Assembly: GCF_032444005.1 (NCBI RefSeq)
Contig: NC_091283.1
Coordinates: 29,450,001 to 29,514,000, forward strand
Direction of reading: 5' to 3'
Length of the DNA: 64,000 bases
From: Ranitomeya imitator
Lineage: Eukaryota
Position numbers and translations under genes: made by a program
Shown here: positions 1-64,000 of the stretch, piece after piece
How positions within the stretch are numbered: position 1 is the first letter of the stretch
How the letters are laid out: the number at the start of each line of letters is the position of its first letter
Notes under the pieces: model-generated
What the model saw: only the letters and a program-made list of their open reading frames with translations
Told to the model about the DNA's origin: nothing
The model's database searches: none

Positions 1-3000
1 CTTACACTCCTCACCTCTGTGAGCATGCTACTAATTTCCATCGTTCAGAGCATATACAACAAATATCACGAGGTGCGTATATGTGCGGGGACGGGGCACA
101 GATCACTGTATGTCATAGATAATAACCATTCCCTTATGGGTCTATAATCATTGCACCTAATACTATTGATTATATTTATTATGCTTAATTGTTTTTGGGT
201 AATTAGACAAACTGCAGATTTGGTGCGGATTTTCACTACAGATTTTATCCTTTGAAATTGGCATCAAAATCTGCATGTAACGTGGATTTCATTGCAGATT
301 TGCTATGAAATCCATAGCAGAAAAAGTCTACGGCCTTTACTTTTCATTAAACTTTTTAAATTTATTTTAGTTGCTCATTTTTACTGTTGTTACCATCTTT
401 AGACAATTGGGGTATGGTCACAGAGTGTTTTACATGAATTTTGAAGCAGATCCGCTTCCAAATCCAATTCAAAAAGTATTTCAAGAGTATATTAAGTGGA
501 TTTTAATGTGGATTTTTAAGTGGATCATTTTCAAAATCCATGTAAGAATAAACATCTGTGTGAGCATGCTCTTATTAGGTTTCGTGCACGTGGTCGTCTT
601 AGGGCTCCATATCATTCGGAGCTGGCATAAGGCTCCCATAAAGGTGCATAATCAGAGCAATAAAGACCTTAGGAACATGTAAAATACTCTGGATACATAA
701 AAATGGCAGCAGAGCCTTCCCACAATATATAGTAGATCTGAACTGTTTTGGACTAGATGACAGTATTTTGGAATATACTCTTTTGACCACAACCAACAAA
801 ACCACTGGTGTGAAAAAAGGATAAAAAAGGTTTATAGCGATCCCATGCATTACTTGACACCATTTCAATCATCTGAGCTACATGATGAAACTGTACAACA
901 CAGGCACTTCACAGGAAAAGAGACAAACTACTATCACAGTTACTGATGATGATTAGACGGCTCCTGTCATACAGTTATCATGTAGAAGAGGGAAACATGT
1001 TTTTACTTGAGTGTTTAAAGTATTCTTTGCACAAATATGTATTTTCTAATCTACAAAATGGACTGACTTATTTTTTTAATTTCTTCTCTCAGGATCTTGT
1101 GAAGAAGGTGCAGGATTCGATTGCCCGGTCAAGTGATCTCGCAAAAGAGATTATCGAGTCGGTTAAAACTGTGCAGAGTTTTGCTGCTGAACAAGAAGAA
1201 GTGAACAGATATGAAGAGTCCCTAAAAAAGACTCACAATCTGCAGATGTGGAGGGACATGACCACAGCTCTGTGTGACCTGTTAATAAGGGTGAATAAAC
1301 ACGTCGTATTCCTGGTGGTTACCGTACATTGTGTATGACGAGATGGCTGCCCATATTCACACTTGTCAGATAGGACATGTCTTCCGGCTTGGCTTCCGCT
1401 GTAGAATTTGCGTGAAATCCAACCACAGTCCACATCTGAGAAGTGCAAATCCACAGCAGAACAGGAGCAGAAATCCAGCCTGACCATCACATTTTTGCTA
1501 AAAATTTTTGCCTCTACATCCACAAGAACATTTGTGAGGTCAGACCCTGATAATGAGGAGATGCCGGGCTCACAATCTCTGTTCTTGGATGGGACTGAAG
1601 TCCGGGCTCTGTACGACCACTTATGTTCCCTCTCCTTGTCTGTATGGACCTTGTGCACTGGGCGCAGTCATGGGGAACAGAAAAGGGCGAACCCCAAACT
1701 GTTCCCACAAATCTGGGAGAATTAAGATTTCCTTTCACTGGAACTTAGAGACCAAGGACAATGCCTGATAACATCCCCATAGCATTGTCCTCCTCCACCA
1801 TCTGCACAATGCCGTTAAGGGGTAACGTTCTCATCTTCAAAGTTAGATGTGGTCTCAGCCACAGCGTGAAAAAACGACCTAAATGTGAGTGATATCTGTG
1901 CTGATGCTGGTGATTAGCTGTGTACCCTGACGATAAAGATGCTTTTCTTCCCTTCAGATTATCAATCGGGGGTCGCAGGTTTCCATATTATGCTATGGAC
2001 ATACATTAATCCTTGAGGGAGAGATGACCACCGGGGCGATGGTGTCCTTCATCATGTACCAGATGAAGTCTAGCAAGTGCATACAGGTACGAGACTAAAG
2101 AAATCACAATGGTGCATGTTTTCCAAAGTCAGTATGTTCACAGCTCTATACACCGCGTAGTGCCAGTTCTCTGGTACTTCAGCCCTGGTCCTATTGAAAT
2201 AAATGGGAGTTGAACATTAGTACACAAAACTGTTCACTACGCAGTGGGATCAGTGGGATACCCCCGGTATAGACACTGCCACGTGACATTGGTGTTGACC
2301 TTTTTTCCTCCATTGTTTTTAGAGCCTTATTCACATGCTCAGTGAGATAACCCATTCCGCAGGAGTCGCCTCCAAGATCTTTCAGTACCTGGATCGGGAG
2401 CCTAAGATCTCCACATCAGGATCACTTTGCCCAAAAGATTTACGTGGTGAATTTGAGTTCAGGAACGTCACATTTTATTATCCGTCCCGTCCAGACACCC
2501 CGGCCGTGCAGGTGAGTGTGCGGAACACCTTGTATTTTATACACCTTACATAATGACAGCTATCTCCTGGCCCCCCACACACGTAGTGGTTTGTGAGCCA
2601 AAAACTACGTGTCTTGTTACTGAGCTGAGCCCAATGATCCTACTCACCATAGAGAGCCGGCGTTCCCATCACATCCACCAGTTAATGTGGCGTACCAATA
2701 GAGCTCATACTGGAATGAAATAGTATTAGGCTGGGCCCCATAAAGAGCTATGTGTGAAGGGGGCTGGCTGACTGCTCATTTCAACAGCCTGGCCAGCCCC
2801 CCTTCTCTATGTGTTGGCTTTGTTAGAGAAGGGGGCTGGCTTAGCTTTCATGTGAGCAGTTTGCTTCTGCACAAATCTCTGCCCTGCTCTGAGATCCGGG
2901 ACCCTTTCCTATGTAAATTAGTAAGTTCCATCCCGAGTCTCATTGTGTGCGTCACTTTGACACCTCACATACTTTCCATACGTGTCCTGTTCTCTCATCT

Positions 3001-6000
3001 CCCCTATCATTTATTTTACGTCTGACAGGACTTATCCTTCAGTCTTCCCCCGGGAAGCGTCACCGCTCTTGTTGGACTCTCAGGAGGGGGGAAGACGACC
3101 TGTGTGTCCCTCCTGGAACGATTCTACGAGCCCCGGAATGGGGAGATCCTTCTCGATGGGAGACCGCTGGCTGAGTACGACCATCAGTATCTGCACAGTA
3201 AGGTAGGACTGGTATCAAAGCGCAGACATCCGGAGCATCGACCGCACACAAACCTCCAGCAGCTGACGGTCATTAATTTACATATTAATGTTTCCAGCTA
3301 TGTTCCTCACTATGTAACCCAGAATATTGTCCGCCCCCAGGATCACCTGCTTTATATCACATATTTCATGGAGCCTTCATATTTATACATGGATGATGTT
3401 ACTGATTGTATACGCTTCATTTATACGATCTGCTGGTTGTGTGCTTAGCGCTCCTTTAGTTCTGGGGCTCATTTATCGCCATTGTCCTTCTGGAAAAGCC
3501 TCGCTCCATTACCACCATTGTCACCAGTATCAGATCGGTGGTGGTGCTGGGTGTCGCCGCTTCGTAGGTCTCGTAGCCCCAGGATGTAGATTGTGTACAG
3601 AGCCGGAACAGCTGGGTACAATGTGTTATGGCCGTTCTCTGTACTGCAGCTCAGCTGCCAATAACGTGAATGTGATCTGAGCTGCACTTCCTGCGACCGG
3701 CCATAACACGGTGTAAGGAGCGGTGGCCTTCATGGCTCTATACACAGTGTACTTGACAAACAGCTTATCGGTGGCGTATCAGTCGGATATTGATGATCTA
3801 TCTCAAGGAAAACCCATCAATTTCATAATTCTGGACATCCCCTTTAATAATAATAAAGTAATCGTTGATCAATCTTTGTAAAGTTATGAATCTTTGTAAT
3901 ATATTCCATTAGTTTATGTTTCTTCCTTCTGTCTTGGTCACCACGCTGAAAGTGCTGGTTTGTCTGCCCAGTTCATGCAGTCTTGGTAGCTGTTATTACA
4001 GCAGAAAAAGGGGCAGCAGCGTTTACCTGCCCCGGTCTCATAGTTTAGTGTGAGGACCCTTGACACGGGGTGTGAGATTACATATCTTGTCAAAAATATT
4101 CACCAATCCCTCATATATTATGTGCTATATATTTTTTTTTGCAATTTCTTTTACAGGGTGCAGCCAGGCCCAACATTTTTTGGCCTTGTAAACGAGGGTG
4201 TCAGCACGGTGATAAAGAAAGAATGAATTAAAATAAGACAATGGAGCATATAACAACGATTCATAACGTTACAAAGACTGATCAATGATTAAACAAATAA
4301 TCATCATTTTATTTCTATAGCGCCAACATATTCCGCAGCACTGTACATTTAGAGGGGACTTGTACAGACAATAGACATTACAACATAACAATAAACACAT
4401 AAATCAACAGATACCAGGAGGAATGAGGGCCCTGCTGCTCGCAAACTTACAAAAAAAATAGTTTAGTTACTTTAATATTAAAGGGGATAGGTTGATATTT
4501 TAATATTTAAAGGGGATGGTTCTTCCTTGGGATAGGTAAAAAATATCCAATTGACGTCCCACACCGCCACCAATAAGCTGTTTGTCAAGATTCATCTATA
4601 TACATAATTGTCTAAGGGGTACTTCCGTCTGTCTGTCTGTCCTACTGTCACGGTTATTCGTTCGCTGATTGGTCTCGGCAGCTGCCTGTCATGGCTGCCG
4701 CGACCAATCAACGACGCGCACAGTCCGAAAGAAAATGGCCGCTCCTTACTCCCCGCACTCACTGCCCGACACCCGCATTCACCCTCCAGTCTGCCCTCAC
4801 ACAGGGTTAATAGCAGCGGTAACGGACCGCGTTATGCTGCGGTGTAATGCAGTCCGTTACCGCTGCTATTAACCCTGTGTGACCAAGTATTTTTACTATT
4901 GACGCAGCCTATGCAGCACCAATAGTAAAAACATTGCATGTTAAAAATAATTAAAAAAATTAAAAATGATGATATACTCACCTACACCGCCTTTCCCGCT
5001 CCTCGCTATGCAAACAGCACGTTCCGGTCGCATGGATGGTGTGGCAGAAGGACCTGCCATGACGTCACGGTCATGTGACCGCGACATCATGACAAGTCCT
5101 GTGCGCCTGCGCGAAAAGGACCTGCCGTAACGTCACGGTCATGTGACCGCTACACAGTCATGTGACCGCGACGTCACGGCAGGTCCTGCACTACAAGGAC
5201 CTTGCCGCTTGCAAGTGGCGGGAGAGTGGCGAGGAGCGGCAAAGGCGGCGGATGGTAAGTATAGCAGGACTTCCAACGGGCCTTCGGAAGGTGAGTATAG
5301 GATTATTTTTTTTTTCCGTCTCTATGCTACGTGGCTCTGTGCTGGGCAATATACTACGTGGCTGGATAATATACTCCGTAACTGGGCAATATACTACGTG
5401 GCTGGGCAATATACTCCGTAACTGAGCAATATACTATGTAACTGTACGTGGCTGGGCAATATACTATGTGACTGGGCAATATACTACGTGACTGGGCAAT
5501 ATACTACGTGACTGGGCAATATACTACGTCACTGGGCAATATACTACGTGGCTGGGCAATATACTACGTGGCTGGGCAATATACTACGTGACTGAGCAAT
5601 ATGCTACGTGGCTGGGCAATATACTACGTGACTGGGCAATATACTACGTGACTGGGCAATATACTACGTGTTTGGGCAATATACTACGTGACTGGGCACT
5701 ATACTACGTGACTGGGCACTATACTACGTGACTGGGCACTAAACTACGTGACTGGGCAATATACTACGTGACTGGGCAATATACTACGTGGCTGGGCAAT
5801 ATACTACGTGGCTGGGCAATATACTACGTGGCTGGGCAATATACTACGTGACTGGGCAATATACTACGTGGCTGGGCAATATACTACGTGACTGGGCAAT
5901 ATACTACGTGACTGGGCAATATACTACGTCACTGGGCAATATACTACGTGGCTGGGCAATATACTACGTGACTGGGCAATATACTACGTGACTGGGCAAT

Positions 6001-7879
6001 ATACTACGTGACTGGGCACTATACTACGTGACTGGGCACTATACTACGTGGCTGGGCAATATACTACGTGACTGGGCAATATACTACGTGACTGGGCAAT
6101 ATACGTGACTGGGCAATATACTACGTGACTGAGCAATATATTACGTGGCTGGGCAATATACTACGTGGCTCTGCTATATACTACGTGGCTGGGCAATATA
6201 CTACGTGGCTGGGCAATATACTACGTGACTGGCCAATATACTACGTGGCTGGGCAATATACTACGTGGACATGCATATTCTAGAATACCCGATGCGTTAG
6301 AATCGGGCCACCATCTAGTAACTTTATAAAGGCTGAGTAATAATGAAATAATAATAAAAAAAAGTTTAGTTACTCTTTAATAGAGATGTGCAACCTCGAA
6401 CTCAAAACAAAAACTCTGAGCACAGATTTCTCCCGGATGTCCATTGCAATGTTTGGCGTTTCGGGGGAAGTCCGGAAAGGGAGAAGAAGAGAGAGATAGA
6501 GGGAGAGAATTTTCTAGCTCAAAAGTTCAGGCCCCCATTGTTTTCATTGGTTCTGGTTCCATTTTGGATACAGTTCTGGTTCCAACCTTTGGAATAAAGT
6601 TCGGGTTGGATACCAGAACCCAAACTTCCACAGGTCCGCTCATCCCTATTCTTTAGGCATGTTAATGAGATATTTTTAATTCTAAGTACAGTAGCTGCAA
6701 ACAATATACTGATAATGTTCCTTCCAGGTGGCGCTGGTTGCCCAAGATCCGGTTTTATTTGCTGGAACAATAAAAGACAACATCACTTACGGACTCATCA
6801 GCAAAAGCAACGAGCAAGTGACAGAGGCAGCAAGGAACGCGAAGGCGGAGAACTTCATCAGCAACCTGGAGCAGGGCTACGACACAAGTAAGTGATACAA
6901 GCATTACATTCCACAGCCGAGATAAAAGATTTGTATTTATATTTTATATACACTATCATTACGGTGCGCAGTGCATTACGTATGAATGCCTTCCTGATGC
7001 AGGACTTAATAGCACTCGCTACGTTGGGTCTCCATGTCTGCAGCAGGCTCTGTAGCTGCGTCATACAGCCAGCATCTGCCACTAACAACAGCGACCAGCT
7101 ACCTCTGATCTCTGCGGTTTAATTATTTACATGCTGCTGTCAATCACTGGTGACATTGTTACTTTCATAAAAGTCTAATTTATCAAAATAAAAAACAAAT
7201 GAACCCACAAAGAGAAAAAATATCAAAATGCCAGATGTTGTTTTTCATCCGTTACTCCATACACAGCACTGGCCACAAATCTAGAGGTCGGAAGGTGTCT
7301 CCTATCAGGAGGCCTCATGTACATTAGGTTCTCCCACTTTCTGGCAAAAAATCATCAGGTTTTTACCGTAACGGTTCTGTCCCCTATCTACATTATTGTG
7401 CAGCATTTTCACGTCTGACTCTTGTTTTGACTTTTTAATCAGATTATTCTTAGATTCTTTGATTTCCTGTTTCCACAGATGTTGGAGATAGCGGGGCTCA
7501 GATGGGGGCCGGGCAGAAGCAGCGCATCGCCCTCGCTCGGGCGCTCGCCCGGAAACCTAAGTTACTTATTCTGGATGAAGCTTCCAGTTGTCTGGATGTA
7601 GAAACGGAGCACGAGGTGCGGTACGACGCTGGCCGGATCGGGGGGCTGCGGTCTGTTACTGTCCAACATTAATATATGTGTCCTCCACAGATCCAGCAGT
7701 CTGTGCAGAATATCCCCGGCCTCTCCGTCCTGATCATCGCTCATCGGCTGCGCACGGTGCGAGAAGCGGACCAGATTCTAGTTCTGGACAGAGGTCGGGT
7801 GGTCGAGCGCGGAAATCACACAGAGCTGGTGAAGAACGAGGAGGGAGCTTACTATAAACTCCTGAAGAACGGCGACTGA
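1..7879 (+). CDS. TAP2: Antigen peptide transporter 2, copy A (5'-partial: exons 4-11)
   Basis: Exons with GT-AG boundaries: <1-72, 1093-1290, 1958-2086, 2323-2511, 3029-3202, 6728-6887, 7479-7615, 7691-7879 (TGA). Sizes 198/129/189/174/160/137 fit the TAP exon pattern and the frame is open throughout. Walker [11 protein letters not shown]-loop AQDPVLF, degenerate signature MGAGQ, Walker B LLILDE and H-loop IAHRL form the TAP2-type combination. Confidence 0.93.
4300..4450 (-). mobile_element. LINE (L2/CR1-clade) 3'-end fragment
   Basis: 'atttctatagcgccaacatattccgcagcactgtaca' resembles the reverse complement of amphibian/fish L2-type 3' ends; a similar piece occurs at ~48885-48925. Confidence 0.4.
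4595..6318 (+). mobile_element. Non-autonomous Helitron carrying a 20-bp minisatellite
   Basis: A|TC 5' end at 4594/4595; subterminal hairpin cccgat-N8-atcggg (6288-6307); CTAG|T 3' end at 6318/6319; no TSD. The same family occurs at 44465-47976. Confidence 0.8.
5343..6267 (+). repeat. 20-bp minisatellite (ctgggcaatatactacgtg[g/a])n inside the Helitron
   Basis: Directly visible tandem array of roughly 45 units. Confidence 0.97.
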
Positions 7880-8046
7880 ACCTAAAGCAGAGGAACATGG
7901 AGGAAATATTCTATAGACGTGGACGAAGTAACCCCACATAAATTATGTACATGTCCGAGACACGTGATGTAACAGTCACCGTCATCTCTTCCATCTTCTC
8001 CAGCTTTGCTCGTCCGCTCCTCCTAACCTGCTGCAGCTTTCCGTTA

Positions 8047-8815
8047 GGCCCCAGTTACACCAGTAGATAATCGTGTAAGGAAATAAACGATCTGATGTCA
8101 GGTAAGGATAATTGATAAGGTTCCATCACGTAATCGCGGCATCGACCATCGTTCACAGAAGCCATTGTCCCATGTGGAGCCGCCAGAGATGTAGCCCACG
8201 TGGACCTTCCTCCTGCCATCTCCTGGGGGTCTTTTGGCTTTTTTTTAACATACTCTACTGTCTGAGATGCGCAATGACTTTACCCCACTACGCCTCGTGG
8301 TTTTTTGTATTATAGATAGTGTGGGAAATTCAGGATTTCCTTGCGTAGACGTTTCACAAACTTCGGCAATAAACCCACATGCAGTATTCGATATTCCTCT
8401 GAATTTTTACATCACTCCTGGCCGACGATCATGCACGTGTCTCGGCAGGAGTGCCGGGTCGTAACTTTACTGGTGCCGATCACTTCCGATACAGAAGGAC
8501 GATCCCTCATTCATACACATGAATATTTGGCTTGACCGACTGTTTGTGTGTTTTCAATAGGGATAGGTGAGAAAATAACTATATACAATGCACTCGTATA
8601 ATGAGCCATTCACGTTGCACAGGGGCGGAACAATCGGTTATACGGCCATATTGTCCCCATACAATTGCAATAAATCGGCAGCACATGCTGTCTACATGCA
8701 TTACCGATGATTCACATGCCAACATAAAGGATTAGCGGCACGATGACACACATCCATGGTGTAGAGCAAGCTTTTTTATGAATGTTCTACAATTATCGGC
8801 CCGTGTGATTGGCCT
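8047..8815. mobile_element. Harbinger-like MITE immediately 3' of the TAP2A stop codon
   Basis: tta|ggcccca-gttacac at the left end and gtgtgattggcc|tag at the right form imperfect TIRs; contains AATAAA at 8082-8087. Confidence 0.4.
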
Positions 8816-10259
8816 AGAAAGGATTTTTTTTTTACTTAAATACTAAAAAATAATTTTTGCAAAATGTTGAACTGTTTGTTTTTCGGCACATTCAAGCTTT
8901 GATGAGGTCAGAAAAAGCAGGTACAAAAGTTAAAATCTTCCCCGTGAGATCGTAATAAGGGGCCGAATGACGGATTCTCAAATAACTTTTTGACGCCAGA
9001 GACTATAGAAGGTAGACGATGCTAAATGGTTAATTAAACCCAATTGCAAAAATAATTAATAGACCCAATTACATGCATTTAAGAAAAAAAAAATGTCCTC
9101 AAAGGAGAATCGCCACATTGTTCAGCAGAACAGAGAAATGGTGCAGGCAGCGATTCTTTGCACACAAACAGCTGGTATGTCTGAACCCAGCAATAAAGAA
9201 AAAAAATGTATGTCTGCATATTTATTTTTTAAAGGAGGAAAAAAAGTAAATTTTCACCTACATCCTGAGATCCAGGAGACATCGTTAATAATTGACTTTT
9301 GATCTCAATCTGTATTGTACTATTTCTGAATAGAACATCTGATATTTTTCTAGTATTAGACTTTTTCTTGGTTTTGCATTGCAGAAAATGTGACAAAAAT
9401 AAATAAAAAGTTTGAAAAAAGATTTGTGTTATTAATTATTTGGGTTATTTTTTTTATCTATATGGTGGAAATCTGTAAAAAAAATCAAATAAAACCCATC
9501 TTGTTTCATGTTTTTTTATGCCGGCAAAGAATTCTTCTTTTTTTTGTAATATATATATTTTTTAGATGTAATAGTGATACAAACAATATTTGTTTGTTAG
9601 GACCTTATTTATTTTTACAAAAGGGACATACCGGATCCAGGACAGATTGAGACTTAATCATTCAGAAATGAAACTAAATTCTGACGACCCCATATTTTTA
9701 CACCAGGATTAATCTGAATATCTGCCTTTTATAAAGGGATTGTCTCAACTTTTAATTAGGTAAAATTACTAAAACGTATTAAAAATCCTCTATTCCCTAG
9801 ACTGGAGGGATTTTTTATTTCAGTGTACTTCTCGTTGGCATAGTTACCGGCCACCTCTCATGGATCGCATTTAATCCTTGCAAGTGCAGCCCCGGAGCTT
9901 CCCAGATCACTAGATCCCGCCAACATCAGTGATCCTCTGCTAGAAGGGAGAGCGGTGCGCTCAGCGTTTCCGAACTGTCAATCATCATGAGCGCACCGAC
10001 CCCCTGACAGCAGGAAGTCGGGAGGCAGAGGAGCGCCGTGCTCCTGAAGAAAAATTATACAAACTTTCTAAATCTGAATAGGTCTAAAATGCGTAACTAT
10101 TGGGAGTTTTTATTTTTTAATTTTCCATTTTAAGATTTATATATCTTTTTATTTTTCTACCAATATTGATGTACGAGGAATTGTTTTTTTGGGGGCTTGT
10201 TTAGCTTAGCAAAAAGGTCTCCTCAAATCACATTTATATGTATAAATAAATGGTCAATA

Positions 10260-10460
10260 TTAAGAACGGGAACATGACTTATTCCTTACACAGGAAGAGG
10301 GGAAGATTGCAGAAGTTAAATAAAGGGTTCTTTACAGTTAGAGCAGTAAAAGTGTGGAATGCCGACCACAGGAGGTAGTAATGGCCGACACTATATCGGC
10401 TATATCTATGGGAGGGCCGGATGATTTTCCCATAACAAATGGCACTATGGGTTATAATCT
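10260..10460 (+). mobile_element. Decayed CR1 ORF2 3' fragment
   Basis: 'gggttctttacagttagagcagtaaaagtgtggaatgcc' matches the GFFTVRAV.xWN segment of the CR1 at 22380-22420. Confidence 0.55.
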
Positions 10461-10473
10461 AGTGATCAGGAAT

Positions 10474-11313
10474 GTACAGTATAACTGGTGAAGAAAAGGG
10501 AATTTTATGAACCCGTGTTTAAGCCAGAAACAGTAATTTCTCACTGGATACGGTACTGGATCACGGATGCAGGGTGTGGTCCGTCCGGCTTGGAAGCGAA
10601 TTGGAAATCCCTCTAACCAAGTGGGGTTGGAAGCCTTCCTTCTAGCGCTGTGGTGTTGTAGTCCCTTGCTGCCTTAGGCTTCACTCAAGGTCCTCACGTT
10701 TTCTCTCTGTCCCCCTTTAGGTAGGACACTACCCGTACAACAAGTAGCTTGAGCCTTTTTACAGGATCTCTATCACGACCCGGGCTCCATTTGCTACTGT
10801 GTCCTCGGGTGTTGATGGTGGAAGGTAACTTGCAATCAGCTGTCTGCCAGTTTCTGCCGTGGGGCATGAAGTTACCCCCACAACCTCGGTCTTCTGGCTA
10901 CCGGTATCTGCATTCAGCATGGAGCAAGCCCATTCTCAGCTTCTCTCTCCAGCTCTTCACTCTCCTGTGCTTCTTTTCCCTCTCAGTCTCCTACAGAATG
11001 CTCTGCTTTCTTTTTCCTTCCCAGGAGCCGCAGAATCACTCATCTCCACGGCCCCACCTCTCCTTCCTCTCTCCTCGCTCTCCTCTCACCAACTGTCTAA
11101 CTCCAACTGCCTAGCAACTGCCTCCTCCTCCCGACCTGAGAGAGCAGCCCCCTGAAGTCAGGTGTAGAGCTCCCCCTTCTGGCCTGGAGTCAGAGCAGTG
11201 TTGTATGTGCTGAATACCTGTCAAAGGGATCCTTCCTCGCTTCCAAGCGTGACATCACTCTCCCCATGAGGAAAGCAATGCAACTGTAACAACCGGTTAC
11301 CTGGGCTGTTACA
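10474..11313 (-). mobile_element. Probable solo LTR
   Basis: Minus strand begins TGTAACAGCCCAGGTAACCGG (TG start). The left boundary is uncertain. Confidence 0.35.
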
Positions 11314-11439
11314 GATGCACATCAATGACATGCGTCGGTATGAGGTGATGACGTGAGGCCTATTGCTGCTTTATGTGAAAATCGGCCGAGAAATGACAGG
11401 AGGGCAAGCGAAGGACCCAGCTGGGAGCTACAGAAAAAA

Positions 11440-11775
11440 GACAGGTGAGAGGCAGGAGTAGGGCAACTGAGTACAAGACAGGTGAGACACAGGAATAGGG
11501 CAACTGAGTACAAGACAGATGAGACACAGGAGTAGGGAAGGTGAGTACAAGACAGGTGAGACACAGGAATAGGGCATGTTAGTACAAGACAGATGAGACA
11601 CAGGAATAGGGCAGGTGAGTATAAGACAGGTGAGACACAGGAATAGGGAAGGTGAGTACAAGACAGGTGAGACACAGGAATAGGGCAGATGAATACAAGA
11701 CAGATGAGACATAGGAATAGGGCAGGTAAGTATAAAACAGGTGAGACACAGGAGTAGGGCAGGTGAGTACAAGCT
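11440..11775. repeat. 37-bp minisatellite (gagtacaagacaggtgagacacaggaatagggca...)
   Basis: Period 37 (gtacaagaca at 11471 and 11508), about 9 units. Confidence 0.9.
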
Positions 11776-12096
11776 TTTATTACTTTTTAACCCCTTGCGT
11801 TTGTCTATTATGTGCTGGCGTCTGGAGAGACCTAAGCACATGATAAATGTCCTATAAGACAATTAATTTTAATTTAAGTCAAATCCTCCTGAAAATAATT
11901 TTCCTCTCCATTCCATACAATAAATGTAATGGGTCCTTAAAGGCACTGTCACCTGAATTTGGAGGGAACAATCTTCAGGCATAGGGGCGGGGTTTTCGGG
12001 TGTTTGATTCACCCTTTCCTTACCCGCTGGCTGCAATATTGGATTGAAGTTCATTCTCTGTCCTCCATAGTACACGCCTGCGCAGGGCAAGATTGC

Positions 12097-12728
12097 AGCA
12101 GCACCTGAGGAGCTTGGGGCATGTTAGAGTCCCTGTAAAAAGGCTCAAGCTGCCCGTCGTGCAGGTACCTGTCCCAGGACAGGGGGAAACTGGAGGACCC
12201 TGTAGGAAGCTTCAGGCAGGAGACCTCACCTTTAATGGCGCTAGTTGGAAAGGCTCACGGACCTCTACTGGAACAGGAGAGCTCTCACTTGCCTCTGAGC
12301 CGGCCGGACCACCATCATCCATGCCTGGTACCCTGGACTGTGGCCAGCAACCTGCAGTAAACCAGGTAAAGACTTACAACTTGTCTCCTCTCATTTATTC
12401 ACCGGCTTTACCATCTACGCCACACACCATAGGACCCCTGGGGACCCCGCTTCACCTGTGTAAGTGTAACATCTGGGCTGCAGCAACATCCCCCAGGGGA
12501 CCCCTTTAATGCAGCGTCGGTCCAGCTACTGACTGAACTCCACAGGTGGCATCACGACAAACTTTGAACATTTAACCCCCTGTAACATTGTTGCCCAGGG
12601 CCACGGACCGGGTCACAACCACCGTGACAACCCCCCTTACGACAGGATCCGGTACCGAGTATCCCACTGCCCTGTGGGCGCGTCAGGGATAAATATAAAA
12701 CAGTACCAGATCCACAGAGATAACTACA
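12097..12728 (-). mobile_element. Solo-LTR-like insert inside a TTAA-target MITE
   Basis: Flanked by a 4-bp TTGC duplication (12093-12096 / 12729-12732); the minus strand starts TGTAGT. It interrupts an element that begins ttaa|aggcactgtcacc at ~11937. Confidence 0.45.
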
Positions 12729-13459
12729 TTGCGCGGTCACTGCTGCTCTGCCTCCTTATAGCAGCCACCTCAGAAGAGCCTTTCACTAAACTTTGAAGAC
12801 AATATCTGCCTAGTAACAGATGATGAGTATAACTGACTGCAATTCTATTGGTTGCAGCATCTAACATTGTCATTACCCAGAGACTTATCATATAATGTGT
12901 AGGGGAAGCAGGCGCAGTATGTGTGAGCATGCGCAGAATAGGGGGGGACAGGCGCAGTATATACTTTTATATACCTTGATGTTTTCTAGAATACATTTGG
13001 GGATATAATATGTGCATGCAATTCATCCATGACTCTACAGTCAGACGGACCCCAGTGATGAGTTTATAGGGGATAACTTACAAACTTGGCACAAGCCTTT
13101 TTAATAACAATGAGGTACCGGAGGGCAGAAAGGAACCAGGAGATTATTACCACAGTGTGGACTTAGAAATGCGCCCTAATGGCGGAGGAGGGAAGAGTCA
13201 GCTCTCTGCTCCACCATTTGATCACAGCAGGCACAATGATATCACTACACCGTTTCAGCTGTGGGAGGAGCATACAACACAGACTACAGCAGCTTATCAT
13301 GGGAAGGGGAATAAGTGCATCGGGGCATGTCAATGCACTTGAAATACAAAGACCATGTGGATTGACACGCCCCCAGTGCACTTCCAGCCTGATCTGCATA
13401 TGGCATTGAATCTATGCAAAAAAAAAAAAATCCAAACGTATGATGGTGCTGAAACATTT

Positions 13460-14328
13460 AGGGTATGTGCACACGATTCGGAAAACGCAGCAGTTTCCCA
13501 TTAGTTTGCATTGCAATGTAAACCTATGGGAAACAAAAAACGCTGTGCACATGCTGCAGAAAATAACGTGTGGAAACGCAGCGGTCTACATTCCGCAGCA
13601 TGTCACTTCTTTCTGCGGATTCCGCAGCGGTTTTACAGCTGCTCCTATAGAAAACCGCAGTTGTAAAGCCGCAGTGAAATCCGCTGTAAATCCACGATAA
13701 ATCTGCAGCAAAAACACAGCGTTTTTGCCCTGCAGATTTATCAGATCCGCTGCGGAAAAATCCACAGTGGACCATTATACATGTGCACATAGCCTTAGGA
13801 ATCCTTCGCTCATTCGCCTTTTTCATGTTAACAAATATAATAAATAATAATTGTGTTTTTTTATTCTGTAACATTATATAGAAGCATCTTCCCTGTTCTT
13901 TGTTAAATCCTCTAAAATAGCCAGTGAACATGTAAAAAAACCCAACATGTTAACAACAGGGTATGTGCACACGTTGCGGATTCTCTGCGGATCCGCAGCT
14001 TTTTTTGCGGTGCAGAAACGCTGCAGATCCACAATTGATTTACAGTACAATGTAAATCAATGAGAAAAAAAAATGCTGTGCACACTTTGCGGAAAATCCG
14101 CTGCAGAAACGCTGCAGTTTAAAAGAAGTAGCATGTCACTTCTTTTTTGTGAATCTGCAGCGTTTTTGTACCCATTCCATTATAGAAAACTGCAGCAAAA
14201 ACGCACAAAAAACGCTGCGGACCCACACAAAAAAAATGCAACAAATCCACAGGTGCGTTTTCTGCCAGGAGAGGTAGAATCCGCACCAGAAATTCCTAAG
14301 CCTAATCCGCAACGTGTGCACATAGCCT
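13460..14328. mobile_element. Two PIF/Harbinger-type MITEs in tandem (~13460-13795 and ~13960-14326)
   Basis: TIRs GGGTATGTGCACAC / GTGTGCACATAGCC with TWA flanks. The second element shares its TTA flank with the next MITE at 14330. Confidence 0.7.
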
Positions 14329-14329
14329 T

Positions 14330-15896
14330 AGGGTACCGTCACACTATACCATTTAGATCGCTACGACGGTACGATTCGTGACGTTCCAGCGATATCGTTA
14401 CGATATCGCTGTGTCTGACACGCAGCAGCGATCAGGGATCCTGCTGAGAATCGTACGTCGTAGCAGATCGTATGGAACTTTCTTTCATCGCTGGATCTCC
14501 CGCTGTTATCGCTAGATCGGTGTGTGTGACACCGATCTAGCGATGCGATCCAGCGATGCGTTTGCTTGTAACCAGGGTAAACATCGGGTAACTAAGCGCA
14601 GGGCCGCGCTTAGTTACCCGATGTTTACCCTGGTTACAAGCGTAAAACTAAAAAACAAACAAACAGCACATACTTACATTCTGGTGTCCGTCAGGTCCCT
14701 TGCAGTCTGCTTCCCGCACTGTGACTGCCGGCCATAAAGTGAAAGCAGAGCACAGCGGTGACGTGCTTTCACTTTCACTTTACGGCCGGCAGTCACAGTG
14801 CGGGAAGCAGACTGCAAGGGACCTGACGGACACCAGATGTAAGTATGTGCTGTTTGTTTTTTTTTAGTTTTACGCTTGTAACCAGGGTAAACATCGGGTA
14901 ACTAATCGCGGCCCTGCGCTTAGTTACCCGATGTTTACCCTGGTTACCCAGGGACCTCGGCATCGTTGGTCGCTGGAGAGCTGTCTGTGTGACAGCTCCC
15001 CAGCGACCACACTACGATTTACCTACGATCACGGCCAGGTCATATCGCTGGTCGTGATCGTAGGTAAATCGTATAGTGTGACGGTACCATTGGAGTCCTT
15101 GGTCATGAAAGGGTAACGGAGCTAAGGATACCGTCACACTATACGATTTACCTACGATCACGACCAGCGATATGACCTGGCCGTGATCGTAGGTAAATCG
15201 TAGTGTGGTCGCTGGGGAGCTGTCACACAGACAGCTCTCCAGCGACCAACGATGCCGAGGTCCCTGGGTAACCAGGGTAAACATCGGGTAACTAAGCGCA
15301 GGACCGCGCTTAGTTACCCGATGTTTACCCTGGTTACAAGCGTTAAACTAAAAAAAAACAAACAGCACATACTTACATTCTGGTGTCCGTCAGGTCCCTT
15401 GCAGTCTCTGCTTCCCGCACTGTGACTGCCGGCCGTAAAGTGAAAGTGAAAGCACAGCCGCTGTGCTCTGCTTTCACTTTACGGCCGGCAGTCACAGTGC
15501 GGGAAGCAGAGACTGCAAGGGACCTGACGGACACCAGAATGTAAGTATGGGCTGTTTGTTTTTTTTTAGTTTAACGCTTGTAACCAGGGTAAACATCGGG
15601 TAACTAAGCGCGGTCCTGCGCTTAGTTACCCGATGTTTACCCTGGTTACAAGCGAACGCATCGCTGGATCGCATCGCTAGATCGCTAGATCGGTGTCACA
15701 CACACCGATCTAGCGATGACAGCGGGAGATCCAGCGATGAAAGAAAGTTCTAAACGATCTGCTACAACGTACGATTCTCAGCAGGATCCCTGATCGCTGC
15801 TGCGTGTCAGACACAGCGATATCGTAACGATATCGCTGGAACGTCACGAATCGTACCGTCGTAGCGATCGAAATGGTATAGTGTGACGGTACCCTA
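14330..15896. mobile_element. Inverted dimer of a ~765-bp Harbinger-type MITE (14330-15088 and 15126-15896)
   Basis: TIR GGGTACCGTCACACTATA. Copy 2 is the near-exact reverse complement of copy 1; copy 2 has a TAA...TAA TSD and copy 1 has TTA...TTG; ~37-nt spacer. Confidence 0.85.
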
Positions 15897-16278
15897 AGTA
15901 AATTACTGCGAACCATGAAGTAAACCTAGTTATGAAAAGGCCTTTGAGCTGAGTCAAATCCTTCTCATCCAGCCAACCAGCACCCTCCTCTACTGACAAG
16001 ATGGGTCTCTGGCTTAGCTACAGACAGGTTCCTGGCTTAGATACAAATGGGTTTGTGGTTTAGCTACAAATCCGTTTCTTGTTTGGCCAATATCCTTAGT
16101 CATGTTGCAAGGCTCGTTAAAGGGTCAGATGACTTGTAGAATAGCAATCTCCAATAGTTAATACAAGAGTGTGAGAGAAAAAAAGCTATGGAGAACTCTT
16201 GCACTTTGCCTTTACAGTAGTTTTGGTAACTTTTGATTGTGACTGCCCTTCACAATTAAGGTAAAAAATAATACAAAA

Positions 16279-16927
16279 TGTCACGAAGTGACTGTCCTAG
16301 CGTGACCAGACGAGCGGTCATAAATCAGCGAAACACGCAAGGGTACATCGGGGACACTAACAACGGTGGGCTCTGTCGGTAGGGATCGGGGGAATGGACA
16401 CCTCCTGCACTCACCTGAGGATGTGCCCTGATCTTACTATCGTCCTTATACGGGTACTTTCACCCCATCGCCGGGCAGGATACCTAATCCCTCGCTTGCC
16501 CTGCTCTAATCCCTAGGTAGGGAGCTGGCAGGTGAGAACACTGGTCCCACTGCTGCACTAATACAACACAGGGGAAGATACAGAGGGACAAAGCAACAAA
16601 GCTTTCTCTGCTGCAATGCACCGCACATGGAGTAAAGCACCAGATACCAGTATTCAGCTGAAGAACCACTGAACCAGCAACCTCCAGTGTTCAGCACAGT
16701 TGGTACTCAAAAGGACCTGTATAACCAACAGTCAGCTGATGCATCAGGTGACCTTTTAAAGGAAGGTGGGTGTGGTCACCACCCACATCAGGAGACTAGG
16801 CAGCAATGTAATTATACCAGAGGCCACCAAGGGGAGGAAAAGCTGCATTAACCCCTGATAACCTGAAAGGAAAAAAAAATAATTTGAGAGGCCAGATCTG
16901 TCACAGATCTAAACATGGATTGTGACA
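16279..16927. mobile_element. Probable solo LTR
   Basis: TGTCAC...GTGACA terminal inverted hexamer, ~650 bp; TSD not clean (caaaa / caagg). Confidence 0.5.
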
Positions 16928-17889
16928 CAAGGACTGAATATTGGCCCAGGTGGCTCATGTACTCTAGACCGTAGGTTCTCAACCCTTCAGGTAGATGACA
17001 TGTCTCTAAGTGGAATCTATGCTGCCCAGTGTCAGATCATAACTTCAGAGGTATGTAATTTGTTTCAGTAGGAACATTGAGAAACACAAATCCAGATTAC
17101 GTGGGCCTCACGATTTATACTACTCAGCCTGCAGCATTTCTCCATCATCTGGAGGAAGGGTGGATGGCGTGAAACTAGAGACATGGCACGGGTCCACCAC
17201 ATTGGCCTTCAAGTTTCAGCATGGAGTGATTGTGGCGGTGGATTCCCGTGCGTCGGCAGGACAGTATATTGGTGAGTGGTTGCTAAATACCTTTTACATT
17301 AGAACTTAATTTCCAAGTGATTTAGTACTAGCCATGGGTGACCGATTACTTCCATAAAATGATTCCCATGCATCATTTTCCCCACAGCTACACTGAAGGT
17401 TAACAAAGTGATTGAGATAAACCCGTATCTGCTGGGCACCATGTCCAGGAGTGTGGCAGACTGTCAGTACTGGGAACGGCTTCTCGCCAAGGAGTGCAGG
17501 TGTGTTATATAATACCGATAACTGCATATTAGTGAGTATGATTATGGAACGATCGTTTGCTCAATGACACTGTCCAATAAATCAAAAACCTTTATTTCCA
17601 TTTCCTTACTCATATTTGTAAGAGCTTCTTTCCTAAGAAAGATTTTAGGAAGTTTGGGCCTAACAGTGCAGATTCCCTTCTCAAAGCGGCACTGAGAACG
17701 ACACAACACTGTCTCTGGACCAGTGACAAACTTTACTCATTCTCGAGGACCAATCACTGGAATAAAGCCTTAACATCTCAGCCTCTGGTTACATGTGCAG
17801 AAGCCACACTCTGTTCTTCACCCTCAGGTCCACACCTAGACGGTCTTGCACAATGTCCGGTCTCAACACGCATCAGTCACATTTCACTT

Positions 17890-18704
17890 AGGGTATGCGC
17901 ACACGCTGCTGATTTTGCTGTGGATTCGCAGTGGATTTCACGCTGCGGATTCGTAGCAGTTTCCCATGCGTTGTACAGTACCATGTAAACCTATGGAAAA
18001 CCAAATCCGCAGTGCACATGCTGCAGAAAAAAACGCCCTGAAACGTAGCATTATTTATTCCGCAGCATGTCAATTCTTTGTGAGGATTCCACAGCGTTTT
18101 AGGCTGTGTGCACACGATGCAGATTTGGTGCAGAATTTTCTGCATAAAATCTGCACTAAATCTGCATCTCCTGGCAGAATCCGCAGGTGCGTTTTTTATG
18201 CGTTTTTTGTGCATTTTTGATGCGTTTTTGATGCGTTTTTTGTGCACAAATCTGCACAAAAAAACACATCAAAAACGCATCAAAAACGCACAAAAAACGC
18301 ATAAAAAACGCACCTGCGGATTTCTATTATGGAGGGGTGCAGAAACGCTGCAGAACTGCACAAAAGAAGTGACATGCACTTCTTTGAAATCTGCAGCGTT
18401 TCTGCGCAGATTTTTCTGCACCATGTGCACAGCTTTTTTTTTTCACGTTGATTTACATTGTACTGTGATCACAGTGCAGTTCTGCAGCGTTTCTGCTGCA
18501 GAAAAATCTGCTGCAGTTCTGCACTAAATCTGCATCGTGTGCACATACCCTTACACCTGCTCCTCAACAGGAATCCGCAGGTGTAAAACCACAGGTGGAA
18601 TCCGCACAAAAACCGCGGTAAATCCGCAGTGCGGTTTACCTGCGGATTTTCCAAAATCAGTCAGGAAAAATCCGCAGAATAATCTGCAGCGTGTGCACAT
18701 ACCC
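17890..18704. mobile_element. Harbinger-type MITE with a second related MITE (18102-18549) nested inside
   Basis: Outer TIR tta|GGGTATGCGCACAC...GTGTGCACATACCC|tta; inner tta|GGCTGTGTGCACAC...GTGTGCACATACCC|tta. Confidence 0.75.
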
Positions 18705-20449
18705 TTACACCTCAGGCCTTTGTCTCCTGCAGTGACACATTATTCACTCACAGTACAAGCGCTCTCGGATCTTGACTCCGCACCCCTGGCCAGCTTTTCA
18801 GATGATAGTCACTTGCCTCGCTCTTGGTGTCAACACCTCTCAGGTGTCTTGTCAACCTTGCTGGAACACCACAATATGCTTAGACTTTCTCCGGCTTTCA
18901 CTCACTATGGTTGGGCAACACTCTTTACTTTTTTGTTACCGCTTACAGATTCATCTGCCAGGGGCATTCACAGAGGTAACTTAGCCATGGGCAGCACACT
19001 GTATCTGATTAATCTACCTGTCCCTAACAGCTTGCCTTTTTTGCCTCATCACATTCAGCCATTATTGTTACTTTGAGAAATAATTTGAGAATTTTGTTCA
19101 CTTCATTTCGGAATGTGTTTAAAAATTAATTTGCAATTTACTGATCATTGTATGGTTACCAAATTTTTAGCTTATTCCCACCTTCATCTTTCATGGTGGA
19201 AATAACTCCATCCAGGCTTTAACCACAGGTGGTGGGGCTACAGAAGTGGCTACCCTGTGGTCATAGGTCCCATTCATTTCTATAGCCGATCTCAGCTGTT
19301 TTTGGAAATCCATCTCCAGTGGTCGATGCCTGGATGGAGTTATTGCAGCCATAAATGGTTGAGGTGGGAATAAACCATTCATTTTTTATTGTGTTTATTT
19401 TACACATTTTGTGTCCTAATTTTATTATTCAGCATTTTTTTAACACTTCATTAGGACGTTGTAATATATTGAAATGAGTCTAGCTATGTTCGTATCTGCA
19501 CCGGAGACTTGCAGATTCCAGATTTGATAGGAGATACAGAACTGTCAAAATTACTGACCCAATGTTGGGGCAAAAGAGATCCCACTATAAGTCAATGGGG
19601 TCCTTTGTGTGCTGGAGGTTTCCTTTGACTGTTTTGGCTTTCATTATAGACAGAAGCCGCAACGCACATGTGAATAGAGGATATGTACATTTTACCTAAT
19701 ATCCACACATTCCTCTTTATATCAGGTTATACCAGCTGCGGAATAATTCCCGGATCACGGTGTCGGCAGCTTCCAAACTCCTATGTAACATGATGCTTGA
19801 GTACAGAGGTACAGGACTGAGCGTGGGCAGCATGATCTGTGGCTGGGATGAGAAGGTAATAGGCTTGGAACGATGATTAGGCTGCAGAATTGCTTCATTA
19901 CCAGTTGGCAAATGAACCAGAATTTGCAGGAGACAGAATTTAACATTACACGTCTTTCTCATGTCCCTAAATGTCCAACCGTGGTGCTCAAAAACCTCAT
20001 AGAGTGCTGTGTTCAGACTATCGGTATTTCTCTGAAGCGATTGGTATTAAATTATGGTTAAAATATACTAGACACAGCAATTTTCTTTCATGATTTCCTG
20101 AATATTCAAGAAAGCAACAGTGCGGTTCTGCCTTTCTTAGGATATCTGTGGGTGCAGAATTGTTCTGCATCTAAATGAAAAATGATAATTTTCCATCTCG
20201 ATTTTTTATTTTCGTTTATTACTGTGAGAGTAATAACCAAACAGCTCAAAATGTGCAAAGTACAATTATGACATTTCTATTAAAACCTCAGTCACCAATA
20301 TAGTAATATGGCCGTCCTTCTTCTCAATAACAATCAATAGCTCCATCCATGGAGTCTGTGGACGATCAACTTTTTGGGTAGAACCAACCACAGCCCCATA
20401 CACTTATCAGGGAGGTAACTGTTCTGCTTCACTGTTACAACACCTCCCA

Positions 20450-23400
20450 TAATACTGACGATGAGGAGCGATGGTGTGTTCCATACATAATACTGACGAT
20501 GAGGAGTGACGGTGTGTTCTACACATAATACTGACGATGAGGAGCGATGGTGTGTTCTACACATAATACTGATGATGAGGAGCGATGGTGTGTTCTGTAC
20601 ATATTACTGACGATGAGGAGCGATGGTGTGTTCTATACATAATACTGACGATGAGGAGCGATGGTGTGTTCTACGCATAATACTGACAATGAGGAGCGAT
20701 GGTGTGTTCTACACATAATACTGACAATGAGGAGTGATGGTGTGTTCTATACATAATACTGACGATGAGGAGCGATGGTGTGTTCTATACATAATACTGA
20801 CGATGAGGAGCGATGGTGTGTTCTATACATAATACTGACGAGGAGTGACGGTGTGTTCTACACATAATACTGACAATGAGGAGCGATGGTGTGTTCTATA
20901 CATAATACTGATGATGAGGAGCGATGGTGTGTTCTATATATAATACTGACAATGAGGAGCGATGGTGTGTTCTATACATAATACTGACAATGAGGAGCGA
21001 TGGTGTGTTCTACACATAATACTGACGATGAGGAGTGATGGTGTGTTCTATACATAATACTGACGATGAGGAGCGATGGTGTGTTCTGCACATAATACTG
21101 ACAATGAGGAGTGATGGTGTGTTCTATACATAATACTGACGATGAGGAGCGATGGTGTGTTCTGCACATAATACTGACGATGAGGAGTGATGGTGTGTTC
21201 TGCCCATAATACTAACAATGAGGAGTGATGGTGTGTTCTACACATAATACTGATGATGAGGAGCGATGGTGTGTTCTATATATAATACTGACGATGAGGA
21301 GCAATGGTGTGTTCTGTACATAATACTGACAATGAGGAGCGATGGTGTGTTCTGTACATAATACTGACAATGAGGAGCGATGGTGTGTTCTATATATAAT
21401 ACTGACGATGAGGAGTGTCAGTATTAGACGTGGTATATCTCGATTTTTCCAAAGCGTTTGATACCGTGCCGCACAAGAGGTTGGTACACAAAATGAGAAT
21501 GCTTGGTCTGGGGGAAAATGTGTGTAAATGGGTTAGTAACTGGCTTAGTGATAGAAAGCAGAGGGTGGTTATAAATGGTATAGTCTCTAACTGGGTCGCT
21601 GTGACCAGTGGGGTACCGCAGGGGTCAGTATTGGGACCTGTTCTCTTCAACATATTCATTAATGATCTGGTAGAAGGTTTACACAGTAAAATATCGATAT
21701 TTGCAGATGATACAAAACTATGTAAAGCAGTTAATACAAGAGAAGATAGTATTCTGCTACAGATGGATCTGGATAAGTTGGAAACTTGGGCTGAAAGGTG
21801 GCAGATGAGGTTTAACAATGATAAATGTAAGGTTATACACATGGGAAGAGGGAATCAATATCACCATTACACACTGAACGGGAAACCACTGGGTAAATCT
21901 GACAGGGAGAAGGACTTGGGGATCCTAGTTAATGATAAACTTACCTGGAGCAGCCAGTGCCAGGCAGCAGCTGCCAAGGCAAACAGGATCATGGGGTGCA
22001 TTAAAAGAGGTCTGGATACACATGATGAGAGCATTATACTGCCTCTGTACAAATCCCTAGTTAGACCGCACATGGAGTACTGTGTCCAGTTTTGGGCACC
22101 GGTGCTCAGGAAGGATATAATGGAACTAGAGAGAGTACAAAGGAGGGCAACAAAATTAATAAAGGGGATGGGAGAACTACAATACCCAGATAGATTAGCG
22201 AAATTAGGATTATTTAGTCTAGAAAAAAGACGACTGAGGGGCGATCTAATAACCATGTATAAGTATATAAGGGGACAATACAAATATCTCGCTGAGGATC
22301 TGTTTATACCAAGGAAGGTGACGGGCACAAGGGGGCATTCTTTGCGTCTGGAGGAGAGAAGGTTTTTCCACCAACATAGAAGAGGATTCTTTACTGTTAG
22401 GGCAGTGAGAATCTGGAATTGCTTGCCTGAGGAGGTGGTGATGGCGAACTCAGTCGAGGGGTTCAAGAGAGGCCTGGATGTCTTCCTGGAGCAGAACAAT
22501 ATTGTATCATACAATTATTAGGTTCTGTAGAAGGACGTAGATCTGGGTATTTATTATGATGGAATATAGGCTGAACTGGATGGACAAATGTCTTTTTTCG
22601 GCCTTACTAACTATGTTACTATGTTACTATGAGTGATGGTGTGTTCTGTACATAATACTGACGATGAGGAGCGATGGTGTGTTCTATATATAATACTGAC
22701 GATGAGGAGTGATGGTGTGTTCTGTACATAATACTGACAATGAGGAGCGATGGTGTGTTCTATATATAATACTGACGATGAGGAGCAATGGTGTGTTCTG
22801 TACATAATACTGACAATGAGGAGCGATGGTGTGTTCTATATATAATACTGACGATGAGGAGTGATGGTGTGTTCTGTACATAATACTGACGATGAGGAGC
22901 GATGGTGTGTTCTATACATAATACTGACGATGAGGAGTGATGGTGTGTTCTACACATAATACTGACAATGAGGAGTGATGGTGTGTTCTGCACATAATAC
23001 TGACAATGAGGAGCGATGGTGTGTTCTATACATAATACTGACGATGAGGAGTGATGGTGTGTTCTATACATAATGCTGACAATGAGGAGCGATGGTGTGT
23101 TCTGTACATAATACTGACGATGAGGAGCGATGGTGTGTTCTATACATAATACTGATGATGAGGAGCGATGGTGTGTTCTACACATAATACTGACGATGAG
23201 GAGTGACGGTGTGTTCTATACATAATACTGATGATGAGGAGTGACGGTGTGTTCTATACATAATACTGACAATGAGGAGCGATGGTGTGTTCTGTACATA
23301 ATACTGACGATGAGGAGTGATGGTGTGTTCTACACATAATACTGACGATGAGGAGCGATGGTGTGTTCTGCAGATAATACTGACGATGAGGAGCGATGGT

Positions 23401-24050
23401 GTGTTCTGTACATAATACTGACGATGAGGAGCGATGGTGTGTTCTACACATAATACTGACAATGAGGAGTGATGGTGTGTTCTGCACATAATACTGACAA
23501 TGAGGAGCGATGGTGTGTTCTACACATAATACTGACAATGAGGAGCAATAGTGTGTTCTATACATATTACTGACGATGAGGAGCGATGGTGTGTTCTATA
23601 CATAATGCTGACGATGTGGAGCGATGGTGTGTTCTGCAGATAATACTGACGATGAGGAGCGATGGTGTGTTCTACACATAATACTGACGATGAGGAGTGA
23701 CCGTGTGTTCTGCACATAATACTGACAATGAGGAGCAATAGTGTGTTCTATACATAATACTGACGATGAGGAGCGATGGTGTGTTCTATACATAATGCTG
23801 ACAATGTGGAGCGATGATGTGTTCTACACATAATACTGACGATGAGGAGTGACGGTGTGTTCTGCACATAATACTGACGATGAGGAGTGACGGTGTGTTC
23901 TATACATAATACTGATGATGAGGAGTGACGGTGTGTTCTACACATAATACTGACAATAAGGAGCGACGGCGTGTTCTATACATAATACTGACAATGATGA
24001 GCAGCGGTGTGTTCTGTACATAATAATGACGATGAGGAGCGGCGCTGTGT
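20450..24050. repeat. 38-bp minisatellite (cataatactgacgatgaggagcgatggtgtgttctata)n in PSMB8 intron 4, split by a CR1
   Basis: Direct tandem array on both sides of 21418-22630. Confidence 0.97.
21418..22630 (+). mobile_element. 5'-truncated CR1 LINE (RT C-terminus, uninterrupted ORF 21415-22521)
   Basis: YLDFSKAFDTVPH, GVPQGSVLGP and FADDTKL RT motifs; (ATGTTACT)n 8-bp 3' tail; GAGTG target duplication (21413-21417 / 22631-22635). Confidence 0.95.
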
Positions 24051-24554
24051 TTTGTGCATAATACCAAACATTAGAACCATTTACATTCTGTTTAACCTAC
24101 AGGGCCCTGGTTTATATTACGTGGATGAAAATGGGACAAGACTCTCCAATGACATGTTCTCCACCGGATCAGGAAGTTCCTTTGCTTATGGAGTTATGGA
24201 TAGTGGATACCGCAAAGATCTGACCCCTGAAGAGGCGTATGACCTGGGCCGCAGAGCTATCAGTTATGCCGCACACCGTGACAATTATTCCGGAGGGGTG
24301 GTGAATAGTAAGTACCTCTGCTACTGTCTGCAGATATAAAACCATAGCTCATATATAATAGGCATGTTTACTGAATATATATTTTTTCCACATTATATTT
24401 CTTCTCTTTACAAATATTTTTAGCTCCGCCAGGGTAACAGGAACTCAAGACCGCTTTTTTTGTGATTGTGGAAGAACATCATCTCCACATTTCTTGACTT
24501 TGTTGTTGACCTATTGGCCAATTAGCCATTTACATTCAGTTAGAAGGTGCAGAG

Positions 24555-26950
24555 GCGGTAAAGAGAAAGATCTGCCTACTAGATGGTGCAGCGGCGGTAA
24601 AGAGAAAGCTCTGCCTACTAGATGGTGCAGCGGCGGTGTTGCAAAAGCTCTGCCCACTAGACGGGGCAGCAGCGGTGTTGAGAAAGCTCTGCCCACTAGA
24701 CGGGGCAGCAGCAGTGTTGAGAAAGCTCTGCCCACAAGACGATGCAGAGAAAGCTCTGCCATCTAGAGGGCGCAGCAGTGGTGCGGAGGAAGCTCTTCCC
24801 ACTAGGCGATGGTGCGAAGGAAGCTCTGTCCATTAATCGGGCAGCAGAGGTGCGGATGAAGCTCTGCCCATTAGTCGGGCAGCAGAGGTGCGGATGAAGC
24901 TTTGCCCATTAGTCGGGCAGCAGAGGTGCAGGTGAAGCTCTGCCCATTAGTCAGGGCAGCAGAGGAGTGGATGAAGCTGTGCCCATTAGTCGGGCAGCAG
25001 AGGTGCGGATGAAGCTCTGCCCATTAGTCGGGCAGCAGAGGTGCGGATGAAGCTGTGCCCATTAGTCGGGCAGCAGAGGTGCGGATGAAGCTCTGCCCAT
25101 TAGGCGGGACTGCAGAGGTGCGGATGAAGCTCTGCCCATTAGTCGGGACTGCAGAGGTGCGGATGAAGCTCTGCCCATTAGGCGGGACTGCAGAGGTGCG
25201 GATGAAGCTCTGCCCATTAGTCGGGCAGCAGAGGTGCGGATGAAGCTCTGCCCATTAGTCGGGCAGCAGAGGTGCGGATGAAGCTCTGCCCATTAGTCGG
25301 GCAGCAGAGGTGCGGATGAAGCTCTGCCCATTAGTCGGGGCAGCAGAGGAGTGGATGAAGCTGTGCCCATTAGTCGGGCAACAGAGGTGCGGATGAAGCT
25401 CTGCCCATTAGTTGGGGCAGCAGAGGTGCGGATGAAGCTCTGCCCATTAGTCGGGCAGCAGAGGTGCGGATGAAGCTCTGCCCATTAGTCGGGCAGCAGA
25501 GGTGCGGATGAAGCTCTGCCCATTAGTCGGGGCAGCAGAGGAGTGGATGAAGCTGTGCCCATTAGTCGGGCAACAGAGGTGCGGATGAAGCTCTGCCCAT
25601 TAGTTGGGGCAGCAGAGGTGCGGATGAAGCTCTGCCCATTAGGCGGGACTGCAGAGGTGCGGATGAAGCTCTGCCCATTAGTGGGGCAGCAGAGGTACGG
25701 ATGAAGCTCTGCCCATTAGTCGGGGCAGCAGAGGTACGGATGAAGCTCTGCCCATTAGTCGGGGCAGCAGAGGTGCGGATGAAGCTCTGCCCATTAGGCG
25801 GGACTGCAGAGGTGCGGATGAAGCTCTGCCCATTAGTCGGGGCAGCAGAGGTGCGGATGAAGCTCTGCCCATTACTTGGGGCAGCAGAGGTTAGGATGAA
25901 GCTCTGCCCATTAGTCGGGGCAGCAGAGGTACGGATGAAGCTCTGCCCATTAGTCGAGCAGCAGAGGTGCGGATGAAGCTCTGCCCATTAGTCGGGGCAG
26001 CAGAGGTGCGGATGAAGCTCTGCCCATTAGGCGGGACTGCAGAGGTGCGGATGAAGCTGTGCCCATTATTCGGGGCAGCAGAGGTGCGGATGAAGCTCTG
26101 CCCATTAGGCGGGACTGCAGAGGTGAGGATGAAGCTCTGCCCATTAGTCGGGCAGCAGAGGTGCAGATGAAGCTCTGCCCATTAGTCGGGCAGCAGAGGT
26201 TAGGATGAAGCTCTGCCCATTAGTCGGGGCAGCAGAGGTGAGGATGAAGCTCTGCCCATTAGTCGGGCAGCAGAGATGCGGATGAAGCTCTGCCCATTAG
26301 TCGGGGCAGCAGAGGTGAGGATGAAGCTCTGCCCATTAGTCGGGGCAGCAGAGGTGCGGATGAAGCTCTGCCCAAAAGTCGGGCAGCAGAGATGCGGATG
26401 AAGCTCTGCCCATTAGTCGGGGCAGCAGAGGTGAGGATGAAGCTCTGCCCATTAGTTGGGAAGCAGAGGTGCGGATGAAGCTCTGCCCATTAGTCGGGGC
26501 AGCAGAGGTGAGGATGAAGCTCTGCCCATTAGGCGGGACTGCAGAGGTGCGGATGAAACTCTGCCCATTAGTCGGGGCAGCAGAGGTTAGGATGAAGCTC
26601 TGCCCATTAGTTGGGGGAGCAGAGGTGCGGATGAAGCTCTGCCCATTAGTCGGGCAGCAGAGGTGCGGATGAAGCTCTGCCCATTAGTTGGGGCAGCAGA
26701 GATGCGGATGAAGCTCTGCCCATTAGGCGGGACTGCAGAGGTGCGGATGAAGCTCTGCCCATTAGTCGGGCAGCAGAGATGCGGATGAAGCTCTGCCCAT
26801 TAGGCGGGACTGCAGAGGTGCGGATGAAGCTCTGCCCATTAGTCGGGGCAGCAGAGGTTAGGATGAAGCTCTGCCCATTAGTTGGGGGAGCAGAGGTGCG
26901 GATGAAGCTCTGCCCATTAGTCGGGGCAGCAGAGGTGCGGATGAATCTCT
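24555..26950. repeat. 38/39-bp minisatellite (gatgaagctctgcccattagtcgg[g]gcagcagaggtgcg)n in PSMB8 intron 5
   Basis: Direct tandem array; each unit contains the inverted pair ctgccc...gggcag; units are more degenerate at the 5' edge. Confidence 0.97.
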
Positions 26951-27794
26951 GCACATTAGGCGGGCAATGGCTGCACGATTTTGAAACAAAATTGTGTAGC
27001 AAAAGGCCATCACAGTGGAAGGTGTTTCTGTTGATTCTACGCTTAAAGGGACTTTCTTCTCTTCATTTACAGTTAAAATAGTTGTGCTAAGTATGAAGTT
27101 ATCCACTATACAAGGAACTTCCTGGTTGTTGGGGGTCCAGATACTGGGACCCCCATTGATTCTGAGAATGCTGTGCTTGGATATTTCCGTCAGTCTCATA
27201 GTGAAAGAATGGAGCAGGGGTGCGCACACTCAACCTCCGCTACATTTACACCTAATTCTTAAGAGCCACAGTCATGGGATCGATGGGGGTCATACTTACC
27301 AGAGTAATGCACCCCCTCGCTCCAGAGCTGCCGCTGTGACGGTCTACCACTCGCGCCCACCACTGACCTTCCCGCGGAGGCCACTGATTGGCTGCAGGGT
27401 AAGGTAACTGGTGTCTGAGATGTCACTATTTCCTGTCTGTCCGGCGGAGACCATCAGAGTGCCAGCGTCGGAGCAGACCGGTAAGTACGGCTTCTTTATC
27501 TCTTTTACAAGCATGGCTTCCCTCTGTTAACTTTATAAAGAGAGCAAACCCCTTTTATTAATTTCATGACATCGATTAAACGTTTGCCTGGTCTGTGTCT
27601 CCTCAGTGTACCACATGAAGGAGGACGGATGGGTGAAAGTCGGGCAGTACGATGTCAGCGACCTGCTGTACGAGTACAAGGAGGAGAAGAAGTGACGGCA
27701 GAGACTGAGCCCAGCGACGAAGACTCCATTATCGTCTCCAACATTTCTCCATTTTTCGTTATCACAACAAACCTGCGAATGTCAATCCCCCAAA

Positions 27795-27800
27795 AATAAA
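27795..27800 (+). terminator. PSMB8 polyadenylation signal AATAAA
   Basis: First AATAAA, 100 nt after the TGA. Confidence 0.65.
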
Positions 27801-27816
27801 GGAGTTTCTCTAACAT

Positions 27817-27830
27817 TTTATTGTTTTATT
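27817..27830 (-). terminator. TAP1 polyadenylation signals (AATAAA x2 on the minus strand)
   Basis: tttatt at 27817-27822 and 27825-27830; the first canonical signals I found downstream of the TAP1 stop at 28478. Confidence 0.55.
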
Positions 27831-28477
27831 ACTTTTTATGTCTGTTTCATTATTATTACAATGCTAACAATATATTAAAATATGACAAGAAGCAAATATA
27901 AAGATAAAGGTTTTTTTTTTTTTGCAAAACTACATAAATGACAAAAGTGCAGGTAGATGAGCCTTATAAGTGGAATATCTGGCTGCCATTTTCACATTTG
28001 CTGTTGGTGAATGAGGACGCTGGTACGATCGTATCCGGTCTACACAATGCTCTGCGAGCTCAACATCCCGGACTCCAGTCTGATACATGGGAACAAATGA
28101 GCAGAGAATTGTGTGCCGCTCACAGAGCATCGAGTCCACTTCTCGGCTGAGGGTAGGATTAGCAATGGACGGGTACAGCCTCTGAATGTAGTTCTCCTTC
28201 ACTGACAGCAAGCACATCTGCATTGTGTGAACACGGAAAATACTGGTTGGGATGTATTGTAAAGTCACTAGGTAGCAAAACAACATAAAGTTTATGGCTA
28301 CACAGCGCAAAGCAGGGACCTAAGACTGTTTCTGCTGACTGATGTGTCACAATGCAAAAAAACATTTGCTATCAATAACCATATGATCTGATCTCACACG
28401 TCCTCGAGTGGCTGTGTGCAGCGGGTCACACACGCGATGGACACTGAACGGGACACGGCACGAGCGTGGCCTCCTGG

Positions 28478-31400
28478 TCATTCCTTGGTGTCTCCGTTCT
28501 CCCGGTGGAAAGTGCTGTGCTGCTTCTTCCAGAGTCTCCAGTAGACGCCCTCCTGGGCCAGTAAATGTTCATGTCTGCCGGACTCTCTGATCTGACCTCC
28601 TTCCAGAACCAGAATGTGGTCGGCTTTCTCCACGACGTTCAGGCGGTGGGATATCAGCAGTACCGTACGTTTGTTTGGGTTGTCATAAATGGTTCTTTGT
28701 ATCTGGACAGAAAAGTCACAGCACAGAATTACATAAGGACAGTCCGCGCCTCCTCACAGGGGAACACATGAGTGAAAATCTGCTGTACAAAAGCATAGAT
28801 GGAGAATCGAGCAGCACCAGAGGGGACCAGGATGGGTGCGATTCCCACACCAGTCTATTATGTATGTGTGAGTAACAATGAGATAATCGCTGATCGTCGC
28901 GCCTTCCAGCTATTTGGTGCGGCTACTAGTTACAGTCTCCTCGTGGCCAGCATGGCTACTCAGCGTCAGGTCACACGCTCCCTCCATCAAAGCTGAGTGG
29001 GTGTTACGGCAGTGAGGAGACCCTGTCTAGTCCCCACTGCAGCATCGTCACAGAGATAACTACAAGGAGCGGCGCACAGCAATCTGTAAGTCACTTTTCT
29101 CATTCATACATTCATTCATATTTTCATGGAAAACCAGTAATGTATGGAACATGTCGTATGGCGCAATGCTCAGCGGCACAACTGGGGAAACGCTGTGAAC
29201 ATTGCAGCATTATCCTATCGGTTTACTCACCTTGAGTTCACTTTCAGAGTCCAGGGAGCTGCTGACATCATCCAGTATAAGGACCTTGGGATCCCTCACC
29301 AGGGCCCGCGCTAACGCCACTCTTTGTTTCTGACCCCCAGACAAAAGGGCGCCTTTTTGTCCAGCACCTAAAATACAGCACATGACTATTATCTCCACAC
29401 ACGAGTCATTCATTTATTGCTGCGAGAATACAAGACCGTCCTTCAGAGTGTGCAAAGCGCGCAGCCGCACAGAGAACATCAGCCACACAGAGAACATCAG
29501 CCACACAGAGAACATCAGCCACACAGAGAACATCAGCCGTACAGAGAACATCAGCCGCACAGAGAACATCAGCCGTACAGAGCACATCAGCCACAGAGAG
29601 AACATCAGCCACGCAGAGCACATCAGCCACACAGAGCACATCAGCCACACAGAGCACATCAGCCGTACAGGGAACATCAGCCGTACAGAGAACATCAGCC
29701 ATACAGAGAACATCAGCCAAATAAGACACATCAGCCACACAGAGAACATCAGCCACACAGAGAACATCAGCCACAGAGAGAACATCAGCCACACAGAGAA
29801 CATCAGCCGTACAGAGAACATCAGCCAAATAAGACACATCAGCCACACAGAGAACATCAGCCACACAGAGAACATCAGCCACACAGAGCACATCAGCCGT
29901 ACAGAGAACATCAGCCGTACAGAGAACATCAGCCGCACAGAGAACATCAGCCACAGAGAGAACATCAGCCACACAGAGCACATCAGCCACACAGAGCACA
30001 TCAGCCGTACAGAGCACATCAGCCGCACAGAGAACATCAGCCATACAGAGAACATCAGCCAAATAAGACACATCAGCCACACAGAGAACATCAGCCACGC
30101 AGAGCACATCAGCCGCACAGAGCACATCAGCCGAGCAGAGCACATCAGCCGCACAGAGAATATCAGCCACGCTGAGCACATCAGCCACGCAGAGAACATC
30201 AGCCGCACAGAGAACATCAGCCACGCAGAGCACATCAGCCACGCAGAGCACATCAACCGCACAGAGAACATCAGCCGCACAGAGCACATCAGCCACGCAG
30301 AGTACATCAGCCGCACAGAGAACATCAGCCACGCTGAGCACATCAGCCACGCAGAGAACATCAGCCACACAGAGAACATCAGCCACGCAGAGAACATCAG
30401 CCGCACAGAGAACATCAGTCACGCAGAGCACATCAACCGCACAGAGAACATAGGCCGCAGAGAGAACATCAACCACACAGAGAACATCAGCCGCACAGAG
30501 AACATCAGCCGCACAGAGCACATCAGCCACGCAGAGCACATCAACCGCACAGAGAACATCAGCCACACAGAGAACATCAGCCACACAGAGAACACCAGCA
30601 GTACAGAGCACATCAGCCAAGTAAGACACATCAGCCACACAGAGAACATCAGCCAAATAATACACATCAGCCGCACAGAGAACATCAGGAGCACAGAGAA
30701 CATCAGCCATACAAAGAAATCAGCCGCACAGAACACATCAGTCGTTCCTATGTGACCCCTATATGACCACCATGCATTGTAATGCAGACTGTATAGCGGT
30801 ATTATTCACATACCGTATAGAACTATTATTATATGGAGCAGTTTCGGTCACTGCAGGTATCTGAGCACTGTATGGGGGAATAGACACTGTATATCTCCTG
30901 TGCTGTACAATATATTATTCCTGCAATGTATGGTGGTGGCGGCACTATAGAGTTTATATATAGTTGAGGCATTTTCCTCACATTGTTATTATGCTCATGT
31001 ATGGCACTAGTATGTAGGCACTAAACATTACACCAAATAGGGTAATAACAGAAACTACAACCCAGGGCAGAATGTAATAACCCTTGTGTGACCAGACGCT
31101 TCCATCACGCCTCGTATATCATCTGTCCTACACCCACCTGTCTTGTACCCGTCCACCATGGTGGAAATAAAATCATGTGCGTTTGCTGCGGCTGCCGCGT
31201 TCTCCACGGACGACTGAGAAACGTGTCCCAAACCGTAAGAGATATTGTCATCTAATGGCCGGGCAGTGAGGACGGGCTCCTGACTCACCACGGACACCTG
31301 CAATGAAGGAAGCGAGGTAGGACAGAGGACAGTGACCACGTGAGACGCCACCAGCGGCACATGATGATGATGATGGAGTCCGCTTCCAGTCTCACTGCTC

Positions 31401-32146
31401 TGGGCTTCATGGTGTGATGAAGTCGAAAGCAATAATTCTGCATGAGCAAAGTCTGCTCAACGCAGCGGCCACCATGGTTTTCCATCACTGCATTTGGCAC
31501 TGATGTGCAGTAGTGTGACCTTACATTTATGGCTATGGTGAACGTTGTGCACCGGGCATCACATCATATTTATTGGACGGTCATCATGATTTCTGCACCA
31601 TGTTATCGAGACAATGCAGGTTTCTCATTTATTTTTCTTTAGATTTTTTTATATACTTTTTCCCCAATTTTCAGGCTTATCGTAAAAAGAAAAATAAATA
31701 AAAAATATTCATTGTTCATTTTAAGCAATTTTTCCAGAGCAGATTTATGAAAACTAACGTTTCATACGTTTCATACTCCAGTCGATAAAAAAAAATCTTT
31801 GCATTAGTATTCTGAGCTATATTTATTTCATAATTTGTATAATTGTTCTGCTGTCCTAAAATCAGAAGATGAAATCTAGGACTATTTGCACCATTTTGTG
31901 GCCTTAGGCTGGCCTCACACTCAGCGTATGAAAATATGGTCCGTATATTACGGCCGTAATACGCTGAAAAGTCCCGAAAATAGTGGTCCGTAGCTCCTCC
32001 ATAGGCAGGGTGTGTCACCGTTTTTTGCGCATGGCATCCTCCGTATGTAATCCGTATGGCATCCGTACTGCGTGTTTTTATCGCAGGCTTGCAAAACCGA
32101 CATACGGCTATACAAGGGATCCATGTGTAAAAAAAAAACATATATA

Positions 32147-32186
<40 letters not shown>

Positions 32187-35100
32187 TTAGGTCCATATAT
32201 ATTTGGACAGAGACAACATTTTTCTAATTTTGGTTATAGACATTACCACAATGAATTTTAAACAAAACAATTCAGATGCAGTTGAAGTTCAGACTTTCAG
32301 CTTTCATTTGAGGGTATCCACATTAAAATTGGATGAAGGGTTTAGGAGCTTCAGCTCCTTAACATGTGCCACCCTATTTTTAAAGGGACCAAAAGTACTT
32401 GGACAATTGACTCCAAGGCTATTTCATGGACAGGTGTGGGCAATCCATTCACTATGTCATTCTCAATAAAGCAGATAAAAGGCCTGGAGTTGATTTGCGG
32501 TGTGGTGCTTGCATTTGGAAGGTTTTGCTGTGAAGTAAACTTGCGGTCAAAGGAGCTCTCCATGCAGATGAAACAAGCCATCCTTAAGCTGCGAAAACAG
32601 AAAAAACCCATCTGAGAAATTGCTAAAATATTAGGAGTGGCAAAATCTACAGTTTGGTACATCCTGAGAAAGAAAGCAAGCACTGGTGAACTCATCAATG
32701 CAAGAAGACCTGGGCGCCCACGGAAGACAACAGTGGTGGATGATCACAGAATAATCTCCATGGTGAAGAGAAACCCCTTCACAACAGCCAACCAAGTGAC
32801 CAACACTCTCCAGGAGGTCGGCGTATCAATATCCAAATCTACCATAAAGAGAAGACTGCATGAAAGTAAATACAGAGGGTTCACTGCACGGTGCAAGCCA
32901 CTCATAAGCATCAAGAATAAAAAGGCTAGACTGGACTTTGCTAAAAACATCTAAAAAAGTCAGCACAGTTCTGGAATAACATTCTTTGGACAGATGAAAC
33001 CAAGATCAACCTCTACCAGAATGATGGAAAGAGAAAAGTATGGCGTAGGCGTGGTACAGCTCATGATCCAAAGCATACCACATCATCTGTAAACCACGGC
33101 GGAGGCAGTGTGATGGCTTGGGCATGCATGGCTGCCAGTGGCACTGGGTCACTAGTGTTTATTGATGATGTGACACAGGACAGAAGCAGCCGAATGAATT
33201 CTGAGGTATTCAGAGACATACTGTGTGTTCAGATCCAGCCAAATGCAGCCAAACTGATTGGTCGTCGTTTCATACTACAGATGGACAATGACCCAAAACA
33301 TAAAGCCAAAGCAACCCAGGAGTTTATTAAAGCAAAGAAGTGGAATATTCTTGAATGGCCAAGTCAGTCACCTGATCTCAACCCAATTGAGCATGCATTT
33401 CACTTGTTAAAGACTAAACTTCAGACAGAAAGGCCACAAACAAACAGCAACTGAAAACCACCGCAGTGAAGGCCTGGCAGAGCACCAAAAAGGAGGAAAC
33501 ACAGCGTCTGGTGATGTCCATGAGTTCAAGACTTCAGGCAGTCATTGCCAACAAAGGGTTTTCAACCAAGTACTAAAAATGAACATTTTATTTAAAATTA
33601 TTGAATCTGTCCAATTACTTTTGGTCCCTTTAAAAACAGGGTGGCACATGTTAAGGAGCTGAAACTCCTAAACCCTTCATCCAATTTTAATGTGGATACC
33701 CTCAAATGAAAGCTGAAAGTCTGAACTTCAACTGCACCTGAATTGTTTTGTTTGAAATTCATTGTGGTAATGTCTATAACCAAAATTAGAAAATTGTTGT
33801 CTCTGTCCAAATATATATGGACCTAACTGTATATAATGTCAGTAGACACATATACAGTGGGGCAAAAAAGTATTTAGTCAGTCAGCAATAGTGTAAGTTC
33901 CACCACTTAAAAAGATGAGAGGCGTCTGTAATTTACATCATAGGTAGACCTCAACTATGGGAGACAAACTGAGAAAAAAAAAATCCAGAAAATCACATTG
34001 TCTGTTTTTTTAACATTTTATTTGCATATTATGGTGGAAAATAAGTATTTGGTCAGAAACAAAATTTCATCTCAATACTTTGTAATATATCCTTTGTTGG
34101 CAATGACAGAGGTCAAACGTTTTCTGTAAGTCTTCACAAGGTTGCCACACACTGTTGTTGGTATGTTGGCCCATTCCTCCATGCAGATCTCCTCTAGAGC
34201 AGTGATGTTTTTGGCTTTTCGCTTTGCAACACGGACTTTCAACTCCCTCCAAAGGTTTTCTATAGGGTTGAGATCTGGAGACTGGCTAGGCCACTCCAGG
34301 ACCTTGAAATGCTTCTTACGAAGCCACTCCTTCGTTGCCCTGGCGGTGTGCTTTGGATCATTGTCATGTTGAAAGACCCAGCCATGTTTCATTTTCAATG
34401 CCCTTGCTGATGGAAGGAGGTTTGCACTCAAAATCTCACGATACATGGCCCCATTCATTCTTTCATGTACCCGGATCAGTCGTCCTGGCCCCTTTGCAGA
34501 GAAACAGCCCCAAAGCATGATGTTTCCACCACCATGCTTTACAGTAGGTATGGTGTTTGATGGATGCAACTCAGTATTCTTTTTCCTCCAAACACGACAA
34601 GTTGTGTTTCTACCAAACAGTTCCAGTTTGGTTTCATCAGACCATAGGACATTCTCCCAAAACTCCTCTGGATCATCCAAATGCTCTCTAGCAAACTTCA
34701 GACGGGCCCGGACATGTACTGGCTTAAGCAGTTGGACACGTCTGGCACTGCAGGATCTGAGTCCATGGTGGCGTAGTGTGTTACTTATGGTAGGCCTTGT
34801 TACATTGGTCCCAGCTCTCTGCCGTTCATTCACTAGGTCCCCCCGCGTGGTTCTGGGATTTTTGCTCACCGTTCTTGTGATCATTCTGACCCCACGGGGT
34901 GGGATTTTGCGTGGAGCCCCAGATCGAGGGAGATTATCAGTGGTCTTGTATGTCTTCCATTTTCTAATTATTGCTCCCACTGTTGATTTCTTCACTCCAA
35001 GCTGGTTGGCTATTGCAGATTCAGTCTTCCCAGCCTGGTGCAGGGCTACAATTTTGTTTCTGGTGTCCTTTGACAGCTCTTTGGTCTTCACCATAGTGGA

Positions 35101-37363
35101 GTTTGGAGTCAGACTGTTTGAGGGTGTGCACAGGTGTCTTTTTATACTGATAACAAGTTTAAACAGGTGCCATTACTACAGGTAATGAGTGGAGGAAAGA
35201 GGAGACTCTTAAAGAAGAAGTTACAGGTCTGTGAGAGCCAGAAATCTTGATTGTTTGTTTCTGACCAAATACTTATTTTCCACCATAATATGCAAAAAAA
35301 ATGATAAAAAAACAGACAATGTGATTTTCTGGATTTTTTTTTCTCAGTTTGTCTCCCATAGTTGAGGTCTACCTATGATGTAAATTACAGACGCCTCTCA
35401 TCTTTTTAAGTGGTGGAACTTGCACTATTGCTGACTGACTAAATACTTTTTTGCCCCACTGTATGTATATATATTAATATTTCATACAGCGCGATATAGC
35501 AGAAAGCCGGTAATTCAATTACTGGCTTTTGCTATCTCCTTCCTAAACCCGACATGATATGAGACCCGGTTTACATACAGTAAACCATCTCATATCCCCA
35601 TTTTTTTTTGCATATTCCACACTACTAATGTTAGTAGTGTGTATGTGCAAAATTTGGCCATTCTAGCTAGTAAATTAAGGGGTTAAATGGCGGAAAAAAT
35701 TGGCGTGGGCTCCCGCACAATTTTCTCCGCCAGAGTAGTAAAGCCAGTGACTGAGGGCAGATATTAATAGCCTGGAGAGGGTCCACGGTTATTGGTCCCC
35801 CCCTGGCTAAAAACACCTGCCCCCAGCCACCCCAGAAAAGGCACATCTGGAAGATGCGCCTATTCTGGCACTTGGCCACTCTCTTCCCATTCCCGTGTAG
35901 CGGTGGGATATGGGGTAATGAAGGGTTAATGCCACCTTGCTATTGTAAGGTGACATTAAGCCTAATTAATAATGGAGAGGCGTCAATTATGACACCTATC
36001 CATTATTAATCCAATACTAGTAAAGGGTTAAAAAAATACACAAACACAATATTATAAATTATTTTAATGAAATAAAAACAAAGGTTGTTGTAATATTTTA
36101 TTGAACGCCCAATCCAATGACTGAAGACCCTCTATCTGTAACAAAAAAACCATAATAAACCAACAATATACTTACCTTCCGCAGATCTTTAAAGTCCAAC
36201 GATGTAAATCCATCTGAAGGGGTTAAAATATTTTGCAGACACGAGCTCCGCTAATGCAACGTTGCTCATGTCTGCAAAACCCCAGGGAATGAAGGTAAAG
36301 TAGGTCAATGACCTATATTTAGCTTCATTTGCGGTGAGGCGCCCTCTGCTGGCTGTTCCTAGATCGTGGGAACTTTCCTAGAAAGCTCCCTGGCTCGAGA
36401 TCATAAGAGGGCGCCCTCTGCTGGTTGTCCTCATATGAACTCGAGCCAGGGAGCTTTCTAGGAAAGTTCCCACGATCTAGGAACAGCCAGCAAAGGGCGC
36501 CTCACCGCAAATGCAGGTAAATATAGGTCATTGACCTACTTTACCTTCATTCCCTGGGGTTTTGCAGACATGAGCAACGTTGCATTAGCAAAGCTCGTGT
36601 CTGCAAAATATTGTAACCCCTTCAGATGGATTTACATCGTTGGACTTAACAGATCTGCGGAAGGTAAGGATATTGTTGGTTTATTATGTTTTTTTTGTTA
36701 CAGAACGAGGGTCTTCAGTCATTGGATTGGGCGTTCAATAAAATATTACAACAACCTTTGTTTTTATTTCATTAAAATAATTTTTAATAATGTGTTTGTG
36801 TATTTTTTTAACCCTTTACTAGTATTGGATTAATAATGGATAGGTGTCATAATTGACGCCTCTCCATTATTAATCTGGCTTAATGTCACCTTACAATAGC
36901 AAGGTGGCATTAACCCTTCATTACCCCATATCCCACCGCTACACGGGAATGGGAAGAGAGTGGCCAAGTGCCAGAATAGGCGCATCTTCCAGATGTGCCT
37001 TTTCTGGGGTGGCTGGGGGCAGGTGTTTTTAGCCAGGGGGGCCAATAATCATGGACCCTCTCCAGGCTATTAATATCTGCCCTCAGTCACTGGCTTTACT
37101 ACTCTGGCGGAGAAAATTGTGCGGGAGCCCACGCCAATTTTTTCCGCCATTTAACCCCTTAAGTTACTAGCTAGAACGGCCAAATTTTGCATATACACAC
37201 TACTAACATTAGTAGTGTGGAATATGCCAAAAAAAAAATGGTGATATGAGATGGTTTACTGTATGTAAACCAGGTCTCATATCATGTCGGGTTTTAGGAA
37301 GGAGGAAGCAAAAGCCGGCAATTGAATTACCAGCTTTAAAGCTATCTAGCGCTGGAAGAAATA

Positions 37364-37420
<57 letters not shown>

Positions 37421-40400
37421 CTCACTGACATATATATATATATATATACCTATTCTATGTGTACACATTTATTATACCTATTCTATTGTAAGCTGTCAGT
37501 GTGATTTTACTGTACACCGCACTGAATTGCCGGCTTTCCTCTCTAACACCGCTGCGTATTCCTCGCAAGTCACACTGCTGGTCCGTGTGTAATCCGTATT
37601 TTTGGGGCTTCCATAGACTTTCATTGATGTTTTATTTGCGCAATACGGTGACAAACGCAGCATGCTGCTATTTTCTACGGCCGTAGAAAGCCGTATAATA
37701 CTGATCAGTTTAATACGGCAGATAGGAGCAGGGGCATAGAGAATAATTGTGCCGTTTGTTTTGCGAGTTTTACGGACGTAGTTTCTGCGCTCTTACGTCC
37801 GTAAAACTCGCAAGTGTGAAGCCGGCCGTAGACGTAATAAATCTGCCTGGAAGTTGTCGGCTGCACATCCTCACATCAGTTTTGGTGAGTGATGTGCAGA
37901 GTGAATATTTGTGACTTTTTGTGCGAGTTGCAACTATTTGGAACTCACTTTAATGCAAAAACTGGTGGCCATAAATGTAATAAATGTGGTCCATAGTGTT
38001 ACCCTAGAATAGAATTATTTGCCATTTTTATTACCTACCAAACATTTTGATGTTACCTCTTTTTGATAGAAATTATATTTTATGTATTTTTAATTTATTT
38101 TTATTAGTTACTTTTATTTTAATTGCCTGAACCTCACTCTTAGAAAAAAAAGTGCCTATAAAACAAGCACTTTTTCAATTCCCTGTTTATTAAAATTTGC
38201 AACAGTTTTTGAGATATTAACACTTTTCTTTTCGGCTCGTTACCTAGGAGACCGACCACCACTGCTGTCCAGTTTGTAAGCACTGTGCTGAAACTGGACA
38301 GGATTTGGAGGTAACAGCGCGCTCCACCGATCCTGGACAGCTTCAGTGCAGCACTGACATGTTACACAGAAAAGAGCTTGTAAACACTGAACGTTTGGCA
38401 GCGGTGGTCGGTCTCCTAGGCAACAAGCTGTAGACAAACATGTTAATATGTCAAGAACGACTGCAAATTTTAATATACAGTAAATTGCAAAAGTGCAATA
38501 CCCAATAATGTCCTTTCATGAAAATGGGAATAATCCGTTCCTTTAAGTAGTTAATTATTTCAATAATTACACAGTATGATGAGGAGCTTTCACTTTAGAT
38601 GTGGGTGGCTGCAATATCCCCTCCGACATGCACGCATGGGGGTCTCACCATTCTCCGGTAATACTCGTTGTCATATTCGGATACCGGTTTCCCGTCCAGG
38701 AGGATTTGTCCTTGTTGTGGTTGATAAAACTTCAGCAGCAGCTGCACCACGGTGGATTTACCAGCATCACAAGCGCCAACCAAAGCCGTCACCTGCCCCT
38801 CACGTAGGTCAAAAGAGACATCCTAGAGGATTATAACAATATGTATCAGTCCATACAGGTGTATCAGTGTTAGAGAAACCACCGTCTGAGTCTGAACATC
38901 ATCCGGTCACTTCCGTACCTGTAGAGCCGGGGTGTCCTTCCGTTTCGGGTAGGAGAATGTGACATTCTTGAACTGGACGTGTCCTTTAAGATGAGCCAGC
39001 TTGAGGTTTCCTGGTGGTGGCAGCTGCGGAGTCCGGTCCATGTACTCAAACACTTTTTCGGATGATCCTACGGCTTTTTTTACATTTGGGTACAAGCTCT
39101 GCAGCACCTGGATGAAGAGGCGGAGGGGATTATTAAAGGAGAGGTCAGAGTGGCAGGGCAGCAATGTCACTTACAGATGCGGCATTCACCATCTTGATGG
39201 GCGGCCGCTATATTATATCTGAGTGTTCAGCCATGGTGTGCACAATGGGGTCTGCACATGTCCTCCATGAGTCCTGCTCTAATGAATAGGACAGGTGGAT
39301 GATGCCATCTGATGGTGGACACGTCCCAGGATACCTGTAGATGTGACGGCATCGCTGCCGCTCACCCCCTGATGCCATCTATCAGGCTGACACATTGTGC
39401 CACATGGTGCCCACATCTCAAGCTCCCCTTCTCCTGGGTCGTGACTGCCAACTGCACCCCCTATACCATACACAATAAATGCAGCAGCGATCTGACCTCT
39501 AGGGATGAGACCCCCTATATAGCAGCACATAGAGCTGCACGCCATGCCCAATACAGAGGTCACCTTGTGTACATGCAGCCGCTCACCCCCACAGCCTCCG
39601 TGAACTGCAGCTCGTACAGGACAAACGACACCAGCTCCCCTCCGCTGACCTCGCCGTACGTCACTAACCGGCCACCAAAGTACAGGATGGCCACCTTCAG
39701 CACGAGCCCGGACATCTGTGGGGAAAAACACTGAACGTTAGTGTCCCAATCTGTGCCACCCCCATAATTCACTGCTGGGGCGGTGCAGGATGTGTGGTTC
39801 TCTTTATTAAAGGATTCTTTCTAGGGCCCCTTTAAAGAGCTGATTAGAGAGGACACCTAGAGTCAGATTCTGAGAACGTGCCTCTAAAGTCACCTATTGA
39901 AATGAATGGACGCTCATGAATTCATTGTCTATGGGACTGCTACGAGTCACCGCTGCGGACAGTGACTGGCTGAGTCGGCATTTTCTGCTATTCCTGCCAG
40001 TCGAGATGGGGCTAGAAAGTATTCGGAGCAGAGCTATGGAGGGGAACGGTGGTAAGGCATTTTAAAACCAGTGTCAGTCCTTGTTACAACTCATGGCTCC
40101 TCGCGGGACGACCTCGGAGAACACCCAGTACTCACACTGTTGGCCACCGAGTTGAAACCGTAGGCCATGGCCTCCACCTTGTTGAGCGCGTAGATGTCCT
40201 GCAGCTTGGCCTCGTAGCGCTGACATTCTCCATCTTCGTTAGCGAAGCTCCGCACCGTCTTCATGTTGGAGAAGATCTCCAGCACCACCTGATTGGCTGC
40301 CGAAAGGGATTTCTGGACCTTAACAGCTGAACTCTGCAGAAAAGAAGGAACGTTATCTGGTTGGTCTCCTTGTGGACTCACACGTACGCTGCTTTTGTAT

Positions 40401-43400
40401 GTTAGGGTGTATCCAGACATGGCTGCCGTGGTGCTGTCCTTGGTACTCACTGGCAAACGCAGCAGTTTTTTGTTTTTTGTACCCAAAGTTGCACCAAAGA
40501 CCAACGTCTGCTCATCCCGCAAAAAACAAGTCCTCACACAGATCCATAGATGGAAAATGAAAACGTTTCGGGGGCTCAGACAACGGTGACATGATCCTGA
40601 ATATGATTTATAAAGCTCTAAATATATTTTAGCCACTAAAATATATAAAAAATGTAATCAATCTGACCCGGCCGGCCATTTTACTCTGTCAGTTTAATTG
40701 CATAATATAAAGGAAACCACAAAACAATGGTGGAGTTGTGTTTTTTTTTTCTCACTATTTCACTGCACTTGGAATTTTTTCCTATTTTTCTGTAAATTAT
40801 AAGGTAAAGTGAACGGTGTAATTCCAAAGTACAACTCGTCCTCCTAAAAACAACTTCTTGGAAGAAGAAGAAAAAAAATACAAAAACATGAAAAAAACAA
40901 AGCTGCCCGGTGGGTAAGGTGCAATTTTAAGGAGTTTTAAGATCTCCGCTTGCAGTCAGTACATTCTGAATTGAATGTAAGGAGCCATGAGTCTGGAGCT
41001 CAGGATTGGGGAGAGACTTGTTGCTGCGCAACTGGAACAAAGCCTCAGCAGTGTCACTATCATACGCTATCATCGGTCTCACCTGGGAAAAGGCTCCCGA
41101 TAGTTTTGGGACGATTGTGATCACCAGGAGGCAGAGCATAGTGAAGAGCGTCAGCTTAGCGGACAAGCTGAACATGAAGATGACCAGGAATATCAACCTC
41201 ATCAGGTACCACATCAGCAGGCTGAGGTCGTGGCTCAGCGCCTCGCTCATGGCTGTGATGTCACTCGTAAGGCGAGACGTGATGTCACCTGGAAAGGAAG
41301 CGCCATGTTTAGGAGACAGGACGCGATCAGCGAGGCCCCGTCAGACGTCGTCTGTGCGCACATCACCTGTGGACTCCGTGTCGAAGAACGTGATGTCCTG
41401 CGTCAGGATGGTGTGCAGCAGCCTCCCCTGGGTCTGGGTGTGCACCAGGCTCATGGTCACGTTGTACACACAGTCACAGAGGAACTCGGTCACAGCGCTG
41501 CACGCAACAAAATCACCATTACTGATAGGAAAACAAGATGTACTGTACAGACAGTGTGCGCTGAGCAGAAATGGGCCCTGTGCACGATATGTACCGACTA
41601 CGGGGAGAAGGGGGGATGATGCTGCAGTATCTCTGTGTCTGTGAGAAGGGAGATGGGGAGAAGGGGGGATGATGCTGCAGTATCTCTGTGTCTGTGAGAA
41701 GGGAGATAGGGAGAAGGGGGGATGATGCTGCAGTATCTCTGTGTCTGTGAGAAGGGAGATGGGGAGAAGGGGGGATGATGCTGCAGTATCTCTGTGTCTG
41801 TGAGAAGGGAGATGGGGATAAGGGGGGATGATGCTGCAGTATCTCTGTGTCTGTGAGAAGGGAGATGGGGTGAAGGGGGGATGATGCTGCAGTATCTCTG
41901 TGTCTGTGAGAAGGAAGATGGGAAGAAGGGGGGATGATGCTGCAGTATCTCAGTGTCTGTGAGATGGGGAGAAGGGGGGATGATGCTGCAGTATCTCTGT
42001 GTCTGTGAGATGGGGAGAAGGGGGGATGATGCTGCAGTATCTCTGTGTCTGTGAGATGGGGAGAAGGGGGGATGATGCTGCAGTATCTCTGTGTCTGTGA
42101 GATGGGGAGAAGGGGGGATGATGCTGCACAACCAACATCGGCGTCCTCACCTGCAGAGTGTGATCAGACTTATCGCCATGATGGAGTTCCAGAATATGGA
42201 GGGATCTTTCTTCTCTTGGATCCAGTCTGTCATCTTTCCTGTGTACGATGGCAGAACCATTTCACCTGGTTACACGGGACACAAGGAGCCACACGTTATA
42301 ATCATGGGCCGATCATCCACACTAGTATTTAATATAGCAGAGGAGCATACTGGACTGTGCTAGCTAAGGGGATTGTCCAGTATCGCTGTTAGAGGGGATC
42401 CTTGACATTATGAAGATGTTGGACCTAAGTGGTCATCTGGGTACAATGGCTATTGTGAACAGTAAGTGTTTCATTTCTCTGCAGTGCCCCTACAGGATAA
42501 ATGAAGCATTACACAAATACAGTTCAAATGAATGGTTCATCTGTGTAACGCGGGTCCTCCAGATCAAGAGCTGCTCTATGTAACCACTCTGTGCTCCGAA
42601 CGACGAGGGTCCTGAACAGAGGACCCCCTTATTTAGTCAGAATTCCCCAATAGGGTGTATGGAAATGGGATTTAGAGTGATGCTGTTAAGTCATTTTTAC
42701 TTTACAATGAATACCATAAAAACCATTTTACCACACTGAATTTTTTCCCCGATTTTTTTACTACATTATGCGGTAAAATTAATGACTAAAACTACTGTAC
42801 CGCACCGTACTAGTCCTGCAATAAACAAGCCCTCATATGGCCATGGGGACAGAAAGGTAAAAAAAAGTTTGGGCTCTTGGAACAAAAAACGTAAGCGCAA
42901 AAACAAAAATTGACAGCGTCCCTAAGAGACTGAGGGGCAGATACCAGAGAACAATACTCACTCCATGAAGACAGCACCAAAAACACGGACACCCACAGGA
43001 ACCGCCACCCGTAGGGCCTCAGAAGGTCCAGTAATCTCCACACTGAGGCCGGTGACTCCGTCACATCATCCTCGTCTTCATCCTCCAGGAAGAGCTGGTG
43101 CCAGACGAGGGTGGACGTCACCGTCATGAGGTACGAGTAGAAGAACAGGTCTGCGTGGCCGGATCGATGCAGGAGGTTTGTGCTGGTCCGTGGTAGCAGG
43201 ACAGCAGTGATGGTCGCACAACATGGCACCAGCAGGGTGAGGACGGCAGAGGACAGCAGTAATGGATTCTCCTGTAACCAGGGGGGCAGTTTTGATATTC
43301 GTCCCACGCCAAGTGTCAAGATAACCAGTCGTACCAGGCCCAGTACCCATGTCTGGAGGAGGTTTGGGGGCAAAAGAAGGGTCAGCAGGTGCAAAGTGGC

Positions 43401-43445
43401 ATAGTCCACCCCGAGGAGGCAGCACAATGAGCAGACGGGATGCAT
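28478..43445 (-). CDS. TAP1: Antigen peptide transporter 1, complete, 715 aa
   Basis: Exons: 43445-42962 (484), 42265-42151 (115), 41497-41367 (131), 41288-41083 (206), 40333-40136 (198), 39715-39587 (129), 39107-38919 (189), 38822-38649 (174), 31297-31138 (160), 29367-29231 (137), 28702-28478 (225). Total 2148 nt, all GT-AG and in frame. Canonical LSGGQ plus Walker B LILDD (D for the catalytic E) is the TAP1 hallmark. The start codon follows an acceptor at 43449. Confidence 0.95.
29460..30740. repeat. 18-bp minisatellite (cacagagaacatcagcc[a/g])n in TAP1 intron 9
   Basis: Direct tandem array of ~70 units; explains the long ORFs on both strands. Confidence 0.97.
32184..33829 (+). mobile_element. 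Tc1 DNA transposon, decayed transposase
   Basis: TA|CAGTTAGGTCC...GGACCTAACTG|TA with TIRs over 200 bp. Transposase fragments ([30 protein letters not shown]) carry a premature TGA at 32613-32615 and a frameshift near 32945. Confidence 0.93.
33855..35461 (-). mobile_element. Full-length Tc1 (DD34E) transposon with intact 340-aa transposase ORF
   Basis: TA|CAGTGGGGCAAAAAAG...CTTTTTTGCCCCACTG|TA with ~210-bp near-identical TIRs; ORF 35094-34072. Confidence 0.96.
34072..35094 (-). CDS. Tc1-like transposase
   Basis: [16 protein letters not shown]..., GAPRK linker, [14 protein letters not shown] and SPDLNPIE, with exactly 34 residues between the second D and the E. Confidence 0.93.
35467..37370. 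repeat. ~1.9-kb foldback palindrome centred at ~36415
   Basis: The left arm 35467-36410 is the imperfect reverse complement of 36425-37370 throughout. Confidence 0.92.
36339..36500. promoter_or_regulatory. Three CTCF-consensus motifs at the foldback centre
   Basis: CCAGCAGAGGGCGC on the minus strand at 36339-36352 and 36411-36424 (14/14 match to CCASYAGRKGGCRS); CCAGCAAAGGGCGC on the plus strand at 36487-36500 (13/14). Confidence 0.6.
41600..42125. repeat. 53/46-bp minisatellite in TAP1 intron 2
   Basis: gctgcagtat recurs every 53 nt (41621, 41674...) and later every 46 nt; G-rich on the plus strand. Confidence 0.93.
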
Positions 43446-44019
43446 CGCCTGATAACAGAGAGAAAATAGCACGAATAAGACTGTGATTATGTAATTATGG
43501 CGGACTATAGATAATGAAGGCGTCATGGAGGGACAGAGGAAGCCATCTCCTTCCGACTCACCGCCTAGATGCAGTGGTCAGCACTTAGTGCAGTAGCTAA
43601 GGGGTTAAACTCCCCAAACCAGTGACTGTGGTAAAATACAGCCCACAGACAAACAAATTAAATGACGCCTGTGGTACAAGGCGATTATCGAGGTGATCAA
43701 GTGAGCACAGGTTCAAGTACTAGTAAAAGATGTAAAAAAAATAGTTACACATTTTTTTTTAGAAACGGCAAAGAAAAATTAATTTTCATGTTCATGTCAC
43801 ATAATGTAAAAAATAGAGTTGAGTGAAAAGATTTGCAGGAACCCGGTCACATTGGTGGTCGTTGGCCACCAGATCCAAATCCTGTGGATCTTCTCCTACC
43901 TACCGGCATGGCGCATTTTCTGGTTTGTGAGCTCGGGGTCATGTCATGAAATCTCCTGGCCGACCAATCAGAGGAACTGTGGATATCGGCAGGTAGGAGG
44001 CAGCTGCTCTCGTAGCCAA

Positions 44020-44385
44020 GGACCACCAACATGACCGTTGGAACCACCAACGTGACTGCTGGGACCACCAACAAGACCAACGGGACCACCAACGTGACTG
44101 CTGGGACCACCAACAAGGCCAACGGGACCACCAACGTGACTGCTGGGACCACCAACAAGGCCAACAGGACCACCAACTTGACTGCTGGGACCATCAACGT
44201 GACCGATTGGGCCTATAACGTGACCGCTGGGACCAATGTGACCACCAACGCAATCGCTGAGACCATCAAGACCTCTGAGACCACCAATGTGACCGCTGGG
44301 ACCACCAACACGATTGCTGGGACAACCAACGTGATCGTTGGAACCACCAAGATCTCTGGGACCACCAACGTGACTGCTAAGACCG
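44020..44385 (+). repeat. ~21-bp degenerate tandem repeat (accaccaacgtgactgctggg)
   Basis: Visible 7-codon periodicity; lies between the TAP1 ATG exon and the Helitron. Confidence 0.85.
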
Positions 44386-44464
44386 GGGTCCTACAAAGCT
44401 TTTTTTGCTCAACTCTTATAAATGATGAAATGAATACATCTGACATTGCCACAACGGCTAATAA

Positions 44465-47400
44465 TCTACTATATAATTGTCTAAGGGTCACTTCCGTCTT
44501 TCTGTCCTTCTGTCTTTCTGTCACGGATATTCATTGGTCGCGGCCTCTGTCTGTGAAGGAAATCCAAGTCGCTGATTGGTCGCGGCAAAACAGTCACGAC
44601 CAATCAGCAACGGGCACAGTCCGGAAGAAAATGGCCGCTCCTTCCTCCCCGCAGTCAGTGCCCGGTGCCCGCATACTCCCCTCCAGCCACCGCTAACACA
44701 GGGTTAATGCCGGGGGAAACGGACCGCGTTATGCCGCGGGTAACGCACTCCGTTACCGCTACTATTAACCCTGTGTGTCCCCAACTTTTTACTATTGATG
44801 CTGCCTATGCGGCATCAATAGTAAAAAATGTAATGTTAAAAATAATAATAAAAAAACCCAAAAAACCTGCTATACTCACCCTCCGTAGTCCGCCGACCCA
44901 GCCGCCATCTTCCGTTCCCGGCGATGCATTGCGAAATTACCCAGAAGACTTAGCGGCCTCGCGAGACAGCTAAGTCATCTGGGTAATTTCGCAATGCATC
45001 CTGGGAACGGAAGATGGCGGCAGCCGCGCACTACAAGGATCGCAAGGTGAGTATGTTGGAACTACACGGGGCCCTCGGATCGGAAGGTAAGTATGTTTAT
45101 TTTTTATTTTTTAACCTGTGACATACGTGACTGGGCAATATACTACGTGGCTGGGCAATATACTACGTGTCTGGGCAATATACTACGTGGCTGGGCAATA
45201 TACTACGTGTCTGGGCAATATACTACGTGGCTGGGCAATATACTACGTGTCTGGGCAATATACTACGTGGCTGGGCAATATACTACGTGACTGGGTAATA
45301 TACTACGTGGGCTGTGCAATATACTACGTGACTGGGCAATATACTACGTGGCTGGGCAATATACTACGTGGCTGGGCAATATACTACGTGGGCTGTGCAA
45401 TATACTACGTGACTGGGCAATATACTACGTGGCTGGGCAATATACTACGTGGCTGGGCAATATACTATCTGGCTGGGCAATATACTATGTGGCTGGGCAA
45501 TATACTACGCGACTGGGCAATATACTACGTGACTGGGCAATATACTACGCGACTGGGCAATATACTACGTGGCTGGGCAATATACTACGAGGCTGGGCAA
45601 TATACTACGCGACTGGGCAATATACTACGTGACTGGGCAATATACTACGTGGCTGGGCAATATACTACGTGACTGGGCAATATACTACGTGACTGGGCAA
45701 TATACTACGCGACTGGGCAATATACTACGTGCTGGGCAATATACTACGCGACTGGGCAATATACTACGTGACTGGGCAATATACTACGTGGCTGGGCAAT
45801 ATACTACGTGACTGGGCAATATACTACGTGACTGGGCAATATACTACGCGACTGGGCAATATACTACGTGGCTGGGCAATATACTACGTGGCTGGGCAAT
45901 ATACTACGCGACTGGGCAATATACTACGCGACTGGGCAATATACTACGTGGCTGGGCAATATACTATGTGGCTGGGCAATATACTACGCGACTGGGCAAT
46001 ATACTACGCGACTGGGCAATATACTACGTGGCTGGGCAATATACTACGCGGCTGGGCAATATACTACGCGACTGGGCAATATACTACGTGACTGGGCAAT
46101 ATACTATGTCACTGGGCAATATACTACGTGGCTGGGCAATATACTACGTGGCTGGGCAATATACTACGTGACTGGGCAATATACTACGCGACTGGGCAAT
46201 ATACTACGTGGCTGGGCAATATACTACGTGGCTGGGCAATATACTACGCGACTGGGCAATATACTACGCGACTGGGCAATATACTACGTGGCTGGGCAAT
46301 ATACTACGTGGCTGGGCAATATACTACGCGACTGGGCAATATACTACGTGACTGGGCAATATACTATGTCACTGGGCAATATACTACGTGGCTGGGCAAT
46401 ATACTACGTGACTGGGCAATATACTACGTGGCTGGGCAATATACTACGTGGCTGGGAAATATACTACGTGGCTGGGCAATATACTACATGGCTGGGCAAT
46501 ATACTACGTGGCTGGGCAATATACTACGTGGCTGGGAAATATACTACGTGGCTGGGCAATATACTACGTGGCTGGGCAATATACTACGTGTCTGGGCAAT
46601 ATACTACGTAGCTGGCCAATATACTACGTGTCTGGGCAACATACTACGTGGCTGGGCAATATACTACGTCACTGGGCAATATACTATGTGGCTGGGCAAT
46701 ATACTACGTGGCTGGGCAATATACTACGTGACTGGGCAATATACTACGTGACTGGGCAATATACTACGTGGCTGGGCAATATACTACGTGGCTGGGCAAT
46801 ATACTACGTGACTGGGCAATATACTACGTGACTGGGCAATATACTACGTGACTGGGCAATATACTACGTGGCTGGGCAATATAGTACGTGGCTCTGTGCT
46901 GGGCAATATACTACGTGACTGGGCAATATACTACGTGGCTGGGCAATATACTACGTGGCTGGGCAATATACTACGTGACTGGGCAATATACTACGTGGCT
47001 GGGCAATATACTACGTGGCTGGGCAATATACTACGTGACTGGGCAATATACTACGTGGCTGGGCAATATACTACGTGACTGGGCAATATACTACATGGCT
47101 GGGCAATATACTACGTGACTGGGCTATATACTACGTGGCTGGGCAATATACTACGTGACTGGGCAATATACTACGTGGCTGGGCAATATAGTACGTGGCT
47201 CTGTGCTGGGCAATATACTACGTGACTGGGCAATATACTACGTGACTGGGCAATATACTACGTGGCTGGGCAATATACTACGTGACTGGGCAATATACTA
47301 CGTGACTGGGCAATATACTACGTGGCTGGGCAGTATACTACGTGGCTGGGCAATATACTACGTGACTGGGCAATATACTACGTGGCTGGGCAGTATACTA

Positions 47401-47976
47401 CGTGGCTGGGCAATATACTACGTGGCTGGGCAATATACTACGTGGCTGGGCAATATACTACGTGGCTGGGCAATATACTACGTGACTGGGCAATATACTA
47501 CGTGGCTGGGCAATATACTACGTGGCTCTGTGCTGGGCAATATACTACGTGATTGGGCAATATACTACGTGGCTCTGTGCTGGGCAATATACTACGTGGC
47601 TGGGCAATATACTACGTGACTGGGCAATATACTACGTGGCTGGGCAATATACTACGTGGCTCTGTGCTGGGCAATATACTACGTGATTGGGCAATATACT
47701 ACGTGGCTGGGCAATATACTACGTGGCTGGGCAATATACTACGTGACTGGGCAATATACTACGTGGCTGGGCAATATACTACGTGGCTGGGCAATATACT
47801 ACGTGGCTGGGCAATATACTACGTGACTGGGCAATATACTACGTGGCTGGGCAATATACTACGTGGCTGGGCAATATACTACATGGCTGGGCAATATACT
47901 ACGTGACTGGGCAATAAACTACGTGGACATGCATATTCTAGAATACCCGATGCGTTACAATCGGGCCACCATCTAG
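44465..47976 (+). mobile_element. Non-autonomous Helitron with an expanded 20-bp minisatellite (~45128-47925)
   Basis: A|TC at 44464/44465, the same internal blocks as 4595-6318, hairpin cccgat...atcggg and CTAG|T at 47976/47977. Confidence 0.8.
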
Positions 47977-48120
47977 TAAAGTATAATGGGGAACAACTCG
48001 CCCCCCCAAAAAAAATGGTATAAAGAGATAGGAAAGTCTGAAGGACCCAAAAATGGTGTAAAGAAAAACTGCAAATACATAAATAAAGTGCATAAATGCG
48101 GCCTCCCCCGTATCACTGTA

Positions 48121-48575
48121 CCTCAGCCCGATGCGATCCTCTCTGCCTCTGATCCGATGGGATCTGCTGCTGCTGCTGTGCGGACGATCAGAAATCCCCG
48201 GGGCTTCCCGGAATCGCTGCAGTGACAGGAGATCGAAAGTGAAAGTTACCGGTAATATAATACAGTGTTACACAGGACGGCTCATAACTAGCCGAGGAGG
48301 ACCGACACCCGACACCCGGGCACCGACACCCGAGCACCGACACCCGGCCGCTACATGTGAGCACCGACACCCGGGCACCGACACCCGCAGCGTCCCGGCT
48401 CAGTCACAGCCGCAGAAGACGCAGCGGACGCAGTGAGTACAGTGTGCACTACAACTCCCAGCAGGGTGTCATCCACTCATCACCTATCTATGTCCCGATC
48501 AGTCCCGATATGATGGATGGGAAATAATCACCAGAGTTCAGCTCCTTAACCCCTTAGTGCCGGAAGGGATTTTCC
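48121..48575. promoter_or_regulatory. IFN/NF-kB-responsive, probably bidirectional promoter upstream of TAP1
   Basis: kB GGGGCTTCCC 48200-48209 overlapping GAS TTCCCGGAA 48205-48213; ISRE GAAAGTGAAAGT 48235-48246; ZNF143-type ACTACAACTCCCAGCA 48448-48463; kB GGGATTTTCC 48566-48575. CpG-rich, with divergent splice donors (minus GAG|GTACAG at 48121, plus GCA|GTGAGT at 48433). Confidence 0.75.
48300..48390. repeat. 14-bp CpG-rich repeat (gcaccgacacccg[g/a]) within the promoter
   Basis: About 6 copies, period 14. Confidence 0.8.
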
Positions 48576-51324
48576 ACCTGACGATCAAAACTTGCATAGA
48601 ATTTATTTTTAGTTTATTTATCAATCTACTTTTTTTCCCCCCATTTCTGTTTGCAAAGAGAAATAGAAACAGAGGCGAATTAAAAGACATATATATATAA
48701 TGCAAAAAAATAGGAAATTATTAAATATATAATGGGTCGGAATAATCCAAAAGGTAATAGAAAAAAGCAACTAAATAAAAAATAAAGCAAAAGCAGTGAT
48801 ACACTGGAACATTAGAAAATATACAACAATAAACATATCTATATTATTTAAACTTTTTGCATATACTGTATATAAAGAAATAATAATAAGTTTATTTATA
48901 TAGCGCCAGCATATTCCACAGCACTATATTTATTCATAAAGATAGATATATCTGTATATATGTAAACATTTATGAAACAAATAGTAAGTAATATATAAAT
49001 CTATTTATTTTTGTATATTTCTAATGTTATTTTGCTGTATAATAGTCACACCGCCCCAGGTCCGTCCTCCAGAGACGCGACCGCTCTCTTTAACCCCTTC
49101 CCTTGTGTCCTCCACGCACCGTCAGTCCTCCGCTTTATAATCTGCCATCCGGAGATCAGACGCCATGTTCAGCGTTCCCAGATTTCATTTTTTTGCGCTT
49201 CCATTTTTTCCTCCCCTCCTTCCTAGAGCCAGAACTTTTTTTTCTTATTTTCCCCAGACATGGCCATAGTAACGAAGATAAAGCGTCATTCTGCCATTGT
49301 TTAATGTGGTATACATATAACCGGGTCACATGATTCTCCAGTCCAGCGCAATTACTTCAAAACCAAAGTTCTACAGATTTTTATTTTTATTTAAATGGTT
49401 AAAAAAATGAAATAATTCGAATTTTTTCTTTCTTTTTTTTTCTTTTTTCTATTGTGTTCCCATTTTCTGAGACCTGGATCGTTTGTGCGAGGGCTCGTTA
49501 TTGCGTGGCGAGCTCTTATTTTTATTGATACAGTTTGGGGGTAAATACACCGTTTTGATTGCTCATTATTGCAGAGATTTAGAGGCACAAAAAAACGAAC
49601 AAACAGCAATTCTGCTATTTCAATTTTTTCTCTTTATGGCGTTTACCATTCGACATAATTAACTTTATATTTTGATAGATTGGACTTTTACAGACGCGGC
49701 GATAACGACTATGGTTATTTATTCTTTTATTTCTTTACCAGTAAGACGGTTGAAAGTGGTGATTTGAGTTATTATTTTTATTTTTTTATTGTTTTTTTTT
49801 TTTACTTTAATTTTTAGTCCCCTTAAGGGACTTAAACCTGCGATTGATCCCTTGTTCCATATACTACCATGGTACTGTATTGCAGAATCTAGCTTTATTA
49901 ATGACCTTTTATGGAGTCCAGCTATAAACTTCACAGGTCCAAGATGGCAGCCATGGAGGACTTTAGTAGGTCCCTGGATTCTATGACAACCCTTTGGCCT
50001 CACGCAATCCCGGAGCCGACAAATGTGTTCTTTAAATGCTGCCGTCAGTGATTGACAGCGGCATTACATGGTTAAACAGCAGCGATCTGAGCTTGCAGTT
50101 GTTACAGGCAGATGTTGGCTGTGTATCACAGCTGCCACCTCCCGGGTATAGTGCGGGCCCAGCTCCTGAGCCTGCTTCATACACTGGCATTCAATGTGCG
50201 ACTTGCTATTACATCACACTGGGAAGAGGTTTACCTCTGAGCAGGATTTAGCAGGTTGGAAATAGTGGTGGTGTCCCTACCGACCCCCATCGGACCCCCA
50301 CAACATGATTGAGGTGGGCCAGTGGTATTTTCATGGCCACCAGGAGACCCCCATGTTTGACACCTCTGAAGCCCAGCCTGTAGTCTGAGAACACGATAAA
50401 AAATCTAAATCAAAATGGCAGAATTGCTCTTTTATGGTCATTTCCCATCCCAAAAATATGTAATAAAAAGATGAGAAAGTTGTATGGACTCCACAACGGT
50501 GATGAAAAAAAACTACAGCTCATGCAGCAAAAAAAACAAGTGCACAGAAAAATAAAAAAGTTACTTGAGAAGTGAGGAGGAAAAATGGAAAGTGAAGAGC
50601 GGCATGTTCACACTGATCCATGGTCCCACATGAAGCTTTGAGGATGACGCCATTTATTTTACTATACAACGTACTAAAATCAGGAATACATTTCTACTTG
50701 GGGCGAAATATTTTTGTTCCGTTTTTTTTTTGCGCTCATTTTGTGTTAAAAACGACCAAGTAGCCTCATTCTGCTGGTCGGAATGATTACTGCAATTCCA
50801 AATATTTTTTTTATGTTTTATGGTTTTAAATTTTTTTTTTAATTTAAAAATATCAACATTTTCTGATTTGATGGAGCGGAACGAGGCTTTTGTTGTTTTG
50901 TAGAACTAGTTCAATTTTTTTTTTTATGGAGTTGTTTTGTTTTTTGAAAGATCGGGTCGCGTAGAATACTAATATCACAGACGGCTGTAAAATTGCCAAT
51001 CTCCTACTCATATCAGTGCCAATATGGTGGAAATAGGCCCATGGCTGCTATGGCAACACCATGAGCGCTGCATAATCGCAGGGGCCTAGCACCTAACACC
51101 TTTATATGACGCGGTCATGTTTTACTGCGACATTTCTGGGGTAAAACTGCGGCCATAGGAACTAGATGTGATCTCTGGTGCCGCCATGTATGGAGTGGGA
51201 TCGGCCTCACAAATGATCTACAAGTCCTAGGAGGAGGCGATGTGACGTCCATATTCCCTAAACATGTTGCCTCCCTCTTAGAATTGTATTAGTCGTTAGT
51301 GACGGATTGATATCAACGCTTGTC

Positions 51325-51610
51325 AACAAAATGGCCGCTGATTCATCTTAAAATGGCTGCTCATGAATATTCATGAGAGGCTTCGCCTTTCTTACAGACA
51401 ATAGCACCTGGTCATGTGACCTCACCTTCTTGGAGTCTGATTAGTCAGATCTCTCACGGCAGCTGTAACCTGGAGACGCGGCCCGAAGCTTCCTGCTTAC
51501 ACGCTTCAAAGTGAAAGTGACTGAAAAATGTGACAAAGAGGAACTAAAATCGAGTAATTCTTCACATAATGATCGTCCGCAAGAGGAAAGTGTCAGAAAC
51601 TGAAACTAAA
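51325..51610 (+). promoter_or_regulatory. Second IFN-responsive promoter/enhancer upstream of TAP2B
   Basis: YY1-like AAAATGGCCGC ~51328; palindrome TCATGAATATTCATGA 51361-51376; E-box GTCATGTGAC 51411-51420; IRF motifs AAAGTGAAAGTG 51508-51519 and GAAACTGAAACT 51596-51607. Confidence 0.6.
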
Positions 51611-51695
51611 TACATCCCGAAAAGTGCTGACAAAAACCCTTTAACTGACCCTTTAACCACCATATTTTCTTTTTACTTTTCAACAATTTTTAAAA

Positions 51696-51738
<43 letters not shown>

Positions 51739-54173
51739 ACATTTTTATCCATTATGGTGGGAGTTGACCACAGAAGCATTAACATTATAAACTGCCTTTC
51801 TCCAGGGATTTATTCCTGTTTTGTAGAACTTAAGCTGGGCCTAATGGTGTCACCCCCACATGCCAAACCTGTGACTTTTCTTAATGACAATGAATGATAT
51901 GGTTGCCCATAATCATCACTGTGTCATAACATCACAGGTGCACTCCATCGGTCTAACCGCTTAGGTACAGCGGACCGTGTAGGTTGCAGCATCTGACAGG
52001 TTGAACGACCGCTGTGGATGTGGGGGGGGGCGCCTTTTGTGCTTATGCCACCTCTTTGCTATGCATATACAGCACAATACGCTAAATGTATAGGCATCAG
52101 GGGGTTAAATCCCCAATTGTAATGCAAATTTTCACTCACCCTGACCGACCTTTTTATGATCCCACTATTAGGACAGTTCTTTAAAAATCGTTATATGAGA
52201 TAGTGGAGACTATAGAGTGCGGCATGGTGTCTGCGTGCTGCCGCACAGCCCATGCTGGGGCATAGTATGTACCGAGCTTTTGGCCCATAGCGGTTCCTAA
52301 AGGATGAAATCTCACCCAGACTTTAAATAGCCAAATCCTGTCACAACCATCTACACAATGGCATCCAATAAAGCAGCCATGTTTTTTCTGTTGTTTTTTT
52401 TTTTCGTACTGAATCCAACAGTAATATATCTATATGAAATCATACACTACAATGGGAACCCTATAAAGTGCACATGTGAGGCTGTAGGCTTAAAGTTCTT
52501 ATTTTTTAACAATTTATTGTGATTTTTTTTTAAAGAGGAACCATCACAGGGTAAAATGTGTTTGTTTGTTTTTTCTTATTTTATTTCTGCTACTCTCCTG
52601 AGTAATCCATTTTTTTCCATATGTAAATCTGCCAGATCGTTTCAGTGATATAGGCCATTTTATTAAGTGGTCATTTTCATGGTCTTTACTAAGGGGTGTG
52701 GCTCACAGGTTAATTATGCAGAGCGGCCTAAAGACACGCCCCAGAGGAATCCGTGAACCACGCCTCCTTCTAAGGACTATAAAACTTGGCACTAAATAAT
52801 GCGGCCCATATCTCGGGAACCGTATGGCAGATTTAAAAAAATCAAACAGAGGAAAACTCAAGGTAGAAGTGGGATTAAAATAAGAACAAAAACCGGCTAC
52901 TTCTTGATGAAACTCTGATTTTTTAAACGCTCGTGTGAACCTGCCCTTTGGCCGATTATTGGGCTGTGTTGAGGGGCTTTATAGATGTCTCCTACACTCA
53001 TCATTTTTAATTTCAGAGCTGTGTTCTCCCGTCAGCTTCTGACGCCGGCGTTAGCGTCCGTGCAGTTGCTTCTGCTTCCTTGAGATTTGATGCTGGATTT
53101 CAGCCAGATAACTTATCAGGATTTGCAGAGTCAATTTGTAAATGATGAGGACTGATGAGGGCGGTGTCTTCTGAGGACCATTGCCGGATGGAGCTTTAGG
53201 TTATATTTACACAATGAGGATTTTTCTGAAACTAGAATTCTGAGGTTGCTTCTGTATCGCATGAGAGGATGTTTACAAATGAGATTTGAGTATATAGGAA
53301 AGTCCTGTACATATCTGTGACTATTTATGCTGCGAATGAGCCCATAAAAGTGGGAAAATTGCTTTGAAGGAAATTGTCATCCAGGTTCTGCTGCTCTATC
53401 CATGGGTAGTGGTGGAGACCCCGATACCAGCTCTGGGTTACTTAGTCATTGATATTCCTGAGCTGTGGATCTCCCCATCCTTCTGCGGCTGATTGACAGC
53501 CTTCACCCTATACTGTGTATAATGCCGCCTTTATACTTCCGGTCTATGAAACATGGACTGTGTTTGAAGAGGAATTCTCGGCCTGACCACTGGGTCTCCT
53601 GACCAGAGTTATCTGCCTCATATATACATACGAGGAACCCTGCGGTCTGGCCGGGTACACTGCTCTGATTATGGTCAGTGAAACTGGAGAACATCGTGGG
53701 CTCGGAGTGTAGGCTGAAAGCTCCTGCAAGACTGCTAGTAAATGACCAGTGATGGAAACTGGGCCTCTGTCACTACTTTATGCTGTGCTCAGATCCATTT
53801 ACAGGGACTTTTCAGGGCGTAAAATTCATTTTATAAAGGGCTCAGTTGTAACGTTGCCTTTTCTCGCCATTACTACTGGAGACGGGATGAGATGAGTAGA
53901 GACCTTCAAAGACTGAGGAAGTTTCGGAATGGGCAGTAGAGTGGATCGGTGAGGGTCAGTTTCCTACCTTAACATTTTTTTTATCCCCGGGACAAACTTC
54001 TTAGGGCTGAATATACGTTTTCCAAGAGTTACAGCTTTGGTTCGGACTTTCTGTTATTGTTTTTCTGTTCCTGTGAGTTGCAGTACAGTTTACTGTACAT
54101 TTGGCCTCTAACTTGTGTCCTTTCTCTTTGTAGGTCTCCGCCGAGGTCTCCGTGTTACTCTTCAGCCTTCAGA

Positions 54174-57100
54174 ATGATTTCCTTATGTTTTCTTCCACTT
54201 CTCATCTTGCTGGACTCATCACTCACGTACATAATATCCAGCCTTGTCTTCATATATTATCCTGTAGATCTCCTTCTCGCGGTGTGGCTGGTCTACCTTA
54301 TTAAAACTCCGATACTTGTAGTGATATCCAACCTCCTGCCTCGTCCACGCTGGATCTCCTCCCGCTTGCCCTTCGCTCTAACCCTTGGCTTTGCGCCTCC
54401 TTTGTACCAGACCCTCAGGTTCTTTCTCACCTCTCAGTCTCCAGAGTTATCCTCTGTTTTCTCCAGCTCTCTCCTCTTCCATTTGCCTCTGCCATTGTCA
54501 TGTCTGGTCTGGGATCTGATTTTACCTCCCAGTAACACAAAGGAAACTTCCGGCAGAGATGAACGAGAACAGACAGACAAGAAGAATTTTACCAGACTTG
54601 TCAAACTTTCGAAGCGGGATTGGCCGTACCTATCCTCGGCTTTTGTCTTCCTTTTTCTGGCTTTGACATGTAAGTTTTGTTAAATAATTTCATCTTTTTC
54701 AGTGATATAACTTTTTTCTGCAAACTTTCTACAAAAGGCAGGGAATGGAAATCCCTACATAGCCGAGGAGAGCGGCTCCTGGTGCAGCCATTTGTCTTAC
54801 ATGACAAAAATAACTGATCTCCCGGGAGAGTCTCTCCATCTTAATAATGGAGAAACATAGGATCTTCCATGTTCTGTAATACAGTTGTTTTTCAGCCGAT
54901 CATTAGTCATCCGATGACGAGACAGTAATTATATGTGAAGAGGTAGTTGTATAAAGAAGGAATCTGATAGCAGGGTTAGACATGGTCAGAACATTTCAAC
55001 AGGTTGAATATGTTGTTTAGACTGAAATATACTGTATACGATATGGAAAGTTCTGTTCTTCTACGGACAAAAGTAAATATCTTATCGTTCACAGTTGAAA
55101 TGTGGGTTCCTTACTATATGGGACGGATGATTGACAACTTGTCCAACAACTACAGGGAGGCCGAGTTCCTGGAGGCTATAATTTATATGGCTGTGTTGAC
55201 CATCTCCAGGTGGGTGAGACACACGACAAAGGCAGAACATGTAGACTTCTTGGGCCTCATGATTAAACTAGAGAACACAGAAATTCAAGGTCAACCAACA
55301 GTCAAATTTCAGCTGTAATTTTTCCTGTGGAGGCTTGACCTTGAATGGTTGATATAAGCACTTTTTTTGTGTGCATTACTTTTTAGTAGAGTTGGACAGG
55401 ATTTGCACGGACCTCCAGTCCAGTCCCCCATTGCAGTCTTCACCACAGTGCACAGCATTCTGGGCTCTTCTTTCACCATCTAAATCCTGTGACGTCACGT
55501 TGTGCATCGCACCACTCAAGAAGTGCTAGTAAGTGCAATAAGTACCAAGGATGTCCGGCACAGATGTGAAGTCTGCCGTGGAGGACCAGACTGGATGCCA
55601 CACCAGGGAAGAGAAAACCTTCCTGCTCTATTTTTCACGTATGGGCCCATTGTGGTATATTAATTCTTGCCCAGTTATTCCCAGGACAGACATTTACTAT
55701 TTACTTTATTGAACATAATTACAATATACTTTCAATGACCGCTTTATTAGAAACATCGGACCTCTCACCATTAGAGCCGAAATGAAGACCCCTTCCTGTC
55801 AGTCAGATTGGGAGTAGTAATAATGGTCTGTAGGTTTTCATAGCTCCATTAATTCATGTAGATGGATGAACCCTCCCTGTCAGGCTGATGGAGGTGGAAT
55901 AATGGTGGAGGAAGGTTTGCTTGGCACACTGGTTCCTCTGATACCTGTGGACGAATGACCCCTTCCTGTCAGGTAGATTGAGATTGAGAAATAGTAATTA
56001 TGGGTGAACGTTTTCTTGGTGCACCATGATCACCTGATACCTGTGGATGGATAATTCCTTCCTGTCAAGATCGTGGAGGTGCAGTAATAGTAGGAAAGGT
56101 TTTCTGGGCAGGAGCCCCTGATACCTGTGGATAGATACTAGGACAGCAGTAGGACTTACTTGAGTACAATGTCTGATCCTCTGTTCATGGCGGCTGTTTC
56201 CTCTATGGCAGCAGGACAATGCCTCAAGCCACAAGGATCGTATAGTTATAGATTGCATCTACATATAAGGCAGTGAGCTTTTTCTTCTTCCTGGCCTTTA
56301 CATTTCCCAGATCTTAATCCTGTAGAGCATCTCTGGAACAAAGTACAACAGGCCGTAGACAGCCTGTCAGTACCTCCATCTAATGATTTAGTCCACATGA
56401 CTGATATTCCGGCAGAACGCTCTAATCACCTAGTGGGTTTTATACCACCAGAAATCGCTAAAGGCAGAAGAAGGTCTAACGCACTACTAGATGGGTGTCA
56501 GTAATAAAGTGGCCATTAATTCTATAAATATTTCTACATGGATACAGACATAATATTGGATATTGATATGTATCTTTTTCTTTATTTAGCACTATTTCTG
56601 CAGGCTGCAGAGGAGGACTCTTCATCTTCTCCATGCTTCGCCTCACCAGACGTCTGCGACGTCTTCTTTTCCGCGCGTTCATTAGACAGGACATCGCCTT
56701 CTTTGAAACCACTAAAACTGGTAAAGTATAATACTGTAACTTGTGAGACACACAACCTTGTATACACATATGTCCTAGGGTACTGCTATGGGGGCAAACA
56801 TTATGCCTGACACTCTGTAGGAAGATATCCGCTCTCTTGTCATCAGAAAGGCTTGAGAGTAGAATTTTGAATTTTTATGTGTCCTTTATTATCATTGATT
56901 TTATTATATACTATCGGCTTTGGTTTATATAATAATGCAGTCACAGCAGCTTGCTCCTGTTCACACTTGCTGCATTCAGATGGGAGGTGCTGATCAGTTT
57001 TTTGTTTTTAGGTGAATTGAATACGTGTCATATATACTGTATATGTAAAACAAAAAAATGCCCTAGTTTACATTTTGCTTTTTTTAATTTTTGGGGTATA

Positions 57101-58495
57101 GACTTTGAGCAATAATACTCTATATCCTCCAACAGAAGCCTCTTATACATGTCACTACATAGACACATACCTGCAGAAATCGCCCAGTGATTCCCATTGT
57201 AATAAAGCCTGATTTAAACTACCATTTTTATTCCGGGGTCCCTATCAGTCTACTCTTTCCTGAACAGCAAAAATAAAAAGGAAAGCCCCCATATCGGCCC
57301 ACTGGTTGGCAAAAATCATACGATTACGACTTAGGCTGACTGTATGGAATGGCTAAATTTGGCACGTGTGTTATCAGACTAAAAATCAAATGAAAACCCA
57401 CAGCGATCCCTTGATCACAGACAATATTAAGCTCATATTTTTACGAACATTTGCGACTGAATTTAGTCAATTATAACATTACATTTTACAGAAAGACCTC
57501 AATCATACATCACTTATTTTAATGTACAAGAAAAACTGACTGAGCTTCATGAGTTGTGTCACGGATCCCTACTCCGCGGAGTCACTTATTCGTCACGTGC
57601 CTGCTCTCACACGTGACTTGGGGTTGCGCCTGCAAGGGTTAATCTATCTCCCCACTCTCAGTCCCAGCATTCAAGCTCTGTCCTATGCTGTAATGGGAGC
57701 ATAAGTCACACCGACCCAGGCCACACACCCGCTCATATGCGCTGCCACCACTAATCGAATACACAGGCGATGAGTCCCTGGAACTAATAATACTAATAAA
57801 AATATGTCTATCACTCATAAGGCTCACACACTTTTTGGCTATGGATTCTTTAGAACATTCAAGGTTCAACTTGTTAAAGGTTTATACTTTAATAGCAAAA
57901 GTTCAATGCTTACAATAAGAAAAAGGTATAAAAATATGATAATAAAAAGACATACGACTTATGCAAACAATGTCAAAATAAACAGGAGAAAACTTACAGA
58001 AATCATCTAGCTGGTAGTTGCTTTCTGCTCCCTGAGGGGAAGGAGGGGGGGGGGGGGTGAATGGAGTTGGAACACATCAGCTTCTCAGGCCGCCCTCACA
58101 TGTGAACACAATTCTCTGTCTGCAGCCTAAATTTATAACTTTGATCTGAGGTCAGGCTTCTAGACCGGCCCCTCAGGCCAATATCATAACTGCTGCCTGT
58201 TTGATTGGGCCACGGCCACGCCCCCAATGAATATATTATTTCTCTTGTGGAGAGGTTCTCAGGGATAGATTACCTCCAGCCACAATTTAGCATCTCCCCT
58301 CCAAGCACTCAGAGGTGTCAAGTGTTCCTTTGTTCTTGGCCTTAGGCAGACCTCCTGGTGAGATTTGGAGACAGAGGATTTATTCATCGCAAGGAAGTAC
58401 CTATTAACACCTAGGTGTGACTTGCCTTCAGGACAGATGCTACATTATCACTAGTCACACATATAACCCTAGACATATGTCACTACCCACATATC

Positions 58496-58529
<34 letters not shown>

Positions 58530-61365
58530 TATTTCACCACAAGTTGTTTTTAGCAGTATGTTTTGATCAGCATTTTGACAGAATTTCATCACTTTTTCTC
58601 TGATCAGAAAAAAAAGAAAAAAGTTTATCTATCTTTTCCTATCTATCAATACGTGACAAATAGACACCACTTGGGTGACATGCGGTCCGATATTTTCATG
58701 GTCCATAGAGCTCGGATCAATATCGGACGAGTCACAATTTTGCATGGACCACAAAATTGCAGATATGTGAAAAACATGGATATTGTCTCTTCAGAGAGGA
58801 AGATGACTAGAACTTTAGTGCCACCTATAGGAAATTGCAATCCTACAAGTCAGTATCCACTCTCTAAGGAGCTTTGTCACATGACTTAGGATGAAAGACA
58901 AAATCTCAATTTGCAGATACTGTGTTTCAAGGTACTGCCCCTCGTCAGTGCAAAGTGTGAGATCTGGTTTGGCCGGGTGAGAGGTGTCTGACCGGGATCC
59001 AATGAGTAACGTTCCGCCTTGCGGAGATGGATAGCACTCGTATGTGAAAAACTGACGTGCGAATGAGCCCTTAGAAATGAGTTAATGCACAATTTATTCT
59101 TCTCCGACAGGTGACATCTCCTCTCGACTATCAAACGACACGTCTCTTGTGAGTCGCTCTATTGCGGCCAATGTGAACATAACCCTACGGACATTGATTA
59201 AATGCGTTGGTCATTACCTCTTCATGCTGTCTCTGTCTTGGCGTCTTACACTCCTCACCTTTGTGAGCATGCCACTAATTTCCATCGTTCAGAGCATATA
59301 CAACAAATATCACGAGGTGCGTATATGTGCGGGGACGGGGCACAGATCACTGTATGTAATAGATAATAACCATTCCCTTAGGGGTCTATAATCATTGCAC
59401 CTAATACTATTGATTATATTTATTATGCTTAAATGTTTATGGGTAAATAGACAAACTGCAGATTTGGTGCAGATTTTCATGGCAGATTTTATCCTTTGAA
59501 ATTGACATCAAAATCAGCATCAAAATCTGCATCTAACGTGGATTTCATTGCAGATTTGCTATGATATCCATAGCAGAAAAAGTCTACAGCCTTTACTTTT
59601 CATTAAACTTTTTGAATTTATTTTAGTTGCTCATTTTTATTTTTGTTACCATCTTTAGACAATTGGGGTATGGTCACAGAGTGTTTTACATGAATTTTGA
59701 AGCAGATCCGCTTCCAAATCCAATCCAAAAAGTATTTAAAGAGTATTTTAAGTGGATTTTAATGTGGATTTTTAAGTGGATCATTTTCAAAATCCATGTA
59801 AAAAAAAAAAACCTCTGTGTGAACATGCTCTTATTAGGTCTCGTGCACGTGGTCGTCTTAGGGCTCCATATCATTCGGAGCTGGCATAAGGCTCCCATAA
59901 AGGTGCATAATCAGAGCAATAAAGACCAATAGTAACATGTAAAATACTCTGGATACATAAAAATGGCAGCAGAGCCTTCTCACAATGTATAGTAGATCTG
60001 AACTGTTTTGAACGAGATGAAGGTATTTTGCAATATACCCTTTTGACCACAACCAATAAAACCACTAGTGTGAAAAAAGGTTTATAGTGATCCCATGCAT
60101 TACTTGACACCATTTCAATCATCTGAGCTACATGATGAAACTGCATGGACTGTACCACACAGCAACTTCACTGGACATTAGACAAACTGCTATCACAGTT
60201 ACTGATGATGATTAGACGGCTCCTGTCATACAGTTATCATGTAGAAGATGGAAACATGTTTTTACTTGAGTGTTTTTTAAGTAGTCTGTATACAAATTTT
60301 TATTTTCTAATCTACAAAATTGACTGACTTTATTTTTTTAATTTTTTCTCTCAGGATCTTGTGAAGAAGGTGCAGGATTCGATTGCCCGGACAAGTGATC
60401 TCGCAAAAGAGATTATCGAGTCGGTTAAAACTGTGCAGAGTTTTGCTGCTGAACAAGAAGAAGTGAACAGATATGAAGAGTCACTGAAAAAGACTCACAA
60501 TCTGCAGATGTGGAGGGACATGACCAGAGCTCTCTACCTCCTATTAATAAGGGTGAGTAAACACGTTGTATTCCTGGTGGTTACCGTACATTGTGTATGA
60601 CGAGATGGCTGCCCATATTCACACTTGTCAGATAGGACATGTCTTCCGGCTTGGCTTCCACTGTAGAATTTGCGTGAAATCCAACCACAGTCCACATCTG
60701 AGAAGTGCAAATCCACAGCAGAACAGGAGCAGAAATCCAACCTGACCATCAAATTTCTGCTACATCCATAAGAACATTTGTGAGGTCAGACCCTGATAAT
60801 GAGGAGATGCCGGGCTCACAATCTCTGTTCTTGGATGGGACTGAGGTCCGGGATCTGTACAACCGCTCATGTTCCCCCTCCTTGTCTGTATGGACCTTGT
60901 GCACTGGGCGCAGTCATGGGGAACAGAAAAGGGTGAACCCCAAACTGTTCCCACAAATCTGGGAGAATTAAGATTTCCTTTCATTGGAACTTAGAGACCG
61001 AGGACGATGCCTGATAACATCCCCATAGCATTGTCCTCCTCCACCATCTGCACAATGCAGTTAAGGGGTAACGTTCTCATCTTCAAAGTTAGATGTGGTC
61101 GCGGCCACAGCGAGAAAAAATTACTTAAATGTGACTATCTGTGCTGATTAGCTGTGTACCCTGACGATAAAGACGCTTTTCTTCCCTTCAGATCATCAAT
61201 CTGGGGTCGCAGGTTTCCATGTTATGCTATGGACACACATTAGTCCTTGAGGGAGAGATGACTACCGGGGCGATGGTGTCCTTCATCATGTACCAGATGG
61301 AGTCTAGCAACTACATACGGGTACGAGACCAAGGGAATCACAATGGTGCATGTTTTCCAAAGTCA

Positions 61366-61402
<37 letters not shown>

Positions 61403-62481
61403 CACAGCTCTATACATTGCATAGTGACTGTTCTCTGATACTGCAGTCCTGGTCCGAACATTAGTACACAAGACTGGCCACCACGCAGTGGGATACCCCC
61501 GGTATAGACACTGCCACGTGTCTCTGGTGTTGACCTTTTTTTCCTCCATTGTTTTTAGAGCCTTATTCACATGCTCAGTGAGATAACCCATTCCGCAGGA
61601 GTCGCCTCCAGGATCTTTCAGTACCTGGATCGGGAGCCTAAGATCTCCACATCAGGATCACTTTGCCCAAAAGATTTACGTGGTGAATTTGAGTTCAGGA
61701 ACGTCACATTTTATTATCCGTCCCGTCCAGACACCCCGGCCGTGCAGGTGAGTGTGCGGAACACCTTGTATTTTATACACCTTACATAATGACATCTATC
61801 TCCTGGCCCCCCACACACGTAGTGGAAAACTCCTTCAAATAAAGAGCAGTTTGTGAGCCAAAAACTACGACTCTTGTTACTGAGTTGAGCCCAATGATCC
61901 TACTCACCATAGAGAGCCGGAGTTCCCATCAGATCCACCAGTTAATGTGGTTTGCCAATAGAGCTCATACTGGAAAGAAATAGTATTAGGCTGGGCCCCA
62001 TAAAGAGCTATGTGTGAAGAGGGCTGGCTGACTGCTTATTTCAGCAGCCAGGCCAGCCCCCTGCTCTATGTGTTGGCTTTGTTAGAGAAGGGGGCTGCCT
62101 TAGCATTCACGTGAGCAGTTTGCCCCTCCACACATCTCCCCTGGGTTCTGAGATCCAGGACCTTTTTCAATGTACAATTAGTAAGTTCCATCCCGCGTCT
62201 CATTGTATGCATCACTTTGACACCTCACATACTTTCCATATGTGTCCTGTTCTCTCATTTGTCCCTTGATTATATTCTTCCCCTATCATTTATTTTACGT
62301 CTGACAGAACTTATCCTTCAGTCTTCCCCCGGGAAGCGTCACCGCTCTTGTTGGACTCTCAGGAGGGGGGAAGACGACCTGTGTGTCCCTCCTGGAACGA
62401 TTCTACGAGCCCCGGAACGGGGAGATCCTTCTTGATGGGAGACCGGTGGCTGAGTACGACCATCAGTATCTGCACAGTAAG
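54174..62481 (+). CDS. TAP2: Antigen peptide transporter 2, copy B (3'-partial: exons 1-8)
   Basis: Exons 54174-54669 (496; ATG after an acceptor at 54133), 55095-55209 (115), 56590-56720 (131), 59111-59316 (206), 60355-60552 (198), 61192-61320 (129), 61559-61747 (189), 62308-62481 (174); in frame. Contains GCRGGLF, GDISSRLSND and RALYLL, typical of TAP2. Confidence 0.94.
57557..58491 (-). mobile_element. Possible solo LTR (TGT...ACA termini)
   Basis: Starts tgtcacgg and ends ctacccaca before a (TA)n tract; no TSD confirmed. Confidence 0.3.
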
Positions 62482-62703
62482 GTAGGACTGGTATCAAAGC
62501 GCAGACATCTGGAGCATCAACCGCACAGAAGCCTCCAGCAGCTGACGGTCATTAATTTATATATTAATGTTTCCAGCTATGTTCCTCACTATGTAATCCA
62601 GAATATTGTCCGCCCCAGGATCACCTGCTTTATATCCCATATTTCATGGAGCCTTCATATTTATACATGGATGATGTTACTGATGTATACACTTCATTTA
62701 TAC
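59245..62703 (+). repeat. Paralogous copy of window positions 1-3426 (segmental duplication)
   Basis: Exons and introns align continuously, with substitutions and small indels, until the CR1 insertion at 62704. Confidence 0.95.
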
Positions 62704-63333
62704 ATAGTTACATAGTTACATAGTTATTACATAGTTATTAAGGTTGAAGGAAGACCATAAGTCCATCTAGTTCAACCCATAGCCTAACCTAACATGCCCT
62801 AACATGTTGATCCAGAGGAAGGCAAAAAAAAACCATGTGGCAAATAGTAAGCTGCACATTGGGCAAAAAAATTCCTTCCCAACTCCACACACGGCAATCA
62901 GACTAGTTCCCTGGATCAACGCCCTATCTAGGAATCTAGTATATATACCCTGTAACATTATACTTTTCCAGAAAGGTATCCAGTCCCCTCTTAAATTTAA
63001 GTAATGAATCACTCATTACAACATCATACGGCAGAGAGTTCCATAGTCTCACTGCTCTTACAGTAAAGAACCCGCGTCTGTTATTATGCTTAAACCTTTT
63101 TTCCTCCAAACGCAGAGGATGCCCCCTTGTCCCTGTTTCAGGTCTATGATTAAAAAGATCATCAGAAAGGTCTTTGTACTGTCCCCTCATATATTTATGC
63201 ATTAAAATAAGATCACCCCTTAGTCTTCGTTTTTCCAAACTAAATAGCCCCAAGTGTAATAACCTATCTTGGTATTGCAGACCCCCCAGTCCTCTAATAA
63301 CCTTGGTCGCTCTTCTCTGCACCCGCTCTAGTT
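62704..63333 (-). mobile_element. CR1 LINE 3' end (subfamily 2), present only in TAP2 copy B intron 8
   Basis: Reverse-oriented (TAACTATG)n tail at 62704; ORF2 end QRRATKVI...GFFTVRAVRLWNSLP (62936-63322); absent at the equivalent site of copy A (~3426). Confidence 0.92.
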
Positions 63334-64000
63334 ACATACATAGTAACATAGTAACATAGTTAGTAAGGCCGAAAAAAGACATTTGTCCATCCAGTTCAGC
63401 CTATATTCCATCATAATAAATACCCAGATCTACGTCCTTCTACAGAACCTAATAATTGTATGATACAATATTGTTCTGCTCCAGGAAGACATCCAGGCCT
63501 CTCTTGAACCCCTCGACTGAGTTCGCCATCACCACCTCCTCAGGCAAGCAATTCCAGATTCTCACTGCCCTAACAGTAAAGAATCCTCTTCTATGTTGGT
63601 GGAAAAACCTTCTCTCCTCCAGACGCAAAGAATGCCCCCTTGTGCCCGTCACCTTCCTTGGTATAAACAGATCCTCAGCGAGATATTTGTATTGTCCCCT
63701 TATATACTTATACATGGTTATTAGATCGCCCCCTTATATACTTATACATGGTTATTAGATCGCCCCTCAGTCGTCTTTTTTCTAGACTAAATAATCCTAA
63801 TTTTGCTAATCTATCTGGGTATTGTAGTTCTCCCATCCCCTTTATTAATTTTGTTGCCCTCCTTTGTACTCTCTCTAGTTCCATTATATCCTTCCTGAGC
63901 ACCGGTGCCCAAAACTGGACACAGTACTCCATGTGCGGTCTAACTAGGGATTTGTACAGAGGCAGTATAATGCTCTCATCATGTGTATCCAGACCTCTTT
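63334..64000 (-). mobile_element. CR1 LINE of the same subfamily as 21418-22630, with an internal 34-bp duplication
   Basis: Near-identical reverse complement of 21990-22630; tandem duplication 63697-63730 / 63731-63764 breaks ORF2. Confidence 0.93.

Follow-up and report, generated by a model that had tools for sequence, protein, structure and literature searches.

Two tandem, transcribed TAP2 paralogues, copies A and B, lie 59.2 kb apart in the window (the whole 64-kb stretch of Ranitomeya imitator DNA analysed here), and the pair appears to have diverged asymmetrically, tandem duplication of TAP2 in itself being already known from amphibians and fish. The uneven distribution of the A/B differences over the exons would be explained, with a probability of roughly one half, by a combination of asymmetric divergence after the duplication, homogenisation of exon 7 and conservation of exon 8. 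According to this reading, copy B would have retained the ancestral sequence and most replacements in the membrane exons would have arisen in copy A, its cavity having come under relaxed or altered selection after the duplication, with the changes at the equivalents of human R373 and L377 placed at the rim of the pocket which holds the peptide N-terminus. The tract of about 270 nt around exon 7 would most simply be the product of a recent short gene conversion between the copies, and exon 8, encoding the Walker A motif, would be kept by ordinary purifying selection, its synonymous divergence being about equal to the intron rate.

Pairwise alignment of copy A (window positions 1-3426) with copy B (59245-62703) showed 90.3% identity including gaps. 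The homology stops at 62703, where a repeat starts, and B exons 9-11 are located beyond the window, which itself begins inside copy A, so that most of A exons 1-4 are outside. No N run or gap was present anywhere in the 64 kb, and no second long duplication with a 59.2-kb offset was detected in the window, the remaining self-matches being satellites and transposons. The two copies are separated by PSMB8 (exon at ~17.2 kb) and by a TAP1-like gene on the minus strand (28523-41619), the last exon of which matched TAP1, with no TAP2 chain among the best 60 PDB matches listed. TAP2 is thus linked here with PSMB8 and TAP1 as in an MHC class I region.

The assignment of both genes to TAP2, proposed in the earlier note, was supported: exons 5 and 7 were closer to human TAP2 than to TAP1 in the PDB comparison (exon 5, E-values of 1.7e-8 for TAP2, 1.5e-4 for ABCB9 and 2e-3 for TAP1; exon 7, 8e-12 for TAP2 against 2e-9 for TAP1, with the bile salt export pump scoring slightly above TAP2), and the Pfam domains agreed. 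Exon 6 had ABCB9 as the top PDB match (4e-4), with TAP2 reaching only 0.31, and the top full-length matches in the representative library resembled vertebrate TAP2. The Pfam ABC_membrane domain (profile positions 112-268) was recognised in exons 4, 5 and 6 in one or both copies and was followed by ABC_tran in exon 8, which corresponds to the layout of an ABC exporter with a type IV membrane domain preceding the ABC ATPase domain. The Walker A, Q-loop, signature, Walker B and H-loop motifs were all readable in exons 8-11 of copy A.

Both copies are encoded on the plus strand. In copy A, the last 72 nt of exon 4 (1-72) form an open frame with a donor GT at 73 and a spliced joint 70->1091 in the runs X3 and X5. 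Exon 5 (1093-1290; best PDB match TAP2 317-378, Pfam ABC_membrane positions 169-227) corresponds to human TAP2 316-381, comprising the cytosolic extension of TM4, the coupling loop and the start of TM5, and is followed by intron 5 (1291-1957). Exon 6 (1958-2086; ABC_membrane positions 234-268) corresponds to residues 382-424 with TM5, the luminal loop and the first half of TM6, while exon 7 (2323-2511; PDB match to TAP2 426-486) covers residues 425-487, i.e., the cytosolic end of TM6, the linker and the first strand of the nucleotide-binding domain (NBD). Exon 8 (3029-3202; NBD with the Walker A motif, ABC_tran positions 3-57) starts at 3029 and not at 3028, which is still the last base of the acceptor AG, and remains 174 nt long. 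Further downstream are exon 9 with the Q-loop region (6728-6887, found in the open reading frame list, with 56-63% identity to outgroup TAP2 in tblastn and no stop), exon 10 with the signature and Walker B motifs (GAGQKQR and following; 7479-7615) and exon 11 with the H-loop IIAHRL and the stop codon (7691-7879). In copy B, exons 1-4 were located by tblastn with outgroup TAP2 at about 54213-54662, 55082-55207, 56576-56720 and 59111-59316; all are open and together cover outgroup residues 14-327 continuously, stop-free inside the exons, the first of them aligning to the N-terminal 160 residues at 27% identity. B exons 5 (60355-60552) and 6 (61192-61320) were placed by alignment with A and Pfam, both being seen in RNA-like contigs as well, and exons 7 (61559-61747) and 8 (62308-62481) by alignment with A. 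No stop, frameshift or lost splice site was found in exons 4-11 of copy A or in exons 1-8 of copy B.

The exon differences counted by hand in the earlier note were reproduced exactly: 2/72 nt in the exon 4 part, 10/198 in exon 5, 10/129 in exon 6, 1/189 in exon 7 and 4/174 in exon 8, with 2, 4, 7, 1 and 2 amino acid changes, respectively (a small total of 27 nucleotide differences and 16 replacements, those of exon 4 being S6F and L10P, A vs. B). The contrast between exons 5-6 (20/327) and exons 7-8 (5/363) was significant (Fisher p=0.0009), and treating the four neighbouring differences at 1274-1277 as a single event did not remove it (17/327 against 5/363). The claim that divergence is concentrated in the transmembrane exons held only as far as this skew is concerned: with 144 differences in 2594 intron nucleotides (5.55%), exons 5-6 (6.1%) did not exceed the intron rate (p=0.70), while exons 7-8 (1.4%) were well below it (p=0.00017), and the pattern is better described as a depletion in exons 7-8. 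The designation of the latter as NBD-side is also only partly appropriate, exon 7 consisting in part of the TM6 cytosolic end and the linker.

The introns proved to be patchy, with 0 to 13% divergence per 150-nt window, and their counts were overdispersed (variance/mean of 2.2, permutation p<0.001). The introns flanking exon 6 were diverged by 9-10% and intron 7, which separates exon 7 from exon 8, by 7.2%. Up to 100 nt away from exons 7 and 8, the flanking sequence had a normal value of ~5%; over the five exons, the correlation between exon and flank divergence (r~0.7, n=5) was not significant. In a profile of identity including the introns, exon 6 was located in a highly diverged patch and exon 7 in a near-identical tract, so that exon and intron divergence ran in parallel in part, as in a conversion mosaic, the pattern which the earlier note had named as speaking against its own claim. 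The tract (2290-2558, plus strand; a candidate for gene conversion) had 1 difference in 269 nt and extended from exon 7 into intron 6 by 33 nt and into intron 7 by 47 nt. The longest runs of identity within it were 183 nt (2376-2558), expected only ~0.014 times at a uniform rate, and 85 nt (2290-2374), and the 80 intronic nucleotides contained no differences against ~4.4 expected (P~0.01). This suggests a local gene conversion, the exonic part of the tract being explicable by purifying selection alone. The earlier suggestion of a conversion homogenising only the 3' exons is applicable to exon 7; a single tract over the 3' half does not agree with the divergence of intron 7, and exon 8 needs only ordinary purifying selection.

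The opposite extreme was a hypervariable patch at the boundary of exon 5 and intron 5 (1264-1305, plus strand) with 9 differences in 42 nt, located between a 39-nt stretch (1225-1263) and a 92-nt stretch (1306-1397) of complete identity. Seven of the ten exon 5 differences fell within its first 18 nt (1264-1281), the remaining 180 nt of the exon containing three. An equally dense 18-nt cluster (7 differences) was present in intron 7 at about 2868-2891. Its translation is T-A-L-C-D-L for copy A, compared to R-A-L-Y-L-L for copy B, in the exon 5 patch; the outgroups retain R/Y/L, a contig of another frog (L001) reads RALYLL and a contig of organism B (run X6, used for the six patch codons only) TALYLL. 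The organism-B contig was B-like at 14 of the 15 listed positions of intron 4 and half A-like, half B-like in the patch, which made it unsuitable as a clean outgroup. A contig from the DNA run X1 was B-like over 1265-1398 and A-like on either side. A search in the window, including the TAP1-like gene, for a conversion donor of the patch or of the exon 6 end gave only chance matches of <=13 nt.

Comparison with outgroups assigned about 9 of the 11 polarisable membrane-exon changes to copy A (S6, L10, T58, C61, D62, R4, I10, K37 and C41) and two to copy B (T13 and V18), a 9-vs-2 ratio with p~0.07 (two-sided), in which the I10 and V18 calls are based on weak outgroup majorities and T58 is uncertain as the organism-B contig also has T. 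The single exon 7 change, K18R, was derived in B. Several of the A-lineage changes were radical and affected residues which vertebrate TAP2 proteins conserve, examples being P->L and F->S (TM4), Y->C and L->D (beginning of TM5), L->R (within TM5), and E/D->K and Y->C (TM6). Among 67 outgroups, D or E did not occur at the position of L377, and among 19, R or K did not occur at residue 4 of exon 6. The transmembrane exons are in or near the peptide-binding region, in agreement with the earlier note, exons 5-6 (human 316-424) being inside or adjoining the TAP2 regions cross-linked to substrate, 301-389 and 414-433 (PMC5199193). At two of the A-changed positions, both within one mutational cluster, the human counterparts are R373 and L377, for which contacts with the N-terminus of the peptide are reported (PMC11161800). 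The same structure paper names no peptide contacts in the exon 6 range, human 382-424, and reports that R373A leaves MHC-I surface expression unaffected, so at least one of the two contact changes may be functionally silent (PMC11161800). Of the 11 replacements in exons 5-6, 9 were in the cross-linked regions, but these regions make up 78% of the two exons and there was thus no enrichment.

Pairwise dN/dS values (Nei-Gojobori) were 0.25 for exon 5, 0.60 for exon 6, 0.38 for exons 5+6 and 0.48 for exons 7-8, and synonymous divergence was 0.126 in exons 5-6 against 0.023 in exons 7-8. Since dN/dS was similar in both parts, the skew is not specific to amino acid changes, and since the same patchiness was found at synonymous sites and in the introns, the exon skew by itself is no proof of diversifying selection. 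With dN/dS not exceeding 1 in exon 5, exon 6 or 5+6 in this pairwise comparison of two sequences, the diversifying selection named as the first option in the earlier note was not demonstrated. In exons 7-8 of copy A, no replacement was clearly A-derived (the polarity of D1N is ambiguous), although half of the 5.55% intron divergence, applied to 275 non-synonymous sites, would predict about 7-8. This is far below expectation and means that copy A is still constrained or homogenised there.

Copy A is not a dead pseudogene. Spliced joints of exons 4-5 and 7-8-(9) matched A without a single other letter in X3 and X5, two RNA-like runs from two studies; in X3, A-type exon 6 (depth 17.9) occurred beside B-type exon 5-6 (depth 10.8), record 13 joined the end of a B-type exon 5 to a B-type exon 6, and record 15 ran from A exon 8 into exon 9, the loose contig end at 3204 reading the first bases of exon 9. 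These are Logan contigs, which can be chimeric between paralogues and whose depth is given per contig and is unreliable. The X1 DNA run was tried for copy number and phase and rejected, its contigs being short mosaics of A-like and B-like letters with depth per contig. Transcription of copy A is thus supported by spliced contigs in two runs and exons 4-11 are free of lesions, exons 1-4 being located outside the window; with these exons open and spliced transcripts present, uniform pseudogene decay is rejected. The only splice blemish was the donor of A exon 5, GTGAAT with the +5 G lost, compared to GTGAGT in B. Intron 5 was also the only A intron with exactly A-matching contigs in the RNA-like runs (records 11, 12, 17 and 19, 0 other letters), and read-through into it meets a stop after 18 codons. 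In X3 and X5, depth over introns 4 and 6 of A was limited to a trace (X5) in the repeat at 921-1035, and depth over intron 7 to the high-copy repeat 2646-2875. A possible retention of A intron 5 with its weaker donor may mean that copy A is on the way to function loss.

Much of the pattern would also be produced by conversion tracts and local variation in mutation rate, superimposed on domain-specific constraint, with no functional shift at all. This explanation, which we consider rather unlikely, is favored by the overdispersed introns, by the joint high divergence of exon 6 and its flanks and the near-zero values of exon 7 and its immediate flanks, by a fivefold skew common to synonymous and non-synonymous sites, by the intron 7 cluster as dense as that of exon 5, and by the X1 contig, whose B-like segment between A-like sides is what an A/B exchange would leave, although de Bruijn assembly may have created this mosaic artificially. 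A pure mosaic gives no reason for the predominance of replacements on A and at conserved positions, and it agrees poorly with the normal divergence of the flanks of exons 7 and 8 and with the weak exon-flank correlation. The concentration on A of radical changes at conserved sites, including both reported N-terminal contact residues, would be expected if positive selection had reshaped its cavity for another peptide preference in co-evolution with a linked class I gene. With about 9-10 of the 14 non-synonymous membrane-exon changes on A, its rate would be ~3% against 2.8% for half of the intron divergence, and omega would be near 1 or more; moreover, its NBD exons are conserved, it is expressed, and variants of TAP2 specificity have been described in rat and chicken, with others suspected in Xenopus and salamanders (PMC5824609, PMC7883663). 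Relaxed constraint, however, gives exactly such an omega near 1 on one branch, the pairwise values in exons 5 and 6 were within 0.38-0.60 (0.25 for exon 5 alone), the synonymous changes cluster in the same patch, the cross-linked regions were not enriched, R373A is neutral in human TAP, and the comparison lacks the C-pocket residues setting classical specificity (human 210-273), which makes such adaptive diversification unlikely. A narrower version is quite improbable: TAP2A as a working second TAP2 with a rebuilt N-pocket rim, having an acidic residue in place of the leucine which packs against the N-terminus of the peptide and lacking the gate arginine, in which case TAP1+TAP2A would select peptides with other first residues than TAP1+TAP2B. 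If true, this would mean that a frog widens or partitions its class I peptide supply by paralogues and not by alleles, possibly matched to a neighbouring duplicated class I/PSMB8 cassette.

That copy A is an early pseudogene or decaying duplicate, still transcribed and with its 3' exons kept similar by conversion from B, is very unlikely. The appearance of a charged residue in TM5 twice (L->D, L->R), the loss of the conserved TM4 proline, the two Y->C changes and the intron 5 donor with its A-matching contigs would fit decay, but exons 4-11 are intact, the spliced A-type contigs of two independent runs had a depth no lower than the B-type, and exon 8 is without a clearly A-derived replacement next to an intron 7 diverged by 7%. 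Allelic lineages of great age do exist for TAP2 and PSMB8 in frog class I regions, and a 5% divergence is within the range where assemblers split haplotypes; A and B might on these grounds be divergent haplotypes of one TAP2 locus misassembled in tandem. This is extremely improbable in view of the gap-free sequence, the unique, non-duplicated PSMB8 and TAP1-like gene between the copies, the presence of both types in RNA-like runs of two studies and samples, and the organism-B contigs, which among the 40 of 230 variant rows listed appear nearer to B than A is, suggesting a duplication older than the species split. The counts, the open frames, the splicing of both copies and the polarity of most changes are observations; within the preferred reading of asymmetric divergence with exon 7 homogenised and exon 8 conserved, a conversion event may have taken place, peptide N-terminal preference may be affected, and the changes in A may have been either adaptive or tolerated.

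The TAP2 variants of rat (cim-a/cim-u) and of chicken haplotypes, specificity variants in co-evolution with class I, resemble the frog pair in having membrane-domain variation in or beside the substrate cavity, a conserved NBD and MHC linkage with PSMB8 and TAP1. In rat and chicken, a single locus has alleles for which differences in transport were measured, while the frog copies are two tandem loci known from sequence; furthermore, the rat and chicken differences are mainly in the C-pocket (rat residue 218, PMC11161800), in contrast to the N-terminal side of the frog contact changes at the 373/377 equivalents. Closer in arrangement are the duplicates of Leptobrachium and Pleurodeles, the salamander antigen-processing genes and the teleost TAP2 paralogues, which are likewise lineage-specific tandem duplicates within the class I core region; asymmetric cavity changes and splicing evidence, present in the frog pair, are not described in these reports (PMC10210626, PMC7883663, PMC5824609). 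A fish protein in the representative library (P0001) fuses two tandem TAP2 units. A literature search on dendrobatid TAP2 returned only the amphibian MHC architecture paper, in which Oophaga pumilio, the sole dendrobatid, has a fragmented assembly and no TAP2 duplication given (PMC10210626). In Xenopus, too, TAP2 occurs in two diverged forms and in linkage with PSMB8 and class I. The Xenopus lineages, however, are alleles and far more divergent, while the present copies are about 5% apart on one haplotype. Families shaped by interlocus gene conversion in the MHC likewise have short near-identical tracts across exon-intron borders and patchy divergence, but the present case consists of one candidate tract of ~270 nt, backed by 80 intronic nucleotides in two sequences only.

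The TAP and class I genes of non-mammals are regarded as linked, polymorphic sets which evolve together, and, to our knowledge, nearly all functional evidence for this comes from rat and chicken alleles. An expressed tandem TAP2 pair differing at structurally defined peptide-contact positions would provide a clean natural experiment on peptide N-terminal preference, in which the same TAP1 would be combined with either TAP2. If copy A only drifts, the locus would show how fast the cavity of a redundant transporter decays while its ATPase side is kept by constraint or conversion, and either outcome tempers the original claim of diversifying selection.

The gene map of the window, obtained by tblastn with vertebrate TAP2 proteins, showed two plus-strand TAP2 copies: copy A, which starts inside exon 4 at the window start and ends at 7879, and copy B, which extends from ~54213 to past 62481. 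Between them lie a PSMB8 exon at 17160–17309 (~17.2 kb) and a second, TAP1-like ABCB gene on the minus strand (28523–41619). Positions 1–3426 align to 59245–62703 with 90.3% identity including gaps; no second long self-match with the A/B offset was present in the window, the remaining self-matches being satellites and transposon copies, and the window contained no N runs. The minus-strand ABCB gene has a TAP1-type Walker B motif 'ILDD' ('LILDD'), and its last exon matched TAP1, with no TAP2 chains in the best 60 PDB matches listed. Its Walker A is unusual ('GACDAGKST'), its H-loop reads 'LISHRL' (human TAP1 has Q in the position of the H-loop H), and its introns contain long tandem arrays.

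Long tandem arrays occupy 20448–24064, 24540–26966, 29462–30745 and 41602–42128, with periods including about 38 nt and 18 nt; the first two are located within the strongest positive GC skew of the window (20–28 kb, up to 0.34). A 20-nt satellite with the unit ACTGGGCAATATACTACGTG and its variants was found inside copies of one repeat element at 5323–6268, in intron 8 of copy A, and at 45124–47926, upstream of copy B. Two large near-perfect palindromes (14327–15898 and 35462–37379), ~95% identical to their own reverse complement over 1.6–1.9 kb, are probably inverted-repeat transposons.

Global alignment of the two copies with a tally per segment exactly reproduced the nucleotide differences counted in the earlier note: 2/72 in the exon 4 part, 10/198 in exon 5, 10/129 in exon 6, 1/189 in exon 7 and 4/174 in exon 8, with 2, 4, 7, 1 and 2 amino acid changes, respectively. 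The start of exon 8 of copy A (3029–3202) was corrected from 3028. The frame is open in both copies over the exon 4 part and exons 5–8. The concentration of differences in the membrane exons was thus correctly observed (20/327 in exons 5–6 vs. 5/363 in exons 7–8; Fisher p = 0.0009), while its proposed explanations, either diversifying selection or gene conversion homogenizing the 3' exons, fared differently. Aligned over four and a half introns, the copies show 144 substitutions in 2594 sites (5.55%) and 21 additional indel events. Compared to this rate, exons 5–6 (6.1%) were not elevated (p = 0.70), while exons 7–8 (1.4%) were depleted (p = 0.00017). Nei-Gojobori estimates gave a dS of 0.126 and a dN of 0.048 (ratio 0.38) for exons 5–6, and 0.023 and 0.011 (ratio 0.48) for exons 7–8, and none of the segments reached a dN/dS of 1 between A and B. 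Since dS and dN are both lower in exons 7–8, the skew is not specific to amino acid changes, and diversifying selection found no support in the tests that the note itself had proposed, with ratios below 1 and synonymous sites equally skewed.

The intron differences were overdispersed (variance/mean 2.2 in 50- or 100-nt bins, permutation p < 0.001), and the divergence per 150-nt window ranged from 0 to 13%. Exon 7 is located inside a tract with a single difference in 269 nt (2290–2558), whose intronic parts (33 nt in intron 6, 47 nt in intron 7) carry no differences, where ~4.4 would be expected; for its 183-nt identity run, arithmetic on the difference counts gives an expectation of ~0.014 at a uniform rate. 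The sequence on either side of exon 7 is back at ~5% divergence past about 60–90 nt. Intron 7, which separates exons 7 and 8, differs by 7.2%, indicating that the 3' half was not homogenized by any single tract. Conversion is a candidate explanation for exon 7 but not for exon 8, the Walker A exon, whose synonymous divergence of 4.7% is close to the intron rate and which, with a dN/dS of 0.33, is under ordinary purifying selection.

Exon 6 is situated inside a high-divergence patch, with flanks at 9–10%. Half of the exon 5 differences fall inside one 18-nt patch (1264–1281), for which no donor was found within the window; intron 7 holds a patch of the same density. Contigs from DNA run X6, labeled as a second species, are about 5–6% from copy A, carry the copy B letter at 14/15 intron 4 positions among the variants listed, and encode the patch as T-A-L-Y-L-L, half A-like and half B-like. 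In DNA run X1, one contig (record 2) follows copy A at 1129/1221/1224 and again from 1478 onward but copy B over 1265–1398, being either an A allele with a B patch, i.e., an inter-copy exchange, or a de Bruijn chimera. The X6 and X1 contigs, possibly chimeric and judged on a minority of their variant positions, hint that the patch segment is exchanged or hypervariable. An A>G change at 2075, which is not an A/B difference, occurred together with the B-like G at 2066 at the exon 6 end (2066–2079) in X1, X5 and X6, a pattern suggestive of a third haplotype or paralogue in this TM6 end of the exon.

The replacements were polarized with 13–67 TAP2-like proteins, aligned separately per exon. Copy A had the odd state at exon 4 residues 6 and 10 (outgroup proline in 12/13 at residue 10), exon 5 residues 58, 61 and 62 (Y in 49/67 and L in 42/67 at the latter two, acidic in none) and exon 6 residues 4, 10 (weak), 37 and 41 (L in 15/19 and basic in 0/19 at residue 4). 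In copy B the odd states were at residue 13 of exon 5, residue 18 of exon 6 (weak), residue 18 of exon 7 and residue 47 of exon 8. Exon 5 on a genomic contig from another frog has the patch codons AGA GCT TTG TAT CTT CTC, by which the four adjacent differences break down into Y->C and L->D (two bases) on A and a synonymous TAT->TAC on B. Overall, the membrane exons contain ~9 A-derived vs. 2 B-derived replacements (two-sided sign test about 0.07); in exons 7–8 none was clearly A-derived (the polarity of D1N being ambiguous), with 7–8 expected from drift at half the intron divergence.

According to PDB searches, run like all searches one exon at a time, exons 5, 6 and 7 correspond to human TAP2 residues 316–381, 382–424 and 425–487; by Pfam, exons 4–6 belong to ABC_membrane, exon 8 to ABC_tran. 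The TAP2 substrate regions cross-linked biochemically are 301–389 and 414–433 (PMC5199193). They include 9 of the 11 exon 5–6 replacements, which is no enrichment, since these regions make up 78% of both exons. At positions 373–378 copy B has R-A-L-Y-L-L, as in human, and copy A T-A-L-C-D-L. In peptide-bound structures human TAP2 R373 and L377 touch the N-terminus of the peptide, which is more specific evidence than the cross-linking; R373 also forms, with TAP1 E301, the N-pocket entrance, and the R373A mutant had unaffected surface MHC-I (PMC11161800).

Expression was judged from Logan contigs of two RNA-like runs under one species label, X3 and X5, each from a different study. Both contained spliced joints with GT..AG ends, including the exon 4–exon 5 joint. 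The exon 7–exon 8 joint (records 15 and 21) was copy A without any other letters, and in record 15 it continued into exon 9. X3 had one contig with A-type exon 6 (depth 17.9) and one joining the B-type exon 5 end to B-type exon 6 (depth 10.8), depth being weak evidence. These contigs show that transcription and splicing of both copies occur in more than a single sample, which contradicts an untranscribed copy A, named in the earlier note as a refutation, and speaks against a mis-assembly of A and B from two alleles. Exons 9–11 of copy A have open frames and encode the Q-loop, signature, Walker B and H-loop motifs. Intron 5 (1291–1957) was the only intron with exact copy A contigs in X3/X5. The exon 5 donor (1291–1296) is GTGAAT (+5 A) in copy A and GTGAGT in copy B, and read-through would meet a stop after 18 codons; intron 5 may be partially retained in a copy A-specific manner.

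The pair is most likely a recent tandem TAP2 duplicate with asymmetric divergence, in which copy B is conserved and copy A, although expressed, would have its cavity-lining helices, including the N-pocket rim, under relaxed or altered selection. The changes in copy A may represent either adaptation or early decay. P0001, a predicted 1221-residue protein that judging by its sequence comes from a fish, is made up of two tandem TAP2 units, probably two adjacent genes fused by gene prediction, and is another sign of recurrent TAP2 tandem duplication. TAP2 duplicates and specificity variants are already known from other amphibians, fish, rat and chicken (PMC10210626, PMC7883663, PMC5824609), which makes the A/B pair a further case of a known phenomenon.

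Follow-up and report, generated by a model that had tools for sequence, protein, structure and literature searches.

Natural specificity variants of the peptide transporter TAP, represented by the rat cim alleles and the chicken haplotypes, are allelic and mainly affect the C terminus of the transported peptide. In the rat, this C-terminal effect runs through a few membrane-domain residues of TAP2, for which positions 217, 218, 262, 265, and 266 have been listed (PMC3930506), while a cryo-EM study credits the difference between the cim-a and cim-u alleles to M218E (PMC11161800). The human A374D variant likewise changes transport specificity, and the peptide-binding regions of TAP2 have been mapped to residues 301-389 and 414-433 (PMC3431710). 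In the peptide-bound cryo-EM structures of the human transporter, the C-pocket residues of TAP2 are R210, M218, L266, N269, and R273; at the other end of the peptide, L377 touches the N terminus through van der Waals forces, and R373 sits on the rim of the N-terminal pocket (PMC11161800). Besides such alleles, lineage-specific duplications of TAP2 within the class I core have been described: the Tap2-Tap1-Tap2 gene order of two Leptobrachium frogs (PMC10210626), the duplicate TAP2 of Pleurodeles, recent duplications of antigen-processing genes in salamanders, and the salmonid TAP2a/TAP2b pair. Evidence for recombination and for selection in the substrate-binding region exists for these ectotherm duplicates too, and salamander TAP2 carries positively selected sites within the 301-389 region (PMC7883663).

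The DNA of Ranitomeya imitator that we analyzed (the window; 64 kb in total) is part of the anuran MHC class I region. It contains the 3' half of one TAP2 gene (copy A, plus strand), a TAP1 gene on the minus strand, and the 5' two-thirds of a second TAP2 gene (copy B, plus strand), all in a single gap-free stretch with zero N (Table 1). Hence, two TAP2 genes flank TAP1 in this frog, whereas humans possess a single TAP2, and the gene order is that published for Leptobrachium. The two copies are true tandem paralogues that have diverged by about 5% in introns and exons alike; compared with the other ectotherm duplicates, the divergence of this pair is focused in a 17-base patch and in the exon that follows it. 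No credible match to PSMB8 was present in the window when a proteasome-TAP2 fusion protein was used as the tblastn query.

Table 1. Positions of TAP features in the 64-kb window
Feature	Position	Strand	Remarks
Copy A, end of preceding exon	1..72	+	human about 292-315; 2 non-synonymous differences from copy B, one being L for a widely conserved Pro (about 301)
Copy A, cluster exon	1093..1290	+	66 codons, human TAP2 316-381; coupling-helix to TM5 part
Cluster of differences	1265..1281	+	7 of 17 bases differ from copy B; codons equivalent to human 373-378, TALCDL
Copy A, splice donor of cluster exon	1291..1296	+	gtgaat; copy B gtgagt, outgroup L001 gtgagg; G at +5 in both
Copy A, next exon	1958..2086	+	human 382-424, TM5-TM6; 10 differences from copy B in 129 bases, 7 non-synonymous
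Copy A exon	2323..2511	+	human 425-487; 1 difference from copy B; in 183-base identical run 2376-2558
Copy A, Walker A exon	3029..3202	+	GLSGGGKTT
Copy A, Q-loop region exon	6728..6887	+	frame open
Copy A, signature and Walker B exon	7479..7615	+	degenerate ABC signature GAGQKQR; Walker B LILDEAS
Copy A, last exon	7691..7879	+	H-loop AHRL; stop codon 7877-7879
TAP1 gene, between the TAP2 copies	28466..42263	-	TM-domain exon closest to human TAP1; canonical LSGGQKQR signature; Walker B ending DD
TAP2 copy B	54213..62481	+	first coding exon to Walker A exon; remainder beyond window
Copy B, cluster exon	60355..60552	+	counterpart of 1093..1290
Copy B, counterpart of cluster	60527..60543	+	encodes conserved RALYLL

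Each exon was searched separately against the databases. The best solved-structure match of the cluster exon was human TAP2, with E values of 1.7e-8 for copy A and 2.8e-11 for copy B, compared with about 1.4e-4 for ABCB9 and about 2-5e-3 for TAP1, and the named database matches to the TAP2 exons were antigen peptide transporter 2. The exon aligns without a gap to human residues 317-380 (5U1D, 8T46, and related structures), so that exon residue i corresponds to human TAP2 residue i+315 (5u1d_B). Judged by its likeness in the membrane domain, its nucleotide-binding domain (NBD) motifs, and its linkage to TAP1, the gene that carries the cluster is TAP2 (ABCB3). Copy A also shares with human TAP2 the degenerate signature, the Walker B Glu, the H-loop His, and a position next to TAP1 in the MHC.

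The copy A tract at 1264-1281 (ACAGCTCTGTGTGACCTG) has a single counterpart in the window, which is the copy B tract at 60526-60543 (AGAGCTCTCTACCTCCTA). The two copies align over ~3.4 kb when shifted by 59,244 bases, with 164 mismatches in 3,334 ungapped columns (4.9%), and no other 17 bases of the entire alignment are as dense in mismatches as those that hold the seven at 1265, 1272, 1274, 1275, 1276, 1277, and 1281. At least seven mismatches in 17 bases were reached with p = 0.0088 when all columns were permuted (20,000 permutations) and with p = 5e-5 when the permutation was confined to the 756 exon columns. The flanks of the cluster are identical between the copies for 40 bases upstream and 13 bases downstream, and the reading frame is intact across the exon in both of them, the translation of the copy B exon ending in ...WRDMTRALYLLLIR. 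A wider island of 85 bases (1221-1305) with 11 A/B differences was not significant by itself (p 0.17). Both observations on which the first-pass annotation had been built were thereby upheld: the seven substitutions in 17 nt are real, as re-reading and aligning the two copies showed, and the exact, gap-free alignment of the exon to 5u1d_B places the replacement of RALYLL by TALCDL at human TAP2 R373-L378.

Four of the seven differences change amino acids (1265, 1274, 1276, and 1277), and the DNA of two other frogs (L001 and L003) shows each of these to be derived in copy A; the synonymous differences at 1272, 1275, and 1281 are not polarizable, so that polarity is assignable for four of the seven changes only. 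The protein comparison points in the same direction. Our collection of 210 long TAP2 proteins, none of them from R. imitator, came from two profile searches, of which the first returned mostly teleosts and added little. Position 373 is R in 166 of these proteins and T in 17, position 376 is Y in 200 and C in two, and position 377 is L in 182; Leu, Val, or Ile occupies position 377 in nearly all of them, and zero carry D or E there. The motif TALCDL was absent from all 210 proteins, the copy A exon, used as the query of a word search, recovered one frog fragment only, itself carrying RALYLL, and the exact look-up of the 130-amino-acid genomic ORF spanning the cluster exon returned no database record. 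Copy B retains the RALYLL motif found throughout the vertebrates and identical in human TAP2, while copy A has T373, C376, and D377 in place of the R, Y, and L of human TAP2 and of nearly all vertebrates. When Spea, Rhinophrynus, caecilians, salamanders, and the coelacanth are used for comparison, copy A is derived at positions 297, 301, 373, 376, 377, 385, 391, 418, and 422, and copy B at 328, 399, 442, and 534 only. Copy B also keeps the conserved contact residues R373 and L377 and has N and R at positions 269 and 273 (counted back by hand; exon 59098-59316); copy A deviates from this set with T373 and D377, its own positions 269 and 273 falling outside the window. As far as its sequence can tell, copy A is thus a TAP2 by descent that departs from the conserved peptide-backbone contact set.

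The burst of changes in copy A rewrites two residues that belong, by homology, to the few of TAP2 touching the start of the peptide, and it could alter peptide selection. The first-pass annotation had gone further; it held that residues 374 and 380 set the C-terminal preference and that the new Asp might favor peptides with basic C termini. For human TAP2, A374D indeed alters specificity (PMC3431710), and an Asp in this turn of TM5 can hence have such an effect; a role for 374 and 380 in the rat found no confirmation in the cim papers, which name M218E or residues 217, 218, 262, 265, and 266. Since L377 and R373 are located at the N-terminal end of the peptide and the C-pocket lies elsewhere (PMC11161800), a shift toward basic C termini is not what the structure predicts, and this part of the proposal did not hold. 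Part of the change in copy A may even be functionally silent, because the human R373A variant leaves MHC-I surface levels unaffected (PMC11161800).

The explanation that we favor, and for which we consider the case to be about evenly balanced when it is taken as a whole, views copies A and B as paralogues of which copy B has kept the ancestral peptide-binding residues and copy A is the derived copy. The difference in TM5, where R373, Y376, and L377 (human numbering) became T, C, and D, is a real one, and comparison with the homologous, peptide-bound human TAP places residues 373 and 377 in the wall of the cavity next to the N-terminal pocket. The rim around the N-terminal end of the peptide is therefore predicted to be more acidic and less hydrophobic; the preference at peptide positions 1-3 or the efficiency of transport could shift, with no new C-terminal preference expected. 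Further radical changes of copy A (P301L, L385R, E418K, and Y422C) fall into the biochemically mapped peptide-binding stretches as well, and TAP2-A could pair with the single adjoining TAP1 to form a transporter of altered selectivity. The cluster itself would be a tract-type feature of a gene-conversion mosaic between TAP2 sequences, either as an island spared from homogenization because it is selected, or as a short stretch copied in from another, more diverged TAP2 that is absent from the window; seven independent selected point mutations would be an unlikely origin.

The most serious competitor of this explanation, although we deem it unlikely, treats copy A as a paralogue that has become redundant and is on its way to losing its function. 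The cluster would then be a complex mutation of no or slightly deleterious effect, produced by a single multi-nucleotide event or by a few hits and tolerated since copy B does the work, and no new specificity would have arisen. An Asp in TM5 and the loss of a Tyr conserved at 95% could simply cripple the copy A protein, and the derived radical replacements Y376C, L377D, L385R, P301L, and E418K affect near-invariant sites, in keeping with decay. So is the splice donor of the cluster exon, which a G to A change at 1295 (+5) has weakened relative to copy B and L001, and so is the finding of the TALCDL motif in no other database protein. The A/B dN/dS ratio of 0.49, alike for membrane and NBD exons, is not significantly below 1 on the basis of 27 changes; the same gross ratio makes no case for positive selection. 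It is, on the other hand, in line with both copies being kept as coding sequence. Speaking against decay, the visible exons of copy A (its 5' half lies outside the window) have neither stops nor indels. Between the copies, 2,643 intron bases contain 22 indel events, with examples at 1489-1513 and 1889-1910, while the 762 coding bases that A and B share contain none (P = 0.0018). All ATPase motifs of copy A are likewise intact, comprising Walker A, the Q-loop, the degenerate signature, Walker B with its catalytic Glu, and the H-loop His. Moreover, its non-synonymous changes are not evenly spread, as pN in the NBD exons is 0.007-0.015 and the changes are concentrated in the mapped peptide-binding stretches; the exon at 1958..2086 contributes the B to A replacements L385R, M391I, V399I, E418K, N421K, Y422C, and R424Q. 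Judged on its visible exons, copy A seems to be maintained as a gene.

The cluster might also owe nothing to a tract event and might consist of seven independent point substitutions that accumulated because diversifying selection acted on the side of TM5 in contact with the peptide. The positions of 373 and 377 among the peptide contacts of human TAP, the positively selected salamander sites in 301-389 (PMC7883663), and the excess of non-synonymous change in the next exon (1958..2086) are all compatible with this possibility. However, the seven differences include three synonymous ones crowded into a single stretch of 10 bases, for which the synonymous rate calculated outside of the cluster predicts about 0.2-0.3, and the overall dN/dS is below 1; we therefore regard this origin as improbable. 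The A/B differences are, in addition, over-dispersed along the alignment (index 1.6-1.9, p <= 0.001), a result that holds without the cluster, and a run of 183 bases of A/B identity (2376-2558) is unusually long (p = 0.016). The synonymous differences and the over-dispersion together argue for a tract-like or mosaic origin over selected point mutations alone, although the over-dispersion could also reflect an uneven mutation rate and exon constraint instead of gene conversion.

A tract-like origin had been suggested by the first-pass annotation in the form of a micro-conversion; fully spelled out, a TAP-like donor would have brought in an Asp that favors basic C termini, comparable to rat cim-a or human A374D. 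The tract is denser than chance, includes synonymous sites, and has identical flanks, gene conversion seems to be active at the locus, and A374D, which alters the specificity of human TAP, is only one helical step away (PMC3431710). But the donor search yielded nothing: the 64-kb window contains on neither strand an 18-mer with three or fewer mismatches or a 19-mer with four or fewer, copy B does not carry the tract, and the homologous TAP1 segment is unrelated to it. A TAP-like donor is also unlikely in view of the 210 TAP2-family proteins, zero of which have an acidic residue at 377, and the contacts made by L377 and R373 at the N-terminal end of the peptide, with the C-pocket formed by 210, 218, 266, 269, and 273 (PMC11161800), run counter to the proposed effect on the C terminus. 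Micro-conversion by itself is a candidate origin of the tract; the full version, in which a donor-derived Asp shifts selectivity toward basic C termini, we judge to be quite improbable. Template switching fared no better, the best match within 3 kb of either copy having 6 mismatches in 19 bases. A 13-base inverted identity at 7816-7828 in the last exon of copy A, 6.5 kb away, was dismissed as a chance match, since the sequence there codes for a motif conserved in the NBD and the bases on either side do not match. Small-inversion and compensated-frameshift readings, inspected by eye, offered nothing simpler.

Another possibility is an assembly artefact, either because the seven letters were introduced in consensus building or polishing, or because the two haplotypes of one TAP2 were misplaced in tandem. 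MHC regions are heterozygous and repeat-rich, and one study distrusted an earlier R. imitator assembly (PMC10210626). We nevertheless consider an artefact very improbable: no N interrupts the stretch that holds TAP1 and the two copies, the changes are all in-frame, stop-free substitutions, which is not the usual pattern of long-read errors, two other frogs have independently been reported to show the Tap2-Tap1-Tap2 order (PMC10210626), and the A-type letters, being absent from copy B, cannot have been made by cross-polishing between the paralogues.

The favored explanation, an altered-selectivity copy A with a cluster of tract-type origin, can be extended to a bolder proposal that we put forward tentatively and consider rather doubtful, namely that the frog maintains two functionally distinct transporters, built from a single TAP1 and either of the tandem TAP2 genes. 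Having gained an acidic residue at 377, lost the Arg at 373, and acquired the charge changes L385R, E418K, N421K, and R424Q in the cavity, TAP2-A would select N-terminal residues unlike those selected by TAP2-B, and selection would have kept the patch against homogenizing conversion. Such a pair would resemble the rat cim alleles and human A374D in that a few membrane-domain residues change the peptides transported; it would differ from the rat system in that paralogues rather than alleles are involved and that the changes map by homology to N-terminal contacts. With divergence islands and MHC class I micro-conversion the locus has in common a sharp, short tract including synonymous sites, homogenized surroundings, and over-dispersed differences; no donor was found at the frog locus, and the likeness suggests these models and demonstrates neither.

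Even if copy A is inert, the locus shows conversion and divergence shaping a young MHC duplicate. If the two-transporter reading is true, it would represent a natural tuning of N-terminal rather than C-terminal specificity in TAP. A functional copy A would offer a natural test of whether the rim of the N-pocket tunes peptide selection, and of whether amphibians widen their peptide supply by means of paralogous transporters.

Using full-length TAP2 proteins as tblastn queries, we placed three genes in the window, which is vertebrate sequence with introns and frog-type repeats and contains no N: two TAP2 genes, designated copy A and copy B, and a second ABC transporter gene on the opposite strand. 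A membrane-domain exon of the latter matches human TAP1 (E 1e-7), with ABCB9 reaching only 0.002 and TAP2 giving no match; the gene has a canonical signature (LSGGQKQR) and a Walker B motif ending in DD, features by which we assign it to TAP1. With a TAP2 gene on either side, this gives the order TAP2-TAP1-TAP2, an arrangement also described for two Leptobrachium frogs in their core class I region (PMC10210626). TAP1 is convergent with copy A and divergent from copy B. A PSMB8-like coding sequence was not found anywhere in the window by tblastn with a proteasome-TAP2 fusion protein as the probe. Large intergenic minisatellite arrays at 20448-26966 and 45124-47926 were also present, and such arrays account for the marked GC skew between 20 and 28 kb.

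Coordinates of genes and repeats in the window
Feature	Position	Strand	Method
Copy A, 3' half of TAP2 gene	exons 1-72, 1093-1290, 1958-2086, 2323-2511, 3029-3202, 6728-6887, 7479-7615, 7691-7879	+	tblastn
TAP1	~42263 to 28466	-	tblastn
Copy B, 5' two-thirds of TAP2 gene	54213-62481	+	tblastn
Minisatellite, 38-base unit	20448-21415 and 22631-24064		
Minisatellite, 39/77-base unit	24541-26966		
Tandem array inside one TAP1 intron, 18-base unit, 71 copies	29462-30741		
Minisatellite, 20-base unit, ~138 copies	45124-47926		

Positions 1-3405 of copy A align with 59245-62680 of copy B, with 164 mismatches in 3,334 ungapped columns (4.9%; introns 5.35%). At 1265-1281 (60527-60543 in copy B) the copies differ at seven of 17 bases, exactly those written down in the first-pass annotation, and the reading frame stays intact (TALCDL in copy A, RALYLL in copy B). 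This is the densest 17-base window of the whole alignment (permutation p = 0.0088 for all columns, 5e-5 for exon columns); the cluster is real and statistically non-random. Homology between the copies ends in the intron following the Walker A exon of copy B, at a repeat-rich insertion (62680-64000) whose repeated catagttaca-type motifs probably mark it as a transposable element.

The exon carrying the cluster aligns without gaps to residues 317-380 of human TAP2 (5u1d_B; phmmer against solved structures), which places the six codons at R373-A374-L375-Y376-L377-L378, as the first-pass annotation had correctly proposed. Genomic contigs from two other frogs, L001 and L003, align across this exon and served as outgroups. 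Their codons (AGA GCT TTG TAT CTT CTC and AGA GCT TTA TAC CTG CTG, respectively) indicate that copy A is derived at the four amino-acid-changing sites 1265, 1274, 1276, and 1277, while the synonymous third-position sites 1272, 1275, and 1281 are not polarisable, since copy A equals one of the two outgroups at each. Among 210 long TAP2 proteins, ranging from sharks to mammals, position 373 is R in 166 and T in 17, position 376 is Y in 200 and C in two, and position 377 is L in 182, with V, I, G, Y, T, or S in the remainder and D or E in none. T373 is therefore a variant that occurs and is tolerated in nature; C376 is found rarely, and D377 has no precedent in this sample. In the ranges searched, with each exon used separately, the protein collection contained neither a second carrier of TALCDL nor any TAP2 protein of the same species.

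How might such a cluster have arisen? Differences between the copies are over-dispersed along the alignment (index of dispersion 1.6-1.9, p ≤ 0.001, also when the cluster is removed), and a 10-base part of the cluster contains three synonymous differences, against about 0.2-0.3 expected there from the synonymous rate elsewhere; both findings argue against seven independent selected hits. A 183-base identical run at 2376-2558 (61612-61794 in copy B; p = 0.016), covering most of an exon and 47 intron bases, likely reflects recent gene conversion between the copies, and 2301-2550 contains only a single difference. A mosaic of this kind suggests that TAP2 sequences have undergone gene conversion with one another. 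If so, the cluster could be an island spared by homogenisation, or a short import whose donor would be a more divergent TAP2 sequence elsewhere. For the micro-conversion suggested in the first-pass annotation, the window supplied no donor: the cluster 18-mer has no other match with three or fewer mismatches, a 19-mer none with four or fewer on either strand, the best match within 3 kb of either copy has six mismatches, and the homologous segment of TAP1 is unrelated. An inverted 13-base identity between 7816-7828 (GNHTELV codons of a conserved NBD motif in copy A's final exon) and 1265-1277 has differing flanks and is probably due to chance. Alternatively, the cluster may be a de novo complex mutation.

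Several features of copy A speak for a working gene. Indels number 22 events in 2,643 intron bases and none in 762 bases of shared coding sequence (P = 0.0018), no visible exon contains a stop codon, and the Walker A motif, Q-loop, TAP2-type degenerate signature, Walker B motif with its Glu, and H-loop are intact. Other features are neutral or count against this, namely dN/dS, the splice donor, and the derived sites of copy A listed further below. The dN/dS ratio between the copies is 0.49 (Nei-Gojobori; 10 synonymous and 17 non-synonymous differences), similar in membrane and NBD exons and not significantly below 1. Immediately downstream of the cluster exon, the splice donor is gtgaat in copy A (1291-1296) and gtgagt in copy B (60553-60558); with A at +5, where copy B and outgroup L001 have G, the copy A donor is predicted to be weaker.

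With Spea, Rhinophrynus, caecilians, salamanders, and coelacanth as reference, the derived residue is found in copy A at 297, 301 (where a conserved Pro is lost), 373, 376, 377, 385 (Leu replaced by Arg), 391, 418 (Glu by Lys), and 422 (Tyr by Cys), and in copy B only at 328, 399, 442, and 534. The codon at 28-30 (difference at 29; 59273 in copy B) encodes Leu in copy A and Pro in copy B, human, and most vertebrates; the mapped peptide-binding region begins with this site (human ~301). The exon following the cluster (1958-2086 versus 61192-61320; TM5-TM6, human 382-424) differs at 10 of its 129 bases, a rate well above that of the introns; seven of the differences are non-synonymous, among them the charge changes L385R, E418K, N421K, and R424Q (from B to A). 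Across the three membrane-domain exons, 10 of the 13 non-synonymous differences fall inside the cross-link-defined binding stretches 301-389 and 414-433. This pattern would fit either relaxed constraint or a paralogue gaining a different selectivity; we consider the latter roughly twice as likely, because the reading frame is clean and the ATPase motifs are intact.

In peptide-bound cryo-EM structures of human TAP, TAP2 L377 is in van der Waals contact with the N terminus of the peptide (PMC11161800). R373 touches the backbone of the second peptide residue in two of three peptides and forms, with TAP1 E301, the narrow entrance to an acidic N-pocket; surface MHC-I is unaffected by R373A (PMC11161800). 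The peptide C terminus is gripped by TAP2 R210, L266, N269, and R273, with M218 lining a hydrophobic cleft, and carriage of basic C termini by rat cim-a is ascribed to M218E (PMC11161800); residues 217, 218, 262, 265, and 266 are listed as rat specificity determinants (PMC3930506). Human A374D does change specificity, as the first-pass annotation stated, and charge changes in the Arg cluster around 374 in TM5 are hypothesised to impair transport (PMC3431710). Judged by the human structures, the changed residues face the cavity, not lipid, and lie beside the peptide's N-terminal end, with the C-pocket elsewhere. Hence, the shift toward basic C termini envisaged earlier is not predicted by current structures. 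Loss of Arg at 373 and gain of Asp at 377 would instead shift the charge at the rim of the N-pocket, itself already acidic, further toward the negative, and we predict from homology that any effect would concern peptide positions 1-3 or overall efficiency, not C-terminal preference.

Collectively, the sequence data portray the cluster as a patch of derived residues at peptide contacts, located in the younger-looking of two tandem TAP2 copies. Duplicated TAP2 is an already known kind of system in the MHCs of ectotherms; what is unusual here is that a conserved contact on the N-terminal side is occupied by an acidic residue.

Follow-up and report, generated by a model that had tools for sequence, protein, structure and literature searches.

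Does the antigen-processing region of this frog carry two TAP2 genes, and if so, is the second one still functional? The question arises from the 64-kb stretch of DNA analyzed here (the window), in which a segment with TAP2 exons occurs twice. By self-BLAST, positions 1–3426 (copy A, plus strand) match positions 59245–62703 (copy B, plus strand) in the same orientation with approximately 92% identity including gaps. The match is composed of two same-strand blocks, 1–2131 with 59245–61365 (92.2% identity, E = 0) and 2251–3426 with 61486–62703 (91.9% identity), whereby copy B is offset from copy A by 59,244–59,277 bases. The portion shared by both copies encodes part of an ABC half-transporter and runs, introns included, from the last bases of exon 4 through exons 5, 6, 7, and 8; the repeated exons have equal lengths, open frames, and canonical splice sites in copies A and B. 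Since the introns are kept in both same-strand copies, the duplication in the assembly is one at the DNA level. The first-pass annotation had reported that base 1 aligns to base 59245, with TAP2 exons 4–8 and their introns present twice in the same orientation, as well as copy-specific insertions. Both observations were reproduced by self-BLAST and a global alignment of the copies. The insertions are found in copy B only and comprise a (TA)n tract of 30 bases in intron 6 (61366–61395) and, from 62704 onward, two CR1-type LINE 3′ ends in TAP2B intron 8 (62704–63338 and 63339–64000, minus strand), the second of which is cut by the window end. The homology ends at 62703 because copy B enters these elements there. 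The element at 63339–64000 is 99.6–100% identical to a CR1 at 22004–22631, and a CR1 at 21412–22518 carries an RVT_1 domain. Satellites and young transposons are abundant across the window. The size of the repeat is a minimum, as both ends are cut by the window: copy A reaches to the left of base 1, because exon 4 of copy B extends upstream to 59112, and the homology of copy B probably runs further upstream. The window contains no N bases, including the 56 kb that separate copies A and B, and no further self-similarity beyond transposons and satellites.

The genes are arranged in the order TAP2A exons 4–11 (+), PSMB8′ (+), TAP1 (−), and TAP2B exons 1–8 (+). TAP2A is represented by its 3′ two thirds (1–7879, plus strand), namely the end of exon 4 (1–72), exon 5 (1093–1290), exon 6 (1958–2086), exon 7 (2323–2511), exon 8 (3029–3202), exon 9 (6728–6887), exon 10 (7479–7615), and exon 11 with the stop codon (7691–7879). 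TAP2B is represented by its 5′ two thirds (54174–62481, plus strand), namely exon 1 from the ATG (54174–54669), exon 2 (~55092–55209), exon 3 (~56590–56720), exon 4 (59112–59316), exon 5 (60355–60552), exon 6 (61192–61320), exon 7 (61559–61747), and exon 8 (62308–62481), with exons 9–11 lying past the window end. Exons were searched singly. In both copies, Pfam detects ABC_membrane on exons 4–5 and ABC_tran on exon 8. Every TAP2 exon is nearer to TAP2 than to TAP1 of Spea bombifrons in tblastn, with identities of 57–77% to Spea TAP2 for the TAP2A exons, and profile searches with the TAP2 exons bring up proteins named TAP2. Among PDB chains, TAP2B exon 5 scores best with human TAP2 (46 bits, compared to 25 for ABCB9 and 20 for TAP1); exon 4 is an exception, since human ABCB9 (64 bits) ranks slightly above TAP2 (55 bits). 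The TAP1 gene (28478–43526, minus strand) has 11 exons (~43.45–42.96k, 42266–42150, 41502–41365, 41289–41077, 40366–40130, 39718–39584, 39119–38916, 38819–38646, 31303–31136, 29365–29225, and 28714–28478), all with open frames. Its tail faces that of PSMB8′ at a distance of 783 bp, and TAP2B is its head-to-head neighbor. Each of the 11 exons is closer to Spea TAP1 (42–85% identity) than to Spea TAP2, a transmembrane exon has its top PDB score with human TAP1, and the gene encodes a canonical LSGGQ motif and the TAP1-type Walker B sequence ILDD.

The stretch PSMB8′-TAP1-TAP2B matches the compact cluster of the spadefoot toad S. bombifrons (locus L001, GCA_027358695.2; PSMB8-TAP1-TAP2-MHC-I) in order, orientation, and every exon. 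Thus, TAP2B is in the ancestral position, and the additional gene is TAP2A. The window is part of the class I antigen-processing cluster of an anuran MHC. The two loci differ in that Spea has one TAP2 in a unit of ~15 kb, whereas the unit described here exceeds 50 kb, is enlarged by satellites and transposons, and has a second TAP2 upstream of PSMB8. TAP2A adjoins PSMB8′ and has no TAP1 head to head with it in the window. Searches by motifs, Spea ORFs, and Pfam (136 reading frames) detected neither a class I gene nor PSMB9 nor any further gene in the interval from TAP2A to PSMB8′ or in that from TAP1 to TAP2B. The first-pass annotation had considered a tandem TAP2-PSMB8-TAP1 cassette with a 59.2-kb period; this is not borne out within the 64-kb window, which holds a single TAP1 and a single PSMB8.

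PSMB8′ (17069–27695, plus strand) is a copy of the immunoproteasome subunit beta5i of the Val31 type. It consists of exon 2 (17135, or 17069, to 17271), exon 3 (17388–17502), exon 4 (19726–19855), exon 5 (24103–24307), and exon 6 (27604–27695), all with canonical splice sites. In PDB searches with exons 2 and 3, chains of beta5i come out ahead of beta5, and the exons are 71–90% identical to the Spea PSMB8 that adjoins TAP1. Alignment to human beta5i revealed the substitutions Thr1Ser, Gly47Arg, and Ala49Val, so that both the Thr1 nucleophile and the oxyanion-hole Gly47 of active beta5i are replaced; Spea PSMB8 has G47 and A49. Thr1 is the catalytic residue and position 49 belongs to the S1 pocket (PMC12983459). 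Asp17, Lys33, the RD..SGG motif, and the reading frame are retained in PSMB8′. From these three substitutions it follows that PSMB8′ is probably proteolytically dead, in agreement with the earlier proposal of a dead PSMB8 alongside TAP2A. Its loss of activity would be easier to explain if a working PSMB8 were present on the same haplotype.

All visible exons of TAP2A (4–11) are open, with AG/GT borders and a stop codon at the end, and are free of premature stops and frameshifts, with every splice site kept; in exon 5, the TAP2A donor is weaker than that of TAP2B (GTGAAT vs. GTGAGT). TAP2A encodes a degenerate C-loop (MGAGQ) in addition to a Walker A motif, Walker B (LLILDE), and an H-loop (AHRL) in exons 8–11, which together with LSGGQ and ILDD of the partner TAP1 yields asymmetric ATP sites. 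Of 103 alignment columns that do not vary among 12 TAP2 proteins used as outgroups, it alters 6, whereby all changes are conservative, three of them are common to TAP2B, and the number is in the range of normal orthologues. In the global alignment, 164 of 2628 aligned intron bases (6.2%; Jukes–Cantor-corrected, 6.5%) and 27 of 762 exon bases (3.5%) are substituted between copies A and B, approximately 20 indels separate them, and the divergence of individual introns is uneven, ranging from 4.1% to 10.9%. In total, 191 substitutions tell the copies apart, and exons 5–6 hold 20 differences. Summed per exon, dS amounts to 0.060, which is close to the value for the introns, and dN/dS to 0.49, with a dN of 0.011 in exons 7–8. 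If ~1e-9 substitutions per site per year and a neutral divergence of ~6.5% are assumed, TAP2A and TAP2B may have split very roughly 30 million years ago.

The derived replacements are distributed unequally in kind. There are nine in TAP2A (mean BLOSUM62 score −1.6) and four in TAP2B (+1.75; one-sided Mann–Whitney p = 0.007), and those of TAP2A are confined to the transmembrane exons 4–6, at approximately positions 373, 376, 377, 385, 391, 418, and 422 in human TAP2 numbering. For this numbering, exon 5 was aligned to human TAP2, and exon 6 was counted onward from there along what we take to be the human sequence. Seven substitutions are clustered at 1264–1281 (plus strand), where RALYLL of copy B, which corresponds to human TAP2 373–378 and is conserved from fish to human, reads TALCDL in copy A. 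Y376C and L377D are thus located within this motif, and TAP2A also has an E-to-K exchange at a conserved acidic site. Micro-conversion was considered as the source of the cluster, but no donor sequence was found in the window. The idea of a drifting TAP2A and a conserved TAP2B holds in part: the replacements in TAP2A are more radical and TAP2B is in the ancestral position, but in a relative-rate test with eight outgroups the counts for A and B do not differ significantly. In the rat, the TAP2 alleles cim-a and cim-b reportedly differ in selectivity for the peptide C-terminus, with residues 374 and 380 said to be among the determinants. These differences fall into the same transmembrane stretch (equivalents of human 373–385) as those of TAP2A, although in the rat they belong to alleles whose differences in transport have been tested. 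Human peptide-contact residues are listed as R368, R369, R380, M413, and E417 (10.1101/2024.09.30.615919). With core residues and ATP-site motifs kept and the replacements located in transmembrane exons, TAP2A may pump a peptide set other than that of TAP2B.

The explanation that we favor, with moderate confidence, is that the duplication is real and that TAP2A is still a functional TAP2 within the class I processing cluster. The ancestral frog unit would have consisted of PSMB8 (+), TAP1 (−), and TAP2 (+), followed by MHC-I, and would be represented here by PSMB8′-TAP1-TAP2B. TAP2A, directly upstream in the same orientation, would most likely be part of a putative upstream sister unit with its own F-type PSMB8. 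It would have stayed functional and would pair with the single visible TAP1, and PSMB8′ would have lost its catalytic competence and would be redundant with the putative upstream PSMB8. Both TAP2 copies would lie on one chromosome of the animal, and both would be expressed. The full arrangement in cis, in which one chromosome would unite gene sets that form alternative haplotypes in Xenopus and would carry an F-type PSMB8 and a TAP2A with a remodelled peptide cavity in addition to a dead Val31 PSMB8, TAP1, and a conservative TAP2B, is a tentative and rather unlikely extension of this explanation. If it were true, one TAP1 would have two TAP2 partners that differ in selectivity, and both peptide supplies would be available in every animal, heterozygous or not, which would be a fixed-heterozygosity answer to the co-evolution of class I and processing genes.

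Alternatively, the duplication might be genuine and TAP2A a decaying, non-functional copy, the radical replacements being damage and not retuning. This is doubtful. It would fit with Y376C and L377D in the conserved RALYLL motif and the E-to-K exchange, with the weaker exon 5 donor, with the overall dN/dS, and with an already crippled neighbor, PSMB8′. Moreover, no same-species TAP2 protein or transcript, and no transcript-derived protein, was found in the protein searches (Umbra TAP2 profile and exon rows, exon 5 frame, lungfish TAP2 and exon rows); the exon 5 reading frame search returned one Logan fragment with 77% identity. However, if the gene were dead, disabling changes should be present in the ~1.2 kb of its coding sequence that can be seen, given a neutral divergence of 6.5%, whereas none of the eight exons has a stop, a frameshift, or a lost splice site, the ATP-binding domain (exons 7–11) keeps all strictly invariant residues except for conservative changes, and dN is low in exons 7–8.

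Two further explanations concern the origin of the second copy. Both TAP2 copies could have come to lie on one chromosome when two old lineages of alleles underwent unequal crossing-over, in which case the 6.5% would date the alleles and not the duplication. The uneven divergence of the introns would agree with such an event, yet nothing in the window sets it apart from an ordinary duplication followed by divergence, and we regard it as unlikely. Slightly less likely is an assembly artefact, in which the TAP2A part and PSMB8′-TAP1-TAP2B would be two allelic haplotypes of a heterozygote, falsely joined in tandem. Frog class I regions are known to harbor old, strongly diverged allelic lineages of these very genes, which speaks against the favored explanation. 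For frogs, processing genes linked to class I have been described as forming haplotypic lineages (PMC5824609), the A and F types of PSMB8 are familiar as alleles (PMC7883663; PMC12983459), the satellites and young transposons of the region could mislead an assembler, and an older assembly of this genome’s species has been deemed unreliable (PMC10210626). Nevertheless, the 56 kb between the copies are free of N bases, and the artefact would need a chimeric contig with the join within 7.9–12.8 kb. It would also leave one haplotype with a sole PSMB8 that has Thr1Ser and Gly47Arg, and real TAP2 duplications occur in other amphibians (PMC10210626).

Indeed, duplication of TAP2 and PSMB8 is already known in other amphibians, with published cases in Leptobrachium and in Pleurodeles as well as further salamanders (PMC10210626; PMC7883663), and the present case would be another instance; the suggestion that it diversifies the peptide supply in a manner of its own therefore overstated its novelty. 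TAP2, TAP1, and PSMB8 are duplicated in Leptobrachium ailaonicum and L. leishanense (Megophryidae), and PSMB8-PSMB9 and TAP2 in Pleurodeles waltl (Salamandridae), which belong to different families from the frog analyzed here (PMC10210626). The likeness to these species lies in an extra TAP2 within the MHC’s core class I subregion, interleaved with TAP1 and PSMB8. The same amphibian survey, which left out this genome’s species, saw no duplicated TAP2 among neobatrachian frogs and did not include an analysis of copy divergence or functional state, whereas here the copies were compared (PMC10210626). In salamanders, TAP and PSMB genes are often duplicated, each individual of some populations has both lineages of PSMB8, which points to duplication, and one PSMB8 sequence is non-transcribed (PMC7883663). 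That work used transcriptomes and amplicons without genomic arrangement (PMC7883663), whereas here the arrangement was read from genomic sequence alone. In Xenopus and other vertebrates, Val/Ala31 and Phe31 PSMB8 associate with distinct linked TAP2 forms (PMC12983459; PMC7883663; PMC5824609). In these cases, the forms are alleles of a single locus; provided that the present assembly is correct, they would be in cis here, with the Val31 copy lacking catalytic residues. 

According to the co-evolution hypothesis for the non-mammalian MHC, linked specialized TAP and proteasome genes limit the number of class I genes served per haplotype. If the duplication is real and TAP2A functional, two working TAP2 that share one TAP1 and differ in the transmembrane exons near the peptide contacts would be one way around this limit, and TAP2A and TAP2B would lend themselves to a comparison that probes the determinants of TAP peptide selectivity. 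Likewise, the in-frame PSMB8′ without Thr1 and Gly47 would document the loss of one old PSMB8 type once both were in cis. If the copies are mis-joined alleles instead, the finding would be of practical use, as it would expose an MHC segment that is falsely duplicated in a reference assembly.

In the region upstream of PSMB8′, an ATG at 17000 was rejected as the start of the gene because it is out of frame with exon 2. A first exon with an ATG at 16915, a donor at 16949, and an acceptor at 17068 is possible, though unsupported; the Spea locus, being cut ahead of its exon 2, offers no reference for this exon. Further upstream, a motif match revealed a candidate X1-X2-Y-like MHC promoter module (12809–12853, plus strand), with 13 of 14 bases of X1 and the Y box ATTGGTT, which is the sole such match in the window and is located 4.6 kb upstream of PSMB8′ exon 3.

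Comparison of the window with itself confirmed that its first base aligns to base 59245 and that TAP2 exons together with their introns occur twice in the same orientation, as the first-pass annotation had proposed: positions 1-2131 match 59245-61365 at 92.2% and positions 2251-3426 match 61486-62703 at 91.9%, in both cases on the same strand. In a global alignment of the two instances of the repeated segment (copy A, 1-3426; copy B, 59245-62703), the 2628 intron bases differ by 164 substitutions (6.2%; JC 6.5%) and the 762 exon bases by 27 (3.5%), and about 20 indels separate the copies. All of the differences that the annotation had listed were recovered, including a (TA)n of 30 bases that is present in copy B only (61366-61395) and a CR1-type LINE end (62704-63338, minus strand) into which copy B runs; a further CR1-type LINE end (63339-64000, minus strand) reaches the window end. 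Since exon 4 of copy B starts at 59112, upstream of the position that aligns with base 1, the repeat extends leftward past the window.

Genes were identified by motif scans, Pfam, and PDB sequence searches, whereby each exon was searched separately by reference. Of TAP2A, the gene carrying copy A, the window covers the last part of exon 4 and all of exons 5-11 (1-7879, plus strand). This gene is followed by PSMB8', the copy of the immunoproteasome beta5i gene PSMB8 within the window (17.1-27.7 kb, plus strand), by TAP1 (28.5-43.5 kb, minus strand), and by exons 1-8 of TAP2B, the gene carrying copy B (54174 to past the window end, plus strand). The intergenic stretches within the window yielded no further protein domain. 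Of the genes in the suggested TAP2-PSMB8-TAP1 cassette, TAP2 occurs twice within the window, and TAP1 and PSMB8 occur once each. Representative and profile searches retrieved fish, caecilian, and salamander proteins named TAP2, as well as those of two frogs. At the TAP2 locus of the spadefoot toad Spea bombifrons, a proteasome gene (plus), a 725-residue ABC transporter (minus), TAP2 (plus), and MHC class I (plus) lie within 25 kb. With the reading frames of this locus as reference, 11 of 11 TAP1 exons of the window match Spea TAP1 at 42-85%, each above Spea TAP2, every TAP2 exon of both copies matches Spea TAP2 at 48-77%, each above Spea TAP1, and PSMB8' exons 3-6 match Spea PSMB8 at 71-90%. 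From this exon-by-exon agreement we infer that PSMB8'-TAP1-TAP2B represents the gene order ancestral to frogs, in which TAP2B, head to head with TAP1, occupies the original TAP2 position, and that TAP2A is an additional gene located directly upstream of PSMB8'. TAP1 has the ATP-site motifs LSGGQ and Walker B ILDD, and TAP2A has a degenerate MGAGQ together with canonical LLILDE and AHRL; judged by these motifs, TAP1 and TAP2A show the asymmetric ATP sites that characterise TAP.

The exons shared by TAP2A and TAP2B are all open, of equal length, and canonically bordered; the exon 5 donor is weaker in TAP2A (GTGAAT versus GTGAGT), which runs on via exons 9-11 to a stop codon. Summed across exons, dS is 0.060 and dN 0.029 (ratio 0.49), whereby dS is near the intron divergence and both values in transmembrane exons 4-6 exceed those in exons 7-8 about fourfold. 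Polarisation of the 16 residue differences against ten outgroup TAP2 proteins assigned about nine changes to the TAP2A lineage (F to S, P to L, R to T, Y to C, L to D, L to R, M to I, E to K, and Y to C) and four to the TAP2B lineage (S to T, I to V, K to R, and L to V). With regard to the earlier proposal of a drifting TAP2A and a conserved TAP2B, a relative-rate test on the counts was not significant; the copies differ only in the type of change, which is far more radical in TAP2A (mean BLOSUM62 -1.6 versus +1.75 in TAP2B; one-sided p=0.007, small sample).

In the alignment with human TAP2, a cluster of seven substitutions corresponds to human TAP2 residues 373-378, where copy A has TALCDL and both copy B and human have RALYLL. 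Counted onward along the human exon 6 sequence, the exon 6 changes of TAP2A would correspond to about residues 385, 391, 418, and 422. Residues R368, R369, R380, M413, and E417 contact the peptide in human TAP2 according to a mutational-scanning preprint (10.1101/2024.09.30.615919). TAP2A differs at 6 of 103 columns that are invariant across 12 outgroup TAP2 proteins; all six changes are conservative, three are common to TAP2B, and their number falls inside the range of ordinary orthologues. We read TAP2A as a working gene with its core under purifying selection, whose own changes sit in the transmembrane exons near known peptide contacts. It is possible that these changes represent damage instead of retuning.

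In PSMB8' exons 2-6, the splice sites are canonical, the phases are correct, and the frame is open to the stop codon. Compared to human beta5i, PSMB8' has Ser at the catalytic Thr1, and Gly47 is replaced by Arg and Ala49 by Val, whereas Spea PSMB8 keeps Gly47 and Ala49; position 31 is Val. Gly47 forms the oxyanion hole. Catalysis depends on Thr1, and the S1 pocket includes position 49 (PMC12983459). The predicted loss of proteolytic activity is well supported by these substitutions, in agreement with the dead PSMB8 that had been suggested alongside TAP2A, and PSMB8' is likely a pseudogene. The nearest ATG-led frame to exon 2 (17000) is out of frame with it, and an alternative model for the first coding exon is conjectural. 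An X1-X2-Y-like MHC promoter module (12809-12853, plus strand; X1 13/14 bases plus Y box by motif match) is located 4.6 kb upstream of PSMB8' exon 3; the stop codon of TAP2A precedes it by 4.9 kb.

Two haplotypes wrongly joined end to end in the assembly would yield an identical gene order, and old, strongly diverged allelic lineages of exactly these processing genes persist in frogs. However, the window contains no N and gap-free sequence separates the two TAP2 copies, a dead PSMB8 is more readily tolerated beside a live one, and TAP2 duplications have published precedents; we regard such an artefact as quite unlikely. TAP2 is duplicated in Leptobrachium (Tap2-Tap1-Tap2-Psmb8-Psmb9-MHCI-Tap2-Tap1-Psmb8-MHCI) and, together with PSMB8-PSMB9, in Pleurodeles, and the neobatrachian frogs resolved in the same survey of amphibian MHC architecture, which left out Ranitomeya imitator, have a single Tap2-Tap1-Psmb8-Psmb9 (PMC10210626). 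In salamanders, processing genes are often recently duplicated, there are populations in which all animals have both PSMB8 lineages, and one PSMB8 sequence is non-transcribed (PMC7883663). No paper on this TAP2/PSMB8 locus was found in the dendrobatid literature. The TAP2 duplication is probably real in the form described here, and variants of this reading carry some further weight. A fixation in cis of formerly allelic processing-gene lineages, in which both TAP2 proteins would share the one TAP1, appears rather unlikely.

The best representative match was a gene model of 1221 aa from the bowfin Amia calva (P0001) with two TAP2 halves in tandem, and in the lungfish Protopterus annectens a single scaffold encodes at least three TAP2-like proteins (P0087/P0275/P0276). 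Beyond the tetrapod model species, tandem copies of TAP2 may thus be common.

Two CR1-type LINE 3' ends, one in PSMB8' intron 4 (22004-22631, plus) and one in TAP2B intron 8 (63339-64000, minus), are inverted, 41 kb apart, and 99.6-100% identical, which would point either to a very young and active family or to recent conversion. The intron 4 copy has a reverse-transcriptase domain (21412-22518). PSMB8' introns 4 and 5 contain about 4.8 kb of 38-bp/39-bp satellite arrays (20448-21415, 22631-24064, and 24541-26966), whereby the 38-bp array is interrupted by the CR1 insertion. A 20-bp satellite is present in 47 copies in TAP2A intron 8 (4701-6321) and in 138 copies between TAP1 and TAP2B (44597-47979), each array being preceded by a stretch of about 280 bp that is 82% alike between the sites; this satellite is probably transposon-borne and separate from the TAP2 duplication. 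TAP1 introns harbor a Tc1/mariner transposase frame of 366 uninterrupted residues (34075-35172, minus; HTH_SB, HTH_Tnp_Tc3_2, and DDE_3), an 18-bp satellite of 71 copies that is open over 437 codons on the minus strand (29462-30741), and a 53-bp tandem repeat of 10.5 copies that are 96% alike (41602-42128); another DDE_3 fragment is located at 32945-33451 (plus). The Walker A motif of TAP1 (exon 38646-38819, minus) reads GACDAGKST, compared to GPNGSGKST in human, and this unusual P-loop belongs to the one of the two TAP ATP sites that is degenerate in any case.

Follow-up and report, generated by a model that had tools for sequence, protein, structure and literature searches.

Copies of proteasome genes with altered catalytic residues raise the question of whether such a gene is simply dead or encodes a subunit that has been silenced and put to a new use. 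The PSMB8 (beta5i) copy described here lies in a 64,000-nucleotide stretch of the genome of Ranitomeya imitator (GCF_032444005.1, contig NC_091283.1, positions 29,450,001 to 29,514,000 of the forward strand), referred to below as the window, which contains no N stretches and consists of vertebrate DNA in which introns are large and both minisatellites and transposons occur. The original prediction offered two readings of this copy, a young pseudogene or a catalytically silenced beta5i that dampens chymotrypsin-like cleavage. In this work, we conclude that the copy is probably a pseudogene or null allele of the Val31 form of PSMB8 that is young and unprocessed, lacks its 5' end and has a frameshift, located in a tandem TAP2-PSMB8-TAP1 cassette of the hyloid frog MHC. 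Beta5-type subunits require a propeptide and a start codon in order to be made and incorporated.

Sequences compared

Exons of the PSMB8 copy were searched one at a time. In addition, the region 16000-19950 was compared with four public runs labelled with one organism, one of which is DNA-like (X1) and three of which are RNA-like (X9, X18 and X19), all of them originating from other studies and not from the source of the assembly. The comparison employed Logan contigs, not raw reads, so that rare variants are dropped, and the sampled animals may lack the haplotype of the window. The assembly is the sole source of the deletion and the substitutions reported below.

Gene structure

The PSMB8 remnant is an intron-bearing gene of five exons on the forward strand at 17128-27695. 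Exon A (17128-17271, +) encodes the end of the propeptide and mature residues 1-27, with the Ser1 codon TCC at 17193-17195, and exon B (17388-17499, +) encodes mature residues 27/28-64, including Val31 (GTT, 17399-17401), Lys33, Arg47 (AGG, 17447-17449) and Val49 (GTG, 17453-17455). Exon C (19726-19855, +) follows with residues 64-107, exon D (24103-24307, +) carries the GSG and RD..SGG active-site motifs intact and has no window-specific changes at conserved sites, and exon E (27607-27695, +), the last coding exon, ends with the stop codon TGA at 27693-27695, with AATAAA at 27795-27800. The Pfam profile PF00227 matches exons A-D, that is, four of the five exon translations, with exons A and D singly above the score cut-off (E 3.8e-17 for exon D). 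The best matches among solved structures are beta5i chains, not beta5, and identity to anuran PSMB8 ranges from 75 to 100% per exon.

Canonical AG/GT splice sites are present at all five exons, and the four introns between them are retained. The joint 17499 to 19726 was seen in contigs of the three RNA-like runs, as was the joint 17269/71 to 17388. Read in the frame of Ser1, the mature part (exons A-E) is open. The original prediction had described exons 3-6 as otherwise open with intact splice sites; the splice sites stand, but the exon carrying Ser1 contains a 1-bp deletion and a TGA.

Among database proteins, the nearest is an F-type PSMB8 from Anomaloglossus baeobatrachus (P0173), whose mature part has the same exon structure. 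The protein encoded by exon C is identical (100%), and identities of 64/68 and 35/37 were found for exons D and A, respectively. The two genes share Asp17, Lys33, GSG and RD..SGG as well as a TAP1-like gene located downstream in tail-to-tail orientation. Unlike P0173, the window copy lacks exons 1-2, has a frameshift in the propeptide and carries Ser1, Arg47, Val49 and Thr(-4); the specificity position 31 is Val (the small-residue type) in the window copy and Phe in P0173.

In a separate observation, the entry P0001 (Aquarana catesbeiana, hypothetical protein AB205_0136210) is a PSMB8 model in which the Thr1 exon is read in the wrong frame and the next exon is skipped; this may reflect an artefact of annotation or, alternatively, a further broken copy in a ranid.

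Substitutions at the active site

Translation of 17169-17270 gives VKLETWHG followed by the mature part, with HG|STT at the junction and thus Ser at position 1, and exon B reads MSRSVAD, which the alignment to solved beta5i chains places as Arg at position 47 and Val at position 49. The three substitutions named in the original prediction (Thr1 to Ser, Gly47 to Arg, Ala49 to Val) are therefore present in the assembled sequence as the letters TCC, AGG and GTG, and the same alignment agrees with its statement that Asp17 and Lys33 are kept. The copy also retains GSG and RD..SGG (AVDSR, VNKV and STGSGSS are all present). The amide of Gly47 forms the oxyanion hole, and this residue is strictly conserved (PMC4792962); position 49 is one of the six residues of the S1 pocket (PMC12983459).

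Among vertebrate PSMB8 cluster representatives, Thr1 is found in all 139 that could be scored at this position, and Gly47 together with Ala49 in all 131 scorable at those positions, so the copy deviates at each of the three, and neither Ser1 nor Arg47 nor Val49 is shared by any scorable fetched vertebrate PSMB8 (139 at position 1; 131 at 47/49). When compared with 24 anuran PSMB8 proteins, the copy differs at 4 of 101 invariant columns, namely Pro-4, Thr1, Gly47 and Ala49. In a leave-one-out control, the anuran proteins themselves typically showed 0-1 such changes (median 1), mostly conservative.

Frameshift and missing 5' end

At 17158-17160, a G run has lost one base: the window reads GGG, whereas contigs of all four runs read GGGG, the extra G falling behind 17157. 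Tblastn with 29 amphibian PSMB8 proteins places residues 44-55 at 17125-17160 and residues 56-92 at 17160-17270 in another frame, and every amphibian PSMB8 tested changes frame at 17160. The proper upstream frame of exon A ends at a TGA at 17170-17172, seven codons ahead of residue 1, and the frame of the mature protein contains no ATG between the stop codon at 17040-17042 and Ser1.

PSMB8 residues 1-43 and the start codon have no match in the window: when the N-termini of ten anuran PSMB8 proteins were searched against all six frames, the best tblastn hit had an E value of 0.15, that is, at chance level. The RNA-like contigs begin to fit the window at 17125, and further upstream they contain an exon ending in ..NTELMVPPGC, as in the conserved anuran propeptide. 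This upstream exon was not found in the window with 30-mer and 14-mer patterns (up to 3 mismatches), blastn-short or tblastn (E <=100). An ATG-led frame at 16989-17051, with GT immediately behind it, was assessed as a possible replacement for the first exon and rejected, given that its phase does not fit, it resembles no PSMB8 N-terminus and no contig joins it to the gene.

The stretch that separates TAP2 from the first remaining PSMB8 exon (8000-17127, +) holds no trace of PSMB8 codons 1-43. TAP2 lies on the same strand with its last exons near 7500-7900, so that about 9 kb contain no PSMB8 exon; by comparison, P0173, an intact gene, measures 9.45 kb in total, and the 10 kb upstream of it are free of called genes. 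Only 388 bases of the 9 kb upstream of exon A recur elsewhere in the window, and the contig depth of the segments 16000-16131 and 16264-16923 indicates that they occur in many copies across the genome. Given the same-strand TAP2 directly upstream, it is unlikely that the 5' exons are to be found beyond the window. With no start codon and a frameshifted propeptide, the copy would be unable to make a beta5i precursor.

An intact relative in public runs

Contigs of all four runs that cross the three sites have A at 17193, G at 17447 and C at 17454, corresponding to ACC, GGG and GCG, and no contig among these runs, three of them RNA-like, carries TCC, AGG or GTG at the three codons. The original prediction had proposed that reads with ACC, GGG and GCG would remove the observation; precisely these letters are seen, but in other samples, where they belong to an intact relative or allele, and the letters of the window stay confirmed in the assembly. 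The run contigs thus represent such a relative or allele; they show neither that the window is misassembled nor that its PSMB8 copy is silent.

The exon sequences of X1 depart from those of the window at seven points (the extra G, 17181, 17193, 17447, 17454, 17464 and 19768), all of which are common to the form expressed in X9, X18 and X19, which has a few more. Since this more distant expressed form shares the seven differences, the states of the window are derived on its own lineage. Contigs of X9, X18 and X19 reach a depth of 350-1500 and skip 17272-17387 and 17500-19725, as expected of spliced PSMB8 mRNA. An intact Val31-type PSMB8, approximately 96-97% identical in the compared exons, is therefore expressed at high levels, with correct splicing, in other samples labelled as the same organism; it is either an allele of the same locus or the next tandem copy. 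The transcript-derived protein P0164 was excluded as the form expressed in the runs by too many differences, and no protein encoded by the window was found among the PSMB8 matches in a collection of 5.8 billion proteins.

None of the indexed runs has exactly the haplotype of the window. The best run, X1, contains half of the sampled words of the window, and the absence of the other half is expected at a real divergence of about 2.6%. In unique introns, X1 and the window differ by substitution at about 48 of about 1850 bases and show few indels. This divergence is patchy, amounting to about 1-2% with patches near 9%, as in the case of the 15 differences within 171 bases at 19572-19742, beside stretches of about 1%.

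Decay versus selection

Over exons A-C, the window differs from X1 by 4 nonsynonymous changes (Pro-4Thr, Thr1Ser, Gly47Arg and Ala49Val) and 2 synonymous ones, for 290 and 88 sites, respectively. The resulting pN/pS is 0.61, a value that comes from small counts; if omega were 0.1, the probability of 4 or more nonsynonymous changes would be 0.005. The 7 exon differences, in about 310 bases, have the same density as those of the neighboring introns (about 2.6% vs X1). Three of the substitutions, at 17447 (Gly47Arg), 17454 (Ala49Val) and 19768 (silent), are transitions from CpG to CpA or TpG, and the CpGs of Gly47Arg and Ala49Val lie 7 bases apart; in a methylated, unconstrained copy, such sites are the expected first casualties.

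According to the original prediction, the clustering of the changes on the active site looked non-random, an argument that is weakened by the two CpG transitions and by the intron-like density of differences. That Thr1 and Gly47 should both be struck by four nonsynonymous changes is still an unlikely coincidence, with a rough post-hoc estimate of about 0.002. Changes at invariant columns are confined to the 5' part of the remnant, at 4/41 columns in exons A-B and 0/60 in exons C-E (Fisher p 0.025). That exons C-E are undamaged points to inactivation in the very recent past, to chance or to a 3' half renewed by gene conversion.

Genomic neighborhood

The window begins with part of a TAP2 gene (1-3426, +; Walker A at 3074-3097), which recurs at 59245-62703 with 92% identity and thereby reveals that the region is duplicated in tandem, the period being about 59.2 kb; both TAP2 copies keep the Walker motif. 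The presence of introns with AG/GT boundaries and the location of the PSMB8 copy inside this 59.2-kb tandem repeat are as expected of an unprocessed (duplicative) pseudogene.

On the opposite strand, a TAP1-like ABC transporter gene (28481-43577, -) lies tail to tail with the PSMB8 copy, in the same arrangement as beside the intact P0173. TAP1 contributes to a degenerate ATP site. The TAP1-like gene (38598-38822 and 29213-29413, -) has a Walker motif with Asp where ABCB transporters have Gly, and its D-loop region reads DDVSSSLD in place of the usual DDATSALD pattern; these changes could be normal for frog TAP1, with its degenerate ATP site, or a sign of decay of the whole cassette.

A PSMB8 intron holds a 38-bp minisatellite of about 63 copies (20448-24064, +), in two blocks split by a LINE fragment with an open 369-aa reverse-transcriptase (RVT_1) frame at 21412-22518, and the last PSMB8 intron holds a 39-bp minisatellite of about 62 copies (24541-26966, +). 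An 18-bp array of 71 copies occupies a TAP1 intron (29462-30741). The span of TAP1 also includes an open 366-aa frame for a Tc1/Sleeping-Beauty-type transposase (34075-35172, -) with the domains HTH_SB, HTH_Tnp_Tc3_2 and DDE_3, and this element may be young.

Alternative explanations

The young-pseudogene reading is borne out by the frameshift and the stop codon, the missing exons 1-2 and ATG, the changes at four invariant sites, a pN/pS of about 0.6 and the lack of a transcript contig with the letters of the window. Under this scenario, no beta5i precursor would be made, and early neutral decay following inactivation would have produced Thr1Ser, Gly47Arg, Ala49Val and Pro(-4)Thr, two of which would be ordinary CpG deamination transitions. 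It is unlikely that the seven differences are instead artefacts of assembly or consensus calling at a locus that is in fact an intact, expressed Val31-type PSMB8, even though all contigs of the four runs read the canonical letters plus the extra G and a base missing from a G run is a classic long-read error. Six clustered substitutions that include two transversions are atypical of consensus error, the similar divergence of the introns in X1 makes the exon differences look like divergence between haplotypes or paralogues, the words of the window that are absent from X1 are about as many as real divergence predicts, and an error of this kind would not explain the loss of exons 1-2. The pseudogene reading also has a variant, in which a functional tandem copy recently replaced exons C-E of an older pseudogene by gene conversion; it is of similarly low probability, if not slightly lower. 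It would account for the restriction of the damage to exons A-B and for the patchy divergence of X1, and the cassette is tandemly duplicated at 92% identity, but the numbers are small.

The least probable of these explanations is an expressed decoy, in which a compensating upstream exon would allow the copy to be built into 20S particles and to lower chymotrypsin-like cleavage. The open mature part with its canonical splice sites and polyadenylation signal and the lack of damage in exons C-E agree with such a role, as does the fact that, among its four unique changes, three affect the catalytic centre or the S1 pocket, to which position 49 belongs (PMC12983459). However, the Ser1 frame offers no ATG between the stop codon at 17040-17042 and Ser1, the window yielded no PSMB8-like 5' exon, no transcript contig carries the letters of the window, pN/pS is near neutral, two of the three changes are transitions at CpG hot spots, and none of the three residues recurs in any fetched PSMB8. 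A silenced beta5i that dampens cleavage, as envisaged in the original prediction, is difficult to reconcile with a copy that has neither an in-frame propeptide nor a start codon. Its premise that Thr1Ser impairs autoprocessing and catalysis was also too strong: the engineered yeast beta5-T1S subunit is processed, the cells are viable and 55-60% of the chymotrypsin-like activity is kept, so this substitution by itself does not silence beta5 (PMC4792962). The yeast mutant has the same nucleophile substitution but is a complete subunit, whereas the frog copy would not be translatable as a precursor.

Discussion

Duplicated and apparently silent PSMB8 sequences have a precedent in amphibians. In salamanders of the genus Triturus, a probably non-transcribed PSMB8 sequence, possibly a pseudogene, has been described together with recent duplications of antigen-processing genes and a dimorphism of PSMB8 lineages (PMC7883663). 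The frog pseudogene resembles this case in that an amphibian has duplicated MHC-linked PSMB8 lineages, one copy of which is apparently unexpressed, with birth-and-death turnover. The Triturus case was established by resequencing and transcriptomes, whereas in the frog the lesions are read directly in a genomic copy with duplicated TAP2 and TAP1 neighbors.

A second comparison is provided by the A-type/F-type dimorphism of PSMB8, in which the two types are alleles in Xenopus and alleles or paralogues in fishes (PMC12983459 and works cited therein). The frog data are similar in the apparent coexistence of Val31 and Phe31 forms within one species and in that positions 31 and 49 are part of one S1 pocket. 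Unlike the types of Xenopus and fishes, the frog forms may lie in cis as tandem copies, with the Val31 copy on the assembled haplotype apparently dead. We tentatively suggest, as a possibility that we consider rather doubtful, that Val31 and Phe31 PSMB8 genes occupy tandem TAP2-PSMB8-TAP1 cassettes in cis and that haplotypes differ in which copy is live, such that the assembled haplotype keeps the F-type with a dead Val31 copy and other animals express an intact Val31 gene. If this is true, the classically 'allelic' A/F dimorphism would be maintained here among paralogues, each linked to its own TAP genes, through polymorphism in the presence or absence of function.

An MHC-linked PSMB8 pseudogene is a new instance of the familiar birth-and-death process. 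As a warning for similar cases, a striking cluster of changes at an active site can amount to nothing more than CpG decay of a dead gene, and for annotation the PSMB8 copy of the window should not be counted as a functional beta5i. The copy can serve as a marker for the haplotype distribution of TAP2-PSMB8-TAP1 cassettes and of the two specificity types of PSMB8 in hyloid frogs, and this distribution is relevant to the hypothesis of co-evolution between MHC class I and the genes for antigen processing.
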